Sequence record: NZ_CP064874.1
Direction: 5' to 3' (one strand)
Source of the DNA: a plasmid
DNA: 64,000 bases
Shown here: piece by piece, positions 1-64,000 of the stretch
Position numbering within the stretch: position 1 is the first letter of the stretch
How the letters are laid out: each line of letters opens with the position of its first letter
Notes under the pieces: model-generated
The model's input: the letters and a program-made list of their open reading frames with translations, nothing else
Told to the model about the DNA's origin: nothing
Databases searched by the model: none
Translations under genes and position numbers: made by a program

Positions 1-194
1 TGCAGAGCATCTGACCGCAGCAGCTTGCCCCACCGGCTGGTGCCGCCGGCTGCACGGTAGCCGCCGGTGTCGCGCAGGTTGTAGAGGCCGGCCACGGCGT
101 GGCGACGCTCACGAGGCGCCGCGGTCGCGGCATCCGGCGACGAAGCGGCCGCGGCATCCGTCGCCGAAGGCGTCAGGTCGAGGTCGATGGTCAT
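1..194 (-). CDS. partial CDS (N-terminal 64 codons; gene continues past window start): tyrosine-protein phosphatase-like protein (PF13350-type)
   Basis: Not in ORF track because it has no in-window stop. Minus-strand ATG at 194-192 overlaps the TGA of the upstream gene (ATGA coupling). Translation MTIDLDLTPSA...LYNLRDTGGYRAAGGTSRWGKLLRSDAL fits the NxRDxGG...RSD N-terminal signature of that family. Confidence 0.45.
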   Translation of the reverse strand, partial: MTIDLDLTPSATDAAAASSPDAATAAPRERRHAVAGLYNLRDTGGYRAAGGTSRWGKLLRSDAL

Positions 195-1024
195 TCGATC
201 AGCCCCTGCGCGCGCTCGGCGGCCTCGGTCATAGTGGCGGCCGGGTCGGCGCCGTAGAAGACCGCGTCTTCGATGGCGGTGGCGAGCACCTGGTCGACCT
301 GGGCGTAGCTGTCGCCGGGGTACGACACCCACGGCTCGAGCGCGTCGAGCTGCTCGAGGTTGGGCTTCACGAGCGGGTTGGCTTCGACCCAGTCATAGAG
401 CGGTCCGCCCTCGTCGGCCATGCTGCTGCGCAGCGGTAGGTACCCGATCTGGGTCGAGATGATCTCGTAGGCGCGGGGGCTGGTCATGAACTGCATGAGC
501 TCCCACGCGGCGGCCTGCTTGGCGGGGTCGGTGGCGAACATCGCGAGGAACGAGCCCGAGTTGGTGGGCACGACCGCCTGGTCTCCGAACGCGGGCAGGG
601 TGTGAGCGTCGAGGGTCCAGCCACCGGCCTCGGCGCCCATCATGAACGCGCCCTGCAGGGCCGAGCTGTTGACGTGGATCGCGGTCTTCCCCTGCGCGAA
701 CGCCTCGTACTGGCTGGTGAAGTCCTCGTTGGTGAGCACGCCGTCCTCGTACATCTCGGTGAAGGTCGCGACCGTATCGATCGCGGCGTCCGAGCCGAAC
801 TCGATCGTCGTGCGGTCATCGCTCAGCACCTGGGCGCCGTTCGAGAGGAAGAGGCCCTGCATGCACCAGCTGCCGCCGGTGATCACGCACGACGCGCTCA
901 TCGAGGGGGCACCGGTGGACTCGGTGATCTGCGCGGCGGCGTCTTCGATGATCAGGTCGATATCACTGACGGCGGCGGTGCTCTTGAAGGAGCGACCGAC
1001 ACCAGAGAGCTGGATCGTTCCCAT
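191..1024 (-). CDS. ABC-transporter extracellular solute-binding protein (family 1, sugar-type), C-terminal two-thirds only; no signal peptide, probably 5'-truncated
   Basis: 277-aa ORF with SBP C-terminal motifs (GYLPLRSS, EPWVSYPGDSYAQVDQVL). AGAAGG RBS precedes the ATG at 1024. About 150 N-terminal residues of a typical SBP are absent. Confidence 0.5.
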   Translation of the reverse strand: MGTIQLSGVGRSFKSTAAVSDIDLIIEDAAAQITESTGAPSMSASCVITGGSWCMQGLFLSNGAQVLSDDRTTIEFGSDAAIDTVATFTEMYEDGVLTNEDFTSQYEAFAQGKTAIHVNSSALQGAFMMGAEAGGWTLDAHTLPAFGDQAVVPTNSGSFLAMFATDPAKQAAAWELMQFMTSPRAYEIISTQIGYLPLRSSMADEGGPLYDWVEANPLVKPNLEQLDALEPWVSYPGDSYAQVDQVLATAIEDAVFYGADPAATMTEAAERAQGLIE

Positions 1025-1126
1025 GAGTCGCCTTCTGCAAGCGACCTGACGAACCGGGGCCTTCCCGCGAAATCCGCTTGCAGAGCTATTGCAATCGAGG
1101 AAAGTGAATTTCCTGCAAACGGAGTG

Positions 1127-2050
1127 TCAACGCCCATCGCCGTGGTCGATAACGTCTGGCACGTCGGATGCCTCGGCGTCGGAGCCGTCGTCGGCGACGA
1201 TGTCGAGCACCTCTTCGCGCACCGCGAGGCGCGCGCGGTCGGCGGCGTCGCTCATGCGGTCGGCGACGGCGATCTGCAGGGCGTTGAGCACGAGCAGCTG
1301 TACGAGCCCGCTGCCGAGAATGCCTTGACCCCACGCCTGGAAGCGCGCACCGGCGACGAGCAGGTGGTCGGCGCGGGTGGTGAGCGGGGTACGGGCGAAG
1401 CTCGTGACCCCGATCACGGTGGCGCCGGCGTCGACGGCGGCGTCCGCAACCGCGAGGGTCACCGAGTTGGCGCCACTCGAGCTGACGATGAGGCACACAT
1501 CACCGGGGGCGAGCACGCGGGCGGTGAGGTGGGCGACCACGCCGTCAGCGGGCGCTTCGCAGGGCCGGCCGTTGACGGCGAACGCGACGGCCGACGCCTG
1601 GGCGGCGGCGTGCGAGGCGCCGGTGCCCGAGATCAGCAGGCGCGGCGCGCGGGCGATGGCGTCGGCAGCGGCGTCGAACGCGACCGGGTCGATCGAGGCG
1701 AGCGCGGTCTGCAGCATCCCACCCGCCCCTCGGCCAGCCACCGCAGAAAGCCCTCGGTGCCGGCGGGTGCGTCGGGCGCGGCGGTGGCGTCGGCGGCGAG
1801 GTCACGCACGAGCAGCATGCGCAGGTGCTGAAAGCTGCGCAGCCCCAGCGCCTGGGCGGTGCGGCTGACGGTGGCCGGCGACGTGTTGGCGGCTTCGGCG
1901 AGGTCGGCGCCCGACATGTCGACCACGTCGTGGGGTCGCTCGGCGCAGATGCGGGCGACGCGCTGCGCGCTCGGTACGAGCGACGGCAGGATCGAGAGGA
2001 TGTGGTCGATGGTTCCGCCGAGCGGCGGCTCGTTGAGGGGCGAGTTCATG
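1127..2050 (-). pseudogene. MurR/RpiR-family regulator (HTH + SIS) with apparent frameshift between 1633 and 1741
   Basis: The HTH half lies in ORF 1633..2118 (ATG at 2050 after AAAGGTGA). The SIS half is ORF 1127..1741 in another frame. The junction lies in a G-homopolymer-rich stretch. Confidence 0.5.
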
Positions 2051-3031
2051 TAGCCGGTGATCACCTTTCGGGTTCGCCGCACATCGTATGGGCGCAATGC
2101 GACCACGACCCCAACCATAGGTGAACGCAGCGTTCATCGCCTCCGCTATCCGCGAAAGGCAATTTCATGACCTCCCTGCGTCCGCTCGAGCTCCCGAACA
2201 GTGCCATGCCCGCAAGGAAGTCGGCCAAGGGTGACTCGACCGAAGACGCCCACCTCGAGCGCCGCGATGGCGCCTACGATGACCGTCCGTGCGAGCCAGA
2301 GCCACGTGATCTGTCGATCCCGGCGGTCAAGCGCTCGAACGTTCCGCACGTCGATGTTCCGCTGGCGGGGGCGCCGGGGCAGCAGACACCGGTAACCAAC
2401 GACGCGAAGAAGCCTGCCACGACGATGACGCCCGCAGCGCGGAACCAGAGGGCGGGGGCGACGCGCGAAACTGATCCTGCTCATGGCCCGATCAGACCGA
2501 TGGCCACTCAGACGTGAAAGGGGAGACATCGCGCCCGGGCCGAACCGTCGCACGCTGACGTCCCCTCACCGCGCAGTGCCCGCAAGGGGATGGTAGATGG
2601 GCGAGCAGTTCTGGGACTCTGGTCGACGATTCTTCAGCTCGCCTGTGGAAGTCCCTGGGACAACGCCTGTCGGATTCTCCAAACAGGAAAACCGCTGAGC
2701 TGCGCAATCAAGTCCACATCGAACTCGTGCTCGAAGTAGGCCACCCGCACCGCCCGGATGCGCGACGGATTGTCACCGAAAGCCAGTGTGAACTCGGTGG
2801 CGTAGCGCTCCCAGACGCTGAACTCATACCCCGGTGCCGTCACGATGCATTCACCTCATCCCGGGTGCAACTCTCAGGAGTGGTCGCGGTGCTAATGCGA
2901 TGCTACGACACCCGTGTTAACGCCAGGACACAAGGAGATTCCGGGAAAGCTCGCTACGCACGGTGTGCACCGATACGGGGATGGCCCGCCCGGGGTGCAT
3001 GGTTCACACCGGGGTGACCAAGGGAATTGGG

Positions 3032-4491
3032 GGCTCTTCGGACATGCGGTGGGGGTGAGGCTCGCCGGGTGATGGTCGGCGGGTAGGGGTCGAGGTCCCC
3101 GAGGATCAGTAGCGCCAACTGCTGATCCATCACGAGGACCTCGACGTGCTTCACCCTACTTCGGGGTGCGCTGACGCGCGCTCTGCCGCTGATCCGTGTT
3201 ACCGCTGCGATCTGCTGGTCGGTCTCGACGGCGTCCATGTCGAGCACGTTGACCGCCGCGACGGGCTGCTGATCGTCACCGTTTCGACACCGGCGGCGCC
3301 GACCGGGTGCCCGTTGTGCGGGGTCGTGGCGATCGGTCGAGGGCGCCGCCGTCGAGTGTTGCATGACGTGCCGGGCGTGACGCGGGTGCGGATCGTCTGG
3401 CGGCAACGGGTCTGGCGATGCGGCGACGTGGGCTGTGCCAAGAAGACGTTCGTGGAGCAGCTTCCCTCGCTGGTCGCTCGGCGCGGGTCGCTCACAAGGC
3501 GAGCCGTCGACTGGGCGATCGGGCAGCTGCGCCGCGAGCACGCCACGATCGAAGGACTACGTCGTCAGCTCGGGACATCGTGGAAGACGGTGTGGCGGGC
3601 TGTTGAGCCTGAACTGGTGCGGTTGGCAGCCGACGAGTCCCGGTTCGAGAACGTGACCACGCTCGGCGTCGACGAGCACATCTGGCATCACGTCGACCAC
3701 CGCAAGCGGGGCTCGAAGGAACTGACCGGCATGGTCGACCTCAGCCGCGACAGCACCGGGAAGACGCGGGCCAGGCTGCTCGACCTCGTGCCGGGCAGAT
3801 CGGGGAAGGCATACGCGTCCTGGCTCAGCGAGCGGGGCGAAGCGTTCCGAAAGAACGTGAAGGTGGCGGCGCTGGACCCGTTCGCGGGCTACAAGACTGC
3901 GATCGATGACACGCTCGAAGACGCGGTCGCTGTGCTGGACGCGTTCCATGTCGTCAAGCTCGGCACCGCCGCCGTCGACGAGGTCCGCCGCCGCGTCCAG
4001 CAAGACACCCTCGGGCATCGCGGTCGGAAGGGCGACCCGCTCTACGGGATTCAGACCATCCTCCGTGCCGGGGCCGAGAACCTCACCGACAAGCAGCGGA
4101 TCCGGCTGACCGCGGCAATCGAGGCCGATCCTGCGCACGACGAGGTGTTCGTCGCGTGGCAGTGCGCACAGCAGCTGCGCTCTGCCTACCACGCGAAGGA
4201 CCTGACCGAGGGGCGGCGGATCGCCGAGAGGGTGGTCGACACGTTCCACACCTGCCCGATCCCCGAGATCGCCCGCCTCGGCCGCACCCTCCGCCGCTGG
4301 CGTTCAGCGTTCCTGGCGTACTTCACCACGAGCCGCGCGAACAACGGCGGCACCGAGGCGATCAACGGGATCATCGAGCTCCACCGCCGCCTCGCCCGCG
4401 GCTATCGCAACCGCGAGAACTACCGCCTCCGCATGCTCCTCACCGCCGGCGGACTCACCCCATGACCCCCCCACCGGATGTCCGAAGAGCC
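3032..4491 (+). mobile_element. ISL3-family insertion sequence (~1.46 kb)
   Basis: IRL 3032-3055 is ggctcttcggacatgcggtggggg. IRR 4468-4491 is its near-perfect reverse complement. One transposase ORF lies inside. Confidence 0.8.
3146..4465 (+). CDS. ISL3-family transposase
   Basis: 439 aa with CPLCG zinc finger, DDE core and the C-terminal NNGGTEAINGIIELHRRLARGYRNRENYRLRMLL motif typical of ISL3 transposases. Confidence 0.85.
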   Translation: MLHPTSGCADARSAADPCYRCDLLVGLDGVHVEHVDRRDGLLIVTVSTPAAPTGCPLCGVVAIGRGRRRRVLHDVPGVTRVRIVWRQRVWRCGDVGCAKKTFVEQLPSLVARRGSLTRRAVDWAIGQLRREHATIEGLRRQLGTSWKTVWRAVEPELVRLAADESRFENVTTLGVDEHIWHHVDHRKRGSKELTGMVDLSRDSTGKTRARLLDLVPGRSGKAYASWLSERGEAFRKNVKVAALDPFAGYKTAIDDTLEDAVAVLDAFHVVKLGTAAVDEVRRRVQQDTLGHRGRKGDPLYGIQTILRAGAENLTDKQRIRLTAAIEADPAHDEVFVAWQCAQQLRSAYHAKDLTEGRRIAERVVDTFHTCPIPEIARLGRTLRRWRSAFLAYFTTSRANNGGTEAINGIIELHRRLARGYRNRENYRLRMLLTAGGLTP

Positions 4492-4560
4492 AGTTAAGTG
4501 ATATTGAGCCGGGAATGCCCATAAACGGCGTTCCCGGTTCATGGACGTTCGGAAGTAGTA

Positions 4561-5433
4561 ATGGTGAGCAACGGAACCCTGGAAACGCAGTATCAGGATC
4601 GTGGGACTCTGACGGCGCGAATACGAGCACTTCGCCCATCCATGTCGCAAACGCAAGCGGCCGTGGCCAACGTTGTGTTGACGAACCCTGCCGGTGTATT
4701 GCACATGACGGTGAGTGAACTCGCGAGGGTGTCGCGCAGCTCCGTGGGGAGCGTGGTCCGGTTCTGCCAAGATCTGGGCCTCAAGGGGTATCAAGAATTC
4801 AAATTGCAGTTGGCCTCTGAAATTCCAGTTGGCGAAGAATCCGGTGTCAGCCATACGGAAACGTCCGGGTCAATCGTGTCTGAAGTATTTCAATCGACGG
4901 CACGCGCTATTTCGGAAGGCGAAGCAAGTATTGATCCGAACGAATTTCAACGTGCGGTGTCCGTGCTTGATAAGGCAGATCGGATTCTTCTGGTGGCTAG
5001 TGGCCAGTCCTCGCCAATTGCCCTTGATACTGCCCTCCGTTTCCGCAGCGTGGGGCTCGAGGTGAATCATCCGGGAGATCCGGTATCGCAACATATCGCA
5101 TCCTCGATGCTGGGCCCGGGCGACGCTTGCCTGGCAATCAGCCACACCGGCCGCACCAAAGCAACGGTCGCGGCCGCGGAATCGGCGCGAGAGTCAGGGG
5201 CGGCGGTCGTTTCGGTGACCAGCTTCTATCGCTCCCCGCTGGTGGCCGCATCCACCGTGGCACTCGTTGCCGGATCAGGTGAGACGCGGTTTCAAATCGA
5301 GGCCATGATGAGCCGGTTTGTGCATCTCGCGGTGCTGGATGCACTCTATTCTGCGATCACCGCCGAAAACCCCGAGCGCACCCTCAAGGGAGCGGCGCGG
5401 GCTGCGCAGGCTGAGGAAATGTTCCGCGACTGA
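4561..5433 (+). CDS. MurR/RpiR-family transcriptional regulator (intact HTH + SIS)
   Basis: 290 aa with an N-terminal HTH and a SIS domain (SGQSSPIALD...ISHTGRT). It lies in a lower-GC segment (4.5-6.45 kb). Confidence 0.8.
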   Translation: MVSNGTLETQYQDRGTLTARIRALRPSMSQTQAAVANVVLTNPAGVLHMTVSELARVSRSSVGSVVRFCQDLGLKGYQEFKLQLASEIPVGEESGVSHTETSGSIVSEVFQSTARAISEGEASIDPNEFQRAVSVLDKADRILLVASGQSSPIALDTALRFRSVGLEVNHPGDPVSQHIASSMLGPGDACLAISHTGRTKATVAAAESARESGAAVVSVTSFYRSPLVAASTVALVAGSGETRFQIEAMMSRFVHLAVLDALYSAITAENPERTLKGAARAAQAEEMFRD

Positions 5434-5508
5434 TCATTTGATAGTTCAACAACACGGCCCGGGCCCTCCTGGAGGAGAGAGGACCCGGGCCGTAGCTTTT
5501 GGTTCGAA

Positions 5509-6390
5509 TTATGCCCAGGCCGTCGGCTTGTCCAGCGCGTTCAGTTCAATCTCGGCGAGGACTCCGTAGTGGTCGCTTGCCGTCGGATACTCGTTGAACA
5601 CAACCTTGCTCGAGTTGATGACACTCTCGACCGTGAGGTGGTTTACCGTCGAGCCGGCGAGTACATAATCGATGCGGCGGTGGTGGGGTTCCTGCACCAC
5701 GTAGTTCGGAACAATTCCCTGACCGTCGGTCACGCTTCGGGCGACCCACGGGCTATCGGTGGTCCAGGTGTAGCCGGGGCCACCGTCTCCGGCAATTGCC
5801 CAGGTGTCGCGGAAGGCGGCGCTGCGGCCGTTGATGGCTGATTTGCCGGTGTAGAACCGCATGCAGTCCTGGTCGGGAGCGGCGTCAAAGTCGCCCGCAA
5901 TAATCGTGGGGGCCTCTTGACGGCGCTTTTCTTCAAGTTCAGTGACGAACAGCGCCTGCTCCACACGAGCGGCCTCGTCGGTGAAATTGAAGCTCGGGCG
6001 CGGGCCGAGGAAGAGCATGTCCACGCCGATGGGCAGTGACAGCACGGCTTCCCATACATAGGGTCCGTCGGCTGCGGGAAGCTTGTGGGTGGTAATGCTC
6101 TTGGGTTCCCAGCGCGTACCAACGGCGGTTCCCCAGGCGGGCCACTCGAAGTCAGCGAAGTCGGATGCGTGGCGAGCGAAGTCGGATGCGTGGTGCCAGT
6201 GGAGGCTCGAGTTTTCCTTTACGAGCTGGAAGGCATCGCGCTCCGGGGTGCGGACGACTTCCTGCAGGAAGACAATGTCGGCGTCGTGCTCTTCGAGGCC
6301 TTTAAGTAGGAGCGCGTCGCGCTTTTGCTGATCGCGGGGGGCGAGCCAAATGTTCAGTGTCAGTACCCGTAGGTTCATTTTTTTGTTCAT
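5509..6390 (-). CDS. endonuclease/exonuclease/phosphatase (EEP) family protein
   Basis: 293 aa with MNLRVLTLNIW...LQEV and catalytic D/H motifs of the EEP fold. It contains an in-frame 21-bp tandem duplication (HASDFAR-HASDFAD). Confidence 0.7.
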   Translation of the reverse strand: MNKKMNLRVLTLNIWLAPRDQQKRDALLLKGLEEHDADIVFLQEVVRTPERDAFQLVKENSSLHWHHASDFARHASDFADFEWPAWGTAVGTRWEPKSITTHKLPAADGPYVWEAVLSLPIGVDMLFLGPRPSFNFTDEAARVEQALFVTELEEKRRQEAPTIIAGDFDAAPDQDCMRFYTGKSAINGRSAAFRDTWAIAGDGGPGYTWTTDSPWVARSVTDGQGIVPNYVVQEPHHRRIDYVLAGSTVNHLTVESVINSSKVVFNEYPTASDHYGVLAEIELNALDKPTAWA

Positions 6391-6635
6391 GCGGGAAAGC
6401 TATGCCGCCAAAGTGAACAAGGTTCCAAAAAAGAGTTAACTTGCGGAACTAATTTTTCCCGTCGAGTCGTCAGCGCTTGGGGAAGGCGTCGAAATCAATG
6501 TCGAGTTCGACCTGGTCGGCGCGGAAGCGGGTGTTTGAATACTGCAGTGGCCGGCCCCCTGTGCGTCAGGATGGGGTGAGACACCAGCACTGCTGACCTT
6601 CGCACTGCACGGGGCGAGAACGGACCAATACTGAG

Positions 6636-7040
6636 ATGACGATGACGGTTGCTGACGTCGGCACCGATGATGGGGCTATGGCTCCTCGTGCTGACCGGCC
6701 CAAGAGGCGGACGTTCACCGCCGAGTTCAAAGCGGCGATCCTGGCCGAGTACGACGCCGCGGACCGCTCTGGGCGTGGGGAGATCCTGCGCCGGGAGGGC
6801 CTGTACACCTCCCACATCATCGAGTGGCGCAAGGCCGCGGCCGCCGGCTCGCTGTCCGGGCTGGGCAGCAAGCCGCGGGACCGGCGCGAGCGGGAGCTGC
6901 AGGCGCTACGGGCCCGGGCGGAGAAGGCCGAGGCCGAGCTGGCCAAGACCAGGGCGGCGCTGGACCTGATGGGAAAAGCACACGCGCTCTTGGAGACGCT
7001 CTCCGAGAGCGCGGACAAGCCGCCGCGGTCGCCGCGGTGA
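6636..7040 (+). CDS. IS3-family transposase OrfA (HTH/leucine-zipper)
   Basis: 134 aa; FTAEFKAAIL...EGLYTSHIIEWRK is typical of IS3 OrfA. Confidence 0.8.
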   Translation: MTMTVADVGTDDGAMAPRADRPKRRTFTAEFKAAILAEYDAADRSGRGEILRREGLYTSHIIEWRKAAAAGSLSGLGSKPRDRRERELQALRARAEKAEAELAKTRAALDLMGKAHALLETLSESADKPPRSPR

Positions 7041-8038
7041 TCAACCCGGCCGTCGACGGGCTGGCCGAGCACGTCGGCACCGCGGCTGCGTGCGCGCTGC
7101 TGGGTCGCTCCCGCGCCAGTCACTACCGGGCCAAGAACCCGCCACCGCCACGTCCACGGACACCGCGGCCGGCACCGGCGAACAAGCTGTCCGCCGCCGA
7201 GCGGGCCCACGTGCTGGCCGTGTTGACCAGCCAGCGGTTCGCGGACAAGTCGGTCGCCCAGGTCTGGGCCACGCTGCTGGACGAGGGCACCTACCTGTGC
7301 TCGATGTCCACGATGCACCGGATCCTGCGCGAGCACGACATGGCCGGGGAACGGCGCCGGCAGGCGAGCCACCCGCCCCGGACCCGGCCCGAGCTCGTCG
7401 CGACGGCGCCGGGGCAGGTGTGGAGTTGGGACATCACAAAGCTCAAGGGGCCGGAGCGGGGCGTGTACTACGACCTGTACGTCGTGCTCGACATCTTCTC
7501 CAGGTTCGTCGTGGGCTGGACCATCGCGGCCCGCGAGGACGCCGAGATCGCCAAGAACCTGCTCGAGCACGCCATGGGCATCCATGGCGTGCCGGAGGCG
7601 ATCCACGCCGACCGCGGGACCTCGATGACCTCCAAACCGGTCGCTCAGCTGCTCGTCGACCTCGGGGTGGCCAGGTCGCACTCCCGCCCGCACGTGTCGA
7701 ACGACAACCCTTACAGCGAGGCGGCGTTCAAGACGCTGAAGTACGCCCCGGTCTTCCCCGAGCGCTTCGGGTCCCTGGCCGACGCCGGCGCGTTCGCCGA
7801 GCAGTTCTTCGCCTACTACAACCACGAGCACCGCCACTGCGGGATCGGGCTGCACACCCCCGCCAGCGTCCACTTCGGCACCGCCGGGCAGGTCCGCGCC
7901 CAGCGCCAGGCCACCCTGGACGCGGCCTACGCCGCCCGTCCCGAGCGCTTCGGCCACCGCCGACCCCAGGCGCCCAAGCTGCCCGAGGCCGCCTGGATCA
8001 ACCAGCCCTCACAGGAGGCCCTCATACAGACCGCCTGA
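6824..8038 (+). CDS. IS3-family transposase OrfB (DDE integrase core); expressed as an OrfAB fusion via the slip at 6971-6977
   Basis: WSWDITKL...HADRGTSMTS...YNHEHRHCGIG is an rve-type DDE domain. Its frame is -1 relative to orfA. Confidence 0.8.
   Translation: MAQGRGRRLAVRAGQQAAGPARAGAAGATGPGGEGRGRAGQDQGGAGPDGKSTRALGDALRERGQAAAVAAVINPAVDGLAEHVGTAAACALLGRSRASHYRAKNPPPPRPRTPRPAPANKLSAAERAHVLAVLTSQRFADKSVAQVWATLLDEGTYLCSMSTMHRILREHDMAGERRRQASHPPRTRPELVATAPGQVWSWDITKLKGPERGVYYDLYVVLDIFSRFVVGWTIAAREDAEIAKNLLEHAMGIHGVPEAIHADRGTSMTSKPVAQLLVDLGVARSHSRPHVSNDNPYSEAAFKTLKYAPVFPERFGSLADAGAFAEQFFAYYNHEHRHCGIGLHTPASVHFGTAGQVRAQRQATLDAAYAARPERFGHRRPQAPKLPEAAWINQPSQEALIQTA
6971..6977 (+). other. -1 ribosomal frameshift heptamer G_GGA_AAA (X_XXY_YYZ) joining orfA to orfB
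   Basis: orfA codons ATG GGA AAA are preceded by G. A -1 slip continues in the orfB frame (..GKSTRALGDALRERG..). Confidence 0.6.
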
Positions 8039-8129
8039 CGGAATCTGTCTCACCCGCCTTGACACTTTCCGCTTCGATTACAGCCCGATCACGGAGCGAC
8101 CGACGATTTCGTGGCCGAATGGGGCCCGA

Positions 8130-8933
8130 GTGGCGTTCTATGTCGGGCTGAACATCGAGCACTATCAGATCGACAAGCCCTCCACGAGCATCTTCGGCGG
8201 TACCGCGATGCTGCAGCCGGATCCACTCAATTACGGCTGGCGCGATTACGGTCCGCGGGTAGGCCTGTGGCGGATGATCGAGAGCCTCGACCGACATGGA
8301 GTGCCCGCAAGTGTGCTTCTCAACTCCGACGTTTGTCGGCACTACCCCCAGATTCTCGAGGCAGGCCGGCAACGCGGCTGGGCGTGGCTCGCGCATGGCC
8401 GCGACAATTCCACCTTCCAAGCTGGAATGGGTGCTGACACGGAGCGCGCCTACCTTCAAGACGTGACGGATACAATCGCCTCCGCCACCGGAGTACGGCC
8501 GCGGGGCTGGCTTGGCCCGGCGCTCACAGAGACGTTCGAGACGCCGCGGATCCTTCGGGAGCTGGGGTATGACTACGTCCTGGACTGGACGAACGACGAT
8601 CAGCCGTATCCGCTGAACGTCGACGGGATGTTCAGCGTTCCCTACACGATAGAACTCAACGATGTGACGATGTTCGTGAGTAAGAGCTATACCGGCCCGC
8701 AGTTCCTGGAAGCGGTGATCGACCAGTTCGATCAGCTCTATTCAGACTCCGAGCACTCGGGTCGCGTCATGTCGCTGCCGTTGCACCCGTTCATCGTCGG
8801 CCAGCCGTTCCGCCACCGCTACCTTGATCGGGCCCTCGAGCACATCACGTCTCACGATGGTGTCTGGGTGACGACGAGCGATGCCATCGCGGCGCACTAT
8901 CAGTCGACGGGGAACAGGAGAGCCGATTCGTGA
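8130..8933 (+). CDS. polysaccharide deacetylase-family protein (PuuE-like); GTG start, N-terminus possibly truncated by the IS3 insertion
   Basis: 267 aa. Compared with PuuE-type homologues it appears to begin ~25 residues into the protein. The reading frame is open upstream into the IS3 right end. Confidence 0.6.
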
Positions 8934-9595
8934 CGAATACGGAGCTGATCGATGAGTACGCACGGCTGCGCGACGAGTTCAAGGCCAAGGGATTGGGCGG
9001 CCGGATCGGCTACGGCGAGAAGCCGGCGCTGCTGATCGTCGACTTGATCACCGGATTCACGGACAGCCGTTCGCCCCTGTCAGGCGAACTGGAGTCACAG
9101 CTGGCCGCCACCAATGCCTTACTCGTCCCCGCCCGTGAACTCGAGATCCCCATCTTCTTCTCGACGGTCGCGTACGACACCGAATTGCAGGAGGCGGGGC
9201 TCTGGATCAAGAAGATCCCGTCCAACCACCTGTTGGTGGAGGGCAGCGAATGGGTGGAGGTCGACAGCAGGCTGGGCCAGCTGCCCCACGAGATGACCCT
9301 GGTGAAGAAGTACGCATCCTGCTTCTTCGGAACTGATCTCGCCGCACGCTTGATCTCACGGGGTGTCGACACCATCATCATCGTCGGCTGCACCACCAGT
9401 GGGTGCGTGCGCGCCTCGGCGGTTGACGCCTGCTCCTACGGCTTCCACACCATCGTCGTCGAAGAGGCAGTCGGCGACCGGGCAGCCCTTCCGCACCTGG
9501 CCAGCCTCTTTGACATCGACGCGAAGTACGGCGATGTCGTCAGCCTCGACGACGCACGTGCTTACCTGCGGGGGCTTGCGCAACAGAACGATTGA
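8930..9595 (+). CDS. isochorismatase-family cysteine hydrolase
   Basis: 221 aa with [11 protein letters not shown]...[14 protein letters not shown], the catalytic Cys motif of the isochorismatase fold. Start overlaps the previous stop. Confidence 0.75.
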
Positions 9596-9646
9596 CTGCA
9601 GTAACGCCGTGGGGCCAACTTCCTCTGTGCGGAATATTGAACCGGC

Positions 9647-10039
9647 GTGCAGGCCGAGATCCCGCAGATGCTGGCGCAGGGCGGCGGATCCATCATCAAC
9701 ACCGCCTCGTCCCTCGGGCAGGTCGCCATCGCCCACCAGTCCGCCTACGTCACGTCGAAGCACGGCGTCATCGGCCTCACCCGAGCCGCCGCGGTGGAGT
9801 ACTCCGACAAAGGCATCCGCGTGAACGCAGTGCTGCCCGGGGTGATCCAGACGCCAATGATAGACGCGCTGGAGGAGACCTACCCCGGCTTCAAGGACGC
9901 GCTGCTGACGAAGCACCCGATCGGCCGACTCGGCACGCCGCACGACATCGCCGAGATGGTCGCGTGGCTCGGTTCCGACGCGGCCGCCTTCGCGACCGGC
10001 GCGCAGTTCGCCGTCGACGGCGGGTACCTCGCGATTTAG
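9647..10039 (+). pseudogene. short-chain dehydrogenase/reductase, C-terminal half only (5'-truncated fragment)
   Basis: Starts mid-protein (..NTASSLGQ...YVTSKHGVIGLTR..) and lacks the TGxxxGxG Rossmann N-terminus. Confidence 0.55.
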
Positions 10040-10124
10040 ACGAGGTGGCCACGACGGACGGGAGGCACGGTGTCAGCTGACACCGTGCCTCACGTCCGTC
10101 ACCGGTCGCGCCGCGACCCGCGTG

Positions 10125-10427
10125 TCAGCCGTTCTTCGCGGCCAGTCGGTCCGTCTCGCTGTCGTTCCGCCACCCGGCGGTCGCGCCGCCGTCGACGCTG
10201 TAGTTCTGTCCGGTCACCCAAGAGGACTCGTCGGAGGCCAGGTAGAGCGGCATGTACGCGATGTCCTCGCCCGTGCCGGGGCGTTGAATGAGCGCGTTGC
10301 CGACCTGCCAGGCCTTGCCCTCCGCATCCACCGCCTTGTCCGTCGCCGGGGTGCTGACGAAGCCAGGCGAGATCGAGTTCGCGCGGACGCCGTAGCGGGC
10401 GCCCTCCGCAGCGAGCGACTTCGTCAT
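10125..10427 (-). pseudogene. second SDR C-terminal fragment
   Basis: 100 aa (..GVRANSISPGFVSTP...) with no N-terminal half. It is convergent with the first SDR fragment. Confidence 0.5.
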
Positions 10428-10435
10428 CGCGATGA

Positions 10436-10714
10436 CGCCGCCCTTCGCGGTGGTGTGCGCGACCTGGCGAGCGGCTCGATCCCGCGACCTTCGCGATCGA
10501 CGGAAAGCAACTCGAGATCGATCTCGAGTTCGAGGCCTGGGCCAAGAGCGCGCGCCGCATCGGCGCAGCCACCCGGCGTCCGGCGAGGACGTCGCGGGGC
10601 GGACGGGCCGATCTCAACACGGTGCGTGAATGGGCCAGTCAGAACGGACACCAGGTCAGCGATCGCGGCAGGGTTCCCGCGTCCATCCTCGAGGCGTACG
10701 ACGCGGCGCACTGA
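10436..10714 (+). pseudogene. lsr2: Lsr2-like nucleoid-associated protein, C-terminal DNA-binding domain fragment (no start codon)
   Basis: The frame opens right after a TGA at 10433 with no ATG/GTG/TTG. It translates ...[23 protein letters not shown]...[32 protein letters not shown], matching the Lsr2 C-terminus (IREWAR.NGH.VS.RGRIPA.VIDAYHAA). Confidence 0.6.
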
Positions 10715-10719
10715 CGCGG

Positions 10720-11778
10720 TCACTCCTGGGCTGAGCCGCGCGCTGCGCGCCAGTGCTCCGTGACGGGATAACCGGAGCGCACGTGCGCGCGCACGTGGAC
10801 CTCCCCCGAAGGGGATCCGCTGCCGCCCGGCTCCGGCGGCGGAGGGTTCTGTGTCCAGCCTGAGCCAGGGACCCAGACCGTCCCCGGTTGCACGGGCGCG
10901 TCGGCGAGCGCGGGATCGATCAGCTGACGCGCGAGAGCCACGGCCTCACCCAGATCGGTGATCCCGCCGGCTGAGGGCGTGCCGGCCGCGAGCACCCGGT
11001 AGGGACCGTCCCAACCGTCCGGGACCGTGAACGTAGTGAACGAGTCGAGCTTTGACAGTGCACGCTTCGCGTCGATGGCCATCTGCAGCTCGCGCAGGTC
11101 GACGCGCTGCGTGCGTGCAATGGTGACGATGTCCACCAGGTCTTTCGCGCGGCTGCTGGGGCGGCCGTTGTAGGTGCTCATCGTCGCAGTGACCTTCTCC
11201 GCGACCTGATCGGAGATCGGGAACAGCCGGTAGGGGTGCGACGGGACCGGCCGCCCCAGCTGCAGCCGCGTCGACGGCTCGATCGTCTCGACGCGGCCGA
11301 CCGGGGGAGGGCCGACGACCACGTCGATGGGGATGTCGGAGATCCTCCGGCCGGTGTTCGCGTCCAGACATGTGAACACCAGGCGCCGGGTCGCGACACC
11401 CGGCTGGTTCTCTCCTCGCCCGGTCGCACGGGCACGGGTGAGCTGGAACCGCACATGGTCGCCGAGATCACGCGCGGCTGCCTGCTCGAGCGCCTGCTGC
11501 GCGGCATCCAGATCGGCGGCGCCGGTCGAGGCCAGATCCAGGTCTTTCGTCGACCGTGACTTCGGCACCCGGGCGAGCATCGCCGTGCCGCCCTTGAGCA
11601 GCCACTCGGACTCTTCCCCCTCCGCAAAGACCCGGCTGAGGAAACGATCGTGCTGTGCCTGCACGATCTGCGCATTCACATCCAGCGCGCTCGCGCCGTC
11701 ACCGGCTGCCTTCGTCGCGGCCGCCTTGATCGCCTGCGCAAGCCCCGTCCAGTCTTTGTAGCCGTCGGGCTCAGGCAT
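10720..11778 (-). CDS. abiEii: AbiEii/AbiGii-family nucleotidyltransferase toxin (type IV TA / abortive infection)
   Basis: Has the LLKGGTAMLARVPKSRSTKDLDL motif. The ATG at 11778 overlaps the stop of the upstream AbiEi gene (ATGCCTGA). Confidence 0.75.
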   Translation of the reverse strand: MPEPDGYKDWTGLAQAIKAAATKAAGDGASALDVNAQIVQAQHDRFLSRVFAEGEESEWLLKGGTAMLARVPKSRSTKDLDLASTGAADLDAAQQALEQAAARDLGDHVRFQLTRARATGRGENQPGVATRRLVFTCLDANTGRRISDIPIDVVVGPPPVGRVETIEPSTRLQLGRPVPSHPYRLFPISDQVAEKVTATMSTYNGRPSSRAKDLVDIVTIARTQRVDLRELQMAIDAKRALSKLDSFTTFTVPDGWDGPYRVLAAGTPSAGGITDLGEAVALARQLIDPALADAPVQPGTVWVPGSGWTQNPPPPEPGGSGSPSGEVHVRAHVRSGYPVTEHWRAARGSAQE

Positions 11779-12430
11779 CGGCCGGCACCACCGCGTCGAC
11801 GCCCGCAAGAGCGAGCAGATCAGCCGCGAGCGCGGCACCCGAGGGGTACTTGTTGGGCTTGGCCAGCGGCTCCAGATACTCGGTCAGGCGGGCGGGGGAG
11901 AGCAGCTTTCCCGCGTCCGCGGCGTCGGCGAGCGCATCGGCGACGAGGGAGCGGTCGACCCACTGCTCGATCAGGTCGGCGATCGTGCGCTCGACGCTCA
12001 TGGTCGGCATCCCGTCGACGGAGACCACCTCGGTGGGCGCGAGCTCGCGGGTGCGGAGCCGCACCCCGTCCAGGCGGGTACCGCGGCGGGTGGGAACGAC
12101 GAACTCGAGTGGCCCGGGGAACCAGTCGCCGATGCCATGCAGCTGCGCGGCCGTCTGGCCTGCGGCGACGACGGGCGGGACGCCGGTGTCTGTGCGGGGA
12201 CGGTCGGCGCCGCCGAGGGCGAGCCAGGTCGCGAGGATCGCCTCCTGCTCGTGCTCTGGCGCGCCGGCGAGGCGGTAGACGCCGCGCGCGACGCGGATGA
12301 GCGCGCCGCTGTTGGCGAGGCGCGTCAGGGTCGGGCGCGCCACGCCAGCCTCGAGCGCCTGGGCGGTGGTCACCAGGCCCCAACGCTGTGACGCGAGCTC
12401 GCCCAGACGAGCGAAAGTTGATCCTGCCAT
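11771..12430 (-). CDS. abiEi: AbiEi antitoxin / transcriptional regulator (COG5340)
   Basis: N-terminal wHTH FARLGELASQRWGLVTTAQA...GALIRVARGVYRL. Probable start MAGSTF at 12430. Confidence 0.7.
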   Translation of the reverse strand: MAGSTFARLGELASQRWGLVTTAQALEAGVARPTLTRLANSGALIRVARGVYRLAGAPEHEQEAILATWLALGGADRPRTDTGVPPVVAAGQTAAQLHGIGDWFPGPLEFVVPTRRGTRLDGVRLRTRELAPTEVVSVDGMPTMSVERTIADLIEQWVDRSLVADALADAADAGKLLSPARLTEYLEPLAKPNKYPSGAALAADLLALAGVDAVVPADA

Positions 12431-12542
12431 GCGCACAGTGTAGCGAGAAACCGCAACAAACGTTGTAGCTCGTTCAGATTGTCGACTTCGAGCCTCTGGG
12501 GCCACCCCTTAGCAGTGAGGGGGTTCCAAACCCTCGGGAACG

Positions 12543-12564
12543 GGTTATATTCGGGAATATAACC
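12543..12564. promoter_or_regulatory. perfect palindrome GGTTATATTC-GG-GAATATAACC in the divergent promoter region between abiEi and the 12583 gene; candidate operator
   Basis: 10-bp arms and a 2-bp spacer inside a low-GC intergenic region. The half-site recurs at 15799-15808 and 16190-16198. Confidence 0.55.
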
Positions 12565-12582
12565 ATCTGTGAGGAGGAGAAG

Positions 12583-13467
12583 ATGCGGACCCACACCTGC
12601 CCGCCGGACCACAAGCACGGGCTGACCTCCACCTGCTACGTCGTCCACCTCTGCGGGTGCCGCGCCTGCATGGACGGCAACGCGCGCCGCCGCCGCGACC
12701 GCTACCGTCTCCTGGCCTACGGGCGATACCAGGACGCGCACCAACCCATCGAGCCGATCCGGCAGCACCTGCAGGCACTGGTCGACACCGGGATGATCCC
12801 CGAACGGATCGCCATCAGCGCCGGCGTCGGCGGCGCCACGGTCCGTCGCCTGCTCAACAGCGAGACGGCACGGTTCGTCACCGGCGCCACCGCCCGCAAA
12901 CTCCTCGCAGTCACCCCCGACAGCAGCACTCTCGCCGCGCAGGGCCGAGTCAACGGCCGCGGCACCCGCCGGCGCCTCCAGGCTCTGGCCGCGATCGGAT
13001 GGAACCACCACGAGATCGCACGCCGACTCGGCTACCCGCGCTGGAAGGTCAACAAGGCACTCGAAGGCGCCTACGTGGACATCCGTGTCCACGACGACAT
13101 CGCCGCGCTCTACGACGAGCTCTGGGACCAGCAGCCCCCCACCCACACCCGAGCGCAGCGGGTCGGCCGCTCCTACGCACTCACGGTCGCACGCCGGCAC
13201 GGCTGGCTGCCGCCGCTGGCCTGGGACGACATCGACACCGACCCGGCACCGCCCACAGCCGGGCAGGAACCCCTGCTCGACGAGATCGCGATCGAGCTCG
13301 CTCTCGCCGGCCAGAACGTCCGCCTCACCCGAGACGAGCGCCTCGAAGCCACCCGACGCGGGACCGAACGCGGACTCAGCCTCACCCAGCTCAGCGACCT
13401 GCTCGGCGTCGACGTCCGCACCATCGACCGCGACCGTGACGACCTCGGACTCCGGCAGGCCGCCTGA
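12583..13467 (+). CDS. putative DNA-binding protein with N-terminal Cys motif (HG...C..GCRAC) and two HTH-like segments
   Basis: 294 aa. MRTHTCPPDHKHGLTSTCYVVHLCGCRAC is followed by HTH-like IGWNHHEIARRLG and GLSLTQLSDLLGVDVRTIDR. RBS GAGGAGGAG. Confidence 0.55.
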   Translation: MRTHTCPPDHKHGLTSTCYVVHLCGCRACMDGNARRRRDRYRLLAYGRYQDAHQPIEPIRQHLQALVDTGMIPERIAISAGVGGATVRRLLNSETARFVTGATARKLLAVTPDSSTLAAQGRVNGRGTRRRLQALAAIGWNHHEIARRLGYPRWKVNKALEGAYVDIRVHDDIAALYDELWDQQPPTHTRAQRVGRSYALTVARRHGWLPPLAWDDIDTDPAPPTAGQEPLLDEIAIELALAGQNVRLTRDERLEATRRGTERGLSLTQLSDLLGVDVRTIDRDRDDLGLRQAA

Positions 13468-13718
13468 TGAGCAAGACGCTCGACATCCTCGAAGCCGCCC
13501 TGCACGGCACCACCGCCGGCTACCTGGCCGGATGCCGCAGCAAGGGAGGATGCCCGAACCACGGCAACCGCCAGCTGCTCACCTGCACCGAAGCGGCCCG
13601 CGCCCGCCGCCACTACTTCTCGCTCGCCTCGCTCGAGGAGACCGAGCCGATCACCCGGCAGATGCTCCGCGACGCCAAGAACAGCCCCTTCGCACCGAAA
13701 GAAGCCGCAGATGTCTGA
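13467..13718 (+). CDS. hypothetical small protein (83 aa)
   Basis: ATGA-coupled to the upstream gene; Cys-containing. Confidence 0.4.
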   Translation: MSKTLDILEAALHGTTAGYLAGCRSKGGCPNHGNRQLLTCTEAARARRHYFSLASLEETEPITRQMLRDAKNSPFAPKEAADV

Positions 13719-14013
13719 CCAGCCGAACACCTTCACCATCGACTCCACCAAAGAGGGAGAGTGGCTGCGGGTCGTCCGCGCGCTCGGCGGCCATCGCTGG
13801 GCCCTGTCGCTGCGCTTCAACCCCCTCCCGCTGACTCAGCGAGGCGCCCGGCACACCCGGCCAACGCGGCAGCCCACACCCCACGCGGCAGCAGGCCACG
13901 GGCCGAACGCGAGACTGCACCTGCCCAGCTGCGCGATCTCCCCCCAGCTCGGCAACGGCCGCGGCGCCCACCTCAAGCAGATCCCCCACCTGGGCCGAAC
14001 CGAGGAGCACTGA
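13711..14013 (+). CDS. hypothetical protein (100 aa)
   Basis: Start overlaps the previous stop; lies in a same-strand operon. Confidence 0.4.
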   Translation: MSDQPNTFTIDSTKEGEWLRVVRALGGHRWALSLRFNPLPLTQRGARHTRPTRQPTPHAAAGHGPNARLHLPSCAISPQLGNGRGAHLKQIPHLGRTEEH

Positions 14014-14489
14014 TGACCGACATCGCCGTGCGCCTCCAGGAAGCCATGACCATCCAGACCGGCACACCCGTCACCGTCCGATGGAGCTTCCGCGAGTTCG
14101 CGCTCAACTGCACCCGCCGCGACGGCCGCCCCCTCACCCAACGGATGCACAGGCTCTTCCAGACGCTGCTCAACCGTGAAGCGCTCCGCGAGCTCACTCC
14201 AGGAGAAGACCCAACGATGGGATCCCGCGCAACCCTCATCGAGATCATCGACGACCTCGCCGTCAGCGCCGACCACCAAGGCGCCCGCGCGGCCGCGCTC
14301 GCCGAGGTCCTCCTCAGTGCCGGCATGTTCCACCTCGGCGACCAGCTCCGCCGCCAGAGCCACGCACTCTCAGAGCTCGACGCCGACGACGAAACCCTCG
14401 AGGTCATCGACGAGGCACGCACCCAGATCGCCCGAACCATACTGCTGCTCGACCAAGCCGACACCGCACAGGCAAAGGAGCGCAGATGA
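14013..14489 (+). CDS. hypothetical protein (~158 aa)
   Basis: Internal ATG of ORF 13761..14489; begins MTDIAVRLQEAM and overlaps the upstream stop. Confidence 0.45.
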   Translation: MTDIAVRLQEAMTIQTGTPVTVRWSFREFALNCTRRDGRPLTQRMHRLFQTLLNREALRELTPGEDPTMGSRATLIEIIDDLAVSADHQGARAAALAEVLLSAGMFHLGDQLRRQSHALSELDADDETLEVIDEARTQIARTILLLDQADTAQAKERR

Positions 14490-15238
14490 ACCGACGCACC
14501 CGCCGCGCCAGCACAGCCCTCGCCGCGGTCGCAGCTCTCGCGCTCGGCTTCGGCGCCCACCAGCTGGGCATCACCTCCTGGATCGACACATGGACGCGCC
14601 CGCAGGCACCCGCCCCGGACCCGACCTACGACTACACCGCGCTCGCCGCAGTCGCGCAGGAGCTGCCGCTGATCGATCCCACCGAGGAGATTCCCGAGTA
14701 TCGCCGCGCCACGTTCGGCGAGCGCTGGATCGACATCGAGGGAAACGGCTGCGATCAGCGAGACGATCTCCTCGCCGTCCAGCTGCAGGACGTCGTCCGT
14801 GACGGTTGCACGGTGCTCTCCGGCGTGCTCGACCCCGATCCGTACACGGGCACACGCATTGAGTTCGAGCACGACCGGATCGCCGCCCCTGGAGCCCCGG
14901 GAAGCTCCGGCGTCCAGATCGACCACATCGTCAGCCTTTCGGCGGCGCACGCCGGGGGCGCGTGGGCGTGGACCGAGCAGCAGCGCATTCAGTTCGCCAA
15001 CTCGTTCGACAACATCGTCGCCGTCGATGGCAACACGAATGCGGCCAAGAACGACCACGGGCCAGCCCTGTGGCTGCCATCGAACGCCGACTACGTGTGC
15101 ACCTACGTCGCCCGCTACACGGAGATCGTCGACACCTGGCACCTCGCGGTCGACGAAGCCGACCGCGGTGCGCTCGTGGACACGCTCTCAACCTGCGCTG
15201 CCCAGCAAGCCAGCGACGAGAGCGGGAGCATGTCGTGA
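14486..15238 (+). CDS. secreted DUF1524 (GmrSD C-terminal-type HNH) nuclease
   Basis: N-terminal signal peptide (RRTRRASTALAAVAALALG), then GNGCDQRDD...VQIDHIVSLSAAHAGGAW...NIVAVDGNTNAAKND. Confidence 0.65.
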   Translation: MNRRTRRASTALAAVAALALGFGAHQLGITSWIDTWTRPQAPAPDPTYDYTALAAVAQELPLIDPTEEIPEYRRATFGERWIDIEGNGCDQRDDLLAVQLQDVVRDGCTVLSGVLDPDPYTGTRIEFEHDRIAAPGAPGSSGVQIDHIVSLSAAHAGGAWAWTEQQRIQFANSFDNIVAVDGNTNAAKNDHGPALWLPSNADYVCTYVARYTEIVDTWHLAVDEADRGALVDTLSTCAAQQASDESGSMS

Positions 15239-15243
15239 AGCCG

Positions 15244-15777
15244 CTACGAACCCGCGTGGGATCTCGCCGCGCGCGCCTGACGCTTGGCCGCGCGAGCGCG
15301 GTCTACGACCTCGTTCGCATCCGTCGTGTCGACACCGAGGGTGCGCCTGATCACCTCGAGCTCGGCGTCGGTCCAGCGGGTGCGCCCTCGCATCCGCTCA
15401 CCGAACGTGACGACGTTCAAGCCGAGCAGGTCGATCAGAGCCGCCTGCGTGGGAACCTCGGGCGCCCCCGCCCCGTCCGCGATCGCCGCCCGCAACCGCT
15501 CCGCGAAAGCCGCATCGCGCGCCAGTCCCGGCATCAGTCGCGGCCGGCGGCCGCGCTGCGAGGGCGCCCTGCGCGCGCGCTCCTGCGCGAATGCGTCGAT
15601 CGCGGCCTCGTCGTAGAGCGGGGAGTTGCCTTCTATGGCAACCGGCTCGGGGAGCAGAGGACCCTCCTGGCCGGCTCTGCGCAGCTTGTTGCTGATGGAG
15701 CGCATCTTGTAGACCGCGACGACGGACACGCCGAGCTTCTCGGCGACGTCCGCCGTGGTGAGGTGCCGTCCGGTCAT
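15244..15777 (-). CDS. excisionase/MerR-type HTH DNA-binding protein (~177 aa)
   Basis: Probable start MTGRHLTTADVAEKLGVSVVAVYKMRS. The rest of the 307-aa ORF is upstream read-through. Confidence 0.5.
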   Translation of the reverse strand: MTGRHLTTADVAEKLGVSVVAVYKMRSISNKLRRAGQEGPLLPEPVAIEGNSPLYDEAAIDAFAQERARRAPSQRGRRPRLMPGLARDAAFAERLRAAIADGAGAPEVPTQAALIDLLGLNVVTFGERMRGRTRWTDAELEVIRRTLGVDTTDANEVVDRARAAKRQARAARSHAGS

Positions 15778-15798
15778 CAGCGCTCCTCTCAGCTGGAT

Positions 15799-15808
15799 GA
15801 ATATAACC
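15799..15808. promoter_or_regulatory. GAATATAACC half-site (partial inverted repeat GAATATAACC-N8-GGTTA) in the divergent intergenic region
   Basis: Same 10-mer as the 12543-12564 palindrome arm. Confidence 0.4.
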
Positions 15809-15871
15809 ACTTTCGCGGTTACGGCGCGCCGCGGCAACCAGACCCAACTTGGTTGGGGATGCTGGGGCGCA

Positions 15872-16107
15872 TGGCTAACAAGGACGCGGACGCCATCCGT
15901 GAGGAGCTCCGTCGCATCGGCCAGCAGCTCGCGCAAGCGGACGAGCTGCGCGAACGCCGCGGCAAAGTCGTCGACGAGGCGCGCGCGGCCGAGCTGACCC
16001 AGCGAGAGATCGCCCTCCTGCTGGGGATGACCGAGGAAGGGCTGCGGAAGGCGCAGAAGTCCTACCACGGACGCGGGCGCTCTTACGGCGGCCGCCTCGC
16101 GTCCTAG
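15872..16107 (+). CDS. small HTH-like protein (78 aa)
   Basis: MANKDADAIREELRRIGQQL...LTQREIALLLGMTEEGLRKAQ. Divergent from the 15244-15777 gene. Confidence 0.45.
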
Positions 16108-16189
16108 CGACCCCGCCAGACCTTCATGGAGCGCCCGTCGACTGCGAAATCTGATTGCAATTTTCAAGCACTCTTGACTAATATAACCT

Positions 16190-16198
16190 GACGAATGA
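16190..16198. promoter_or_regulatory. AATATAACC motif directly downstream of TTGACT, 10 bp before the 16208 start
   Basis: cttgactaatataacctgacgaatgagggggtgagATG. Confidence 0.4.
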
Positions 16199-16207
16199 GG
16201 GGGTGAG

Positions 16208-17836
16208 ATGGACGAGCTGAACTACCGACCCAAGCCGTGGACGCCGAAGGACGTGCCCACGATCTGGGTCGACCAGACCACCGGGCAAGGCGTCACCGAC
16301 GCCGGCACGCCCGTTCGCCCCGTCATCGGCGAGCGCCGCAAGAACCCCAACCTGACGGACCTGCTCGACACGGCTGCCTCGTACGGCGCTAACCGCATCA
16401 TGCTGACCGGGAAGCGCCCCGAGCCTGCGCCTGGCGTGCGGCACTGGCTGTACGTCCAGACCCCGAACTGGAAGCCCGGAGCCCACTGGGTCAACAACGG
16501 CCCGCCCACCGGTCGGTTCGAGCACGCGGTCACCGGCTTCAAGATCGAAGTCCGCACCGCGGAGGAGTGGTTCGGCGACGGGCCGCTGACCCCTGCCCAG
16601 GCTCGTCTGGCCTGGAACGTCACCGCGTCGATCATTCGCCACGCCGACGAGAACGCGCGCCTGTTCAACAGCCCTGCCGCCACCGGAACGAACCTGTGGG
16701 CGCTGTCGCTGCCGAAGAACATCAACCCCGTGCCGGTCGAAGACGACATCGCCCAGGAGATCCACTTCACCTCGGGCCTGCACCACTACGACCACCTGGT
16801 CGCGGGGGAGTCGTTCGCCAAGCACGAGGACTGCGTCCCGCTGATCGACCCGGCCAAGACGAAGAAGATCAGCGAGTTCGCCTACGTCGACGGCCGGTTC
16901 ATGTTCGCCGGCGTCGGGCGCGAGCTCGGTATCGGCCCCGCGATCCGGCTGAACCAGGCCGCCGCGTACGAGCTGCTCGAGCAAGACCCCTACGCGCGCG
17001 CCCGCTTCCACGTGCGGTTCCGCGTCCCTCAGGGCTGGAACCACGTTGGCCTGCTCGGTGTGAAGCACCTGGACGTTCGCGAAGGCTGGTTCTATCCGAA
17101 CCGGCCCGGAGCGGTGCACGACACCTGGGCCGACGGCAGCGAGATCCACGTCGCCCTCAAGCACGGGTGGGAGATCCGCCCTCACGAGGCCGTGGTGTTC
17201 CGCAAGGCCAAGCCTCTAGACACCTTCACCGAGCGCATGACGCGCGCCCGCGAGCGAGTCCAGCTGCAGGACGAGATGCACCCGGACCTGCGCCGCGCTG
17301 TGCTCGCCGCGCTGCGGAACATCATGCTGCACTCGATCGGTGCATTCGCCGCCGCGGGCCGCGACGAGACCCGCGTCGCCGCGTCGCCCGATGACGTCCC
17401 GCCCGAGTACAGGGCCAAGATGCTGCGACAGGGCAACCTCTGGATCTATCGCATCCCGTCGCGCCCGAACGACCGCACCCGAAGCTTCTACCACCCGGAG
17501 CTCGCCGCCCAGGTCTGGGGTCGCGCACGCGCTCGCGTCCTCCACGGCCCCAGCTCCCTCGGCGGCTACACCTCCGGTGCTCTCACGGTCGACCCCTCGA
17601 CGCTCATCGGCATCCAGGGTGATGCGATCTACACGACCAAGCTGCCGGCGTGGTCCCTGCCGGACCGGTTCATCGGCGGCGGCGACGACGGCAAGACCGG
17701 GCGCCTGCGCCTGCAGGGCTACCTCAACGGATCCTTCATCACGCCGGAGACGCTGCGGCAGCGTGACGCGCTGAAAGCACGTGCCGAGCGGGCCGGCATC
17801 GCCAAGGCGCTCGAGCAGGCAGAGGAGAAGGGCTGA
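16208..17836 (+). CDS. 542-aa protein of unknown function (possible replication/transfer initiator of the element)
   Basis: Large intact ORF with a good RBS (GAGGGGG). No motif I can name with confidence; placed by context next to Xis-like/HTH genes. Confidence 0.5.
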   Translation: MDELNYRPKPWTPKDVPTIWVDQTTGQGVTDAGTPVRPVIGERRKNPNLTDLLDTAASYGANRIMLTGKRPEPAPGVRHWLYVQTPNWKPGAHWVNNGPPTGRFEHAVTGFKIEVRTAEEWFGDGPLTPAQARLAWNVTASIIRHADENARLFNSPAATGTNLWALSLPKNINPVPVEDDIAQEIHFTSGLHHYDHLVAGESFAKHEDCVPLIDPAKTKKISEFAYVDGRFMFAGVGRELGIGPAIRLNQAAAYELLEQDPYARARFHVRFRVPQGWNHVGLLGVKHLDVREGWFYPNRPGAVHDTWADGSEIHVALKHGWEIRPHEAVVFRKAKPLDTFTERMTRARERVQLQDEMHPDLRRAVLAALRNIMLHSIGAFAAAGRDETRVAASPDDVPPEYRAKMLRQGNLWIYRIPSRPNDRTRSFYHPELAAQVWGRARARVLHGPSSLGGYTSGALTVDPSTLIGIQGDAIYTTKLPAWSLPDRFIGGGDDGKTGRLRLQGYLNGSFITPETLRQRDALKARAERAGIAKALEQAEEKG

Positions 17837-18660
17837 TGGCTGACCAGCAGCGCACCGCCCAAGACCTCATCCGCGATCTGCGGCGCAAGGGCATCAGCAC
17901 GGCCGAGATCGCCGAGGAGCTGCACCGCTCGCCTCGAATGGTCCGCAAGATCCTCAACGGCGAAACCAGCGGCGCCCTCTACCGCCAGGCGCTCCAGGAG
18001 CTCGCTGACACCGGACGCCTCACCCACGTCCCGCCGCGGCGCCGGCGCAAGGACGGCTCGATCGCCCCCGTGCGAGGCAAGGCCGGCGCCAAGCCCGTCA
18101 TCCCCGAAGACCTCAGCGGCACCTACGTTGAGGGTCGCCAGGGTGGTCGGCTGCGCGTCGACGTGGCATACGCCACCGGGGGCGACCGGTACATCGAGAT
18201 GCGCATCCCCAAGGGCCGCACCGCGAAGGGCCGCGAGCAGGCGAACGCCGAACTGATCAAGCAGGTCCGCAACGCCGCCAAGGGCCAGTCCCACGACAAG
18301 CAGAAGCAGATCACCGCCCACCTGACCTTCTCCAACGGCCGCGTGATGGAGGTCAACTCGTACAACGCCTCGACGATGCTCAAGCGCATCCACGAGAACG
18401 GCGGCGACGCCCTCGGCTGGTTCCGCGAAGAGTCGAAGAACCGATACGTGAACCTCGACACCAGCCGCGACACCATCACCGGCGTCACCCTCAACGTCGT
18501 CAGCACGGCCAAGACGACCGAGTACCAGAGGCAGGCCGAGCGCGGCCGCACTCGCCGCCCCCGCTCGCTGTCGCCGGCGGAGCTCATCAGCATGGAAGAG
18601 AAGCGGCGCATCGAGGAGCGCCGCGCTCGCCGCCGTGGAAACCGAGGAGGTGGTCAGTGA
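17836..18660 (+). CDS. protein with N-terminal HTH (274 aa)
   Basis: RRKGISTAEIAEELHRSPRMVRKIL at the N-terminus; basic C-terminal tail. Confidence 0.5.
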   Translation: MADQQRTAQDLIRDLRRKGISTAEIAEELHRSPRMVRKILNGETSGALYRQALQELADTGRLTHVPPRRRRKDGSIAPVRGKAGAKPVIPEDLSGTYVEGRQGGRLRVDVAYATGGDRYIEMRIPKGRTAKGREQANAELIKQVRNAAKGQSHDKQKQITAHLTFSNGRVMEVNSYNASTMLKRIHENGGDALGWFREESKNRYVNLDTSRDTITGVTLNVVSTAKTTEYQRQAERGRTRRPRSLSPAELISMEEKRRIEERRARRRGNRGGGQ

Positions 18661-19058
18661 CCATGGCCGCCCCGAAGAAGCCCACAGCTGCAGCGAAGCC
18701 CCGCGCACGCAAGGCCGCGCCCCCCGCTGAGGAAGTCACCAGCGACGTCGACCAGGCAGCGACGTCCGAAGCACCCGCACGCGCACCTCGCGCAAGCCAG
18801 AAGCCGGCAGCGGCGAGCGCGACGCCTCCTGAGTCGGCCGAGGCGGAGACGCCACCGCCGGCGAAGAAGAAGCGGGGGCCCTACAACGTCGTCTACGTCC
18901 AGAAGAAGCCCGTCTCGATCCGTCTCCCCGACGACGCGCTTGAACTGATGGACTGGGCCAAGCAGGATGCAGCCAGCCGCGGCGACCGCCTCACCAAGGA
19001 CGAGATCGTCACCGTTGCGCTTCGCGCCTACTGGGGCCGCAAACGGCGCCGCGGGTAA
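18657..19058 (+). CDS. small basic RHH-like (CopG/ParG-like) protein with Lys/Ala/Pro-rich N-terminal tail
   Basis: C-terminus KKKRGPYNVVYVQKKPVSIRLPDDALELMDWAKQDAASRGDRLTKDEIVTVALRAYWGRKRRRG is paralogous to 20860..21084. Confidence 0.55.
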   Translation: MTMAAPKKPTAAAKPRARKAAPPAEEVTSDVDQAATSEAPARAPRASQKPAAASATPPESAEAETPPPAKKKRGPYNVVYVQKKPVSIRLPDDALELMDWAKQDAASRGDRLTKDEIVTVALRAYWGRKRRRG

Positions 19059-19093
19059 TGACCGTCTCCTGAGCTGCTGGCAGGGAAGTCGAG

Positions 19094-19519
19094 ATGAGTG
19101 AAACTAACGGGCCGGCCGAGTTGCCGGTCTACTCGATCGCCGAGGCATTCGTGAAGCGATCCGGAATGTATATCGGGCAGCCCGTCACGTTCGAGCGAGT
19201 GCACACGTTCCTGCTCGGTTTCGAAACGGCGATGTTGTACGTTCGCGACGAGCTCGCGCGCGATCGCAATGCGTTTCAGCCCGTGGGCGTGCTCGGTCAG
19301 TTCCGGGAGCAGCTGCGATCCGAGGGGCGGCTCAGGTGGGACTCCTGGTCCCTGACGATCGTGGCGGAAGCGATCGGCTGGACTGGCGACGAGCCTCCGG
19401 CGATCGACGATCTGACCGAAGAGCAGCACCTCGAGGCAGTCCGGGACCTTCTCCCGTTGCTCGAGAAGGTCTTTGCCCTCCCCGCGGAGCTTGTCACCTC
19501 GCTCCGTGACTCCGCCTGA
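19094..19519 (+). CDS. hypothetical protein (141 aa)
   Basis: Intact ORF after the RHH gene. Confidence 0.4.
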   Translation: MSETNGPAELPVYSIAEAFVKRSGMYIGQPVTFERVHTFLLGFETAMLYVRDELARDRNAFQPVGVLGQFREQLRSEGRLRWDSWSLTIVAEAIGWTGDEPPAIDDLTEEQHLEAVRDLLPLLEKVFALPAELVTSLRDSA

Positions 19520-19787
19520 GAAGGGTAGGCACCCCACCGCTGTCGGTGTGTCGTCCCGCCCATCGAGTTCGAGAACGCGTTCTATGCTGTGCGGCGATGA
19601 TCAACCTGACCGCCACCGTCCCGCTTGGACCGCTGACAGAACTTGTCGGACGATCCCTCTCGGCGACTGGGAGATGGGTCAACTCATCCGGTAGCGCCTA
19701 CCTGTCATATCCATCACTCAGAGGATCCTGACCCGGACGAACGATCGCAGTCGCTCGAGGGCAAAGGACCCGTGCGGATGTCGCGCG

Positions 19788-20924
19788 TCACACCTCGACC
19801 TCGAACGGCAACTTTCGCAGTGTCGTCGCGGAAATCCCGGTGCTCTTGTACATCCGGGCGTGGGCGTACTGGATCTCCGGCAGCAGATCGATGCGGCCGA
19901 TCGCCTCCAGCATGATCTCGTCGGCCTGACCGGTGAGATGACGCAGTTCGGGGATCGCGTACCCGCCCACGTACTTCCCGGAGTTGAGATCCCAGGAGCG
20001 CACGGCCGGCAGCGCCTCCTCGATCCTCTCGCCGAGCTCCACCAGAGCATCGAACGTGTCCTGCCCGTAAGCGTGCGGGGAGAATGGGATCTGCGACATC
20101 GTGCCCTTGGTGACGTTGAAGCAGTCGCCCGTGAACGTCCACCACAGGAACGCCAGCCGCGACGCCGCGATCGCGCTGGCCGCGAGCTGGTCCTTCCGGT
20201 TCTGAACGAACAGCTTCCCCTCGTTGAGGGGCACCGTGGCGTGCGTGGTCTTGTCGTAGGTGACCGGCGGCACCGTGTACGTGCTCAGGAAGTACGTGGC
20301 GGTCTTCTTGAAACCGACGGAGTAGTCGCTCACACGGACAAGCGGCGTCGAGGAGATCGTGCCCTTCGCAAGCAGCGTGTCGATCAGCTCGAACATCGCG
20401 TCGCTGCTGGCGCGCATCCAGTTCGGGGTCCGCGAGCCGGCGGGCCGAAGCGAATACCGCAGTGTCGCCATCAGATGCGGACGGAACGCCTCGATCCAGC
20501 TGTGGGTGAGCGTCGTGTGCAGCTCGGAGACGCTGCCATACCCGGCGGCGGTGATGATCGTGCTGCGCACCTTCACCTGGAACAGGGCAGCCGGGCGTTC
20601 CTGGAAGGTGCTCACCCAGATCGCATCGAACCGCCGCTCGTAGAACTTCCGCAGTGACTCGTCGCGATCGGCGAACTGGCTGCGGATGGGAACGATCAGG
20701 CTGAGCCGGCCATCCGGGCGCGTGATCTGCGCCGAGCGCTCGCAGCAGGAGGCGTAGATGTCGTCGACGTTGTCTGTCTCGAAGCCGGTGATGCGGTAGC
20801 TGAGCTCGCGCCGGTTGACGTAGGGTGGGTTGCCGATGACGACGTCGAAGCCGCCCTGATTGGGGTGTGACACGTCGCCCCGCACCGGCAAGAAGCGCGG
20901 CCCGTACAATGTCCAGCGCATCGA
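19788..20924 (-). pseudogene. N6-adenine DNA methyltransferase (gamma-class, Eco57I/PglX-like) lacking its N-terminal AdoMet motif I; 5'-truncated
   Basis: FDVVIGNPPY (motif IV) lies only ~25 aa after the first possible start. Upstream the frame overlaps the conserved RHH paralog on the other strand. Confidence 0.55.
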
Positions 20925-21084
20925 AAAACACCCCGCGACCTTCCGACTACCTCCGGACGTCTTCGAGTACATCAACCAGGCACGCGACGAAGCCGCGGCC
21001 CGTGGTGATCGCCTCACCAAAGACGAAGCGATCACCATGGCAGTCCGCGCGTTCTGGGGCGGCAAGCGCCAGCGCCGCCGCTGA
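20860..21084 (+). CDS. RHH-like small basic protein, paralog of 18657..19058 (TTG start)
   Basis: GKKRGPYNV...RLPPDVFEYINQARDEAAARGDRLTKDEAITMAVRAFWGGKRQRRR, ~65% DNA identity to the first copy. Confidence 0.55.
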   Translation: MGCDTSPRTGKKRGPYNVQRIEKHPATFRLPPDVFEYINQARDEAAARGDRLTKDEAITMAVRAFWGGKRQRRR

Positions 21085-21149
21085 TCACCACACCGACATA
21101 ACCGACGAAAAGAACTCTGGAGGCATCTGATGAGCCGTCGATCTATGCT

Positions 21150-21651
21150 CGAGCAGGAAACCGATCCGCTACACCCCGCGCGGATGCTACCGCGCACCTG
21201 AGACGAACGCGCGGTCCTTCACCGAGGATGGCTACATCTCGACATGATCAACCGAGGCAGCGAGAAGATTTCGTGCGAAGAGGTGGAGGACCTCGTCTAC
21301 CGCTATGACAGCTTCGATCTAGCGGCCGCCGTCGCGATGCTCGACCCCGTGTTCAGCGAGCGGGTATGCGTCTACGTGAGTCTCAAGGAGGGCGGCCCGC
21401 TCGGGCTCGAACGGATCCGCGCCGCCATGGAGTCCGCCGGGGTGGCTAAGCATAAGCACCCCGAGCGGCTGATCGCCGTCGACGACATGCCCCTCACCAA
21501 GGTAGGCAAGATTGACAAGAGGGAGCGGAGAGGGCTTTGCCCGCCGCGACAGCGCCTAATGGGGCAGACGCTCAGCGCCCGCGCCGCCACGCGAGCCAGT
21601 GGCGGATGCTCTCCTCGAGCGCGTGCAATAGAGGCAACATCACCCAGATGA
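21150..21651 (+). pseudogene. AMP-dependent synthetase/ligase (aryl-AMP ligase-like) C-terminal fragment with internal frameshift
   Basis: ..EDGYIST* then, in another frame, INRGSEKISCEEVEDLVYRYD...TKVGKIDKR (AMP-binding C-terminal domain). No N-terminal body. Confidence 0.5.
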
Positions 21652-22126
21652 CGCACGCGACGGTCAGTGGCGTCGTACATAGGATCTGGAGGTACGGCGG
21701 CAGGCCGGTCAGGAGCGGAGCGATGAAGTAGGCGTTGAACATGGCAGGCGGTACCAGCGCGATCCACACTAAAATCGCCGTCCACCACCGCGGGCGCGCG
21801 GGACCGGCCGTCGGGATTGCACCGGTGAGGGCGTCCGGAGTCAGTGGACGGGCCTGCCCGATCGTGAGCGGCACGGCCTGTTGCAGGTGCGCCTGCCGCT
21901 CCTTACTGTCCTCCCACCGGATGAGGTCATGGGGGGAAGCGAACGTGATCTCGACGACAACCTGGCGCCGGTGCCGTTCCGAGACTCGGACCTTCGACTC
22001 CCGGTAGCCGGGGAACGACTGGGCCCGGCCGGTGAAACCATGCGCCCACTCGGTGAGATCGTCCAGCCGCCCGGGGACGGCTGTGCGCGCCACCCGAGCC
22101 GTGACCGTGAGGTTATCTGGTTGCAT
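21572..22126 (-). CDS. ABM (antibiotic-biosynthesis-monooxygenase-like) domain protein with C-terminal transmembrane helices
   Basis: 184 aa; hydrophobic C-terminus WWTAILVWIALVPPAMF...VIWVMLPLL. Confidence 0.45.
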   Translation of the reverse strand: MQPDNLTVTARVARTAVPGRLDDLTEWAHGFTGRAQSFPGYRESKVRVSERHRRQVVVEITFASPHDLIRWEDSKERQAHLQQAVPLTIGQARPLTPDALTGAIPTAGPARPRWWTAILVWIALVPPAMFNAYFIAPLLTGLPPYLQILCTTPLTVACVIWVMLPLLHALEESIRHWLAWRRGR

Positions 22127-22668
22127 GGTGTCCTCCCGGGGCAGAGGAAGCCCCGTCTCCCAGCGTATTGCGCCGATGACGCGGCACTGAACAGCTTCCG
22201 ACCATCGGGGTCCGGATCAATAGCGCGAAATAGTGCTCTTCCGAGCAGTGGAGTGTCACCGCCACTGCCGCCTCACGCAGGATGGAAAGTTGAAAGACCT
22301 GGATCGACGGGGAGGTCATTTGCACGAGGCGTTTCGCTTGCTGCGGGAAGAAAGGCTCAAACGAGGCCGATACCATCGCCGAGCGACGGTGTATCACCCG
22401 GACGTAGAAGAGGTCGACCAGCTCTACGGTGTCCGGCTTCAGCTGGAGTCCTTAGGCGCGCGCCGGACGGTGGACGGATGCTGCGCTCCGAGATCGGCGC
22501 TTCGCGCGAGTACGGGACGCTAATGGATGCGGCGCTGGCAGTCGGTGACATGGGCGCCTGGCTGGTGGCGCACCACGCGTTCCTCCGCTGCTGCGTCGCG
22601 CGTGCAGACATCCCGTTGGGGCGGGTAGTGGACTCCTACCCGGAACGCTGCTTACACATCTATCAGTT

Positions 22669-22863
22669 GTGGCACCCGCAGTCGTTCGCCATCGCTCATC
22701 GCGAGTACGAGGCCGTCCTCGAGTCGATCGTCAGGCGTCCGACGCCCAGGGGATCGATCTGTCGCCGCTGGCGACCCACGAGTTCGCCTTCGACGATGCC
22801 GCCGCCGCCTTCGAGCAGTCCCGCGACGCGTCCAGCAGCCTGAAGGTCCTGCTCCGACCGTAG
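22669..22863 (+). pseudogene. zinc-dependent alcohol dehydrogenase (MDR), C-terminal ~60-aa remnant
   Basis: GIDLSPLATHEFAFDDAAAAFEQ...LKVLL is the typical C-terminal end of MDR dehydrogenases. No upstream body. Confidence 0.45.
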
Positions 22864-22981
22864 AGCGCCTGGGCCGTCGGGGCCGTCACAGGGAGCCACG
22901 CGGGCGGCGTGGGGTGGCACGGGCTGCAGTGGCACCGCGGAGACGATCCTCCCGCCTGTCGGGTCGGCATCGGAGCGCGCG

Positions 22982-23806
22982 GTGCAGGAGGAGCGCGCCC
23001 ACGTTGCAAGTAAGCTTTCTGCCGTGCAGAATCGACAGCTCGGGTCGCCGGGCGATCCACCCCAGTATCCGATCGAGTCGGTCGACAACGCGCTGAAGCT
23101 GATCCTGCTGCTGGGTGAGGAGCACGAGCTGCGGCTCACGGACGCCGGTGCCCTCCTCGGGGTGGCGACCTCGACCGCGCACCGACTTCTCGCGATGCTG
23201 GCATGGCGCGGCTTCGTGCGGCAGAACCCGGTGACCAAGGCTTACGGCCCTGGCCCGGCGCTGACGACGGTGGCCTTCTCGGTGCTGCGCAGGATGGATG
23301 TCCCGAGACTGGCGCAGCCGATCCTCGAGGACCTCAGCGCCGCCCTCGGTGAGACCTGCCACCTGGGCACGCTCGAGGGCAACCATGTCCGATTCTTCGC
23401 CGTTGCCGAGCCCGATGTGGCCGTGCGCGTGGTTTCGAGACTGGGCAAGACCCTGCCGGCGCATTGCACCTCGACCGGCAAGGCGCTGCTTGCCGAGCTG
23501 AGCGACGAGCAGCTCTTCCGGCTGTACCCGGACGAGCAGCTCGAGATCGTCACACCGAACTCCATACGTTCCCGAGACGAACTCGTCGCCGAACTGGTTC
23601 GGACACGACTGGACGGTTATGCCGTGAATCGGCAGGAAAGCGAGGACGGCGTGGCGAGCGTCGCGGTCCCGGTCCACGTCTCGTCGGGACTGCGACTGGC
23701 GATCAACGCCTCCGCGCCCGTGCAGCGGTTACCGCCGGGCAAGGTCAAGTCCCTAGCGCGGTCACTGCAGGACGCCGCGATCCGCCTCGCCGAACTGTTG
23801 GGGTGA
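22982..23806 (+). CDS. IclR-family transcriptional regulator
   Basis: N-terminal wHTH (SVDNALKLILLLGE) plus C-terminal IclR effector domain (GVASVAVPV). Confidence 0.75.
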   Translation: MQEERAHVASKLSAVQNRQLGSPGDPPQYPIESVDNALKLILLLGEEHELRLTDAGALLGVATSTAHRLLAMLAWRGFVRQNPVTKAYGPGPALTTVAFSVLRRMDVPRLAQPILEDLSAALGETCHLGTLEGNHVRFFAVAEPDVAVRVVSRLGKTLPAHCTSTGKALLAELSDEQLFRLYPDEQLEIVTPNSIRSRDELVAELVRTRLDGYAVNRQESEDGVASVAVPVHVSSGLRLAINASAPVQRLPPGKVKSLARSLQDAAIRLAELLG

Positions 23807-23905
23807 ACCGGCCCGGGTCGTCGTAGCGCCCATGGATGCGCTGCGCACGCGAACACGCCGCTGATGAGCGTGGCTGCGGGAGCGACCGACCCGCCGCCGT
23901 GGGCC

Positions 23906-24745
23906 TCAGTGCCCGTTGGCCGGATCGTCCGGGTCGCGGGCGGCTTCTTCGCCTTGATCCAGCCCACTCAGCGTCGCCATATCCTCCGAGCTGAGCGTGA
24001 AATCGAAGACGTCGATGTTCTGCGCGAGATGCTTCTCATCGCCGGCGCGCGGGACGGGAACGATCCCTTCCTCGATGTGCCAGCGCAGTAGGACCTGTGC
24101 GGGCGACTTGTCATACTTCGACGCGATCGCGGTCACCGCGGGATCGGACAGCAGGGCTCCTCCGCGTCCGAGCGGGCTCCACGCCTCGGTCAGGATGCCG
24201 TGAGCGCGCTGGAAGCTGCGCTGTTCGACACGGGCGATGTCGACGCTGAGCTGGATCTGATCGACGTCGGGGACGACACCGGTCGCGTCGACGACGCGCT
24301 GAAGGTGGTGAGACTTGAAGTTGGAGACGCCGATCGCCTTCACTCGTCCCTCTTCGAGCAGTCTCACCAGACCCTTCCACGCTTCGACGTATCGGTCGAG
24401 GGCCGGAACCGGCCAATGGATCAGGAACAGATCGAGGTAGTCGACGCGAAGGGTCTTCAGCGATCGGTCGTACGCGCGCTGCACTCCCTCGACGCTGTGG
24501 TCCTCCTTGTTGAACTTGCTCGTGATGAAGACCTCGTCACGAGGGATGCCCGATGCACGCAGACCGGCACCGACGGCCTCCTCATTCGCGTACTTGTACG
24601 CCGTATCGAACAGGCGGTAACCGTAGCCGACCGCCTTCTCGACCATCGTTGCGCACTCGTCTCCCGTGAGTGGCCACGTGCCCACCCCGATTCGCGGGAT
24701 GCGGTGACCGTGCAGGAGGGGGAGGGTGGTGTCGTCAGCTCTCAT
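23906..24745 (-). CDS. aldo/keto reductase (2,5-diketo-D-gluconate reductase-like)
   Basis: GVGTWPL...DTAYKYANE...IHWP motifs. Confidence 0.8.
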   Translation of the reverse strand: MRADDTTLPLLHGHRIPRIGVGTWPLTGDECATMVEKAVGYGYRLFDTAYKYANEEAVGAGLRASGIPRDEVFITSKFNKEDHSVEGVQRAYDRSLKTLRVDYLDLFLIHWPVPALDRYVEAWKGLVRLLEEGRVKAIGVSNFKSHHLQRVVDATGVVPDVDQIQLSVDIARVEQRSFQRAHGILTEAWSPLGRGGALLSDPAVTAIASKYDKSPAQVLLRWHIEEGIVPVPRAGDEKHLAQNIDVFDFTLSSEDMATLSGLDQGEEAARDPDDPANGH

Positions 24746-25995
24746 CGGGCGGCCGCCTTCGCCGGAGCCGTGCTCGAGGGCTCGAGGAGGGCGCGCAGCC
24801 GATGTATCAGCTCGTCCGCCTTCGCTCGCGAGGCGACCGAGCGGCGGGCGTCGACGAGGGCACGCGGCCAGTTCACGATGACGGCACCTTCGGCCTGCCC
24901 TTGGCTCTCGCCGTACACGACGGCGAAGCGGTCCTGCGCAGGGTCGCCCACCATCGTCCAGTGATCAGATCCGGTATGCCCGACGATCTGGATCTTCCAG
25001 TCGTACTGGTCGCTCCAGACATACTCGGTCGTGTCGTAGTCCTCGCAATCATCAGGGTGGACGATGTTGTGTGCGACGACGCGAGCCTGATCAACGGCAT
25101 TGGTCCAATGTTCGAGGCGCAGCGAGACGTTGCGCGACGCACTCGCCCAACGTGCGATATCGCCGACGGCAAAGATCTCAGGATGCCCGATGGCCCGCAG
25201 CCCAGAGTCGCAGGTCACCCCGTTGTCGAGTTCGATGCCGGAACCCTCGAGCCACTCTGTGTTGACCACAGCTCCGATACCGACGAGAGCTGCATCGGCC
25301 TCGATGATCTCGCCGCCATCGAGCACCACGCGCACCCCGTCTGCCGTCTGTTCGACGCCTTCGACTGTCCTTCCGAAGTACTCCTCGACGCCCTCCTGGG
25401 CATACTTGCGGCTGAAGATCTGGCCGACTTCGGCATTGAGCACCCGCGACATCGGCGCCGGGAACGGGTCAACCATGCTGACCCGTACGCCCGCCGTGAT
25501 CGCCGTTGCGGCAGCCTCCCCCCCGATGAAGCCTGCGCCGATGACCACAAGGTGCCGCGCTGTGGCCAGCTCATCCCGCAAGCGCTCGGCATCGCCGCTG
25601 GTACGCAGCAAGTGAATATGCTCACCTTCACCCCACGGAGAGCGACGGGCGCGTGACCCGGTGGCGATCACGAGTGTGTCGTATGAGACGGCTGTACCGT
25701 CCTCGAGCGTCACAACCTGGCCTTCGAGGTTGAGGGATGCCGCGGGCGTGCCGAAGATTGAGATGGCTCCGATCCCCCGCGTCTCGTGCTCGGAGAGAAG
25801 CTCGATCTCGTGTCGCGCCGTCTCACCGGTGAGGTACTTCTTCGAGAGCGGAGGTTTGTCGTAGGTGGGATGGCGTTCCTGGTCAATCAGGACGATCTCG
25901 CCCTCGAATCCCTCGCTTCGAAGGGCTTGGGCGGTCTTGAGCCCACCAACAGAGGCGCCGACGATGACGACCCGCGACACGTCAGTCCTCCACAA
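24742..25995 (-). CDS. FAD/NAD(P)-dependent ferredoxin reductase
   Basis: VVIVGASVGG...VVIGAGFIGGE double Rossmann. Start/stop overlap with neighbours (operon). Confidence 0.8.
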   Translation of the reverse strand: MWRTDVSRVVIVGASVGGLKTAQALRSEGFEGEIVLIDQERHPTYDKPPLSKKYLTGETARHEIELLSEHETRGIGAISIFGTPAASLNLEGQVVTLEDGTAVSYDTLVIATGSRARRSPWGEGEHIHLLRTSGDAERLRDELATARHLVVIGAGFIGGEAAATAITAGVRVSMVDPFPAPMSRVLNAEVGQIFSRKYAQEGVEEYFGRTVEGVEQTADGVRVVLDGGEIIEADAALVGIGAVVNTEWLEGSGIELDNGVTCDSGLRAIGHPEIFAVGDIARWASASRNVSLRLEHWTNAVDQARVVAHNIVHPDDCEDYDTTEYVWSDQYDWKIQIVGHTGSDHWTMVGDPAQDRFAVVYGESQGQAEGAVIVNWPRALVDARRSVASRAKADELIHRLRALLEPSSTAPAKAAAR

Positions 25996-26176
25996 CCAAG
26001 GCGGAGACGGGGCAGCTGCGCGCCGCCTCCTCTACTCGCTTGCGGTCACTGTCGGGCAGGTCCTCGCGCAGAACGATCACTAGGGCGTCGTCATCTAGGT
26101 CGAAGTAGTCGCCCGCGGCGACAACGCAATTGGCGTAGCCCTGGCAGGCGCTGCGGTCGGCGATGATCCGTGCCAT
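25982..26176 (-). CDS. [3Fe-4S]-type ferredoxin
   Basis: 64 aa; CQGYANC...C P motif. Confidence 0.7.
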   Translation of the reverse strand: MARIIADRSACQGYANCVVAAGDYFDLDDDALVIVLREDLPDSDRKRVEEAARSCPVSALVVED

Positions 26177-26190
26177 CGGTCTCTCCTTTT

Positions 26191-26505
26191 CTACTGCGGT
26201 CGCATTTCGGGAAACATCGGCTGGTCAGGCCGCGCGATCATCTCGGAGAACGTCTGCGTGGTCTGCCAGGTCAGGGCCTCGAGTTCCATGGGGTCGATCG
26301 CGATCCACTGGCCAGTTTTCGGGGCGTCGATCAGTAGCCTCGTGCCGTTGTGAGTTTCCACGCGGCGCACTTCGATCTCCGAAAACTCGTTGGCGATGAC
26401 GAGCGGCTCTCCGACGGTGCGGGCAATAAGACGCTCGCGCTCCGCCGCCGCAGCCGCCGCGGCATCACGATCGACGTCGGCACCCTCCCAGTCGAGGCCG
26501 CTCAC
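26191..26505 (-). CDS. hypothetical protein (104 aa) within the dioxygenase operon
   Basis: Overlapping start/stop with flanking genes. Confidence 0.45.
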   Translation of the reverse strand: MSGLDWEGADVDRDAAAAAAAERERLIARTVGEPLVIANEFSEIEVRRVETHNGTRLLIDAPKTGQWIAIDPMELEALTWQTTQTFSEMIARPDQPMFPEMRPQ

Positions 26506-27095
26506 AGGAAGATCGCCAGGTTCTGGGTGCGGAGCACCGACTCGTCCACCATGATCACCCGACGTGCCAACTGCAGGTCGTCACCGACGCGACGCAATAC
26601 GTCCTCGCGGTGAGCGGAGATGATTGACGGCTCGTTGACGTCTCCCCGGCTGCGGAACAGCAGGACGGCGGAGTCGACGATGAGCTCGTCCTCGACCGAG
26701 GACAGGAACACGCGCACGTTCGTCACGTAGTGACGCAGGCGTGAGGGAGGGTCCTCCGTCCAAGCGTGTTCAGTCAGGAATCGCGCGACCCGGCGGCTGA
26801 GCGAGTACTTATTCTCGTCCCAGTGCGACATCCCCCTCGCCGTCGTGAAGGAAGACCCGAGAGCCGTCGTCTGACGCACCGGCATGATGTAGTGAATATC
26901 CTCTGTAAGCGTCTCAAGCCAGTGCTCGTACCGTTGCTCGTCGAGGGTGTAAGCCTCTTCAATCAACCAACGATGCGCCTCGAGATGCAGTTCGTCGGAG
27001 AACAGTAGGGACCGCCCGACTCGATCGGCGCGCGTGGCGTGGGCGCCGAGAGGCGATTGCTCGGATATCTGGACACCGGTCTCGGTGTTCATCAT
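26502..27095 (-). CDS. aromatic-ring-hydroxylating dioxygenase beta subunit
   Basis: SnoaL-like fold of RHD beta subunits, ~197 aa, immediately downstream of the alpha subunit. Confidence 0.8.
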   Translation of the reverse strand: MMNTETGVQISEQSPLGAHATRADRVGRSLLFSDELHLEAHRWLIEEAYTLDEQRYEHWLETLTEDIHYIMPVRQTTALGSSFTTARGMSHWDENKYSLSRRVARFLTEHAWTEDPPSRLRHYVTNVRVFLSSVEDELIVDSAVLLFRSRGDVNEPSIISAHREDVLRRVGDDLQLARRVIMVDESVLRTQNLAIFL

Positions 27096-28486
27096 GCGGG
27101 TGCCTCCCCGTTGTTGGTGATGCCTGTACCGATGCTCGCGACCTGCACCTCGACTTCGTCATCGGTGTCGAGGTAGTCGGCCCAGCGATCGAGCAGATGA
27201 CGCTGGTTGTACTCGCCGTAACCAACGTGCGCGACGCCTGGACCGGCGAACTGTTCAGGCGTCAGCGCAGCGACGACCGGAGTGTCGTCTTTGAGAGTCC
27301 CCATCCGACTGTTGAGCAGGAGCCGTCGAGCCATCGAACCCTTGGCAGTCGTGGTCAGCGAGACCCAGTTCTCGACATCGTCCTGCTCGAACATTCCCGT
27401 GCTACCGAAGCACATAAGGTAGGCCTTGTACGAGAGCTCCTTGAACTCCTCCGGCGCCTCGGCATCGACCGCGAACCAGGAGTAGACCTCCGTCTCGTTC
27501 TCGCTAATGGGCTGCCACGAACGGATCGAGATGAAGGGCAGCACGTCGTCCCCGTCCTCCACCTTCGGCCAGTTGTGCACGAAACTCATGTTCGGGAAGA
27601 GCGATGCCGCTGAGATCATAAACCCGTCACGGCCAATCACATCGAGCTGCTCAGGCGACCATTGCTCCTTCATCCGCTCGATCATCGCGTCGGGATATCC
27701 GACGTAGCGCAGCCGCTCCTCGAGGCTGCCCGGCGGGAGCTTGTAGGTCGTGCCGCCGCCGTTGCCGGCCCAGTACGTGTTGCCGTCCTTGCGCTTCTCC
27801 GCCTTCGGCTCACGGAACAACCCGATCTCGACGACCGAGGTGTGGGTCTGGGGCGTGTGATACATGTCGCCGGCGAAGTTCTCGGCGCCGATCTTCCAGT
27901 TCGCGTTGACGCGCCACCGCTGCGGGCCACGCAGCTCGATGCCCTTGGCGCTCTGCCCGGTGTAGTAGTCGAGGTAGAACGCGAAGTCGCCGATGTATTC
28001 CCGCAGGGTCGGCGCGTTCGGGTCCATGCTGATGAAGATCAGACCGTTGTATGTGTCCAGGTTCGGCGCCGGGAGCAGTCGTGCACCCTTCTTGTTGAAC
28101 CCTGCCTCACCCCCGTAGGCCTCCTCGTGGAACGGGAGGCCCATAATCCGGCCGTCGTTGCGGTATGACCACCCGTGGTAGGGGCAACGGAAGTGGGAGG
28201 CGTTGCCGACCTCGGCGCGGCACACCTGCATCCCGCGGTGCAGGCACATGTTGAAGTGCGCCCGAATCTCACCACTCTCATCGCGCACGACGATAAACGA
28301 GTCGTCGAGCACATGCCGCACCACGTAGTCACCGGGCTGAGGGATCTCGGATTCATGTCCGACGAAAATCCACGCGCGGCTGAAGAGCTTGCTCTTCTCC
28401 TGCTCGAAGATCTCCTCGTCGTTATAGATGTGCGCCGGGATCATGCCGCGCCGCACGTCCTCGAAGATCGTCGTCTTGCTCGCCAT
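27092..28486 (-). CDS. Rieske [2Fe-2S] aromatic-ring-hydroxylating dioxygenase alpha subunit
   Basis: CLHRG..-..CPYHGW Rieske motif and C-terminal catalytic domain with the mononuclear-iron His/Asp region. Confidence 0.85.
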   Translation of the reverse strand: MASKTTIFEDVRRGMIPAHIYNDEEIFEQEKSKLFSRAWIFVGHESEIPQPGDYVVRHVLDDSFIVVRDESGEIRAHFNMCLHRGMQVCRAEVGNASHFRCPYHGWSYRNDGRIMGLPFHEEAYGGEAGFNKKGARLLPAPNLDTYNGLIFISMDPNAPTLREYIGDFAFYLDYYTGQSAKGIELRGPQRWRVNANWKIGAENFAGDMYHTPQTHTSVVEIGLFREPKAEKRKDGNTYWAGNGGGTTYKLPPGSLEERLRYVGYPDAMIERMKEQWSPEQLDVIGRDGFMISAASLFPNMSFVHNWPKVEDGDDVLPFISIRSWQPISENETEVYSWFAVDAEAPEEFKELSYKAYLMCFGSTGMFEQDDVENWVSLTTTAKGSMARRLLLNSRMGTLKDDTPVVAALTPEQFAGPGVAHVGYGEYNQRHLLDRWADYLDTDDEVEVQVASIGTGITNNGEAPA

Positions 28487-28631
28487 TGGGTCGCTGCTTC
28501 CTGATGTCAGAGTCCTATTCCGCGCCTTGAAGATGATGTCGGTCGAGACCGGTTTTCTTTAAGACAGAATCTGATTCTGCTAGATTTTCCAGGAATTCGC
28601 AATCGGAGATCACGCCTCGAAGGAGAAGTGG

Positions 28632-29360
28632 ATGATGAACGACTACGTCGACGAACGCATGCTCGTCGCCAATGCTTGCCGCGTGCTCGCGGTCCGGGGG
28701 CTCGTGGACGACATCCTCGGGCACGTCAGCCTGCGGGTCGACGACGACACCGTCCTCATCCGAGCCCGCGGACCGCAGGAGCGGGGGCTGCGGTTCACCA
28801 CCGCCGACGACATCCTCGCCGTGCCCCTTGAGGGATCGTTCGAGCTCGCCGGCGGGTACCGGGCGCCGAACGAGCTGTCTCTGCATCTTGAGCTGCTGCG
28901 CCGCAATCCTGCGGCTCGATCCGTCGTCCACGCGCATCCGCCGGCTGTCGTCGCGTTCTCGCTGACCGGACGGACGTTGCTACCGATTGTCGGTGCCTTC
29001 AACATCCCCGCTATGCGGATGGCGCGCGGCGGCATCCCCGCGCACCCCTCGTCTGCGCTGATCCGCAACCACGCACGCGCGACGGCCATGGCGGACGATT
29101 TCGGCACGCGGCCGGTCGGCATCCTGCGCGGTCACGGCCTCACGGCCGTCGGCGAGAGCGTCCCGCAGGCCGTCATCCGCGCGATCAATGTCGACAGCCT
29201 GGCTCGCGTGCACCTCGCCGTTCTGCAGGCAGGGGCCGAGCCTATGCCGATCGATGACGACGATCTCGCCGACCTGCCCGACCTGGGTGACGCATTCAAC
29301 GACGGGCATCTCTGGCGATTCCTGCTGCAGGAACTTGCTGAGCAACGGCTCCTGCTGTAG
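28632..29360 (+). CDS. class II aldolase/adducin-family protein
   Basis: 242 aa; DDILGHVSLR...VVHAHPP motifs. Confidence 0.7.
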   Translation: MMNDYVDERMLVANACRVLAVRGLVDDILGHVSLRVDDDTVLIRARGPQERGLRFTTADDILAVPLEGSFELAGGYRAPNELSLHLELLRRNPAARSVVHAHPPAVVAFSLTGRTLLPIVGAFNIPAMRMARGGIPAHPSSALIRNHARATAMADDFGTRPVGILRGHGLTAVGESVPQAVIRAINVDSLARVHLAVLQAGAEPMPIDDDDLADLPDLGDAFNDGHLWRFLLQELAEQRLLL

Positions 29361-29411
29361 TCGGGCCATCACAGATGTCCGGAGCCCGGGTCGCGATCAG
29401 CTGCACCATCC

Positions 29412-30325
29412 TCACCGCCGCGGGCGTACATTTGGACCGAGCCACTCCGTCACCAGGGTGAGTACCGCATCGCTGTTCGACTCCTGCATCAGCATGTGGC
29501 CGTTGCCAGCCACGTTCGCTGCCGTCAACGCGACGAACCTGACATCGCCGCCTCGCTCGGCGAGCCAGTCTGCAGTCGCGCGGTCCGACTCGATCGGATG
29601 ATCGGTGTCGTGGGTACCGACCATCACGAGGGTCGGTAGGCCGTCCAACTCCCTGTCGCCGATATGGACCTGCGCACCGCGGACGTTCTGCCGCTCGAGG
29701 AGGAGCCCGGCTGGGATTGGCGCCAGCTGTGAACGGAGCTCGTCCAGGTGACCGGGTGGGAACTGCTCGCTTGCACCGACCAGCTTCGCCTCGATGAACT
29801 CTGGTCCGGGATGCCACCAGCCGCGACGGGGAAGCCTCCAGGTGAGCGGGCGTCCCTGGACGACGATGTGATCGGCGTCCTCTTCCAGCACGGCGGGCTC
29901 GGGCTGGATGTCCCCGGGGGGAGCGGGTGCCAGCGCGACTAGGGCGATCAGTGAATCCCGATGGTGGAAAGCGACCCGATAGCCGAAAGCGGCGGACATG
30001 GAGTGGACCACGAGGACGACCGGGCCGCCGAGCGCAGCGATTAGCTCGACGATCGCGCCGGCGACCGCCGCCCCATCCAGCCGCGTGTCGGGGTCCCATG
30101 CGCCGCCAGCCGACAACCCAGGCCACGTCATCACGACCGCGCGGTATCCGGCTTCGGCGAGACGGGGTGCCCACCCGGGTCGCCCGCCGATCGCTCGACT
30201 CCAGCCATCGGGGCCCACCCCCCGCCGTGAACGAGCAGCACCGTCGCACGGGCGGGGCCGCCGGGCAGCCATTCGGCGTAAGCGACGGTCCCAGCGGAAG
30301 TCGCGAAAGAGCGAAACGTCGTCAC
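29412..30325 (-). pseudogene. alpha/beta hydrolase with apparent frameshift (N-terminus in ORF 30131..30325, body in ORF 29412..30272)
   Basis: The N-terminus ..ATVLLVHGGGW.. is in one frame; the nucleophile elbow VVHSMSA and the rest are in another. Confidence 0.5.
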
Positions 30326-31035
30326 GACATGACGGAGACGATGGCTGCTGCCAGTTCCACAGGGCGCGTCAACATTGCCTGGTGGCTCCCCGGCGAGCTC
30401 GCGGTCGTGGGGTTCGTGAGCCGGTCTGCTGATGCGCGGTACAACTCCTGCGGCACAGCCCGATCCTCTTGCAGGAAGATGTAGCCGCTCGGCACGTCAC
30501 CGGTGCCGGCCGTCCGAAGACGGATCGGCTCGTCGAGCCAACCGCCAGGCGACGGCACCAGACGAGGCTCGACCTGCGCGTGAAGCTCCTCCGATCCGTC
30601 CTGCAAGAAAGCCGTCATGAATAGCTGCGGCGGGATCGGCACGCTCTGGTCGGGCGAGGACGCGGCTGTGCCACGGGCGAAATTCGCCAACTCGGCGGGG
30701 AGGATCGCATTGATCGACTCGCCGTCGGCGAGTACCCACGCGTCGATGAAGATCGCCTGCTCCACCTGCTCCGGCATCGCCTCAGCTACGAGTTGGATGA
30801 GCGGGCCGCCGCCACTGTGGCCGACTACGACGAACCGGTCCCACCCCTTGTCGGCGATCCGGCCGATGAGATTGTCCGCCATGGTCGAGAGCGTGACACC
30901 TGCACGGTCGTCGTTGTCACCGTGACCCTGCAAGGTTGGGGCCCATACCTCGTGGCCTGCCTTCGTGAGCTCAGCGACAACGCCGTCCCACGCCCAACCA
31001 CCCTGCCAACCTCCATGAACCAAGACGATGCGCAT
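30322..31035 (-). CDS. alpha/beta hydrolase (salicylate-esterase-like)
   Basis: Start MRIVLVHGG after AAAGGAG RBS; GHSGGG nucleophile motif. Confidence 0.7.
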   Translation of the reverse strand: MRIVLVHGGWQGGWAWDGVVAELTKAGHEVWAPTLQGHGDNDDRAGVTLSTMADNLIGRIADKGWDRFVVVGHSGGGPLIQLVAEAMPEQVEQAIFIDAWVLADGESINAILPAELANFARGTAASSPDQSVPIPPQLFMTAFLQDGSEELHAQVEPRLVPSPGGWLDEPIRLRTAGTGDVPSGYIFLQEDRAVPQELYRASADRLTNPTTASSPGSHQAMLTRPVELAAAIVSVMS

Positions 31036-32094
31036 TCTGGAACTCCTTTGTTCACCGACGGCGGGTTCCGTCGGATGGAATCCCACTCTACCTAGCAGAA
31101 TCTGTGCAGAACAACAGTCCTGTTCAATCCCTTCAGAAAGGGTCATTCGTACTCGTCGAGCTTCCGGAGGACGGTCTATCTGAGCGGCGTCTCACGGAGG
31201 TCCTGCAGCATGATCGCCCGGTTCAGGGGCGAGATGCATTGCGGGACCTCTCTGGCCAGCGTGACCGCCACTGCGCCGAGCGGGGTGCCGGATCCATGTG
31301 AGTCGCGTCGACACGAATCCGGAGATTGTGCCGGCGCCCAGCACGATGAGGGAGTTGACGATCATCCTGACGATGATCTGAACTCCGCCGAGAACGAATC
31401 CCTGAGCGGTCGTGTTTCCCTGCCCGTGATCTATGAACTGCGGGATGATCGCGAGTTACATGACAGCGGCCTTGGGGTTGAGCAGGTTGGTGACGAGCCC
31501 CATCCGGAACAGCTTCGACCGGGAGTCGCGCGCGTGGGATTGTGTCTCGAATAGCCCGTTGCCGCCGGGGCGCAGGGTTGCGGACGCCAGCCACGCGAGA
31601 TAGAGCACTCCAGCGGCTGTCCCGGTCCAGCTCACCTTGACAGGGCTCTCAGGGGTGAGTGCTCGACCGGACGATCCCCGCGGACTCGCCATGGAGCCAC
31701 GGCCAAGGAATGCGGAGATCGAGGACGCCGGTCGCGCTGAGCAACACCGGGATGAGGAGAAGAGTGAGCCGCCCCGTCGGCGATCGCCCTCGCCTCTGAA
31801 CGGCGCGGCTGCTCACTCGTTAACACACTCTAGGTCGATCTGCCTGCCGCAAGCGGGCATCTGAGTTGAGTCGGACCAACTGTAGGAAAATGCCATTTCG
31901 CGTGGAATCCTGGCCCTGAAACCGTTGCCAACTACCGTGGAATCGCGAGGGGTTCATGCCATCTCGAGCGGGAACCTACAATGCCGCTTTCCTCGAGGAG
32001 GATGCGACCGTGAGGATCCTCGCGGTCGGTACAGACGACTATGAGGTGTTCCCCTCGGCGCTGGCGCACGAGATCGCCCGAGGTCTCTGACGCG

Positions 32095-33498
32095 CTAGAG
32101 GAGCGCGGTGTCCACGCGGCAGCACTTCTGCTGCGCGTAGGGACGGTCACTCAACGGGATCCAGCCCTCTTCTCCTCGGCGGAGGAGGCGCGGGTGTCCG
32201 GGCTCGGTCTCAGCAGTCATGTGTGGGCCAGCGTTGGTCCAGCAGTTCTGTGCGCGCGTCTCGCACCACAGCGCGAGTCGCGCTTCGCGGGGGAGACATG
32301 CCCGGTGCGTCCACCAGGCGCGCTTCTCCCCGTAGGGGCCGAATTGGTGCCCTTCACTGTGGGCGATTGCGTCGTGGACAGCGCGGAACACGTCGTTGGC
32401 GAGCATCGGCGCGCGCTCTCCCGAGGGGAGGGTGACGGTCACGGTGCGTGCCATCGGGTGGTCCGGCGGTAGAGCGCCTTCGGTGTGCTGCGAGACCTCG
32501 GTGCGGAAGTAGAACAGATGCTTGTTCTGTCGCAGATCGTCGAGCATCGCGGCGGAGTCGGCATAGGGCTGCTCGGCCTCTCCGTGCCAGGGCTCGAAGG
32601 TGTAGCCGGCTTCCGTGAGCATGTCCCACTGCGCGCCGATGTGCTGGCGCAGGCTTCGGTAAGACCGGGCGACCTGTGGGTGGGTGGGTTCGTGCGCTGC
32701 GGCCGCGTAGGCTCGCGCTGCAGCGATGTCGTCGAGCTCGGTCAGCCGGGGGATGGGTTTGCGTTGCGGGAACCCGTGCGCGTCGGCGTATCGCTCTCTG
32801 AGCGATTGGATCTCCTTGATGGGCTGGTGGCGCTGGTAGCTGTCGGTGCCTGGCACGAACGCGACGTGCGCTCGAGCGAAGGTGGGCGACGTGCCGAGAC
32901 GTGCGGCGATCGCGTTCACGGCGGATGCCGGCAGCGGGTACTCGGCGGGTTCGGCGATCTCGAGCTTGCCGTCGTAGAGCCTGCCACCTGGTGCGCCGGC
33001 GGCGCGGAGGATGTCGAGAGTCTCCTGGACTTGCAGCTGCGAGCCGGTGTCGGCGGCGAAGCTGTAAACCCGGTCAGGTCCGTCCGGGTCGAAGTACCCG
33101 GCCATGATGCTGTCCTGCTCATACCGTCCTGCGAGCTCTCCCGCCCAGTCGGTGACCTGCTCGAAGCTGTCCGCACGGACGATGTAGGCGCCGGCTGGTT
33201 CAGATGCGCCTTCCCAGAGCCCGTCTGCGTGCTGCAGTTCCGAGATCTCGATGCCGTGGCGTTCCGCGGCGGCGCGGAGGGTGTCTTCGTACTCGATCCA
33301 CTCGTCGGTGTCGTAGTAGCTGGGGCGGGAGCTCATTCGCATCAGCTCGCCAGAGACCGGCCGGAACGGGGTTGCCCCGATGAAGGCCTCGAGCTGCTTC
33401 TCGGCGTTCTGCTCACGCTTCTCCGCACGCCGACGCCGCTGCCCTGCGGCTGTCGACGACGGGCACCGTCGCCCTCCGTGGTCGATGTCGTCGCACAT
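32095..33498 (-). CDS. hypothetical protein (467 aa), first (most downstream) gene of the minus-strand element
   Basis: Start MCDDIDHGGRRC follows RBS GGGAGAGG, downstream of repeat-2 copy 33518-33553. Confidence 0.5.
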   Translation of the reverse strand: MCDDIDHGGRRCPSSTAAGQRRRRAEKREQNAEKQLEAFIGATPFRPVSGELMRMSSRPSYYDTDEWIEYEDTLRAAAERHGIEISELQHADGLWEGASEPAGAYIVRADSFEQVTDWAGELAGRYEQDSIMAGYFDPDGPDRVYSFAADTGSQLQVQETLDILRAAGAPGGRLYDGKLEIAEPAEYPLPASAVNAIAARLGTSPTFARAHVAFVPGTDSYQRHQPIKEIQSLRERYADAHGFPQRKPIPRLTELDDIAAARAYAAAAHEPTHPQVARSYRSLRQHIGAQWDMLTEAGYTFEPWHGEAEQPYADSAAMLDDLRQNKHLFYFRTEVSQHTEGALPPDHPMARTVTVTLPSGERAPMLANDVFRAVHDAIAHSEGHQFGPYGEKRAWWTHRACLPREARLALWCETRAQNCWTNAGPHMTAETEPGHPRLLRRGEEGWIPLSDRPYAQQKCCRVDTALL

Positions 33499-33517
33499 GG
33501 CCTCTCCCGTTCGTCTG

Positions 33518-33553
33518 CTGGGTATAGGCCGGTGTTGGGGGTGTTCGCGGACA
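33518..33553 (-). promoter_or_regulatory. repeat family 2 copy (GGGTATAGGCC-N12-GTTCGCGGACA), promoter-like
   Basis: ctgggtataggccggtgttgggggtgttcgcggaca, ~20 bp upstream of the 32095..33498 start. Confidence 0.5.
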
Positions 33554-33607
33554 GAAATCGGGCCCCGCCGGTGAGCGGGGCCCCGAGGAGTGCGGTCGAG
33601 GTCTGGG

Positions 33608-34017
33608 TCAGCCGTTGAGCTCCTCCCAGACCTGGTACGCGCGGTGGAACTCGGGGCTGTCATCGTTCCCCTCATTGATGAGCTGGTCGAGGTACTCGTC
33701 GAGCTCGGCCTGCGAGAGCTGGCGTGGATCCTTCATGACACGGACCCATCCGCTACCGGCGGGCAGCTGCATCGGGCGCGTGGCTGCTGGCCTTTCCAAT
33801 TGCCGGTGTAGAACAGCGCGCACGGCCACTCATGCTCGCCGCGGCGCCGCGGCCTCGGGACGGCGACCGTGAGCTCACTGCCCAGGTTCAGCGCGTCCAT
33901 GATGTCGTCGGCGATGAAACCTGCCTCTTCGTCAGGCTCGTCGGTGTGCTGCTGGATTATTCGCACGATCGTCGCGCGCACATCCAGAGTGACGGACGAC
34001 GGCGCAGCCCCGGTCAT
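33608..34017 (-). pseudogene. small acidic protein split over two frames (33733..34017 + 33608..33829)
   Basis: Both halves look coding (..EPDEEAGFIADDIMDAL.. / ..SQAELDEYLDQLINEG..) but are out of frame. Confidence 0.4.
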
Positions 34018-34454
34018 CGGGTGTACTCGCTCGGTGAGGGGATCGGCAGGTCGGGGTCGCGCAGCTCGTACTGCCGGTCCTCCACGTAGGCGGCGTACTC
34101 GTCGGCGAACTCACGCGCCTCGGCCTCGTTGTGTCCGTCCTGGCGGGCGTGATCGAACGCCGCCCGCCACTGCTCCCCCACTGCGCGATCGCGCAGCGCC
34201 GCGCTGACACCATCCATCAGCTGACCGGCCCGCACGGACGCGAACCGCAGATCCCCTTCGGCGAGGGCGAACAGGATCTTCTCGATGCCTTCGATGGCGG
34301 GTGCGGGGATGGTCAGGGTGATGTCGTCGCCGGCGTCGTGCTGGCCGGTGCGGAGGCGCCAGAGTGCGTCGGAGAGGGTGAGTGCGCGTTGGCGCTGGAT
34401 GGGGGTAAGGAGGGAGCTGTCGGTGCCGGTCGTGGTGGGGGCGGGGTTAGGCAT
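34014..34454 (-). CDS. hypothetical protein (146 aa)
   Basis: RBS GAGGAGG; ATGA-coupled to the downstream gene. Confidence 0.5.
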   Translation of the reverse strand: MPNPAPTTTGTDSSLLTPIQRQRALTLSDALWRLRTGQHDAGDDITLTIPAPAIEGIEKILFALAEGDLRFASVRAGQLMDGVSAALRDRAVGEQWRAAFDHARQDGHNEAEAREFADEYAAYVEDRQYELRDPDLPIPSPSEYTR

Positions 34455-34668
34455 GCTCGGCCTCCTCTGTGGGCGGATTCATGATGATGAACCCTGTGCC
34501 GGTGGGCGGCTGGTCCTGGCGCAGTCCGATGATCTCGGTGTCGTTCGCGTCGGTGTCGTTGAGGGTCTGCGTGAGCAGGTCGGCGTACTCGTCCGGGGTG
34601 AGTGCCTGGACGGCCGCGGCGTCGGTGACGTCGACGGGCTTGCCGTTGACGTGGAAGATGCGGGTCAT
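34447..34668 (-). CDS. hypothetical small protein (73 aa; start MTRIFHVNGK)
   Basis: RBS AGGGAG precedes the internal ATG of ORF 34447..34701. Confidence 0.45.
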   Translation of the reverse strand: MTRIFHVNGKPVDVTDAAAVQALTPDEYADLLTQTLNDTDANDTEIIGLRQDQPPTGTGFIIMNPPTEEAEHA

Positions 34669-34713
34669 GGTGCTCCCTGGTAGTGCGTCGGTGGTGTCCA
34701 TCTTCGTCGCGGG

Positions 34714-35013
34714 TCAGTGGAGGTCGAGTTCGACGCTGTCGGCTTCGAGGTCGGGGATGGTCTGGTCAGGGTGGCTGAACGTGGCGGCGGGGGCGTGGAC
34801 GGTGACGCGGTCCCCGCGGTGCGTTGTCAGTCGGAGCAGCTCGGCGAGGGCGCCGTTGGCGTGGACGTTGTAGGGGCCGGCGTCGGTGTCGACGCGGAAC
34901 CCTACTCGTGCTCGGCGGTCGGGGAGGCGGCGGACGAGGGTGAGCGGGGTGCGGATGGTTCCTGTGATGGTGACCGCGGTGCCCGTGGGGGCGGCGGTCT
35001 GGGTGATGGTCAT
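34714..35013 (-). CDS. cassette gene: hypothetical protein (99 aa; start MTITQTA)
   Basis: ATG at 35013 after GAGGAG, 22 bp downstream of palindrome 35036-35052. The ORF-track extension MNVTFTV.. is a translation of the palindrome. Confidence 0.55.
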   Translation of the reverse strand: MTITQTAAPTGTAVTITGTIRTPLTLVRRLPDRRARVGFRVDTDAGPYNVHANGALAELLRLTTHRGDRVTVHAPAATFSHPDQTIPDLEADSVELDLH

Positions 35014-35035
35014 GGCGTTTCTCCTCAATCGAACA

Positions 35036-35052
35036 GTGAATGTGACATTCAC
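35036..35052 (-). promoter_or_regulatory. 17-bp perfect palindrome GTGAATGTGACATTCAC (operator-like), copy 1
   Basis: Direct read of the sequence. Confidence 0.7.
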
Positions 35053-35117
35053 TGACTATACGCCTGCATGCCCGGTGGGGGAACCCCCGTGCATGGTGTT
35101 GCTGCAGGCCCTTCTTG

Positions 35118-35154
35118 CTGGGTATAGGCCGATGTTGGGGGTGTTCGCGGACAT
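35118..35154 (-). promoter_or_regulatory. repeat family 2 copy
   Basis: ctgggtataggccgatgttgggggtgttcgcggacat. Confidence 0.5.
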
Positions 35155-35177
35155 CCGGGTTGTGGAGGTCGGTGCGG

Positions 35178-35618
35178 TCAGTCGTCGGGGCCGCTGTCGG
35201 GTTCGTCGCACGCGCCGCTGTTGATGGCGTCGACGCCGACTTTCGTGAGCACCCAGCCGGGTTCGACCCACGAGTAGCGTTCGATCAGTCCTCGCCTGCG
35301 GAGGGACTGGATGGTGCCGCCGGGGATCCCCAGGCCTGTCGTGTCGAGGTAGCTGGCGCCGCCGGAGAGTGATCGGCCATCGGCGATCATCCGCATGGTG
35401 ACTCGTTGGGACCAGTTCAGCGGCCGGGCGTTCTGGCGGCGCTTGAGCTCGGTGGTGGCGCATCGCGTGGCGTCGGCCTCGGTGGTGTGATGGTGGGCGC
35501 AGCGCCACACTCGTTCGCCGGACTGGTGGGTGTCTTTGTCGGCGACGTCGTCGATGACGCCGCGCAGCGCGCCTCCTGGGCGTCCGGGAGTCCATGATGA
35601 CCAGCTGGCGGTCAGCAT
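35178..35618 (-). CDS. hypothetical protein (146 aa)
   Basis: Overlaps the stop of 35612..35803 (operon). Confidence 0.45.
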   Translation of the reverse strand: MLTASWSSWTPGRPGGALRGVIDDVADKDTHQSGERVWRCAHHHTTEADATRCATTELKRRQNARPLNWSQRVTMRMIADGRSLSGGASYLDTTGLGIPGGTIQSLRRRGLIERYSWVEPGWVLTKVGVDAINSGACDEPDSGPDD

Positions 35619-35803
35619 GCGATCGCCGCGGTCAGCTCGGGGGTGAGGATGCCGGCTTGCTGGTCTGCACGCACGGCTGCGCCGCAGTCTTTGCAGGTCA
35701 CGTCGGCGATCGTGGTGGCTGCCGATGACGTCTTGCGTCCGCAGTAGCCGCGTTGCCCTGTGGCGGTGGCAAGGCAGGTTCGGGCGGTGCTTTCCTGTGT
35801 CAT
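35612..35803 (-). CDS. small zinc-ribbon protein (~63 aa; CGRK...CKDCG)
   Basis: Start MTQEST after GAGGA; ATGA overlap with the upstream gene. Confidence 0.45.
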   Translation of the reverse strand: MTQESTARTCLATATGQRGYCGRKTSSAATTIADVTCKDCGAAVRADQQAGILTPELTAAIAC

Positions 35804-36063
35804 TGGTGGGGCCTGTCCTCGCAGCTCGAGCAGAGGTCGGGGGTGCCGTCGTCGTTGACCCACCAGCAGCCGCCGAAGCATGCTCGCTCGTCGGTGCAGC
35901 CGCAGACGTGACAGGTGCGCACGAGCTCGAGGAGCACCTGGTCGATTCCGCCTTGGGCGCCGAGCTCCGCGCCGAGCGCGGTGACTCGTGAGATCACGTC
36001 CTCGGGTGCGGTGCTGGGCACTTGGATCGTGATGGTGGTGGTAGGTGTGGTGCGGTCGTTCAT
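35800..36063 (-). CDS. small Cys-rich protein (87 aa; CHVCGC...CFGGC...CSSC)
   Basis: Intact ORF, operonic. Confidence 0.45.
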   Translation of the reverse strand: MNDRTTPTTTITIQVPSTAPEDVISRVTALGAELGAQGGIDQVLLELVRTCHVCGCTDERACFGGCWWVNDDGTPDLCSSCEDRPHQ

Positions 36064-36085
36064 GGTGGCCTTCCTGATGTTGGTG

Positions 36086-37381
36086 TCAGGCGGAGCGGGC
36101 GAACTTCGTGGCTGCGGTAGTCGGCTGCAGGGCGAGCAGTCGTCGTGCTTTCTCTGCTTCGATCTCGCGGGGCAGCTCTCCTTTGCGGGTGCCTGAGCGG
36201 CCGTAGAGGAGGATCTTCACGCCGGTCTTGGACACCTGTGCCTGGTCGGCGATCTCGAGGACGGTCATGCCGGATGCCATGAGCTGGCGGACGTGCTGTC
36301 GGATCGGCTCGGCGGGCACGCGCGGGGCCTGCGGGGCGATGCCGGCCTCCCGGCGTCGGCGCCGTTCCTCAGCCAGTGACGCATCGGCGCACGAGATCTC
36401 CGCGGGGCAGTGGTCGCGGTCCTTGCAGCCGAGCTGGTAGCCGTAGGCGGTCCCGTGGTGCTCGAGCGGGATGCTCTGCGCCTTCCGGTTCGCCATCCAC
36501 TGCCGGTGATACTCGCGGCCGGCTTCGATGCACTCGGGGCGGTCGCAGCCGCGCGCTCGGCATGCGTTGGTGCCGTGCGGCTGCAGCTGCCTCGGCTGCG
36601 AGGTTCGGGCAGCACGCGCGGTCCGAAGTCGCGGTGTGCGTGGCCTGGCCGGTGGGGAAGGGCGATCGTGGTCTGCGAGGGCGTCGACGGCGGACTGGTG
36701 CCGCAGGGTTGCCTCCTGCAGCGCTCTCTCGATCACCCCTCCGACGGAGAGGCCGGTGCCGGCGGCGATGGTGGCCGTCTTGAGGGTCTCGGCCGCGGCG
36801 CGCAGCTGGCCGCGCAGCTCTCGGTGGTCTTTGCGCCACTGCTCGAGCTCGTCGACGTGACGATCGAGGTCCGCTTCGTAGCCGTCGAGTGCCTCTGAGA
36901 ACGCGCTGGCGAGCTCTGCGGGGAGCTTCTCGGCGTCGCTGCGTGCCTTGTCGAGCCACTGGTAGCCGGGATGGGTGCGCGGCCGCGGCGTCGACGGGCG
37001 AGGCCGTGCGGTCGGCGCCGGCGCCGGCGCCTCCTTCGGCATGCGCGGGGGTTTGGGTGTGTTGGCGCGCGCCGGCTTCGGTTTGGGGGTCGGCTTGGGT
37101 CGACGGGGGCGTGTGGCTTCGACGGCGGCACGGCGCTCTTCTCGAGCGGCGATCTTGTCCCGTTGCCGCGACTCGGCACGCGCGGCCTCGTCGCGCTCGA
37201 GGATCTCGGCGAGCGGTGTGCCGGCGTCGATGAGCTTCGCGAAGGAGTAGTCGCCCACGTAGCGGGTGTGGACGGTGCGGCAGGGGATCAGCGCGGGGCA
37301 CGCGGCAGTGCGGCATCCGTGGCGGTACCCGTCCGGGGTACCGTGCGGGAAGCGGTCGTCGAGGAGATCGAGGGTGGACAT
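36086..37381 (-). CDS. phage-type DNA-binding protein with two HGxxxGYxxGCxxxxCP cysteine motifs, Pro/basic linker and C-terminal HTH
   Basis: HGTPDGYRHGCRTAACP and HGTAYGYQLGCKDRDHCP, then MTVLEIADQAQVSKTGVKILLYGRSG. Confidence 0.55.
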   Translation of the reverse strand: MSTLDLLDDRFPHGTPDGYRHGCRTAACPALIPCRTVHTRYVGDYSFAKLIDAGTPLAEILERDEAARAESRQRDKIAAREERRAAVEATRPRRPKPTPKPKPARANTPKPPRMPKEAPAPAPTARPRPSTPRPRTHPGYQWLDKARSDAEKLPAELASAFSEALDGYEADLDRHVDELEQWRKDHRELRGQLRAAAETLKTATIAAGTGLSVGGVIERALQEATLRHQSAVDALADHDRPSPPARPRTPRLRTARAARTSQPRQLQPHGTNACRARGCDRPECIEAGREYHRQWMANRKAQSIPLEHHGTAYGYQLGCKDRDHCPAEISCADASLAEERRRRREAGIAPQAPRVPAEPIRQHVRQLMASGMTVLEIADQAQVSKTGVKILLYGRSGTRKGELPREIEAEKARRLLALQPTTAATKFARSA

Positions 37382-37392
37382 GACGGTCGACC

Positions 37393-37854
37393 TCAGTAGC
37401 GGAGGAGCTTCGCGGTGACCAGGGTCAACAGTGCTGCCCGCTGCGGGGCGTTGAGCCGTGAGAAGTGCGCACCAACGGTGTCTAGCGCCGTGGTGAACTC
37501 CTCGGGCAGACCGTCGAGATCCCGCTTGATGCGCCGCTCATTCGCATCCCGCTGCGCCTCCGCTTGATCGGCCACGCGCCACTCGTCGGTGGCGGCTGTG
37601 TCGGCGTATCTGCCGGTGATCCGTGGCGTGTACTGTCCGCCCGTGTAGAGCACGGTCGGCTCGCCGGCGGGGCGGGTGATCGTGATGATCGCGCCCACCG
37701 GAGCCGACGTGTACGGCTTGTACGAGCCGAGCTCCTTGCTGGTGAGCTCACCGTCGTCGAGCGTCCGATACCAGTGCGCGAGCTTTCCATTACTCGCGGC
37801 CTTGCGGCCGACGTAGACGACTTCCTCGGTGACGGTCGCTGCCTCTTCGCTCAT
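37393..37854 (-). CDS. cassette gene: hypothetical protein (153 aa)
   Basis: ATG 32 bp downstream of palindrome 37887-37903; RBS GAGGAG. Confidence 0.55.
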   Translation of the reverse strand: MSEEAATVTEEVVYVGRKAASNGKLAHWYRTLDDGELTSKELGSYKPYTSAPVGAIITITRPAGEPTVLYTGGQYTPRITGRYADTAATDEWRVADQAEAQRDANERRIKRDLDGLPEEFTTALDTVGAHFSRLNAPQRAALLTLVTAKLLRY

Positions 37855-37886
37855 TGGGGAGCACTCCTCGGATCAGTAAGAAAGTA

Positions 37887-37903
37887 GTGAATGTGACATT
37901 CAC
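37887..37903 (-). promoter_or_regulatory. palindrome GTGAATGTGACATTCAC, copy 2
   Basis: Direct read. Confidence 0.7.
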
Positions 37904-37908
37904 TGATA

Positions 37909-38118
37909 CTAGAGAGGTTGCAGGGTCTTCGCAACCGTCGTCGTCGTCACGTCGACGGGCCGCTCTCGACGCTCGTTGACGGGAATCATCCGCACGGGCT
38001 CGTCGCGGGGAGCTTCGATCTCGAAGCCGCACGCGCCGCAGCTGTGCAGCCCGATCCCGTCGACGTCGTCGGAGGGGATGTACATGGTGGTCGGCTCTTC
38101 GCACATAAGGCAGCGCAT
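37909..38118 (-). CDS. small zinc-ribbon protein (69 aa; CLMC...CGAC)
   Basis: Internal ATG of ORF 37909..38421 with GGAGA RBS. Confidence 0.45.
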   Translation of the reverse strand: MRCLMCEEPTTMYIPSDDVDGIGLHSCGACGFEIEAPRDEPVRMIPVNERRERPVDVTTTTVAKTLQPL

Positions 38119-38138
38119 GGTGATCTCCGTTCGCGTGG

Positions 38139-38603
38139 TCAGGCGCTTGTTGCCGGGGTGATCGGTTGGACGGTGGCGGAGTAGCCGCGGTGGGAACCCC
38201 AGGCGGCGGCGATGCGGTCGGCGACGTCGCGGTCCTCTCCGAGGTACGGGCGGTATCGCTTGCCGCGGGGGTCTGTGATGACGACCTGGACGACGCCGGA
38301 TGGCTCGCGCACGGTGACTCTGGCTGCGGGGATCGGATACGCCTGGACGTGGCCGGCGATGATGAAGATCGGGTACAGGTCGCGTGCGAGCTCGGGGGTG
38401 CGGAACACGTCGTGAACCCATGCCGTGATGGCGAGCGCGCCGGCGGGGCTGAATCCGATGAGTCGTGCGGGGAGCTGCTCGAGCCCGGCGCGCACGAAGT
38501 AGTGCTCGTCGACGAGGATCGGCGTCGGTGGGAGCAGAGACTTCTCGTCGTGGGCGGGGTAGATGGTCAGGCTGGTGCGGCTGTTCATGAGGCGCTCGTT
38601 CAT
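38139..38603 (-). CDS. hypothetical protein (154 aa)
   Basis: Internal ATG (MNERLMNS) of ORF 38139..39338; ATGA overlap with the upstream gene. Confidence 0.45.
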   Translation of the reverse strand: MNERLMNSRTSLTIYPAHDEKSLLPPTPILVDEHYFVRAGLEQLPARLIGFSPAGALAITAWVHDVFRTPELARDLYPIFIIAGHVQAYPIPAARVTVREPSGVVQVVITDPRGKRYRPYLGEDRDVADRIAAAWGSHRGYSATVQPITPATSA

Positions 38604-39370
38604 GCGGTGCGGCGGATGCCGGCGGCGATGATGTGTGCCTTGGTGGGCCGGGAGTAGAAGCCGAAGCTGTCGTCGTCGTCGGAAGCGGAGACGGTGGCGG
38701 TGAACGCGACGACGTCGCCGCGGGCGGCGGTGGAGATCTCGGAGGGCTTGGTGCCCCATACGCGCCAGCCTTCGCCCTGGACGAGGATCTTGACGGTGAT
38801 TCCCCACTGAGTGTCGGTGGTCTTGGTCGCGAGGATCTCGCCCTGGATGAGGGTGCGCCCGGTGGGGACGGGGCGGCGCGCGGCCAGCTCGAGCTCGTAC
38901 TGCTCGAGCAGCTCGTGGGCGGTGCGGACCTCGTCGTCGTCGAGGGTGCCGGTGTAGTCCTCGAGGGAGTCGAGGATGTAGCCGATCTTCTCGCGCAGCG
39001 GGTTGCCCTCCCGGATGCTCAGATGAGCTTCGGTGAGCTGGTCGCGGAGGCCGGGGTGCTCGGCCTCGAAGGCGGCGCGGCGGGCGGTGATCGCCCGTGT
39101 TGTGTCGATGTGCTCGGCGTGTGCCTTCGCGTGGGCTCGTGCGGTGGCGCGGGCGCTGCTGACGAGGCGGCTGCGGGTGCCGGTGCCGTGGCAGTCGAAG
39201 CAGATCGGGCGCCCGTGGCCATCGGTGAAGTGGGTGGGCCCGGTGTACAGGCCGGTGCCGATGCACTTGCCGCAGGTGTCGGTGATCCGCTCGGAGCCCT
39301 TGCGGCCGGGGAAGGGGTCGACGTAGAAGTCGTGCCAATCGGCCGGTGCGGTGGTGTCGATGCTGTCCAT
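38600..39370 (-). CDS. hypothetical protein with DnaJ-like CxxCxGxG zinc finger (256 aa; start MDSIDTT)
   Basis: CGKCIGTG...CFDCHGTG; RBS GGAGGA. Repeat-2 copy lies just upstream. Confidence 0.5.
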   Translation of the reverse strand: MDSIDTTAPADWHDFYVDPFPGRKGSERITDTCGKCIGTGLYTGPTHFTDGHGRPICFDCHGTGTRSRLVSSARATARAHAKAHAEHIDTTRAITARRAAFEAEHPGLRDQLTEAHLSIREGNPLREKIGYILDSLEDYTGTLDDDEVRTAHELLEQYELELAARRPVPTGRTLIQGEILATKTTDTQWGITVKILVQGEGWRVWGTKPSEISTAARGDVVAFTATVSASDDDDSFGFYSRPTKAHIIAAGIRRTA

Positions 39371-39390
39371 GGGATCCTCCGGTTCGTCTG

Positions 39391-39425
39391 TGGGTATAGG
39401 CCGCGGATCGTTCTCTTCGCGGACA
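39391..39425 (-). promoter_or_regulatory. repeat family 2 copy
   Basis: tgggtataggccgcggatcgttctcttcgcggacat. Confidence 0.5.
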
Positions 39426-39636
39426 TGAAGGGGAAGGGGCGGGGGCGGCTGTGTCACGGAGCCGCCCCCGCGGCGGCGACCTGGTTGGGAGGACGGCGGG
39501 TCGCCGGGAGGGACATGGCGGCGAGCGCGGCGAGCGCTCGTCAGGCTGCGGTGTGGCGCCTGTCCCTGGGAGGGGAACGGCGTTGCGCGGTTCCCCTGGT
39601 TGTGGGTCTGTGGGTTCTCCCTCTACTCAGTTAGTA

Positions 39637-39653
39637 GTGAATGTGACATTTAC
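39637..39653 (-). promoter_or_regulatory. palindrome variant GTGAATGTGACATTTAC, copy 3; leader without a start codon (empty/degenerate cassette)
   Basis: Leader and RBS (GAGGGAGAACCCACAG) are conserved, but the ATG position reads ACAG. No ORF follows before the hairpin at ~39440-39470. Confidence 0.6.
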
Positions 39654-39710
39654 TAGGGTAGGTGTTTCCTGCCCGGAGGTCAAGTGGCGATCTGGCCTGC
39701 ATCTGCTGGA

Positions 39711-39842
39711 TCAGCTCGCGGGTGCGCGGTCCTCGTCGGCGGGGCCGAGCCCTTCCCAAAGGTCGGGGCGGTTCTCGTGGATCCAGGCGCAGATGGTGGC
39801 CCAGTCCGCGACGCCGGACGGGTGCTGGTTGATGGTTGCCAT
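39711..39842 (-). CDS. cassette gene: 43-aa protein MATINQHPSGVADWATICAWIHENRPDLWEGLGPADEDRAPAS (below ORF-track cutoff)
   Basis: ATG at 39842 directly after GGGAGGACACC, 24 bp from palindrome 39867-39883. Confidence 0.45.
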   Translation of the reverse strand: MATINQHPSGVADWATICAWIHENRPDLWEGLGPADEDRAPAS

Positions 39843-39866
39843 GGTGTCCTCCCGGATCGTCGGCTA

Positions 39867-39883
39867 GTGAATGTGACATTCAC
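39867..39883 (-). promoter_or_regulatory. palindrome GTGAATGTGACATTCAC, copy 4
   Basis: Direct read. Confidence 0.7.
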
Positions 39884-39969
39884 AGCTTAGGGAGGGGGTC
39901 GGACATCGCTGGGGGACATCGCGAGTGCGTCACTGAGGGCGGCGGAGTTGCCGCCGCCCTCAGCTCGGT

Positions 39970-40215
39970 CTATTGCATCTGTCTGGCGATGCCGGCTGCG
40001 GCGCTGACGACTCGACGGGGGATGCCGAAGATTTCGGGAGGGCCGGACGCGACGCCGTTGCTCCACACCTTTCCGACGCGCCATCCGATGGGGAACCGGA
40101 GGGTGGTCGTGGTGTAGGTGGCCCCGGATTCGAGGGGGCCGGCGATCACACCGAGGGGGCTGACCTCGACGTACCACCGGCCAACGGTCTTGGAGCCGCC
40201 TTCGTGGCCGTTCAT
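39970..40215 (-). CDS. cassette gene 2 of a pair: hypothetical protein (81 aa; start MNGHEGG)
   Basis: ATGA-coupled to 40212..40499. Confidence 0.45.
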   Translation of the reverse strand: MNGHEGGSKTVGRWYVEVSPLGVIAGPLESGATYTTTTLRFPIGWRVGKVWSNGVASGPPEIFGIPRRVVSAAAGIARQMQ

Positions 40216-40499
40216 GCGCCGGCGTTCTCGAGCGGCTGCGCGACGTGTGCCGGCAGGGCGCGTAGCGCGGCGCGGGTCACCCACTCGTCGGCGGTCTCGT
40301 CGAACTGGCCGAGCTCGATGATCGGCCCCTGGTCGTCGTGGTGGATGAACAGCGACCCGTACTCGCGGCCGTCGACGTACAGGTAGATGTTCCCGGCGTA
40401 GGCGCCGATCTCGCCGTTGTCGAACAGCCCGTCGCGGGCGTCGGGTTCACCCAGGTCGATCTCTTCCTGGCGGTGCCCGAAGTTGAGGGTGAGCTTCAT
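40212..40499 (-). CDS. cassette gene: hypothetical acidic protein (95 aa; start MKLTLNF)
   Basis: ATG follows GGAGGACACC, 20 bp from palindrome 40520-40536. Confidence 0.55.
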   Translation of the reverse strand: MKLTLNFGHRQEEIDLGEPDARDGLFDNGEIGAYAGNIYLYVDGREYGSLFIHHDDQGPIIELGQFDETADEWVTRAALRALPAHVAQPLENAGA

Positions 40500-40519
40500 G
40501 GTGTCCTCCGTAGTAGGTG

Positions 40520-40536
40520 GTGAATGTGACATTCAT
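40520..40536 (-). promoter_or_regulatory. palindrome variant GTGAATGTGACATTCAT, copy 5
   Basis: Direct read. Confidence 0.65.
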
Positions 40537-40587
40537 AGGCTACGGTGGGGGTCCGACATTGCGCCGGCGAGCGAGCGATGCACTCTG

Positions 40588-40621
40588 TGTCCGCGAAGCA
40601 GCCGGGATGCGGCCTATACCC
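40588..40621 (+). promoter_or_regulatory. repeat family 2 copy in opposite orientation, upstream of the plus-strand gene at 40659
   Basis: tgtccgcgaagcagccgggatgcggcctataccc is the reverse complement of the other copies. Confidence 0.5.
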
Positions 40622-40658
40622 CTCAGACGGGCACAAGCCCGCGACGAGAGGAGGAGCG

Positions 40659-40919
40659 ATGCCGAGTCGCGAAGAGGTAGACGACGTCCTGCAGCGCGTG
40701 GGGCTGGCGGCGATCTCGTACTACCCAGAGATTCACATCGACGAGCCGGACTACACCGTCGACACCGACGTTGATTGGTGCCTCGAGCCGGTGACCGACC
40801 TGACCGATGAGCAACGCGCCCCGCTGCGAGAGGCGGTCGGCCTGGCGATCACCAACCCGACAGCTCACCGGTACGCCCTGTTCCAGACGTTGCTCGAGCT
40901 GGCGCCAGCGGAGTCGTAA
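40659..40919 (+). CDS. hypothetical acidic protein (86 aa)
   Basis: ATG after GAGGAGGAG; on the opposite strand to the array. Confidence 0.5.
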   Translation: MPSREEVDDVLQRVGLAAISYYPEIHIDEPDYTVDTDVDWCLEPVTDLTDEQRAPLREAVGLAITNPTAHRYALFQTLLELAPAES

Positions 40920-42100
40920 TGTCCGCCGGCGTCGACGACTCGTCGGCGCGACCGGTTGGCGGACCAACCGACCCTCACGCGGCATGGCTGCGAGCGGGTC
41001 AGGCACGCCAGCAGGCGAAGCGCGCCGAGCAGGAGCAGTCGGCTGCGGCGAGCGCTGCGGCCGATCCGAAGCGGGACTACGCGAAGCGGTATCGCGAGGA
41101 GCATCGCGAGGAGATCCGCGCGTACCGGGCGAAGTATCACGCGGAGAACCGTGACGAAGTGAACCGGAAGAACCGGGAGTACATGCGGGAGCGGTCGCGG
41201 AAGATGCGAGCGCAGAAGGAGCGGCGCGAGAAGGACCGCGAGCGGGTGCGGCGGTGGACCGAGGCTAACCGTGAGCGCAAGCGCGAGACGATCAGGCGGT
41301 GGCACGCGGAGCACCCAGAGAAGACGGCGGAGTACTCGCGGCGCTACTACGAGCGCAACCGTGACGCGGTGCTGGCCAGGGCGAGACAGCGTCGAGATCA
41401 GAGCCCGGAGAAGGTGAAGGCGTCGTCGCGGGACTGGCAGCAGCGCAACCGGGAACACCTGACCGAGTGGCAGCGGCAGTATCGGGCTGAGAACCCGGAT
41501 GTGTATGAGCGGGCGCTGCAGTCCAACCGTGAGTCGAAGCGGCTGGCTCGCCGCCTCAAGTCGTTGGGGTTGCCGGCAAAGCGCGTGCGTCGGTCCCCGG
41601 CAGCAGAGCGGCGAGCGCATGAGGCGGAGTCGCGGGAGTTCTTCGAGCGGGACCGGGCGGTGAGCGCGCGGAAGCGGGTCATGGCGGAGTACACACCGCT
41701 GGATCAGGCGGCGCTCGAGGCGTGGCGGGCGAGGTCGCCATTGGCGCGTCGACGGGATGCGCAGCTGTCGCGGTTCCGGCGGCAGCTGCGCACGGGCGCG
41801 GGCAGGATATCGGAGATCCGTGAAGAGGTTCGGATGGATGCCGTTGCACGGCGACTGCGGGGAGACAGCCTCGACGCGCCCGCGGAGCTGCGTCAGCGGG
41901 TCTTCGACGCCGCGGGAGGCCAGGAGTACCTCGCGGCGGGTGGCGATCGCCATACGGCGGCGCTGATGCTCGAGGAGTCCCTAGATGGGCTGGTCAAGCC
42001 TGTCGCGCTCCCGGATGGGCGGGGGATGGTGTGGGTGCCGGAGCACACGCGCGCAGGACGGGAGATCGCCGGTCACTGGCGCCGGCGCCCCGGCGCGTGA
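40919..42100 (+). CDS. Arg/Glu-rich protein with three internal Y-x-(A/E)-E-N-(R/P)-D repeats (393 aa)
   Basis: YHAENRDEV / YYERNRDAV / YRAENPDVY spaced ~50-60 aa apart; otherwise a low-complexity charged helix-like sequence. Confidence 0.5.
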   Translation: MSAGVDDSSARPVGGPTDPHAAWLRAGQARQQAKRAEQEQSAAASAAADPKRDYAKRYREEHREEIRAYRAKYHAENRDEVNRKNREYMRERSRKMRAQKERREKDRERVRRWTEANRERKRETIRRWHAEHPEKTAEYSRRYYERNRDAVLARARQRRDQSPEKVKASSRDWQQRNREHLTEWQRQYRAENPDVYERALQSNRESKRLARRLKSLGLPAKRVRRSPAAERRAHEAESREFFERDRAVSARKRVMAEYTPLDQAALEAWRARSPLARRRDAQLSRFRRQLRTGAGRISEIREEVRMDAVARRLRGDSLDAPAELRQRVFDAAGGQEYLAAGGDRHTAALMLEESLDGLVKPVALPDGRGMVWVPEHTRAGREIAGHWRRRPGA

Positions 42101-42155
42101 GCAGCTGCGCGGTGAGGACTGCGGGGCGTCCCTGTGTGGGGCGCCCCGCACTCGC

Positions 42156-42740
42156 TCAGCTGGCTGCGGCGAGCGCGTAGCTGCGTGCCCGCCAGCGGGG
42201 GATGCGCACGCGCACGCCGTGGTGGTCGATCACGCGGAGCACGTCGCGCCCTTCGACCTCGAAGACGGTCTCCGTGGTGGTCTGCAGCCCTCCTCCGAAG
42301 GTGAACGGCTCTGCGAAGCGGATGTGGTCGCCGCGGCGGACGCGGGGCTTGGCTTCCTCGAGCTCGAGGTTCGCCCAGCAGGCGGCGCGCCACTGGTTGG
42401 CGTACTCGTGGTCGGTCGGGGTGAGGGCCTCGAGCACCCGGCGGGGTGCGTGGACTGCGCCGGGGCCGACCGTCTCGTCCATGTCCTTGTACGTGAAGTT
42501 GTAGTAGCTGGACGGGGCGACGGAGTAGAGCACGACGAACGCGAAGACCTCCCCGGCGTGGGGGTGGCCGTCGTTGTAGCGCACCGCGGCGTAGAACTCG
42601 TAGGGCCAGTCGTAGCTCCCGCCGATGTAGTCGGGGTCGCGGCGGGTGCCGCTGGCGATGATCGTGGCGTTGGTGAAGTAGTCCGCGAAGTAGTCGCTGA
42701 CGCTGACGCCGGCCGTCTTGTGAGTGGATGTGGCACCCAT
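42156..42740 (-). CDS. cassette gene: hypothetical protein (194 aa; start MGATSTH)
   Basis: ATG after GAGGAGGACACC, 20 bp from palindrome 42761-42777. Confidence 0.55.
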   Translation of the reverse strand: MGATSTHKTAGVSVSDYFADYFTNATIIASGTRRDPDYIGGSYDWPYEFYAAVRYNDGHPHAGEVFAFVVLYSVAPSSYYNFTYKDMDETVGPGAVHAPRRVLEALTPTDHEYANQWRAACWANLELEEAKPRVRRGDHIRFAEPFTFGGGLQTTTETVFEVEGRDVLRVIDHHGVRVRIPRWRARSYALAAAS

Positions 42741-42760
42741 GGTGTCCTCCTCGGTTGCTA

Positions 42761-42777
42761 GTGAATGTGACATTCAC
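42761..42777 (-). promoter_or_regulatory. palindrome GTGAATGTGACATTCAC, copy 6
   Basis: Direct read. Confidence 0.7.
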
Positions 42778-42879
42778 AGGCTAAGGGAGGCCTCCGACAT
42801 CGCCGACGTGACAGCAACAACGACGGCGGCGGGATGGCGAGCGCGAGCGCGGGGCCGAGCTCGGGGGAGAGCGAAGGGG

Positions 42880-43524
42880 CTACCAGGCCTCGGGGTCAAG
42901 AAGTTCGTCAGCGACATCGACGAAGTAGTCGTCGTCTTCACTCCATGCGTAGAGGCCCTCGAAGACCACGCCGATTGCAAACGTCATCACGACGAGTCCG
43001 CCCCAACGGCCGATGAACTCCGAGTAGGAGTCGAAAGCTCTGTGCTCTCTGGCTCGCTCGAAGATCTCGTACATGATCTTGCTTGACTCCTCGTCCCAGC
43101 GTTCGGTGAAGGATGGGCGCGCGATTGCCCCGGTGAGAACCTCGTCCTCGAACCAGGAATCCAGGAGGCTGAGCGTCGTCCCGATGATCTGCGCGGGGGT
43201 TGGTTCTTCGTCGGGGGTCATCCCGGTGAGGAAGTCGGAGAAGTCTTCGTAGTCGGCCTCCCACAAGTACTCTGCAGCGAGCCGTATCGCGCGGAACGCC
43301 TCTTTTCGAGCCTCACCTGTAGGCACCGCCATGATGAAGTTGTGACGTTGGATCGCCACCTGTAGGCCATCGTTGATCTCGTCGATTGTGTAGGCCTTGC
43401 CGCTGTCGAGGTCGATGTCACTTTCGAGAAGCAGCGGCTTGAGCTGCTTGAAGAGTTCAGCTGCCAGCCCTGTCTCTACACGCCGCCCGAAACTGTCGCG
43501 GCCGCTGCTGTCTACGTTGGGCAT
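42880..43524 (-). CDS. hypothetical protein (214 aa) in a lower-GC islet
   Basis: RBS GAGGAGA. The region 42.9-43.6 kb is noticeably AT-richer than its flanks. Confidence 0.5.
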   Translation of the reverse strand: MPNVDSSGRDSFGRRVETGLAAELFKQLKPLLLESDIDLDSGKAYTIDEINDGLQVAIQRHNFIMAVPTGEARKEAFRAIRLAAEYLWEADYEDFSDFLTGMTPDEEPTPAQIIGTTLSLLDSWFEDEVLTGAIARPSFTERWDEESSKIMYEIFERAREHRAFDSYSEFIGRWGGLVVMTFAIGVVFEGLYAWSEDDDYFVDVADELLDPEAW

Positions 43525-43625
43525 GAACGAGTCTCCTCATCAGGCGTCTGTAGCTCAGACCATAGCCGAGGGGTCTGTTGCCCGGAGCCGGGACATCGCC
43601 TGTGGTGCCGTGAGACGATGCGTCG

Positions 43626-44132
43626 ATGAAGACGACCCATCGCGACGGCGAGGCGGGTGGGCTGCGGATGCCGGCCGTGTGGGATCGGGCCTCGCTCGAG
43701 GCGGTCGGGTTCGTGGGGTTCGTTCGATTCGCGGATCTTGCGGCCGCGAGGGTGCCGACTGAGGCGGGGATCTACGTGGTGCTGCGTCCGGCGGCGACGT
43801 CGCCGGAGCTGCTCGAGCTGACGCGAGCGCGGGCGGGATCCGCCTACCCTTTGGATGACCTCGCGGCTCGGTGGGTGTCGGGGACGCCGGTGCTGTACAT
43901 CGGCAAGGCAGAGGCGAAAGTGGGCGGGCTGCGCAAGCGGCTGGGGCAGTTCGCGCGGAAGGGTGCCAGCCACCAGGGCGGGCGTTCGATCTGGCAGCTG
44001 GCCGATCAAGACGAGCTGCTCGTTGCGTGGGTGACGACGCCGGAGGAGTCCGCGGAGGACGTGGAGGTTCGCTACCGCGCCGCGTTCGCTGACGTGTTCG
44101 GTCGCTGGCCGTTCGCGAACCGGAAGCGATGA
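43626..44132 (+). CDS. GIY-YIG nuclease-family protein
   Basis: GIYVVLRP...PVLYIGKAEAKVGGLRKRLGQF is the GIY...YIG catalytic motif pair. Confidence 0.65.
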   Translation: MKTTHRDGEAGGLRMPAVWDRASLEAVGFVGFVRFADLAAARVPTEAGIYVVLRPAATSPELLELTRARAGSAYPLDDLAARWVSGTPVLYIGKAEAKVGGLRKRLGQFARKGASHQGGRSIWQLADQDELLVAWVTTPEESAEDVEVRYRAAFADVFGRWPFANRKR

Positions 44133-44205
44133 GGGCAGGCGGTTGATGAGAGGGGTTTCGCCGGGGATCTAGGTTGCTACCGCGGGCCTGTGTACGCTCT
44201 CGGCC

Positions 44206-44790
44206 ATGAGGGCAGACAGGTTTGAGGACGTGGAACTTGGCGCGTTTGAGCGCTTCTATGACGAGCGACCCTTCGAGGGGCGCAGCTATCCCGGCCCATA
44301 CTTCGAGACCGAGATCGCGTCGGGCATGAAGCGCGGGTTAGCGGTGTCCGTGGAGGGGCCTACGGTCGATGACGCGCGGGCGCTCATGGATCAGGTGAGG
44401 GCCATTATCGCCCGCCCGCTGCCCACCCACGAGATGTACTCTGCGCTGCTCGAGACATTCCCCAAGGCGTTCCCCTGGAATACCCCAAGACAGATGAGCT
44501 ATGCCGTCACGCCGAGTGCCATTTGCGTCGGAAGGGAGGGAGACTACTCAGTCCACTTCGACGTCGACTCGGAAGACGACACTCAAGTCGACTATTGGCC
44601 TGTCGTGTGGCTTGACCGTGACGGCAACATTCTGAGCGCTCACGCCGATGGCGGACGTGGCGAATATCCCGGAGGTCGGGACTACACCCTCCCGGAGGCG
44701 ACCGAGGCGTTGGTGCGATCCTGGCCGTCGAAGAACATTTGGGCAGAGGACATCGCGACCCGTCTGGACAAACTGGACGGGCTGGGCTGA
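44206..44790 (+). CDS. hypothetical protein (194 aa)
   Basis: Intact ORF downstream of the GIY-YIG gene, ending at a bidirectional hairpin (gccccgcgttcgtcgacggggc). Confidence 0.45.
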   Translation: MRADRFEDVELGAFERFYDERPFEGRSYPGPYFETEIASGMKRGLAVSVEGPTVDDARALMDQVRAIIARPLPTHEMYSALLETFPKAFPWNTPRQMSYAVTPSAICVGREGDYSVHFDVDSEDDTQVDYWPVVWLDRDGNILSAHADGGRGEYPGGRDYTLPEATEALVRSWPSKNIWAEDIATRLDKLDGLG

Positions 44791-44826
44791 GCCCCGCGTT
44801 CGTCGACGGGGCCCAGCGCGGCGGTG

Positions 44827-45192
44827 TCAGCCTCGTGCGGCTGCCAGCTCAGCGTCGATCCGGCGCCGCTCGCCGCCGGGGTGAGTGCTGCCCAGCAGCA
44901 CGACGCGGCGATCCCATGCGACCTCACCCGTGAGCGAGTCGACCCAGTCGGTGACGTCGGCGCGCTGCGCCTCGGTCAGCTGGTCGACGGCCAGGCCGGG
45001 CAGGATCGTATCGGGCAGGGTGAGGGTCTTGCGCAGGTACTCGAAGTCAACCTCGTTGCGCCAGGCGCGCTCCGACTCGATGAACCGGTCGATCTGCGCG
45101 TTGTCGGGGTGCCACTGGCATCCGCCGATGCAGGCCTCCTCGGGGTCGACGGACTGAAACCAGACGGCGTGTACGGTGCGGTTGGTGGTCAT
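44827..45192 (-). CDS. cassette gene: hypothetical protein (121 aa; start MTTNRTV)
   Basis: ATG after GGGAGGATGCC, 20 bp from palindrome 45213-45229. Confidence 0.55.
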   Translation of the reverse strand: MTTNRTVHAVWFQSVDPEEACIGGCQWHPDNAQIDRFIESERAWRNEVDFEYLRKTLTLPDTILPGLAVDQLTEAQRADVTDWVDSLTGEVAWDRRVVLLGSTHPGGERRRIDAELAAARG

Positions 45193-45212
45193 GGCATCCT
45201 CCCGGATTGCTA

Positions 45213-45229
45213 GTGAATGTGACATTCAT
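45213..45229 (-). promoter_or_regulatory. palindrome variant GTGAATGTGACATTCAT, copy 7
   Basis: Direct read. Confidence 0.65.
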
Positions 45230-45312
45230 AGGCTACGGGGGGCCTCCGACATTGGCAGCGGCGAGCGCCGCGAGGGGCGGGGCGGGCGGTGTGCCCGCCC
45301 CGCCGGGTTGGG

Positions 45313-45828
45313 TTACTCGCGCTCCCAGTCGGTGACTTCCGCGTCGATCGAGTCGGCGACGTAGTTGTCGGATCGGAGCGACTCGATCACGTCTTCGACG
45401 GTGTACGCCTCGATCGCGAGGTCTTCCGCTTCGTCCGACGTGCGGGCGGTGACCGAGACGGTAACGCGCTGGGTCAGTGTGACGGAGAGGGTCACCCGGA
45501 AGTCGCGCTCGCGCGGGGTGCCGCCGATCGCTTCCACGAGCCGGTCGTACTCGGAGCAGAAGCCCTCATCGTTGGCGATCTGCTCACCCTTCTCCCAGAT
45601 CGCCGCGAGCCGGTCGTCGGCGGCGTCGGTGATCGGCAGTCGCAGCCTGTCGATCTCGCGCTGCTGCCGTTCGACGGTCAGCGCGAGATCCGCGGCCTGC
45701 GCCTGGGCGGCGACGAGATCGGCCTGCGTGCGGGCCATCTCCCCGACGTAGGCGCCGCGCCGCTCGGTGACCGGGGCGGGCATGTCGAGCTGGCCCTGAG
45801 CGAACTCGATGTTGGTGGTGGTTGCCAT
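45313..45828 (-). CDS. cassette gene: hypothetical protein (171 aa), coiled-coil-like N-terminal half
   Basis: ATG after AAGGAGGACACC, 24 bp from palindrome 45853-45869. Confidence 0.55.
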   Translation of the reverse strand: MATTTNIEFAQGQLDMPAPVTERRGAYVGEMARTQADLVAAQAQAADLALTVERQQREIDRLRLPITDAADDRLAAIWEKGEQIANDEGFCSEYDRLVEAIGGTPRERDFRVTLSVTLTQRVTVSVTARTSDEAEDLAIEAYTVEDVIESLRSDNYVADSIDAEVTDWERE

Positions 45829-45852
45829 GGTGTCCTCCTTGGAACGTAGGCG

Positions 45853-45869
45853 GTGAATGTGACATTCAC
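45853..45869 (-). promoter_or_regulatory. palindrome GTGAATGTGACATTCAC, copy 8
   Basis: Direct read. Confidence 0.7.
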
Positions 45870-45910
45870 AGGCTACGGGGGGCCTCCGACATTGCTGCGG
45901 CGAGCGCGGC

Positions 45911-45942
45911 AGTGCCCCGCCGGTAGATCCCGGCGGGGCACT
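45911..45942 (-). terminator. conserved GC hairpin terminator (GCCCCGCCGG-tagatc-CCGGCGGGGC)
   Basis: 10-bp perfect stem immediately after the 45952 gene stop. Near-identical copies occur at ~46885, 47988, 48734, 50533, 50855 and 51630. Confidence 0.6.
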
Positions 45943-45951
45943 GGGGGAGGT

Positions 45952-46371
45952 TCAGCTGGCGGGTGGTGTGAGTGCCGCGAGGAGTGCTCTGAGGGCGTCC
46001 ACAGCCCCGTCACGGGCCTCGAAGACGGCATCCATGGTATCGGCCTCTGTGGAGCGCTCGGCCTCCTCGATCGCCGCCTGTGCGGCGCCGGTCAGCTCGC
46101 GCAGGCGGGCGGTGTCTGCGGCGAGCGCGAGGGGTGCTCCGTGCTCGGTGATGTGCAGCGTCCATCCGTCGCCGGTCGGGGTCGCCCACACGGTGGCGAT
46201 CGCCTGTCCTTCGGCGTTGTCGAAGTCGACCTTGCCGAAGTCGTCGCCGTGGTGGGCGAGGATGCGTGCTCGGTCGTCGACGGGCATCGAGTACAGGTGG
46301 GAGTTGCTCGGCGTCCAGGTCGCCGGTTCGGCGCGCTGGCCGGTGTCGTAGGGAGTGAGTGCGGTGGTCAT
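45952..46371 (-). CDS. hypothetical protein (139 aa; start MTTALTP); second gene of cassette 9
   Basis: Internal ATG of ORF 45952..46839 with AAAGGA RBS. Separated from the 46428 gene by hairpin gggggcgggcgcggtgcccgccccc. Confidence 0.5.
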   Translation of the reverse strand: MTTALTPYDTGQRAEPATWTPSNSHLYSMPVDDRARILAHHGDDFGKVDFDNAEGQAIATVWATPTGDGWTLHITEHGAPLALAADTARLRELTGAAQAAIEEAERSTEADTMDAVFEARDGAVDALRALLAALTPPAS

Positions 46372-46427
46372 GGCTGGTCCTTTCGTCAGAGGGTCGGGGG
46401 CGGGCGCGGTGCCCGCCCCCGGTGGTG

Positions 46428-46802
46428 TCAGCGGGTGAGCAGCCCGGCGATGATCCTGTCGACGGACTCGGCCGAGACCGTCACGGCGCAGGGGATGCAG
46501 ACCTCTGTGCGGGTGTGGCGGATGTCCTCGTGGTCCAAGATCGTGACGACGTAGTTGCGGGCGTCCTGGACGCCGCACTCGGCGCAGGAGTATCCGACCG
46601 GCGGGGCGTCGGTCTCGGTGTCGTCGTCGATGCCCTGGCGGGCCAGTTCGACGGCCTGGCCGACCCAGTAGGCGACGGCCTGGTCGTCGACGACGAACGC
46701 GCCGTCGTCGATTGCCTCGATGAGCGAGCCGCCGTGGTTGCTGGTCATCCGCTCGAGGATCGTCCGCGAGATCTCGTCGACGGTGAGTGGTGTGGGTGCC
46801 AT
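46428..46802 (-). CDS. cassette gene: hypothetical protein with CxxC...CxxC (124 aa; start MAPTPLT)
   Basis: ATG after AAGGAGGACACC, 24 bp from palindrome 46827-46843. Confidence 0.55.
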   Translation of the reverse strand: MAPTPLTVDEISRTILERMTSNHGGSLIEAIDDGAFVVDDQAVAYWVGQAVELARQGIDDDTETDAPPVGYSCAECGVQDARNYVVTILDHEDIRHTRTEVCIPCAVTVSAESVDRIIAGLLTR

Positions 46803-46826
46803 GGTGTCCTCCTTGGAACGTAGGCG

Positions 46827-46843
46827 GTGAATGTGACATTCAC
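46827..46843 (-). promoter_or_regulatory. palindrome GTGAATGTGACATTCAC, copy 9
   Basis: Direct read. Confidence 0.7.
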
Positions 46844-46924
46844 AGGCTACGGGAGGCCTCCGACATTGCTGCGGCGAGCGCGGCAGCGCCCCGCCGGTAG
46901 ATCCCGGCGGGGCGCTGGTGGGGG

Positions 46925-47356
46925 TCAGTCTTCGCCGGGGAGGGCGATGATGATGCACGCCTGGCCGGTGAGGTTGTACCCCTCGATGCTCACGCGGAGT
47001 CGCTGGCGGCTGGCGGTGGTGGCGGTGCTCGGGTTGCCGGAGCGGGTGGCGTTCGGCACGCGCAGCACGTAGGTCTCGCGCGGGACGAGATCGCCGGCGA
47101 CCTGGCGGGCGGTGGGGCGGATGACGTTGAGCACGTCCCAGAATCGGGCGTCCTCGCTCTGCCAGTCGCCCTCGCGGGTCCACTGCACCGCGGCCTCGTA
47201 GGCGGCGCGGGTGAGCAGTACCGTGAGCCGGTATCCGGCCTCGAGGGCGGTGGCGGGGTTGAAGTGCAGCAGCAGCCCGTCTGCGACGGCCTCCTCTGCG
47301 GTGTAGACGGCGATGATTTCTGCGCCCTTGAACGGGTTTTCGCTCTGCTCGGTCAT
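46925..47356 (-). CDS. cassette gene: hypothetical protein (143 aa)
   Basis: ATG after GGGAGGACACC; the upstream palindrome is degenerate. Confidence 0.55.
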   Translation of the reverse strand: MTEQSENPFKGAEIIAVYTAEEAVADGLLLHFNPATALEAGYRLTVLLTRAAYEAAVQWTREGDWQSEDARFWDVLNVIRPTARQVAGDLVPRETYVLRVPNATRSGNPSTATTASRQRLRVSIEGYNLTGQACIIIALPGED

Positions 47357-47380
47357 GGTGTCCTCCCGGATCGCTTGCTA

Positions 47381-47399
47381 GTGAATGTGACGCTTACAC
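47381..47399 (-). promoter_or_regulatory. degenerate palindrome GTGAATGTGAC-gc-TTACAC, copy 10
   Basis: 2-bp insertion plus substitutions; flanking leader conserved. Confidence 0.5.
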
Positions 47400-47466
47400 T
47401 CTAAGTGAGGGGTCAGACATTGGGCCCGGCGGGTGAGCGCAGGACGATGGGGAGACGGCGGCGTGC

Positions 47467-47979
47467 ATGACTGAGACGTGGATCTACGAGCGCACGGCGG
47501 ACAACTCTGCGCGCTTCGTGCTGGGGACGGTGGGCGTAAACCCTCTCGTGTGCGTCGGTGTGAACCCCAGCACCGCGGCGCCGGGAGACCCGGATCGCAC
47601 CGTCAGCAAGGTCATGGGGTTCGCGGCCCGAAACGGGTTCGACAGCTGGGTGATGCTGAACCTCTACCCGCAGAGATCCATCGACCCCAAGGGCATGCAC
47701 CTGGTGCACGACCCCCAGCTGCAAGCCGATAACGAGCGACACATCGCCGATCTCATCGGCGGACGCCAGCTCACGATCGTCGCCGCGTGGGGCGAGCTGA
47801 TCCGATCCCGCCCTTACCTCCCGCAGATGCTTGAGGGCATCGCCTCGGTGACGGATGCCTCCGGCTGTGACTGGGTGTCGATCGGCGATCTGCTCAAGAG
47901 CGGGCACCCCCGGCATCCGTCACGCGCCCGCTACGCCTGGCCGTTGCAGAGCTTCGACGTGGCGAGCTATCTGGCCTAG
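47467..47979 (+). CDS. DUF1643-like protein (170 aa), plus-strand insertion
   Basis: FVLGTVGVNPLVCVGVNPSTAAPGDPDRTV...WVMLNLYPQRS pattern; convergent with the array genes. Confidence 0.5.
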   Translation: MTETWIYERTADNSARFVLGTVGVNPLVCVGVNPSTAAPGDPDRTVSKVMGFAARNGFDSWVMLNLYPQRSIDPKGMHLVHDPQLQADNERHIADLIGGRQLTIVAAWGELIRSRPYLPQMLEGIASVTDASGCDWVSIGDLLKSGHPRHPSRARYAWPLQSFDVASYLA

Positions 47980-48024
47980 ACGTGACGGTGCCCCGCCGAT
48001 TGATCCCGGCGGGGCACCGTGCGG

Positions 48025-48369
48025 CTATTCCTCGTCCTCCGACCATTCCAGGCGGGGGTCGAAGTGGAACCGCTCGCGGGCCTCGTTGTGGGCGAGGTCG
48101 TCGCTGCGGGCCACGTACTCGTCCTCGCTGAGCCGGGAGCCGTGGCCGTTCGCCCAGGGGAGCGGGTCGCGGTCACCGTCGCTCTCGGCCAGCCAGGTCT
48201 CGCGGATGATGTGGTCAGCGGTGCCGGTGTGCCCCAGCTCGTCGAACAGGTCGGCGAGGATGCGGCCCTCGGTCATGTTGATCGAGCTGAACACGTCGTC
48301 ATGCCACCTGCCGATCATGTCGGCCGCGGCCGCGACGACGGCGAGGTCGGGGATCGTTCCGCTGCTCAT
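48025..48369 (-). CDS. cassette gene 2 of a pair: hypothetical acidic protein (114 aa; start MSSGTIP)
   Basis: ATGA overlap with 48366..48650. Confidence 0.5.
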   Translation of the reverse strand: MSSGTIPDLAVVAAAADMIGRWHDDVFSSINMTEGRILADLFDELGHTGTADHIIRETWLAESDGDRDPLPWANGHGSRLSEDEYVARSDDLAHNEARERFHFDPRLEWSEDEE

Positions 48370-48650
48370 CGCTGCACCTTCCCCAGTCCCCAGTCGGCTC
48401 GTTCCTCGTCGGCCATCCACACGGCCCGGTCGAGCGCGTGGTGAAGGTCGACGCCGCGCGCGTCGGCCAAGTGCACGAGATCCGTGAGCACGTCCCGGAT
48501 CGCCTGGTCCGGCTCGCTCGGCTCGTCGTCGTACCAGGCCGCGATGAGCGTGTCCGTGCGGAACCGCGAGCGCTGCATGGTGTCGGTCTCGGTGTTCGCG
48601 TGCAGCTCGCGGCTCATCGTGAGCTCGAGCTGCGTGGTGGGGTTTGCCAT
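48366..48650 (-). CDS. cassette gene: hypothetical acidic protein (94 aa)
   Basis: ATG after GGAGGACACC, 24 bp from palindrome 48675-48691. Confidence 0.55.
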   Translation of the reverse strand: MANPTTQLELTMSRELHANTETDTMQRSRFRTDTLIAAWYDDEPSEPDQAIRDVLTDLVHLADARGVDLHHALDRAVWMADEERADWGLGKVQR

Positions 48651-48674
48651 GGTGTCCTCCAGGATCGTTGGCTA

Positions 48675-48691
48675 GTGAATGTGACATTTAC
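48675..48691 (-). promoter_or_regulatory. palindrome variant GTGAATGTGACATTTAC, copy 11
   Basis: Direct read. Confidence 0.65.
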
Positions 48692-48775
48692 AGCCTAGGG
48701 AGGGGGTCAGACATTGGCCGCGGCGAGCGCGACGGTGCCCCGCCGGATGATCCCGGCGGGGCACCGATTAGAGCG

Positions 48776-49354
48776 TCAGCGGCGGATGCCGCGCGCCCAG
48801 TAGAGCGCCCACGGCAGGTCGAACCGTGCCGCGATGCCGTCGTGGGCGATGTGCAGCGCGCTCGCCGCGTACCGGCGCGTGGGGAGCGGCTGGATGCGCT
48901 GCGGGTGCACGTCTCGCTCGGGAGCCTGGTGCGGGGTGCTGCCGGTGAGGATGCGGCGGGCCGTGCCCTGGTAGGCGCGGTCGGCGTAGCCGGTGATGAC
49001 CTGGAAGGCCACGAAGCCGGGCCCGCCCCACGGGGCGGCGTACTCCGTGTCGAACAGCCTCCACGTCTCGGTGATCGTCCGCGCGGCCGGATCGAAGCTG
49101 CGAGTGTGGATGACCGCCTCCGGGTCGTCCGGCCGCTCGGCCTCGATCGCGTCCAGCGCCGTGCCCAGCCGGTCGAGCACGCGGCGAGCGCGGGCGATCT
49201 CATCGCGGCTGCTGAGCGCGTCGTGGTCGCCGCGGTCGATCGAGTGCACCCACTCATCGCAGGCCCACGCGGTGAGCGGGAACGTCTCAAGGCATGCCCA
49301 GTCGCGGAACGCCTCGACGATCGGGTTGCGCCGGGTCGCGCTCGCCGCGGTCAC
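48776..49354 (-). CDS. cassette gene 2 of a pair: hypothetical protein (192 aa, GTG start overlapping upstream stop)
   Basis: GTGA overlap with 49351..49794. Confidence 0.5.
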   Translation of the reverse strand: MTAASATRRNPIVEAFRDWACLETFPLTAWACDEWVHSIDRGDHDALSSRDEIARARRVLDRLGTALDAIEAERPDDPEAVIHTRSFDPAARTITETWRLFDTEYAAPWGGPGFVAFQVITGYADRAYQGTARRILTGSTPHQAPERDVHPQRIQPLPTRRYAASALHIAHDGIAARFDLPWALYWARGIRR

Positions 49355-49794
49355 GGTGCCACCACCCGCAGGGAGCGCAGCCAGTCGACCTCTTGGGCGT
49401 CGAGAACATGCCCGGTCGTGATCCAGTCGGCGGCATCGTCGGTGCCGTCGAGATCGCGGAGCGTGTACACCTGGCGGGGGGCGTCGTCGTGTTCGGGGTT
49501 GCCGTCGTAGATCGTGCCGTCGTTGAGGAACACCCGGATGCGGCCGGTGCTCTCGGTGGTGTCGATCTGCGCGACGGCCGCGCCGTCGATGAGGGACACG
49601 TACCCGTGCACGTCGATGCCTGCGGCCTCGCCTGCGTGGTCGGCGACGGCCCGCTCGGCGGCGCCGGTCGCGAGCGCGCGGATCGCGTCGGCGTCCACGT
49701 CGCCCTGGCCGAGCGCTTGGGTGAGCCCGTCGATGTCCTCGTAGTTGAGCGCGATCGTCTCGGCGACGATCTCGCTGATCGGTTTGGTTGCCAT
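49351..49794 (-). CDS. cassette gene: highly acidic protein (147 aa)
   Basis: ATG after GGGAGGACACC, 24 bp from palindrome 49819-49835. Confidence 0.55.
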   Translation of the reverse strand: MATKPISEIVAETIALNYEDIDGLTQALGQGDVDADAIRALATGAAERAVADHAGEAAGIDVHGYVSLIDGAAVAQIDTTESTGRIRVFLNDGTIYDGNPEHDDAPRQVYTLRDLDGTDDAADWITTGHVLDAQEVDWLRSLRVVAP

Positions 49795-49818
49795 GGTGTC
49801 CTCCCGGATCGTTGGCTA

Positions 49819-49835
49819 GTGAATGTGACGTTCAC
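49819..49835 (-). promoter_or_regulatory. palindrome variant GTGAATGTGACGTTCAC, copy 12
   Basis: Direct read. Confidence 0.65.
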
Positions 49836-49907
49836 AGCCTAGGGAGGGGGTCGGACATCGGCGCGCGCTCGCCGCGAACGTGGGGCGCTCGCCGATGTCC
49901 GGGCGGG

Positions 49908-50453
49908 CTACATCTGCCCGACATCCCGCGCCATGCGCTCGCGGAACGCCGCGCACGCCGCGTCGATGACGGCGGCACGATAGGTGCTGCTCTCGCCCGC
50001 GGGGAGGGTCGCGAGCGCGTCTCGGAGGGCGGTGCGGGTGCTGTAGTGCAGAGCCTCGGATGCCTTGTGCGCCGAGCGGGTGCTGATGTCGTGGGTGATC
50101 CGCTCGATGATCTCCGGGACGGTGAGTGGGGGCAGCTCGAAGCGGTAGCCGGCGAGGTCGGCCAGGATGATCGCGCGCTGCCGATCGGTGAGCGGGGTGC
50201 CGTACCCGCTGCTGGGGTACAGCTCGAGGTCTCCGCTGCGGCCAGCCCGGATGTTCACGCGGACGTAGGGACGCTCGGCGCGGCCGATGCGCACGTTGCT
50301 GATGCGCTCGCCGCTGTCGGGGTCGATCGGGCAGAGGTCGGCGCGCGGCTCGCCGAGTGTGGGGCCGGGCTCGTGACTGCGGGCGTCGGAGACCTCCCAG
50401 GTCAGTCCGGCCGCGGTGAGTCGGTCGCCGAAGGTGAGGGGTGCGGTTGCCAT
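49908..50453 (-). CDS. cassette gene: hypothetical protein (181 aa)
   Basis: ATG after GGGAGGACACC, 24 bp from palindrome 50478-50494. Confidence 0.55.
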   Translation of the reverse strand: MATAPLTFGDRLTAAGLTWEVSDARSHEPGPTLGEPRADLCPIDPDSGERISNVRIGRAERPYVRVNIRAGRSGDLELYPSSGYGTPLTDRQRAIILADLAGYRFELPPLTVPEIIERITHDISTRSAHKASEALHYSTRTALRDALATLPAGESSTYRAAVIDAACAAFRERMARDVGQM

Positions 50454-50477
50454 GGTGTCCTCCCGGATCGTTGGCTA

Positions 50478-50494
50478 GTGAATGTGACGTTCAC
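50478..50494 (-). promoter_or_regulatory. palindrome variant GTGAATGTGACGTTCAC, copy 13
   Basis: Direct read. Confidence 0.65.
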
Positions 50495-50587
50495 AGCTTA
50501 CGGGTGGGGTCGGACACTGCGGCGAGCGCGGCAGCGCCCCGCCGGTCAGTTCCGGCGGGGCGCTGCGGGAGGGGTCGTGCTCGTCGC

Positions 50588-50776
50588 CTACTGGGGGGAG
50601 AGGGCGTTGGTGACCTGAGTCTTGATCTCTTCGGCGGCGAGGATCATCGCGCCGTCCTTGTGTGACTCGCCGTAGGCCGCGATCACGCCCGCGATCGCGC
50701 CCCATTCGGCTGCGGCCAGGCTCACGGGGATGGGCTTCGGCTGTGATCCTGCGGGCGATCCGCTCTCGCTGGTCAT
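50588..50776 (-). CDS. cassette gene: small hydrophobic/Ala-rich protein (62 aa)
   Basis: ATG after CAGGAGGACACC; palindrome 50800-50816. Confidence 0.5.
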   Translation of the reverse strand: MTSESGSPAGSQPKPIPVSLAAAEWGAIAGVIAAYGESHKDGAMILAAEEIKTQVTNALSPQ

Positions 50777-50799
50777 GGTGTCCTCCTGGGTGTCAGGTA

Positions 50800-50816
50800 G
50801 TGAATGTGATGTTCAC
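50800..50816 (-). promoter_or_regulatory. palindrome variant GTGAATGTGATGTTCAC, copy 14
   Basis: Direct read. Confidence 0.6.
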
Positions 50817-50895
50817 AGTCTAGGGCGGGGGTCGGACATTGCGGCGAGCGCGACAGCGCCCCGCCGGTAGATCCCGGCGGGGCGCTGTCGGTGGG

Positions 50896-51108
50896 TCAGT
50901 AGTCCTCGTCGGTGCGGGCGAGGGTGTCGATGATCCGCAGTCCGTTGTGGAGGGGGATGGTGACGGTGGACAGGAGCGTGTAGCCCTGTGCGCCGTAGGC
51001 GTTCAGGTCGTCGTCGCGCTGCTGGCGAGCGCGGTTGCTGGCGATCTCGCCCTCCGCCTCGGTGTACTGGCGGGTGTCGATGGTGATGAATCGAGTGCGG
51101 TTTGCCAT
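50896..51108 (-). CDS. cassette gene: small protein (70 aa)
   Basis: ATG after GGGAGGACACC; palindrome 51133-51149. Confidence 0.5.
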   Translation of the reverse strand: MANRTRFITIDTRQYTEAEGEIASNRARQQRDDDLNAYGAQGYTLLSTVTIPLHNGLRIIDTLARTDEDY

Positions 51109-51132
51109 GGTGTCCTCCCGGATCGTTGGCTA

Positions 51133-51149
51133 GTGAATGTGACATTCAC
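51133..51149 (-). promoter_or_regulatory. palindrome GTGAATGTGACATTCAC, copy 15
   Basis: Direct read. Confidence 0.7.
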
Positions 51150-51184
51150 AGCCTACGGGTGGCCTCCGACATTGGAGCTGCCCA

Positions 51185-51219
51185 CGGGTATAGGCCTCGG
51201 TTTCGGGGGTTCGCAGACA
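51185..51219 (-). promoter_or_regulatory. repeat family 2 copy
   Basis: cgggtataggcctcggtttcgggggttcgcagacat. Confidence 0.45.
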
Positions 51220-51272
51220 TCGCAGGGCGGTGCCCCGCGACCGTCGCCGCGAGGCACCACACGAGGGGCTGG

Positions 51273-51545
51273 CTATGCGCCGGGGCACTCGGTGTCGATG
51301 TCGTCCTGGTCGAGCGGCAACAGTCCGCACGCCTGGCAGGTCGTCGTCCCGGTGAAGCGGCCGCTCTGCCACTGGTGGGCGAGCGGCTCGGCGGGTGCGT
51401 CCTCGTCGTCGGTGTCCATGGTCGCGGTCGCGCCGCAGTCCAGGCACCGGGCGGCGACGTCGCCGTTGAGGGTGACGACGACGCCGGGGACGCCGGAGAG
51501 CCATTCGATGTTGGCGTGGTCGCAGTCGGTAGTGGTGGTGGCCAT
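51273..51545 (-). CDS. cassette gene: zinc-ribbon acidic protein (90 aa; CxxC...CxxC)
   Basis: ATG after GGGAGGACATC; palindrome 51570-51586. Confidence 0.5.
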   Translation of the reverse strand: MATTTTDCDHANIEWLSGVPGVVVTLNGDVAARCLDCGATATMDTDDEDAPAEPLAHQWQSGRFTGTTTCQACGLLPLDQDDIDTECPGA

Positions 51546-51569
51546 GATGTCCTCCCGGAACGCTGGCTA

Positions 51570-51586
51570 GTGAATGTGACATTCAC
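51570..51586 (-). promoter_or_regulatory. palindrome GTGAATGTGACATTCAC, copy 16
   Basis: Direct read. Confidence 0.7.
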
Positions 51587-51667
51587 AGTCTAGAGAGGGG
51601 ATCGGACATCGGCGGCGAGCGCACGCGACGGTGCCCTGCCGGTCGTCCGGCGGGGCACCGCGTGGGG

Positions 51668-52066
51668 TCAGGCCGCGTCGAGCGGCGTCCAGTCCCGTTC
51701 GTGGGCGGGGGTGTAGTCGATCAGCGCCGCGAGGCGGTCGCGTGCGGCCTGTAGCGCCTCGATCTCGGTGTCGTTGCTGTCGCCCTCGGCGGCGGCGAAA
51801 GTGTCCTCGATCAGACCGGCGATCTCCTTCTGTGCCGCCTCGTCGATGAGGGTGAGGCGGGCGATCTCGCCGTCCGGGTAGCGGGCATCCAGCGCCGCGG
51901 CGTCCTGGTAGTCGAAGGCCCACTGCTCGCCGAGGATCGCGAACGCCGCGGCGATGTCGCGGCCGCGGTCGCCGGTGCTGATCGCGACGTAGCCGCGGTT
52001 CAGGCCGGTGCCGACGTGCGGGTGCAGGTCGGCGTGGTCGGGGCCGAAGGTGATGTAGGTGGTCAT
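51668..52066 (-). CDS. cassette gene: acidic protein (132 aa)
   Basis: ATG after GGGAGGACACC; palindrome 52091-52107. Confidence 0.55.
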   Translation of the reverse strand: MTTYITFGPDHADLHPHVGTGLNRGYVAISTGDRGRDIAAAFAILGEQWAFDYQDAAALDARYPDGEIARLTLIDEAAQKEIAGLIEDTFAAAEGDSNDTEIEALQAARDRLAALIDYTPAHERDWTPLDAA

Positions 52067-52090
52067 GGTGTCCTCCCGGATCGGTTGGTA

Positions 52091-52107
52091 GTGAATGTGA
52101 CGTTCAC
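52091..52107 (-). promoter_or_regulatory. palindrome variant GTGAATGTGACGTTCAC, copy 17
   Basis: Direct read. Confidence 0.65.
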
Positions 52108-52211
52108 AGTCTAGGGCGGGGGTCGGACATCGCCGCGGGGTGTCGGTCGTGGGGTGCGTGGTGCGTGAGCGCCCCAGCCGAGGCGTAGGGCGCTCACGTC
52201 GTGGGGTGTGG

Positions 52212-52610
52212 CTACGCCTTCCAGGTGCCTTCCCAGCCCTCGGGGAGACGCACGCCGTGCTCGCCGTGCTCGTCGGTCTGGTGCAGGTACACGAGCACGT
52301 CGCCGGGGTCGGGGTCGGCCTCGTACTGCGGCACGGTGCGCTCGATGGTGTTGATCTGGCCGACGCTGTTGTAGCGCACGTCCACGTCGATCGCGCGCAG
52401 GTAGCCGTCCTCGACGTTGACGTGCTGATCGCAGCGCGGGCACCACAGCACGACGCGCTCGCCGTAGTCGGTCGGCTCGTCGAGCTCGACGATGCGCAGC
52501 GCGGGGAAATCGGCTGCCTCGATCTCGTGCATGACGCTCCACAGCCGGTCGATCAGGTCGTCGGCAGGGATGCGGGGAGCGGCCGCGGCCGCGGGTTCGG
52601 TGGTGGTCAT
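52212..52610 (-). CDS. cassette gene: protein with CPRC motif (132 aa)
   Basis: ATG after CAGGAGGACACA. The upstream leader is a deletion remnant (52611-52650). Confidence 0.5.
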   Translation of the reverse strand: MTTTEPAAAAAPRIPADDLIDRLWSVMHEIEAADFPALRIVELDEPTDYGERVVLWCPRCDQHVNVEDGYLRAIDVDVRYNSVGQINTIERTVPQYEADPDPGDVLVYLHQTDEHGEHGVRLPEGWEGTWKA

Positions 52611-52650
52611 TGTGTCCTCCTGGGAACGGTGAAGGCCTGCGGCGAGCGCG
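52611..52650 (-). repeat. leader remnant: conserved leader with the palindrome-to-GGCCT segment deleted
   Basis: cctgggaacggtgaa|ggcctgcggcgagcgcggg aligns to ccttggaacgtaggcggtgaatgtgacattcacaggctacggggggcctccgacattgctgcggcgagcgcgg minus ~35 bp. Confidence 0.5.
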
Positions 52651-52768
52651 GGCGGGGATTAGAACTCGAGGTGCTCCCGCCGAGGGGAGGGGCGTGTAGC
52701 CGGCTCCCCTCGGGTGGGTGGTGCTCGCCGCCGCCGGGGTAGGTGTGCACCCGGCGGCGGCGAGGGGG

Positions 52769-53152
52769 TCAGACGGCTTCGACCAGCCCAGGGCTGACGC
52801 GCCAGCCGTTGGCGAGCGTGTACGACTTGGGGTTGGTGCGGACGATGAGCGTCTCGACTCCGGCCAGCCCGTCACGGGTGGTGCGCGGGTTGGCGACGAT
52901 GCGCACGCGGGTTCCGGGGATCAGGCTCGGCAGCGCGGCCGCGGTGGCTTGCAGGGCAGCGGCGAGCGCGTCGTCGCTGTGCCCGGTCGGCTCGACGGTG
53001 GCGGTGCGGGCGAGGGTGTACACCTTGCCGGGTTCGGTGAGGGCTGCGATCTTCGCCTTGGTGCGGGCGAAGTCGATCAGCACGTACTCGGTGCCGCGGA
53101 AGCGGAACGTGTCGCCGGGGGTGCGGGTGATGAGGGTGGTGGTGTCGGTCAT
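52769..53152 (-). CDS. cassette gene: hypothetical protein (127 aa; start MTDTTTL)
   Basis: ATG after AAGGAGGACGCC; palindrome 53177-53193. Confidence 0.55.
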   Translation of the reverse strand: MTDTTTLITRTPGDTFRFRGTEYVLIDFARTKAKIAALTEPGKVYTLARTATVEPTGHSDDALAAALQATAAALPSLIPGTRVRIVANPRTTRDGLAGVETLIVRTNPKSYTLANGWRVSPGLVEAV

Positions 53153-53176
53153 GGCGTCCTCCTTGGACTCTCGACG

Positions 53177-53193
53177 GTGAATGTGACATTCAC
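53177..53193 (-). promoter_or_regulatory. palindrome GTGAATGTGACATTCAC, copy 18
   Basis: Direct read. Confidence 0.7.
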
Positions 53194-53261
53194 AGGCTAC
53201 GGGTGGCCTCCGACATTGGGCGGGGCGGGCGGCGCGGTCTGCGCGCCCGCCCCGGCGTGGG

Positions 53262-53840
53262 TCACTGGGCGGCGATCGCCGCGGTGATCTCGGCGGTGAC
53301 CCGCTCGCGCTTGGCGTCGGCATCGCGCCCCGGCTCGAAGTGACCGAACGCGGTCAGGTACGCCTCGATCTGCCCGCGCAGGTACTCGGTGTTGCTGGCG
53401 TCGGCGTTGAGGCCGATGATCGCGTAGCGCGCTGCGCTCGCCGCGGCCCGCCAGCCGCTCTGCGTGAGGCCGTGGGGGTCGCCCTCGGGGAGCGAGTAGG
53501 GCTGCTCGATCTGGCCGTCGCGCGCGGTGTACTTGGTGACGGTGCGCTCGGTGACCACGACGGCATCCAGATAGTCGGGGTCGCCCTGCCCGCCGAGGGG
53601 CACCCACACCTGGGGGTCGTCGTCCGGGTGGTCGGCGTCGATGCGAGCGAGCAGGGCGGGCATTGCGGGGTCGAGGGTGAACGGGTCGCTGAGGCTGTAG
53701 TCGTCCCAGGCCTGGCGCAGCTCGTCCGGCTCGATGGTCGTCCATCCCTCGTCGAACTCGGCGCGCAGCGGAGCGTGGAAGCGGATCGCGCGCTCGACGG
53801 CTGCGCGGATGTCGTGGACGTTGTTGATGGTCTCGGTCAT
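53262..53840 (-). CDS. cassette gene: hypothetical acidic protein (192 aa)
   Basis: ATG after GGGAGGACTCC; palindrome 53865-53881. Confidence 0.55.
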   Translation of the reverse strand: MTETINNVHDIRAAVERAIRFHAPLRAEFDEGWTTIEPDELRQAWDDYSLSDPFTLDPAMPALLARIDADHPDDDPQVWVPLGGQGDPDYLDAVVVTERTVTKYTARDGQIEQPYSLPEGDPHGLTQSGWRAAASAARYAIIGLNADASNTEYLRGQIEAYLTAFGHFEPGRDADAKRERVTAEITAAIAAQ

Positions 53841-53864
53841 GGAGTCCTCCCGGAACGATTGCTA

Positions 53865-53881
53865 GTGAATGTGACATTCAT
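53865..53881 (-). promoter_or_regulatory. palindrome variant GTGAATGTGACATTCAT, copy 19
   Basis: Direct read. Confidence 0.65.
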
Positions 53882-53974
53882 AGGCTACGGGTGGCCTCCG
53901 ACATCGCGCGGGGACATCGCGAGTGCGTCACGGGCGAGTGCCCGCCGGGGTGACCGGCGGGCACTCGGTGACGC

Positions 53975-54985
53975 TCAGCGGGCGAACGCCCAATCCGGGA
54001 GCACGGCTGCCGAGCAGAGGGTCGCGACGATCTGGCTCATGCCGTGGTCGGGGTCGATCGCGAGGGCGCGGTCGGTGTAGACGGTGGCGTGAGTGGATCG
54101 GCCCAGCGCCCAGGACAGCCAGGCGGCGGCGGCGAGCAGGTTGGGGCGCTCCTGGTCGTCGGCGTAGGCGGCAAGGTGGCGCACGAGCGCGAGTCCCGCC
54201 GTCAGCCGGTCGGCGTCGGGGCGGTCGCCCTGTCCGTAGAGGGTGCGGGCGATGCTCTCGGGGACGGGTGCGCCCATGATCGAGTGGCCGATCTGCGCGG
54301 CCAGGGCACGGGTGCCGTTGCCGCGGTCGGTGGCCCACTGGATGAGGGCCACGTCACGCCACAGCGGGATGCCGATGCCGGTGAGCAGGATCGCAGCCTG
54401 GCGGGTGTCGAGGTCGGCGGGGTCACCGGTCAGGGCGTCCTCCGCGACGGCGACGAAGTCCGCGAGGGCATCGTCGTCCATCCGCGCGGCCGCGAACGCG
54501 ATCCGGGCGGCACGCGCCGGGTCGGCGTCGGGGATGCTCGCCCCGGCGGTCTGGGATGCTGCGACCTTCTCGCGCAGCGCGTCCGGGGTCGCGATCTCGG
54601 CGACGGGGCGCGGTGCCTCGCCGGTCAGGTGGCTGCCGTAGCCGTCGCTGGCGACGTAGAGCACGTCCACCAGGTGCAGTCCCTGCCGGTCGGCGACATC
54701 GGCGATCTGCTGGCCGAGATCGCGGGTGCTGTCGGCGTCCTCGGCGGCGTAGATCACGGCGGCTACCCCGGTCACGCGCGGCACTCGGCAGACCAGCCCG
54801 AGGCCGGTGTGCGCGAGCGTCGCGGCATCCGCGTCGAGGTCGAGTCGCATCGCCCCGATCGTGCGCGACGCCTCGAAGGGCACGAGCACGAGCGAGTCCT
54901 GCGGGGTGAAGCCGAGCAGCGCGGGCACGAGGCCGAGGAAGTCGCGCGGGGTGCCCGCCTTGATGGTGGTCGGTGTGGTGGCCAT
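53975..54985 (-). CDS. cassette gene: 336-aa protein, possibly DUF4192-like
   Basis: N-terminus GTPRDFLGLVPALLGFTPQDSLVLVPF...RTIGAMRLDL resembles the DUF4192 start (recall-based, low certainty). ATG after GGGAGGACACC; palindrome 55010-55026. Confidence 0.5.
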   Translation of the reverse strand: MATTPTTIKAGTPRDFLGLVPALLGFTPQDSLVLVPFEASRTIGAMRLDLDADAATLAHTGLGLVCRVPRVTGVAAVIYAAEDADSTRDLGQQIADVADRQGLHLVDVLYVASDGYGSHLTGEAPRPVAEIATPDALREKVAASQTAGASIPDADPARAARIAFAAARMDDDALADFVAVAEDALTGDPADLDTRQAAILLTGIGIPLWRDVALIQWATDRGNGTRALAAQIGHSIMGAPVPESIARTLYGQGDRPDADRLTAGLALVRHLAAYADDQERPNLLAAAAWLSWALGRSTHATVYTDRALAIDPDHGMSQIVATLCSAAVLPDWAFAR

Positions 54986-55009
54986 GGTGTCCTCCCGGAA
55001 CGTTGGCTA

Positions 55010-55026
55010 GTGAATGTGACATTTAC
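55010..55026 (-). promoter_or_regulatory. palindrome variant GTGAATGTGACATTTAC, copy 20 (outermost leader; array boundary ~55050)
   Basis: Leader homology stops after ..ccgacattgg at ~55051. Confidence 0.65.
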
Positions 55027-55046
55027 AGGCTACGGGAGGCCTCCGA

Positions 55047-55564
55047 CATTGGTCGATGCACGCCAGGAGCCGACTCCCGACTGGCTCGTCGAAGGAGCAA
55101 CCCTCGGAGAGCTCGCCGGGAAGATCGACGTTCCCGCCCAGGCGCTGGCCGAGACGGTCGCGCGATTCAACGAGCACGCCGCCCGTGGGGAGGATCCGGA
55201 CTTCCACCGCGGTGCGAGCGCGTACGACCGCTACTGGGGAGACGAACAGAACCCGTATCCCAATCCCAGCCTCGCACCGCTCGAGCAAGGCCCCTACTAC
55301 GCTCTCGCCGTGGTGAACGGCTGCTTCGGCACCAGCGGAGGGATCGCCACCGACGGCCTCGGAAGGGTCCTCGACGCAGACGGCGATGCCATACGCGGCC
55401 TGTTTGCGGTCGGCAACGCCTCCGAGAACGCCTTCGCCGCCGGCTACCCCGGCGCCGGCGCCACGCTCGGTCCGATCATGACCATGGCCTACCTTCTCGG
55501 GCGTACCGCCAGCGGCGCGTCGATCGGCGACCTGAGCCTTGCCGACGGAGCCGGGGCACGATGA
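55047..55564 (+). pseudogene. FAD-binding dehydrogenase (3-ketosteroid-delta1-dehydrogenase/fumarate-reductase flavoprotein-like), C-terminal ~170 aa only
   Basis: ..DWLVEGATLGELAGKIDVPAQALAETVARFNEHAARGEDPDFHRGASAYDRYWGD...GLFAVGNAS... is the C-terminal region of KstD-like flavoproteins. The upstream part of the same frame is leader sequence (VNVTFTGYGRPPTL), so the N-terminal ~400 aa are absent. Confidence 0.6.
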
Positions 55565-55860
55565 TCCGTCACGTCGTGTTCTTCTCGTTCGCAGCGAACC
55601 ATGATCCTGCCGTGCTCGAGGAGTGGCGCGACCTGCTCGATGGTCTGCTCGGAAAGATTCCCGGCCTGGTCCGACTGTCACACGGCCCCGACGTGATGCG
55701 CAGCGAACGCGCATGGGACTATGCACTCGTCGCCGACTTCCGCACCCTCGACGATGTCCGTGCCTACGCGACGCACCCCGCGCATCTGCCGCTCTTCCCT
55801 CTCTCCGGAGCGATCTCGGAGCAGATCGCCTCGGTCGACTTCGAGATCGACGAGCAGTAG
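55561..55860 (+). CDS. Dabb-family stress-responsive alpha/beta-barrel protein
   Basis: 99 aa starting MIRHVVFFSF; ATGA overlap with the kstD-like stop. Confidence 0.65.
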   Translation: MIRHVVFFSFAANHDPAVLEEWRDLLDGLLGKIPGLVRLSHGPDVMRSERAWDYALVADFRTLDDVRAYATHPAHLPLFPLSGAISEQIASVDFEIDEQ

Positions 55861-55878
55861 AGGAAGTACCCAGGCGCC

Positions 55879-56415
55879 GTGAAGAGCGAGGATGGTTTCT
55901 CGATGCCCCGAGTACGTGCGGTCACCCCCACCGTGGCAGAGGAGCTCCGCGACCTGAAGGCACGCTATTTTCACTACGTCGACCTGAAGCAGTGGGACGA
56001 ACTGCGCGGACTCTTCGTGGACGACTGCGTCTTCGAAGGACTGTGGGCCGCCGCGCCCGACCCCGACACGTTCGTGGAGAACCTGATGCGCAACATGACC
56101 GAAGAGGTCGTCAGCGTCCATCACGGGTTCATGCCGCAGTTTCGGCGGATCGATGACTTCTCGGCTCGCGGGCGCTGGGCCATGACCGACTATCTGACGT
56201 GGCCACGCGGGTCACGAGGGTATATGGGGATCACCGTGCCGGAACAGAGGGGGATGCGGGGATATGGCTACTACGAGGAGCTCTACCGACTCACCGAGTC
56301 CGGCTGGCGCATCGCCTTCATGCGACTGAGCCGGATCCGCATGGATCCCATCGTTGGCGACGCGCCTGCGATCGACTACCCGGTGGTTCCCGCGGTCCCC
56401 GGCTGGCTGGACTGA
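55879..56415 (+). CDS. SnoaL-like / NTF2-family protein
   Basis: 178 aa of the SnoaL_4-type common in steroid/aromatic clusters. Confidence 0.55.
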   Translation: MKSEDGFSMPRVRAVTPTVAEELRDLKARYFHYVDLKQWDELRGLFVDDCVFEGLWAAAPDPDTFVENLMRNMTEEVVSVHHGFMPQFRRIDDFSARGRWAMTDYLTWPRGSRGYMGITVPEQRGMRGYGYYEELYRLTESGWRIAFMRLSRIRMDPIVGDAPAIDYPVVPAVPGWLD

Positions 56416-56464
56416 CGCCGACCCGCGGGTGCCGCACCCTCTGGTCCGAACCGTGAGCGCCGGC

Positions 56465-57649
56465 TCAGGTGAGGGTGTGGAGGGGCCAGCCGGTGTATGC
56501 CTCGGCGAGGAAGCGGCGGCCGGCTTCGGACTCGACGACGGATTGGAGCTCTCCGAGCTGGCGGAGGCGGTCGAAGTCCCTTGCATCGGGGGCGACGTGA
56601 AGCATGCTGGTCATCCACCAGGAGAAGTGCTGGGCCTTCCAGATGCGGTGCAGCGCCGTCTCGGGGAAGGCCTCGACGAGGCGGCTGTCCCTCTCGAGCA
56701 GAAGCGCGCGCAGCGCGCGCTCGAGAACGAGGACGTCGGCTACGGCAAGGTTCATGCCTTTCGCGCCGGTGGGCGGCACGGTATGGGCGGCGTCGCCGAT
56801 GAGTGCGAGGCGGCCGCGAAGCAGTTCGAGGGCGACGAAGCTCCGGAATCGCAGCACGTCGCGTTGGAAGACGGGGCCTTCCTTGAGCGTCGTCCCCGGC
56901 ACCCGCTTCTGCAGTTCTTCCCACAGTTGCTCCTCGGTGAGGGTGCTGGGGTCGGTGCGGGGATCGCATTGGAAGTACATGCGCTGCACGGTGGTGCTTC
57001 GCTGGCTGATGAGCGCGAAGCCATCGGGGGAGTTGCTGTAGATGAGCTCGTCGGCGCTGGGCGGCGCCTCGCAGAGGATGCCGAACCAGGCGAACGGGTA
57101 CTCGCGGAAGTGCCCGCCTGTGTGGGAACCGGTTACGGCCTCCCGCACGACACTGCGTGACCCGTCGGCGCCGACGACGAACTCGGCCTCGATCTCGAGA
57201 GGCGATCCGTCTGCGCCGGTGGCGATGACGCGTGGGCGGTCGGACGCGGGGTCCTCGATACGATGCGCCGTCACGCCGAAGCGCAGGTCTTGGCCACTGG
57301 AGAGCCGCGCGGCGATGAGATCCTTCAGGACTTCGTGCTGCGGGTACAGCCACACACCGCGGCCGACGAGGTCGGCGAAGTCGATGCGGTGTCCGCTGCC
57401 GGCGAAGCGGAGCTCGATGCCGTCGTGGCGGTCTCCCAGGGTGCGGGCGCGGCTGAACGCGCCGAGCGTGTCGAGCACCTCGACGGTGCCCTGTTCGAGG
57501 ATGCCTGCCCGGATCGTGGTCTCGATCTCTTCACGGGAACGCTGATCGATGACGACTGACTCGAGGCCGGACGCCGCGAGCAGATGCGACAGCAGCAGTC
57601 CGGCGGGTCCAGCGCCGACGATGGCGACGCGGGTGCGGATGGTGGACAT
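56465..57649 (-). CDS. pobA: 4-hydroxybenzoate 3-monooxygenase
   Basis: VAIVGAGPAGLLLSHLL...IRAGILEQGTVEVL...GDAAHTVPPTGAKGMNLA; 394 aa. Confidence 0.85.
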   Translation of the reverse strand: MSTIRTRVAIVGAGPAGLLLSHLLAASGLESVVIDQRSREEIETTIRAGILEQGTVEVLDTLGAFSRARTLGDRHDGIELRFAGSGHRIDFADLVGRGVWLYPQHEVLKDLIAARLSSGQDLRFGVTAHRIEDPASDRPRVIATGADGSPLEIEAEFVVGADGSRSVVREAVTGSHTGGHFREYPFAWFGILCEAPPSADELIYSNSPDGFALISQRSTTVQRMYFQCDPRTDPSTLTEEQLWEELQKRVPGTTLKEGPVFQRDVLRFRSFVALELLRGRLALIGDAAHTVPPTGAKGMNLAVADVLVLERALRALLLERDSRLVEAFPETALHRIWKAQHFSWWMTSMLHVAPDARDFDRLRQLGELQSVVESEAGRRFLAEAYTGWPLHTLT

Positions 57650-57746
57650 TGGGGCGTCTCCTTCGACGTGACAACGGATGCCTCGCTCAGTGTGAACCCG
57701 GTTCAGACGGTCGAACGCCGCATTCCCGTTGAACGGGAGACGCCGA

Positions 57747-58496
57747 CTATCGGGGGGACCGCAGCGTGGCCTCGATGCCGGTCACGGCTTCTCGCAGAGC
57801 GATGATCGCCGCCGTGTGCGGCGCTTGTCGTGGTAGCACCACGGAAAGCGCGGCGACGACTTCACCTGCGTCGCGGATCGGCACGGCCACGCCGGTCGAG
57901 ACGGATTCGATCGAACCTTGCGCGATCGCCACGCCATCGCGACGCACGCCAGCGAGGAGACGGCGTAGACGTCCGGGATCGGTCACCGTCTCGGGTGCGA
58001 GAGCGCGCAACGGCTGGGCGAGCACGCGTTCGCGGAGATCGGCGGGAGCGTGCGCGAGCAGGACGAGGCCCGACGAGGAGGCGTGCAGCGGTAGCCGCCC
58101 AGCGATCCGTGTGATGTTCGCACCGGCGTCGGGGTGCGAAAGGCGTTCGAGGAACAGTGCTTCGTCCTGTTCGAGAACGGCGAGTTGGGTGTGCTGGCGG
58201 ATGTGCGTCTGCACGCGCTCCATATAGGGGAGCGCCGCCTGGCGCAGACGTAGCGCGGTCGACCCGCGGAGGGCCAGTTCCCACAAGCGCATTCCCAGGT
58301 GGACGCGGCGGTCCTCGTCGCGTCCGAGCAGTCCGGCGTCGACCAGCTCGTCCACGATCCGGTGCGCGGTGGACGACGGCAGCGCCGCTCGGCGCCCGAT
58401 CTGACTGGCCGACTGCACCGAACGATCAGCTGTGAACGTCTCGAGGACGCGCACGATGCGGTCGATCATCGAGTCGCTGGAGGGCGAGTTCGCCAT
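57747..58496 (-). CDS. IclR-family regulator adjacent to pobA (PobR-like)
   Basis: Internal start MANSPSSDSMIDRIVRVLETF of the artefactual 850-aa ORF; IclR wHTH plus effector domain. Confidence 0.65.
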   Translation of the reverse strand: MANSPSSDSMIDRIVRVLETFTADRSVQSASQIGRRAALPSSTAHRIVDELVDAGLLGRDEDRRVHLGMRLWELALRGSTALRLRQAALPYMERVQTHIRQHTQLAVLEQDEALFLERLSHPDAGANITRIAGRLPLHASSSGLVLLAHAPADLRERVLAQPLRALAPETVTDPGRLRRLLAGVRRDGVAIAQGSIESVSTGVAVPIRDAGEVVAALSVVLPRQAPHTAAIIALREAVTGIEATLRSPR

Positions 58497-58580
58497 GCGC
58501 TCAGGATGACACGGCTCGCGTCGACGGTGTTGCGGCGATGGTTGGTCCCCTGCCTGACGCGACGGCGGTAGCCTCGGCTC

Positions 58581-59231
58581 ATGGTTTCTGTTCCGGATGC
58601 TGCAACGGCTTGGGAGCCCCTCACGCCTCATGCTGTCGCTGAGCTCCTTCGGGTCGGTAGCGCCCGCTGGTGGCTGTCGGGCGGGGTGGCCCTGGAGCAC
58701 TGGCTGGGCCGGACGATCCGCGAACGGCCGAACACGGACGTGAGCACCACCCAAGGCGGGCTGCCGCAGCTGGTCCGGGCGTTGCCTGCCGGTTTCACCG
58801 CCTGGGCGCCTGCGGGGGAGGACGCCGTCATCCCCTGGGCCGACGCGCCCGACGATGCCGATGTGCAGCCGGTGCGGATTCAGGACGAGCGCTCCGGCGC
58901 CTGGGTGCTTCAGGTGAACGTCGAGGATGGGACGGAACATGCCTGGCTGTACCGGCGAGACCCGCGGCTGCAGTTGCCGTGGGATCGCGCCGTGCTCGAG
59001 GTCGACGGCATTCCGACCGGTGCGCCCGAGGTGCAGCTGGTCTGGAAGGCGTTGCGGCCGCGGCCGGAGGATGACCTCGACAAGGACGTGGTGCTGCCGC
59101 AGCTCTCGGACGAGGCCCGGTCGTGGTTCGAACGGGCGATCCTCTCCGTCCACCCGCACTCGAACTGGTCGATCCACGTGCGCAGCCCTTTCGCGCCCGC
59201 GAAGGCAAGCTGGAACCGCAAGAACGGCTAG
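58581..59231 (+). CDS. hypothetical protein, possibly nucleotidyltransferase-fold (Lnu/LinB-like)
   Basis: WWLSGGVALEHWLG pattern; weak. Confidence 0.4.
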   Translation: MVSVPDAATAWEPLTPHAVAELLRVGSARWWLSGGVALEHWLGRTIRERPNTDVSTTQGGLPQLVRALPAGFTAWAPAGEDAVIPWADAPDDADVQPVRIQDERSGAWVLQVNVEDGTEHAWLYRRDPRLQLPWDRAVLEVDGIPTGAPEVQLVWKALRPRPEDDLDKDVVLPQLSDEARSWFERAILSVHPHSNWSIHVRSPFAPAKASWNRKNG

Positions 59232-60136
59232 GTCGGCCGGTGGTCGTCGGCGGCCACCGCATCCAGCACCACCGATCGGAACCACGTCTGCGCGGGAGAC
59301 ATGCTCAGTTCGCGTCGCGTGTAGAGCGCGACCGGGGTGCTCTGGCCCGGCCACGGCAGCTCGGCGATGCGCAGACCGGGGAACCATCCGCAGAACACCT
59401 CGGCCACGTGTCGCGGCAGCAGCACGACGAGATCGGTCGCCTCGAGCACCGCGGGCACGGTGGCGTACTCCTCGACCGTCAGCGTCACCTGCGGCATGAG
59501 TCCCTGTTCGATCATCGCCTGGAGCGGGTACACGTGGCCGCCGCGGGAGGACACCCGCACGAAGCGGCGCCCGACGAACATGTCCGCGGCGGTCGGAGGC
59601 AGCGGATGGGCACGCGAGGACAGCGCCACGTACTCCACGTCGCGCACCGGTGTGCGCCACAGCCGCGGCGAGTCCAGCAACGACACCGTGATCGCCAGGT
59701 CGATGGTGCCCCGGACGAGCCCGTCTTCCACCTGATCCGCGTCCAGCCGCCGCACCTGCAGGTGAAGGTCCGGCGCCTCCTTCGCGAGCACCGGCATGAT
59801 CGGCGGCAGGAAGGTCTGCTCGCCGATCGAGGTCAGCGCGAGCGAGAGCTCCCCGCCGAAGCTCGCGGGATCGAAGGCGTCGGGCGCGCTCACCACGGCA
59901 TCGATGCGCGACAGTGCCTCGTGCAGCGGTCCGAACAGCTGCCGGGCACGCGGGGTCGGCACCATCTCGTTCCCCTGGCGGCGGAACAGGTCGTCGCCGA
60001 ACCGCTGCCGCAACCTCCTCAGCGTGTAGCTGACCGTCGGCTGCGTGACGTGCAATCGCTCGGCGGCGGCGGTCAGACTGCGCAGCTCGTACAGCACGAC
60101 GAAAGTGCGCAACTGGTTGAGATCGGTGAGCGACAT
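59228..60136 (-). CDS. LysR-family transcriptional regulator
   Basis: LRTFVVLYELRSLTAAAERLHVTQPTVSYTLRRL HTH plus substrate-binding domain. Divergent from ligJ. Confidence 0.85.
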   Translation of the reverse strand: MSLTDLNQLRTFVVLYELRSLTAAAERLHVTQPTVSYTLRRLRQRFGDDLFRRQGNEMVPTPRARQLFGPLHEALSRIDAVVSAPDAFDPASFGGELSLALTSIGEQTFLPPIMPVLAKEAPDLHLQVRRLDADQVEDGLVRGTIDLAITVSLLDSPRLWRTPVRDVEYVALSSRAHPLPPTAADMFVGRRFVRVSSRGGHVYPLQAMIEQGLMPQVTLTVEEYATVPAVLEATDLVVLLPRHVAEVFCGWFPGLRIAELPWPGQSTPVALYTRRELSMSPAQTWFRSVVLDAVAADDHRPT

Positions 60137-60285
60137 CGCATTGATCCCATCTATACGGTTCGGCTCCTACATCTATTGGACCATACCCATAGAGCGAACT
60201 AGAGTCAGGGTGACAGCACCGGCACCGCTGCCGACGTGGCACGCACCACCCGGCACCGACCCGATCACAGTGACGAGGACGCACG

Positions 60286-61314
60286 TTGATCATCGACATC
60301 CATGGCCACTACACCACGGCCCCCGCGCAGCTGGGAGCGTGGCGCGATCTGCAGATCGCGTATGCGGAAGGCGCGGGCGAGGCGCCCGACCCGGCCGCGC
60401 TGCGGATCAGCGATGACGACATCCGCGAGACCATCGAGGCGAACCAGTTGCGGCTGATGGACGACCGCGGCAGCGATGTCACGGTGTTCAGTCCCCGTGC
60501 ATCGTTCATGGCCCACCACCTCGGCGACCTCGCCGTCAGCGAGACCTGGGCGCGCATCTGCAACGACCTCGTCGCGCGGGTGTCGCAGCTGTTCCCCGAC
60601 CGTTTCCTCCCGGGCGCGATGCTCCCGCAGTCGCCGGGCGTCGACCCGAAGACGACCCTCGCCGAACTCGACCGGGCGGTGAACGATCTGGGCGTCGTGA
60701 CCGTCAACATCAACCCCGACCCGTCCGGCGGACTGTGGACCGCCCCGCTGCTGACGGACAAGAGCTGGTATCCGCTCTACGAGAAGCTCGTCGAGTACGA
60801 GCTGCCCGCGATGATCCACGTGAGCACCTCGTGCAAGCCGCAGTTCCACACCACCGGCGACCACTACCTGGGTGCCGACACGACGGCATTCATGCAGCTG
60901 CTCAAGGGCGACCTGTTCCGCGACTTCCCCGACCTGAAGCTCGTCATCCCGCACGGCGGCGGCGCGGTGCCCTATCACTGGGGACGCTTCCGCGGCCTGG
61001 CGATGGCGCTCGGCAAGCCCGAGCTGGAGGAGCACCTCCTGGGCAACGTGTACTTCGACACGTGCGTGTACCACCAGCCGGGCATCGACCTGCTCACCGG
61101 GGTCATCCCGACCGAGAACATCCTCTTCGCGAGCGAGATGATCGGCGCCGTCCGCGACGTCGACCCGCGCACGGGCCACTACTTCGACGACACGAAGCGA
61201 TACGTGGATGCGACCGGGAACCTCACCGACGAACGACGCGGACAGGTCTTCGAAGGCAACGCCCGCCGCGTGTACCCGCGCCTGGACCGCGCCCTGCGAG
61301 CCCGCGGCCTGTGA
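60286..61314 (+). CDS. ligJ: 4-oxalomesaconate hydratase (amidohydrolase-2 family)
   Basis: IIDIHGHYT...ISDDDIRETIEANQLRL...MIHVS...HGGGAVPYHWGRFRGLA...FDTCVYHQPGIDLL...HYFDDTKRY closely follows LigJ. Confidence 0.8.
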   Translation: MIIDIHGHYTTAPAQLGAWRDLQIAYAEGAGEAPDPAALRISDDDIRETIEANQLRLMDDRGSDVTVFSPRASFMAHHLGDLAVSETWARICNDLVARVSQLFPDRFLPGAMLPQSPGVDPKTTLAELDRAVNDLGVVTVNINPDPSGGLWTAPLLTDKSWYPLYEKLVEYELPAMIHVSTSCKPQFHTTGDHYLGADTTAFMQLLKGDLFRDFPDLKLVIPHGGGAVPYHWGRFRGLAMALGKPELEEHLLGNVYFDTCVYHQPGIDLLTGVIPTENILFASEMIGAVRDVDPRTGHYFDDTKRYVDATGNLTDERRGQVFEGNARRVYPRLDRALRARGL

Positions 61315-61333
61315 CCTCACCCTGGAGAACCCG

Positions 61334-62032
61334 ATGACTCAGCGACTGAACGACCTCGGCATCGTCCGCACGCGCATCGAGCGGCCCGACTCCGCCGACG
61401 TCGCGCGGCTCTCGCGGTTCGGGGTCGCCACGATCCACGAGGCGATGGGCCGGGTCGGCCTGCTGCGGCCGTACATCCGCCCGGCGTACAGCGGGGCGAC
61501 GCTGTGCGGCCCGGCCGTCACGGTGCTCCTGCAGCCCGGCGACAACTGGATGTTCCACGTCGCCGCCGAGCAGGTGCAGGAGGGCGACGTCATCGTCGCC
61601 GGCTGCACCACGGAGAGCGAGGACGGCTTCTTCGGCGAGCTGCTCGCCACCTCCCTCACCGCCCGGGGCTGCAAGGGCCTGGTCATCGACGGGGGCGTCC
61701 GCGACGTCGCCGACCTCGAGAAGATGGGCTTCCCGGTCTTCTCCCGCGCCATCAGCGCGAAGGGCACCGTCAAGGCGACGCTGGGCTCGGTCAACATCCC
61801 CGTGGTCGTGGCGAACGCCGTGGTGAACCCCGGCGACGTGGTGGTCGCGGATGTCGACGGCGTCGTGGTCGTCCCCCGCGAGCTCGTCGGCGCCGTCGCC
61901 GACGCCTCGCAGAAGCGCGAGGACAACGAGGAGGCCAAGCGCCAGAAGTTCCGCGAGGGCGTGCTCGGTCTCGACATCTACGGCATGCGGGAGCCGCTGG
62001 CGGCCGCGGGCCTCGAGTACGTGGAGGATTGA
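61334..62032 (+). CDS. ligK: 4-carboxy-4-hydroxy-2-oxoadipate aldolase/oxaloacetate decarboxylase (RraA-like)
   Basis: Start MTQRLNDLG after GGAGAA; RraA-like fold motifs (GDVIVAG...GGVRDV). Confidence 0.75.
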   Translation: MTQRLNDLGIVRTRIERPDSADVARLSRFGVATIHEAMGRVGLLRPYIRPAYSGATLCGPAVTVLLQPGDNWMFHVAAEQVQEGDVIVAGCTTESEDGFFGELLATSLTARGCKGLVIDGGVRDVADLEKMGFPVFSRAISAKGTVKATLGSVNIPVVVANAVVNPGDVVVADVDGVVVVPRELVGAVADASQKREDNEEAKRQKFREGVLGLDIYGMREPLAAAGLEYVED

Positions 62033-62034
62033 CG

Positions 62035-64000
<1,966 letters not shown>

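Follow-up and report, generated by a model that had tools for sequence, protein, structure and literature searches.

How is a block of small-gene cassettes on a plasmid, all read in one direction and each preceded by nearly the same leader, controlled, and to what kind of region does it belong? The question is raised by a stretch of 64,000 nucleotides, the whole of which was analysed (hereafter the window), and in which the initial annotation had described a one-orientation array of about 20 copies of a 17-bp palindrome.

Structure of the cassette array

The array is real. A mismatch-tolerant scan of the window found GTGAATGTCACATTCAC 20 times within 35036-55026, on the minus strand only; written as GTGAATGT(C/G)ACATTCAC, the palindrome has 19 copies at two or fewer mismatches versus 0.02 expected, and the 20th copy, at 47381-47397, carries three substitutions, whereas no copy with the 2-bp insertion described earlier was found. 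The palindrome lies directly 3′ of the -10 box in all units (offset 0-2 nt), and in 17 of the 20 it stands 20-24 nt ahead of a GGAGGA-ATG start (24 nt in 13 units, 23 nt in one and 20 nt in three). Three divergent units (39637, 37887, and 35036) are spaced differently. The conserved leader with its GGAGGA ribosome-binding site is borne out by the leader alignment, and the deletion remnant is present as well, with the leader flanks kept and the promoter and palindrome gone (Table 1).

Each cassette would be a self-contained unit, i.e., an optional GC-rich hairpin ending the previous unit, a promoter, an operator, a short conserved 5′UTR with a GGAGGA ribosome-binding site, and then one or two small ORFs. 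This module of terminator, promoter, operator, and ribosome-binding site, repeated one way, stands much as first proposed, and it is most simply explained by one DNA-binding regulator that acts on about 20 transcription units. It was an overstatement, however, that the same perfect terminator follows most cassettes: the hairpin GCCCCGCCGG-N6-CCGGCGGGGC occurs six times (five exact and one with one mismatch), one of them between convergent genes. Only nine of the 20 units have a perfect GC hairpin of 12 bp or more upstream, about three others have an imperfect one, and no T-tail was found after the unit hairpins.

Table 1. Coordinates of the leaders, their target genes, and other features of the block. 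PafBC-type leaders carry TGTCNG-N10-TANNNT.
Feature	Coordinates	Strand	Description	Target or downstream genes	Upstream hairpin
Block of unidirectional small genes	31981..55066	-	plasmid backbone, establishment/leading-type (gene content)		
Leader u55010	54986..55048	-	PafBC-type, TGTCGG-N10-TAGCCT (55027-55048); putative operator 55010-55026; then 5′UTR/RBS	DUF4192 gene 53975-54985	
Leader u53865	53841..53903	-	PafBC-type	53262-53840	53935-53967
Leader u53177	53153..53215	-	PafBC-type	52769-53152	
Leader remnant	52611..52700	-	upstream 'cgcgctcgccgcag' and downstream RBS retained; promoter/palindrome deleted	52212-52610	
Leader u52091	52067..52129	-	PafBC-type	51668-52066	
Leader u51570	51546..51608	-	PafBC-type	51273-51545	
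Leader u51133	51109..51171	-	PafBC-type	50896-51108	
Leader u50800	50777..50838	-	PafBC-type	50588-50776	50851-50890
Leader u50478	50454..50516	-	PafBC-type	49908-50453	50531-50566
Leader u49819	49795..49857	-	PafBC-type	coupled pair 49351-49794 + 48776-49354	
Leader u48675	48651..48713	-	PafBC-type	coupled pair 48366-48650 + 48025-48369	48733-48766
Leader u47381	47357..47419	-	PafBC-type; palindrome with 3 mismatches	DUF6573 gene 46925-47356	
Leader u46827	46803..46865	-	PafBC-type	46428-46802 + 45952-46371	46884-46917
Leader u45853	45829..45891	-	PafBC-type	45313-45828	45910-45943
Leader u45213	45193..45251	-	PafBC-type	44827-45192	45276-45304
Leader u42761	42741..42799	-	PafBC-type	DUF6927 gene 42156-42740	
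Leader u40520	40500..40558	-	PafBC-type	40212-40499 + 39970-40215	
Leader u39867	39843..39905	-	PafBC-type	43-aa ORF 39711-39842	39933-39963
Leader u39637	39637..39683	-	sigma-A-type, TTGACC-17-TACCCT + putative operator; no start codon within 30 nt	38600-39370, 38139-38588, 37909-38085	
Leader u37887	37887..37934	-	TTGCGA-17-TAGTAT + putative operator	37393-37854, 36086-37381, 35800-36063, 35178-35618	
Leader u35036	35036..35083	-	TTCCCC-17-TATAGT + putative operator	SSB-fold gene and genes behind	
SSB-type OB-fold protein	34714..35013	-	99 aa, without acidic tail		
SSB operon tail in window	32095..34701	-	84-, 146-, 94-, and 467/526-aa proteins, no Pfam match		
Opposite-strand pair	40659..42100	+	inside array, without leader		
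Two opposite-strand genes	43626..44790	+	168 and 194 aa, without leader		
Opposite-strand DUF1643 gene	47467..47979	+	convergent hairpin behind, 47990-48015		

Predicted promoters of the leaders

An alignment of the leaders had been suggested as a way to define the -35 and -10 boxes; it gave a -10 box in all of them, but the -35 box is missing in 17, where a TGTCNG element takes its place. These 17 leaders, predicted hybrid promoters, read TGTCNG-N10-TANNNT, and the three remaining ones were assigned to the sigma-A type, TTGNNN-17-TANNNT, with u35036 written TTCCCC-17-TATAGT. There are 18 matches to TGTCNG-N10-TANNNT in the window versus 0.39 expected, 17 of which are the leaders abutting the palindrome, and as these are copies of one ancestor, the enrichment counts as approximately one evolutionary event and its maintenance. 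The chance of a TGTC.G match in the correct register is about 1 in 1000. A scan with an E. coli-type promoter consensus gave no matches. In divergent leaders of other strains TGTCGG and TANNNT are retained and the spacer is altered, and the promoter class follows the gene family across elements.

PafBC is a WYL-domain activator that adapts the sigma-A holoenzyme to promoters without a -35 box, and it occurs in almost every actinobacterial species (PMC8635444). Its in vivo promoter consensus is tGTCgg(N10)tA(N3)T, with the GTC strictly conserved and no -35 box (PMC8635444), and its activating ligand is ssDNA, argued to act locally (PMC11804915). That Microbacterium has PafBC, and the motif at its recA promoter, is presumed from the literature. 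We infer that the 17 predicted promoters would be PafBC-dependent, with transcription predicted to start at the leaders.

The TGTCNGA element could instead be an extra half-site (AATGTC) for the repressor of the palindrome, or it could be bound by an activator specific to the plasmid; in either case the promoters would need only the -10 box. In the palindrome, the left half reads GTGAATGTC, and at the -26 position most leaders have (A/G)ATGTC. The AATGTC of this region also belongs to the operator half-site and could be an auxiliary repressor site; the A preceding TGTC is conserved beyond what the PafBC consensus demands, and two leaders have a second ATGTC upstream. However, all 17 leaders fit tGTCgg(N10)tA(N3)T in exact register, the leaders with TGTC have no -35 box whereas the operator leaders without it have TTGNNN at 17 nt, and a dimeric protein would be poorly served by a single direct half-site at a distance of 27 bp. 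In addition, on the related plasmid pYJNG the same TGTCNG motif precedes the gene of an SOS-response-associated peptidase, i.e., a DNA-damage gene, in leaderless geometry and without the palindrome. We consider the half-site reading unlikely.

The palindrome as putative operator and its candidate regulator

Lying 0-2 nt past the -10 box, the palindrome would serve as an operator over the transcription start, i.e., the 17-bp dyad is a putative operator covering the predicted start. The same palindrome is found 0-2 nt after TTGACN-17/18-TANNNT in about 30 independent related loci. The perfect symmetry once ascribed to the site is absent in 10 of the 20 copies, and the variation is confined to the promoter-proximal arm; the right arm, TCACATTCAC, is invariant in 20 of 20 and occurs exactly 20 times in the window, every time on the minus strand. 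This one-sided variation, the invariant right arm, and the lack of compensatory changes argue for an operator and not a hairpin.

No repressor gene for the palindrome is encoded in the window. An HTH_17-like gene of 236 aa, however, lies directly behind a promoter and palindrome in six of six independent elements, and in both pYJNG and the NPDC076768 contig (148.9 kb) it heads the block. The 236-aa HTH protein, encoded outside the window, is the best repressor candidate. Alternatively, the operator may be read by a host or island regulator, a winged-helix protein of about 105 aa encoded next to the palindrome in Microbacterium chromosomes and Tn7-like elements, in which case resident mobile elements would control the array or be in conflict with it. 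A perfect palindrome overlaps the promoter of this gene in 12 of 12 non-plasmid loci, and one contig holds both array units and the winged-helix gene. Nevertheless, neither the window nor the complete pYJNG sequence has a homolog, pYJNG nonetheless keeps 25 operators, and the island is present in only some strains, whereas the autoregulated HTH candidate is there in all six elements; control by the winged-helix protein seems to us rather improbable.

Plasmid context and gene products

The search for a parent element led to pYJNG, a Microbacterium plasmid of 148.6 kb that has a MobF relaxase: window 31981-41512 matches pYJNG 90205-99734 at 99.8% identity, and window 43176-55066 matches pYJNG 135271-147158 at 98.7% identity. 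The annotation of pYJNG lists mobF relaxase, an FtsK/SpoIIIE protein, a conjugal transfer protein, a VirB4-like ATPase, ParA, and a 1673-aa CHC2 primase, and a T4CP is found alongside the relaxase and the VirB4-like ATPase; its PLSDB/MOB-suite class is non-mobilizable. The plasmid has 25 palindromes at three or fewer mismatches (23 at two or fewer), and all but one degenerate plus-strand copy precede minus-strand genes of one block, the operator-bearing genes including ArdC, DUF3846, and SSB-like ones. On either side the block gives way to catabolic and IS cargo, with genes for Rieske oxygenase, IclR, hydrolases, and a SnoaL-like protein.

The 99-aa SSB-fold protein was modeled with an AF2 pLDDT of 85, and its best Foldseek matches in the PDB are actinobacterial SSBs (3eiv and 1ue6; TM 0.75-0.77, probability 1.0). 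In pYJNG and L108 the SSB operon runs on into DUF3846, Mom-like, and ArdC genes. Because of the SSB-fold gene and this continuation, the block looks like an establishment (leading-type) region; the label "leading region" derives from gene content. The earlier comparison with the leading, anti-defence regions of conjugative elements agrees with these genes as well as with the MobF relaxase, T4CP, and VirB4-like ATPase of pYJNG, and we hold it fairly probable that the array is the variable establishment region, leading-type and probably anti-defence, of a large MobF-type conjugative catabolic Microbacterium plasmid.

As had been noticed, many products are acidic (25 of 41 have a pI below 5) and several carry CxxC pairs; that of 51273-51545 has two such pairs and a weak Lar-like zinc-ribbon match. 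The product of 45313-45828 has a weak DpnD/PcfM-like C-terminus, and the 147-aa product of the u49819 pair has only seven homolog clusters among 5.8 billion proteins. None of the cassette proteins matched a known anti-defence family; an anti-defence function of these proteins is presumed here. The opposite-strand pair at 40659-42100 encodes two proteins, one acidic and of 86 aa, the other basic, of 393 aa, and with weak HNH-like PHROG matches, and the second gene of 43626-44790 is missing from related arrays.

Proposed logic and alternatives

We regard as reasonably probable an establishment regulon triggered by PafBC and ssDNA and then silenced by a repressor, with shuffling cassettes. The timing of cassette expression after entry would be as follows. 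In a fresh recipient cell the plasmid repressor is missing and local ssDNA is plentiful, so that host PafBC, activated by ssDNA, would fire the 17 cassettes, while the sigma-A units (SSB and, further on, DUF3846, Mom-like, and ArdC) would fire constitutively; as the plasmid repressor builds up, it would occupy the operators of all units, that of its own promoter among them, and the regulon would be turned off. The PafBC-motif promoters suggest a new route by which a plasmid may activate its establishment genes right after transfer.

Frpo-like promoters, i.e., leaders refolding on the transferred single strand, had been raised earlier. The genes are unidirectional, hairpins and a palindrome are present, and the ssDNA fold of a unit is more stable than that of shuffled sequences (z = -5.6). 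Stability, however, comes from the terminator hairpin and from the 17-bp palindrome; TGTCNG does not lie within a long imperfect hairpin able to restore a duplex promoter, and where a unit has CGCCTACG downstream, the pairing of the -10 box with it merely lengthens the palindrome stem a little. As the -26 and -10 elements are not within a hairpin and the Frpo architecture (PMC11541004) bears no resemblance, this reading is unsupported and very unlikely. Equally doubtful is a dispersed REP/MITE-like repeat, or an RNA 5′ stem-loop for mRNA stability, without an operator role: the RNA could form a 7-bp stem with a 3-nt loop, and the entire unit of about 110 bp is conserved as in a mobile repeat, but the copies keep a strict orientation and spacing to the start codons, neither the remaining 44 kb of the window nor 21 kb of Microbacterium chromosome contains the element, transcription is predicted to start within the left arm, the variation is one-sided and uncompensated, and there is no Rfam match.

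In the phiC31 CIR operators, the L5 stoperators, and the 17-bp palindromes of Cluster O phages, one short site occurs many times through a gene block under one repressor; the stoperators lack symmetry and are located inside transcription units. Despite this formal likeness in many identical one-way dyads before small genes of no named family, the earlier idea of a temperate actinophage early region is hardly credible, with no match to the exact palindrome in 2.9 million viral contigs, only a 36-bp chance match in the phage database, no structural, lysis, or integrase genes, a block that sits within a plasmid with relaxase and T4SS genes, and no relation to those phage systems in sequence or gene content.

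Comparison with known systems

The module had been thought to be without known parallel. This holds in part only: its "-35 region" fits the PafBC-dependent promoter consensus, so that the module is not wholly without precedent, and repressor-run establishment regulons are known (R388 ArdK; p576/pLS20 clade II). The PafBC (RecA-NDp) regulon of mycobacteria and other actinobacteria shares TGTCgg, the 10-nt spacing, TANNNT, and the missing -35 box (PMC8635444), as well as an ssDNA-sensing activator (PMC11804915). It comprises chromosomal DNA-repair genes, whereas here 17 repeats on a plasmid precede small genes of no known role, and on each copy a repressor-type dyad is superimposed at the predicted +1, an arrangement that the described PafBC promoters do not have. 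In R388 (IncW), one autoregulated repressor, ArdK, governs several promoters of maintenance/establishment genes (ardC, ssb, orf7, orf12, and orf14), with a burst (transcriptional overshoot) in new transconjugants (PMC3937220); these are five promoters in Proteobacteria without host activator input, unlike the at least 20 units here with another operator and regulator in another phylum. In EGeRS2 of p576/pLS20 clade II, conserved regulatory sequences stand before many variable establishment operons, the repressor governs its own and all other promoters, and gene content is mosaic (PMC8708921), but these are Firmicutes plasmids with an RHH repressor, strong sigma-A promoters, far fewer units, and no ssDNA-activator motif.

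The F and ColIb-P9 leading regions, with their anti-defence islands, likewise are one-way blocks of SSB, Ard, and uncharacterized small genes expressed early after entry (PMC11541004); there, Frpo is a cis hairpin promoter on ssDNA, whereas here ssDNA would act in trans via PafBC on duplex promoters. In the PeSL of T4-type phages a conserved composite of early promoter and stem-loop flanks small ORFans and mediates modular shuffling (PMC2839356, PMC4122927), although PeSL belongs to phages of another host phylum and has no operator.

Cassette exchange

The near-identical leaders are patches of homology through which cassettes may be gained, lost, and reshuffled between plasmids. Strains differ in the cassettes that they carry, with an excess of breakpoints at the edges of leaders. 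The notion of cassette exchange at leader boundaries thus finds some support: nine of 32 internal homology breakpoints fall inside leader intervals, which cover 8.4% of the region, and the upstream edge of u42761 (42802-42808) is a recurrent breakpoint between strains.

Organization of the palindrome array

The 17-bp dyad GTGAATGT(C/G)ACATTCAC occurs 19 times in the window with no more than two mismatches, against 0.02 copies expected from shuffles, and a 20th copy with three mismatches lies at 47381-47397. Its right (distal) arm, TCACATTCAC, has exactly 20 occurrences across the 64 kb of the window, all of them minus-strand and within 35036-55026, and the window holds no palindrome copy outside the array. 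Seventeen units have a GGAGGA-preceded ATG 20-24 nt after the end of the palindrome; in the units 39637, 37887, and 35036 the sequence 3' of the palindrome diverges from that of the other 17. The repeat array described in the initial annotation from the sequence alone is borne out by these one-strand copies and their conserved spacing, as is its deletion remnant, a stretch at 52611-52700 that retains the leader flanks and has lost promoter and palindrome. A dispersed repeat of the REP or MITE type, the alternative named there, is difficult to reconcile with such uniform strand and placement. Non-plasmid copies of the palindrome are restricted to wHTH (winged-helix) promoters.

The 20 dyad copies differ from one another in the promoter-proximal arm alone, with an unchanging distal arm and no compensatory changes; such one-sided variation favors a protein-binding site and disfavors a selected hairpin. 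An Rfam scan of 31-56 kb gave no RNA family match. The LexA box is GAAC-N4-GTTC, and it was rejected as an identity for the palindrome, which reads GAAT-N5-ATTC. In the units at 45853-45891 and 46827-46865, the -10 region (CGTAGCCT) is partly complementary to the post-palindrome sequence (CGCCTACG), lengthening the dyad to ~33 bp, and most other units have a direct TAGCC repeat flanking the palindrome on both sides.

Two classes of predicted promoter under one predicted operator

The leader, i.e., the unit ahead of each cassette, has in 17 of 20 cases TGTC(G/C/T)G followed after 10 nt by TA(G/A)NCT, for example TGTCGG-AGGCCTCCCG-TAGCCT. PafBC, an actinobacterial regulator, has the in vivo promoter consensus tGTCgg(N10)tA(N3)T, in which the GTC at about -26 is strictly conserved, the -10 box is canonical, and there is no -35 box; in what is termed "sigma adaptation", the protein slots between sigma-A region 4 and the DNA, and it is present in almost every actinobacterial species, Micrococcales examples included (PMC8635444). 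PafBC is switched on when it binds ssDNA, which its discoverers argue must come from a local source (PMC11804915). The same 17 leaders have the GTC triplet of tGTCgg at -23 to -28 and exactly 10 nt from the -26 element to the TANNNT -10 box, and a -35 consensus is missing, the hexamers 16-18 nt 5' of the -10 box reading GCAGCA, GCGGCC, and similar. TGTCNG-N10-TANNNT has 18 matches in the window against 0.39 expected, 17 of them leaders in which the motif abuts the palindrome; because the leaders are mutual copies, the excess does not amount to 17 independent events.

Further weight for the PafBC reading comes from variation between elements and from one promoter elsewhere. Diverged leaders of strains H83 and NPDC076768 retain TGTCGG and TANNNT with the spacer altered (one reads TGTCGGTG), and every leader lacking the TGTCNG element has a -35 box instead (TTGACC, TTGCGA, and TTCCCC in the three concerned). 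In the related plasmid pYJNG, an SOS-response-associated peptidase gene (SRAP, MCGRF...) has TGTCTG-N10-TACGCT, 6 nt, and then ATG (L002:1467-1488, minus strand, L002 being the pYJNG record), a leaderless geometry with no palindrome. A second palindrome-free PafBC-type motif (TGTCAGTG...TAAGGT) lies at pYJNG 85105. No motif copy occurs in a 21-kb Microbacterium chromosomal stretch around a DUF4192 paralogue. Judging from sequence features of this kind, we marginally favor the view that PafBC acts at the 17 leaders.

The other three leaders are of sigma-A type (Table), and in related loci the palindrome likewise lies 0-2 nt 3' of clear sigma-A promoters. With this placement just past the -10 box, the dyad would span the expected transcription start, the classic place for a repressor. 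One predicted operator is repeated at many promoters, 0-2 nt beyond the -10 box in each case: the window has 20 such sites and pYJNG has 25, and genes for SSB-fold, ArdC, and DUF3846 proteins are among those that it precedes. Leader 39637 has no nearby start codon, and ~180-270 nt separate it from the next gene (window 39371-39636); this stretch may represent a long 5'UTR, encode a small RNA, or contain a small ORF missed by annotation.

Terminators and cassette shuffling

The initial annotation had most cassettes followed by one identical terminator, which is overstated: the hairpin GCCCCGCCGG-N6-CCGGCGGGGC is present but occurs just six times. A perfect 12-17-bp GC hairpin lies upstream in nine units and an imperfect one in about three more, the rest being without a hairpin, and no upstream hairpin in any unit is followed by a T-tail. 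A scan for E. coli-type signals returned 0 promoters and no meaningful T-tail terminators; such a scan is uninformative at this GC content, and TANNNT logic and comparative data were therefore used instead.

Arrays of different strains hold their common units in the same order and differ by whole cassettes. Three strains have a homology breakpoint at 42802-42808; in H83, one leader is a hybrid of u47381 and u50800 (leaders named by palindrome start; breakpoints 47412/50771); NPDC076768 carries ~350 bp extra immediately upstream of u49819 (breakpoint 49863); and the cargo junction at 55066 is 18 nt upstream of a TGTC element. Leader intervals make up 8.4% of the region and contain 9 of the 32 internal breakpoints (binomial p ~0.001, the events not all being independent). 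Insertions, deletions, and replacements between relatives are in part bounded by a repeated promoter/terminator motif, a behavior reminiscent of the promoter-terminator cassettes (PeSLs) known from T4-type phages (PMC2839356, PMC4122927).

Plasmid setting and gene content

A phage early region, to which the block had been likened, was rejected: when the array was compared with 50,697 phage records by megablast, a single 36-bp match was the only result, the exact palindrome has 0 matches among the 2.9 million viral contigs of IMG/VR, and the setting is that of a plasmid. Identity to pYJNG is 99.8% for window 31981-41512 (pYJNG 90205-99734) and 98.7% for window 43176-55066 (pYJNG 135271-147158). 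The host of pYJNG, a circular plasmid of 148.6 kb, is Microbacterium sp. YJN-G. The plasmid is annotated with a mobF relaxase, an FtsK/SpoIIIE protein, a conjugal transfer protein, and a VirB4-like ATPase, as well as an M23 peptidase, two Tad pilus loci, ParA, and a 1673-aa CHC2 primase; MOB-suite types it as non-mobilizable despite the annotated mobF relaxase. The exact palindrome is found in many Microbacterium assemblies, in multiple copies on a 148.9-kb contig of NPDC076768, several H83 contigs, and contigs misbinned into proteobacterial and verrucomicrobial MAGs. In PLSDB, the palindrome is all but limited to pYJNG, and the leader is found only there, plus one weak match in a plasmid of Microbacterium sp. 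No. 7. Twelve related contigs with 84-100% identity to the block (Table) were deposited as Proteobacteria, Verrucomicrobia, Croceicoccus, Polyangiaceae, Burkholderiales, or Flavipsychrobacter MAGs; these are probably misbinned plasmid contigs.

On the minus strand of pYJNG, the order starts with an operon in which a sigma-A promoter and palindrome are followed first by the gene of a 236-aa HTH_17-like protein, continues with SRAP, 15 PafBC-type cassettes, a cargo insertion, and two more PafBC-type cassettes, and ends with six sigma-A-type units (SSB-like, DUF3846, ArdC-like, and others) before the T4CP/relaxase region. Of these units, the window has the 17 of PafBC type and the first three of sigma-A type, and promoter class tracks gene family across independent elements. 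The block is split in pYJNG by an inserted 35 kb made up of cargo and IS elements; in the window it is nearly contiguous, with catabolic cargo cutting both ends (31981, 55066). Its tail in pYJNG adjoins FtsK/T4CP and MobF genes, a location that is no more than suggestive of a leading region.

The gene content is that of a leading region, i.e., SSB, Ard, methylase or Mom, and small proteins of no assigned function in a single orientation, with 36 of the 41 genes of the window block on one strand. The 99-aa product of 34714-35013 is modeled with an SSB-type OB fold (pLDDT 85; top PDB matches actinobacterial SSBs, TM ~0.76). Beyond the SSB unit, a metagenomic relative has genes for DUF3846, a Mom-like protein, and ArdC (ArdcN + M78), and ArdC, Mom-like, and DUF3846 genes lie downstream in pYJNG and in the related record L108. 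Mom-like and DUF3846 genes suit a leading-region or establishment setting. SSB and ArdC genes are typical of such a setting (PMC11541004, PMC3937220, PMC8708921). The products had been described as mostly acidic, in agreement with a predicted pI <5 for 25 of 41. Searches of 40 window proteins against Pfam and PHROG returned nothing beyond DUFs (4192, 6573, 6927, 1643) and sub-threshold indications of DpnD/PcfM, Lar-like, and SSB proteins; one acidic cassette protein has 7 homologue clusters only, too few for a reliable model. We consider it highly probable that the array is a plasmid establishment regulon made of promoter-operator modules.

Candidate dyad-binding regulators

No candidate dyad binder is encoded within the window. 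The gene of the 236-aa HTH_17-like protein has promoter and palindrome directly upstream in 6 of 6 independent related elements, which makes this protein the best plasmid-borne, autoregulated candidate; going by this gene arrangement it could be the repressor of the dyad, an assignment about which we are somewhat doubtful. In pYJNG this protein is WP_193599363, encoded at 3161-3871. The ~105-aa wHTH protein, which has a weak Rrf2-like match, is a rival: a perfect palindrome overlaps its gene's promoter in 12 of 12 non-plasmid Microbacterium loci (Table), next to Tn7-like tnsABC or defence-like (E1/nucleotidyltransferase) genes on Microbacterium chromosomes. As the plasmid's own repressor this chromosomal protein was rejected, there being no homologue in pYJNG or the window by tblastn and six-frame HMM search. 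The occurrence of the same operator on Tn7-like elements and defence islands hints at regulatory cross-talk among mobile elements. A GntR gene of pYJNG was demoted: it lies in an operator-bearing operon but is absent or truncated in other elements.

Proposed mechanism and relation to known systems

We propose that just after transfer the repressor would be absent and local ssDNA plentiful, so that PafBC-RNAP would turn on the 17 cassettes, the sigma-A units being constitutive. The repressor gene at the far head of the block would also be expressed, and its product would shut all operators; in the established cell both locks would be on, i.e., PafBC inactive and repressor bound. More generally, it is conceivable, if slightly short of an even case, that actinobacterial conjugative plasmids use host PafBC as a trans-acting "entry detector", in which the incoming, partly single-stranded DNA activates it locally, ~17 presumed anti-defence/establishment cassettes are turned on, and a late plasmid repressor closes the shared +1 operator. 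A Frpo/ssi-type ssDNA promoter is not supported, as the ssDNA fold of a unit pairs only the terminator hairpin and the palindrome; the palindrome stem reaches part of the -10 box in some units, and the TGTCNG element stays outside any hairpin able to rebuild a duplex promoter. If PafBC does act here, the array would be a functional analogue of Frpo promoters via sigma adaptation.

A single repressor over many establishment promoters is already known from R388 ArdK and the p576/pLS20 clade II EGeRS2. The present array differs from these in phylum, in scale and regularity (at least 20 units), in being packaged with terminators and a fixed 5'UTR, and in joining the predicted repressor dyad to a putative promoter of host ssDNA-activated sigma adaptation. 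To our knowledge, post-transfer early expression has been worked out for just a few proteobacterial and Bacillus plasmids, and we know of no comparable description for high-GC Gram-positive bacteria. A large leading-region survey does not mention Actinobacteria (PMC11541004), and our full-text literature search found no paper tying PafBC to conjugative plasmids. If PafBC dependence is true, no PafBC regulon borne by a mobile element would precede this one, plasmid establishment and the DNA-damage response of actinobacteria would become linked, and conjugation would offer a natural in vivo source of the local ssDNA for PafBC activation that a 2025 study left open (PMC11804915). The array is a clean, testable system of ~20 near-identical modules, for which PafBC is the candidate activator and a repressor candidate is at hand. 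Its ~35 small proteins, lineage-restricted and mostly acidic, form a library of natural candidates for new anti-defence functions, and its leader module is a tightly regulated expression cassette ready for use in Micrococcales.

Promoters, palindrome-bearing loci, related contigs, and cargo genes
Feature	Location	Promoter	Context
Leader 39637	window, minus strand	TTGACC-17-TACCCT	sigma-A-type unit
Leader 37887	window, minus strand	TTGCGA-17-TAGTAT	sigma-A-type unit
Leader 35036	window, minus strand	TTCCCC-17-TATAGT	sigma-A-type unit
ArdC-like gene		TTGACG-18-TAGAGT-a	palindrome-bearing related locus
		TTGACA-17-TAGGGT-a	palindrome-bearing related locus
DUF3846 gene		TTGACG-17-TAGCAT-ca	palindrome-bearing related locus
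wHTH loci	L049:4379-4962; L031:2181-2640; also L030, L037, L038, L047, L054, L058, L060, L067, L090, L032		non-plasmid Microbacterium
Block-like contigs	L011, L012, L016, L026, L032, L046, L051, L071, L079, L083, L093, L098		related records
ISL3 transposase	3146-4465		window cargo
rve integrase	6824-8038		window cargo
AbiEii toxin	10720-11838		window cargo
Eco57I-like methylase	19788-21197		window cargo
IclR regulators, Rieske oxygenase, aldolase, hydrolase, amidohydrolase, LigA-type aromatic catabolism genes			window cargo

Accompanying genes and cargo

The DUF4192 protein (53975-54985) is confidently modeled with a RadC/JAB-like N-terminal and a TPR-like C-terminal domain, has no conserved HxH metal motif, and has paralogues of ~40% identity beside lysS and clpC in many Microbacterium chromosomes. 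Opposite to the array, window 40919-42100 (plus strand) encodes a very basic 393-aa protein (pI 11) with weak HNH-like PHROG matches, its gene paired with that of an 86-aa acidic partner; the pYJNG counterpart (99143-99730) is interrupted by IS256. The stretches 1-31980 and 55067-64000 of the window form a cargo mosaic.

Follow-up and report, generated by a model that had tools for sequence, protein, structure and literature searches.

A flavoprotein gene remnant marks the junction between a repeated-leader plasmid backbone and catabolic DNA

Results

The repeated-leader array that occupies much of the window (the whole 64,000-nucleotide stretch of NZ_CP064874.1 analyzed here) ends abruptly at position 55066 in an ordinary module-border junction of a known kind: on one side is the array, which is resident plasmid backbone, and on the other is inserted catabolic DNA, which begins with the 3′ remnant of a flavoprotein gene. 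The window as a whole very probably represents a mosaic conjugative and catabolic Microbacterium plasmid, in which the array is backbone, the catabolic block is accessory, and the remnant lies at the joint between them. This reverses the polarity of the original prediction, in which a 23-kb element consisting of the array had entered a chromosomal gene resembling kstD or had been joined to it by deletion.

The assignment of the array to the backbone comes from a comparison with pYJNG, a 148.6-kb circular plasmid of Microbacterium sp. YJN-G that carries genes for a MobF relaxase, FtsK/SpoIIIE, T4SS-like functions and ParA, a large primase-like gene, and two Tad pilus clusters. The array (31981–55066, minus strand), which consists of about 20 transcription units, each with a leader of ∼65 nt, is collinear with pYJNG at identities of 95–99.8%; window 31981–41512 corresponds to pYJNG 90205–99734 (99.8% identity) and window 43176–55066 to pYJNG 135271–147158 (98.7% identity). 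The cargo boundaries of pYJNG itself, equivalent to window positions 41512 and 43176, are not at leaders. There are 23 leader copies in pYJNG and, in this plasmid as well as in the related loci L195 and L197, a cassette for a 294-amino acid protein with its own leader is present upstream of the leader of the DUF4192 gene; the latter gene is 90% identical to that of the window in both L195 and L197. As judged by sequence comparison, these three relatives show the unoccupied state of the site at the 20th leader, and what is uninterrupted in them is the array and not a host gene.

A combination of repeat finding and a relaxed core search located 20 copies of the leader between 35.0 and 55.05 kb, where none would be expected by chance; a 26-nt core pattern gave 10 matches at ≤3 mismatches versus 0 in shuffled sequences. 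In the order of the minus strand, the leader comprises a box, AATGTCGG(A/T)GGCC or a variant, followed by TANNNT, a 17-nt palindrome (GTGAATGTCACATTCAC), about 15 nt, GGAGGA, and ATG. The position and conservation of these parts fit a promoter, an operator, and a ribosome binding site, the palindromic operator overlapping the likely transcription start. A scan for promoters and terminators around the joint, using an Escherichia coli-type consensus, returned nothing. The array genes are mostly of unknown function and include members of families DUF4192, DUF6573, DUF1643, and DUF6927, together with weak matches to DpnD/PcfM and Lar; the last cassette in the window is the DUF4192 gene (53975–54985, minus strand; Pfam PF13830, E 9e-23). 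The leader is present in one of the 72,556 plasmids of PLSDB, which is pYJNG. With respect to a phage origin, the array has no match in the phage collection, and the exact operator is absent from viral contigs. Neither the scanned open reading frames of the array nor the annotated genes of the plasmid segments that match it include an integrase or recombinase, and none was found within 10 kb rightward in other assemblies. A search of the literature found no description of the array or of the joint in the window, the only related papers being those on strain YJN-G as a degrader of iprodione.

Leader copy 20 (54986–55052, minus strand) is a conserved repeat, to which a promoter role is ascribed from position and conservation, and adjoins the start codon of the DUF4192 gene (54985–54983, minus strand). 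It contains, all on the minus strand, the ribosome binding site (54990–54995), the operator palindrome (55010–55026), a −10-like TAGCCT (55027–55032), and the box AATGTCGG (55043–55050). It had been proposed that homology to the leader switches directly, with no spacer, into the flavoprotein gene at ∼55,050, but the match to pYJNG continues for 14 nt beyond the end of the conserved leader at 55052. This backbone-specific spacer (55053–55066) matches pYJNG up to 147158 with three mismatches within the 14 nt, in line with the divergence of ∼5% between the window and pYJNG over 52.5–55.07 kb. Homology to the flavoprotein gene begins at 55067 and base 55066 is ambiguous; the pYJNG alignment and the flavoprotein homology together place the joint at 55065/55066/55067. 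The right boundary is therefore as sharp as had been supposed, and both strand and GC skew switch at it.

The open reading frame on the other side of the joint (55067–55564, plus strand; 165 codons and a stop) is the 3′ remnant of a gene and not a small gene, as shown by Pfam, NCBIfam, and tblastn searches and by comparison with its relatives. The frame in which it lies (55049–55564, plus strand) matches only positions 320–414 of the 414 of Pfam FAD_binding_2 (PF00890, E 1e-20) and only positions 378–526 of the 528 of NCBIfam NF053676, and its homology to full-length relatives extends from residue 409 of 569 onward, in good agreement with the entry at codon ∼400 that had been estimated. The C-terminal FAD_binding_2 segment is present in the remnant, which covers the last ∼29% of the family profile, whereas the N-terminal FAD-binding fold and the substrate domain (approximately residues 1–400) are absent, the N-terminal ∼408 residues being missing. 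The statement that no N-terminal part lies nearby is borne out by a tblastn search of a full-length relative against the entire 64-kb window (E ≤ 10), which recovered the C-terminal part alone. The closest full-length relative is a 569-residue protein of Microbacterium sp. NPDC076895 (locus L001), with 78% identity over the shared part; a near-identical intact copy was sought as a donor, and the best identities were 78% in genomes and 69% in metagenomes. Among 80 related genomic loci, the gene is alignable in one piece and near full length in 77 and in two pieces in one (L049); the other two are a 548-bp contig that is identical to the window (L004) and a C-terminal fragment in Mycolicibacterium frederiksbergense (L037). 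A tblastx comparison of related loci with the window gave uninformative noise.

The best named family for the remnant is ChcC1, 4-oxocyclohexanecarboxylate 2-dehydrogenase (NF053676), to which it aligns over the C-terminal 149 profile positions, but it should be noted that the equivalog cut-off of 1000 bits is missed by both the remnant (260 bits) and the full-length protein of NPDC076895 (931 bits), and that only ∼29% of the protein is left. The solved structures related to the full-length protein are those of 3-ketosteroid dehydrogenases, KstD (PDB 7p18 and 4c3x), and the label "kstD-like" was thus right at the superfamily level. The ancestral substrate was presumably of the 4-oxocyclohexanecarboxylate type, as suggested by family assignment. 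The stop codon of the remnant shares the sequence ATGA with the start codon of the next gene, which is of the Dabb (stress-responsive A/B barrel) type (55561–55860, plus strand; Pfam PF07876, E 1e-16). This coupling is real, and because an identical overlap is found in the intact operon of NPDC076895, it is ancestral and was not made at the joint.

The Dabb gene is followed in the catabolic block by a gene of the SnoaL_4 family (55879–56415, plus strand; Pfam PF13577, E 3e-19) and by the gene for PobA, 4-hydroxybenzoate 3-monooxygenase (56465–57649, minus strand; NCBIfam NF006091, 479 bits versus a cut-off of 351). Beyond PobA are genes for an IclR-type and a LysR-type regulator and, up to the end of the window, genes for protocatechuate 4,5-cleavage; the right flank has ∼80% DNA identity to catabolic plasmids of Arthrobacter. 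According to the introduction of a published account (PMC9795900), the aerobic aromatization of cyclohexanecarboxylate leads to 4-hydroxybenzoate through two desaturases, and ChcC1 is one of the two that aromatize 4-oxocyclohexanecarboxylate to 4-hydroxybenzoate. The neighborhood fits this pathway, in that the ChcC1-like remnant adjoins PobA, as would be predicted, and PobA is followed by the genes for protocatechuate 4,5-cleavage.

The right edge of the catabolic block lies ∼12.8 kb from the joint, outside the window, and was read from six other assemblies, which stop ∼100 nt past it. At this edge is an apparent 3′ remnant of a zinc-type dehydrogenase gene, identified by a weak match, and beyond it are 105 nt (L188–L192) that are 94% identical to a unique segment of pYJNG, 148419–148523, which sits 1.26 kb past the position of the joint in that plasmid. 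This backbone match beyond the cargo indicates that the catabolic block is embedded in the backbone and has replaced one cassette. To the left of the array, window 1–28.5 kb is a rearranged assortment of segments from the M. sediminis YLB-01 plasmid, for the most part 99.3–99.9% identical and bounded by insertion sequences, and the segment from 28.5 to 31.9 kb contains aldolase and hydrolase genes and a remnant of a LysE gene.

All of the independent assemblies examined share this joint, which is spanned in ARD31, in other NCBI assemblies, and in ENA, JGI, and Logan contigs, and is never on a contig larger than 200 kb. Public assemblies encode the exact DUF4192 protein in ∼628 blocks, always on contigs of no more than 200 kb, and it adjoins the same remnant in all 14 of the places that were read; five more contigs, found through the remnant itself, also cross the joint. 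Although the right-hand joint is the same, the other side of the array varies among assemblies. These observations speak for an old, stably inherited scar, and the contig sizes speak for a location on a plasmid; the replicon is known in part, and a plasmid-derived island in a chromosome is a less likely alternative.

The left boundary of the array, which had been guessed to lie within 31.2–32.1 kb, is exact at 31980/31981 and is formed by the terminus of a transposon-like element that extends to the left. This terminus, End-1 (31870–31980, plus strand), ends with ...GAGCGGGAACCTACA at 31980 (...CCTACA) and has three subterminal repeats of ∼20 nt at 31891–31910, 31926–31945, and 31957–31976. 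The left edge is a transposon terminus, and neither an integrase nor an att site need be invoked. The failure of the original prediction to find an att pair or a tRNA gene was sound: the boundary sequences, ...AACCTACA/ATGCC and ...CGCCAG/GAGCC (the slash marking the boundary), have no shared sequence, and no tRNA gene is present in the window. Each end of the array adjoins unrelated DNA, and on this ground the possibility that the ends are products of leader-to-leader recombination was rejected.

A complete element homologous to that at the left boundary is present in the M. sediminis plasmid (4068–27678) and has inverted TGTAGG...CCTACA ends, one of which has spaced repeats and the other packed repeats; it is flanked by a 5-bp duplication, CCGAT, which is shown in this plasmid once, the other elements being represented in sequence by one end each. 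The M. sediminis plasmid, the only one of 72,556 plasmids in which the transposon end was found, also has a repeated leader of its own, which shares the box but differs in its operator. Near leader 18 of the window is an attachment position (53228–53232) that is unoccupied here; in L189, L192, and L194, three different elements with distinct end sequences are inserted at nucleotide 53228, and further ends lie beside other leaders in L195 and L197. Termini of the form TGT...ACA with multiple subterminal repeats are found at 31870–31980 of the window, at 4068/27678 of the M. sediminis plasmid, and in L189, L192, L194, and L197. When the sites are read in the direction of the leader, those at 53228, in L195, and in the M. 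sediminis plasmid all have the order 5-bp duplication, 10 nt, and box; the spacing is ∼7 nt in L197, and the left boundary of the window is at an equal distance from the operator. The spaced-repeat End-1 is always directed toward the 3′ end of the preceding gene. An ARD31-type insertion at 51668, ∼46 nt off the canonical position, is the single outlier. Separate insertions of related elements at a fixed position, in most cases 10 nt upstream of the box, number at least seven.

A tblastn search with TnsA, TnsB, TnsC, and the adjacent protein of pYJNG detected no transposase in the window, the M. sediminis plasmid, or 11 contigs, and the annotated genes within the complete M. sediminis element are all cargo. 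The Tn7-like element of pYJNG was considered as a relative and rejected, having unrelated ends and no protein homologues near the elements studied; a 546-residue open reading frame at the edge of L185 that was considered as a transposase is a P-type ATPase. At leader copy 20, nucleotides 55051–55060 are the 10 nt that separate the box from the attachment position and 55061–55065 are the position of the 5-bp target duplication. Backbone identity ends within 1 nt of this canonical attachment position, on the leader side, which is where an element should have its packed-repeat end. Neither a transposon end nor a target duplication nor a transposase gene is present at or near 55066.

Discussion

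The structure of the region can be accounted for by the replacement of ∼1.26 kb of backbone, comprising the 294-residue cassette and its leader, by an accessory block that would extend from 55067 to ∼12.8 kb rightward and would include the remnant, the Dabb, SnoaL_4, and PobA genes, the regulators, the protocatechuate 4,5-cleavage genes, and a small number of others. The flavoprotein gene, when intact, would have encoded a ChcC1/KstD-like desaturase that presumably supplied 4-hydroxybenzoate to the adjoining PobA, and its 5′ two-thirds, together with the DNA upstream, would have been lost during the formation or trimming of the joint. The backbone was probably broken at 55066 by a transposon, an interpretation that draws on the position of the break, which was noticed post hoc. 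Two routes can be envisaged: an element may have delivered the block and subsequently lost its leader-proximal end along with the 5′ part of the gene, or an element may have been excised, leaving a double-strand break that was end-joined to foreign DNA. It is likely that nothing at the joint is functional today except the promoter of the DUF4192 cassette, which has been preserved complete.

The joint could alternatively have arisen by illegitimate recombination or deletion with no participation of a transposon, the proximity to the box being fortuitous or reflecting a fragile or tolerated intergenic site. The joint is devoid of a transposon end, both edges of the cargo cut genes (the ChcC1-like gene on the left and, from the weak match, the zinc-type dehydrogenase gene on the right), as random breaks would, and the cargo boundaries of pYJNG at 41512 and 43176 are away from leaders. 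Nevertheless, we regard this origin as rather unlikely, in that the joint is no more than 1 nt from a position that related elements have used independently at least seven times; for a random break to fall within 1 nt of such a position, given 20 leaders in 23 kb, the chance is ∼0.3%, although this is a rough post hoc estimate.

That the 23-kb array is itself a mobile element, integrated into or deletion-joined to a chromosomal kstD-like gene, is very improbable. In its favor are the sharp boundary, the truncated gene, and the switch of strand and GC skew, but the array is backbone that runs past the position of the joint in pYJNG, L195, and L197, the flanks are accessory DNA of plasmid type with backbone resuming beyond the cargo, and the region is never found on a contig of chromosomal size. 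The 5′ half of the gene is absent from the other end of the array, and simple insertion into the gene is therefore not the explanation; moreover, there is no tRNA gene, and the transposon terminus at the left end is part of the flanking DNA.

It is slightly less credible still that the short frame is a genuine gene for a stand-alone C-terminal domain protein. Gene callers annotate it, with lengths of 143, 171, 184, or 221 amino acids, the sequence GGGAGG is present 9 nt upstream of a TTG at 55049, and the fragment in Mycolicibacterium frederiksbergense, of 170 amino acids, is likewise annotated. However, all of the candidate start codons are inside the oppositely oriented leader, the missing ∼408 N-terminal residues include the dinucleotide-binding fold, and the gene is near full length and in one piece in 77 of the 80 related loci. 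A frameshift in the ARD31 copy, which may be a sequencing error, also counts against a functional gene, but it carries little weight as evidence of decay, as the window itself contains four probable single-base errors relative to other assemblies. A chimeric assembly at the repeated leader can be dismissed for practical purposes because, although short-read contigs often break at the leader and the window has those four probable errors, the joint is identical, with 2–10 kb on each side, across many independent projects and platforms.

The border between array and catabolic block has the properties of those in the mosaic plasmids of the Micrococcales, exemplified by pYJNG, the M. sediminis YLB-01 plasmid, and phthalate/protocatechuate plasmids of Arthrobacter (e.g., that of A. 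keyseri). These have the same sharp breakpoints between backbone and accessory DNA, with gene remnants at the edges, insertion sequences and transposon ends nearby, and blocks that have been reshuffled between plasmids. The joint in the window differs in that no insertion sequence or transposon end is present, yet it is at a transposon attachment position.

Tn7 inserts at attTn7 in one orientation and at a fixed distance from a recognized sequence, generating a 5-bp duplication, and the "res hunters" of the Tn5053/Tn402 type target plasmid sites. The elements described here resemble these transposons in their TGT...ACA termini, in subterminal repeats whose arrangement is spaced or packed depending on the end, in the 5-bp duplication, in their fixed position and orientation with respect to a conserved sequence, and in a preference for plasmid DNA. 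They differ in that no genes of the TnsABC or TniABQ type were found in or near the elements examined, what they target is a promoter box with many copies on each plasmid as opposed to a single gene end or res site, and the element end is missing at the joint studied here. A Tn7/Mu/Tn5053-style assignment would accordingly be a provisional one, based on the structure of the ends, the length of the duplication, and site specificity. We would tentatively suggest, as an idea with a little less than an even chance of being correct, that Microbacterium plasmids harbor a hitherto undescribed group of transposons and that the joint is one of their many attachment sites. Such elements would always have the same orientation and would lie upstream of the box AATGTCGG[A/T]GGCC at a constant interval, usually of 10 nt. 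This box heads the repeated leaders of gene arrays in two or more plasmid lineages whose operators differ, and the elements would recognize a promoter that is found only on conjugative plasmids, or else a protein bound to that promoter. The truncated gene would then be what was left after an element, or the break produced by its excision, was processed at leader 20.

The array itself can be compared with two other types of system. In IncP plasmids, KorA and KorB, and in the kil-kor systems of Streptomyces, a GntR-type KorA, act at one operator that precedes many operons. The units of the array similarly share one promoter-operator, whose palindrome, the predicted site of a putative repressor, overlaps the likely transcription start, but the array differs from kor regulons in having at least 20 near-identical leaders that include the 5′ untranslated region and ribosome binding site. 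It is reminiscent of integron cassettes in consisting of small units, mostly of one gene, in a single orientation with a repeat between them; in contrast to integrons, the repeat is a promoter-operator-ribosome binding site upstream of the genes and not an attC downstream of them, no integrase is seen, and different plasmids have the units in collinear, unshuffled order.

The joint in itself is of little weight, being the kind of fossil scar that is expected at the module borders of mosaic plasmids. Its practical consequences are that the short open reading frame should be annotated as a pseudogene remnant and not as an "FAD-binding protein," that the repeated-leader array is to be read as backbone and the catabolic genes as cargo, and that the joint can serve as a lineage marker, as it is present in every assembly examined that encodes the exact DUF4192 protein. 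The transposon hot spot is a by-product of the analysis that is of greater interest than the joint. If it is real, it would represent a new rule of target choice for cargo-carrying transposons in the Actinomycetota and a route by which plasmids could collect genes for metal resistance and degradation between their cassettes, with up to ∼20 landing pads per plasmid.

Discussion

The array (31981-55066, minus strand) can be compared with that of pYJNG, the collinear plasmid of Microbacterium sp. YJN-G, and the identity between the two is patchy, being about 99.9% over window positions 43176-52500 and about 95% from 52500 to the joint at 55066. In the ARD31-type copy, from another assembly with the same joint, most of the differences from the window fall within 51.67-53.0 kb. 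Taken together, these patterns suggest that alleles have been exchanged within the array, possibly by way of its repeated leaders. In addition, 1.66 kb are retained in the window (41513-43175), in place of which pYJNG carries about 35.5 kb (99735-135270) with IS256, HipA, TnpB, P450, and other catabolic genes. Because the pYJNG segment replaces this DNA and truncates a 393-amino acid ORF (window 40919-42100, plus strand), the window retains the older arrangement at this location.

In the cargo block to the right of the joint, ARD31 and L189, which are independent assemblies, both have a single C that is missing from the window at each of positions 62516, 62852, 63151, and 63421, and these four gaps split the amidohydrolase and LigAB reading frames. 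They are likely to be homopolymer sequencing errors in the source assembly of the window, real frameshifts being a possible alternative. The right edge of the block lies outside the window, at a window-equivalent position of about 67.8 kb, and is found at 17452-17586 of L188, a locus in another assembly. There it seems to run through a zinc-type dehydrogenase gene, of which the last ∼45 codons would be left (ADH_zinc_N_2 positions 103-134 of 134, E 0.006, a match below the cut-off), and 105 nucleotides of pYJNG-like backbone follow. A C-terminal-only fragment from the same family as the flavoprotein remnant at the joint is present in a Mycolicibacterium frederiksbergense locus (L037, around 9947-10462), where it is annotated as a 170-amino acid “FAD-binding protein” that is on record in 19 contigs; this fragment could have arisen as a second, independent remnant, or it could be a genuine short form.

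At the other end of the array, immediately within the transposon end, lies low-GC DNA (31330-31603) with a degraded LysE-family translocator gene that is 72% identical at the DNA level to a gene of a Tsukamurella plasmid. This is the second case of a gene remnant beside a boundary of the array. Window positions 1-28472 consist of segments of the Microbacterium sediminis plasmid NZ_CP038257.1, reshuffled and in some cases inverted, with ISL3 and IS3-type elements, an AbiE toxin-antitoxin pair, an Eco57I-type methylase, and Rieske dioxygenase clusters; identity is mostly 99.3-99.9%, with 87% for the dioxygenase segment and 89% for one short piece. The M. sediminis plasmid itself holds a complete 23.6-kb element (4068-27678), the ends of which are inverted (TGTAGG...CCTACA) and flanked by a 5-bp duplication, CCGAT; its cargo comprises metal resistance and cytochrome-c biogenesis genes, and no transposase is annotated within it. 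Position 53228 is unoccupied in the window, but in L189, L192, and L194, from other assemblies of the same plasmid lineage, this same nucleotide carries three transposon-like elements that differ in end sequences and in cargo (ArsR/P-type ATPase, MFS/TetR, and ATPase/MFS).

Many unrelated metagenome assemblies contain the plasmid region at 99.9-100% identity, both marine ones, including Tara (L084, L172, L179, L186, L190, and L191), and one from groundwater (L087), and about 628 blocks carry the exact DUF4192 protein. Either the plasmid has a very wide distribution, or it recurs, with Microbacterium as its carrier, as a contaminant of laboratories or reagents. By PLSDB/MOB-suite, pYJNG is classed as non-mobilizable, which is at odds with its annotated MobF relaxase, FtsK/SpoIIIE, VirB4-like ATPase, and conjugal transfer proteins (pYJNG 65877-69410).

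An array in which about 20 transcription units each have a copy of one leader is unusual. The leader, of ∼65 nucleotides and near-identical from unit to unit, has a perfect 17-nucleotide palindrome directly after a TANNNT hexamer; there are 20 operator cores in the window (35036-55026) and 23 in pYJNG, the only one of 72,556 PLSDB plasmids in which the leader is found. A GntR-family gene (pYJNG 2229-2741) lies close to one leader copy. A sister leader is present in a second plasmid lineage, that of M. sediminis (NZ_CP038257.1, 67-127558, e.g. 27694-27764), where it has the TANNNT hexamer and the same upstream box, AATGTCGG[AT]GGCC (six copies), but a different operator, CTGTCAGATTCACA (eight copies). 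The combination of a shared box and hexamer with different operators suggests that one promoter element is common to both plasmid lineages, with repressors that would be lineage-specific.
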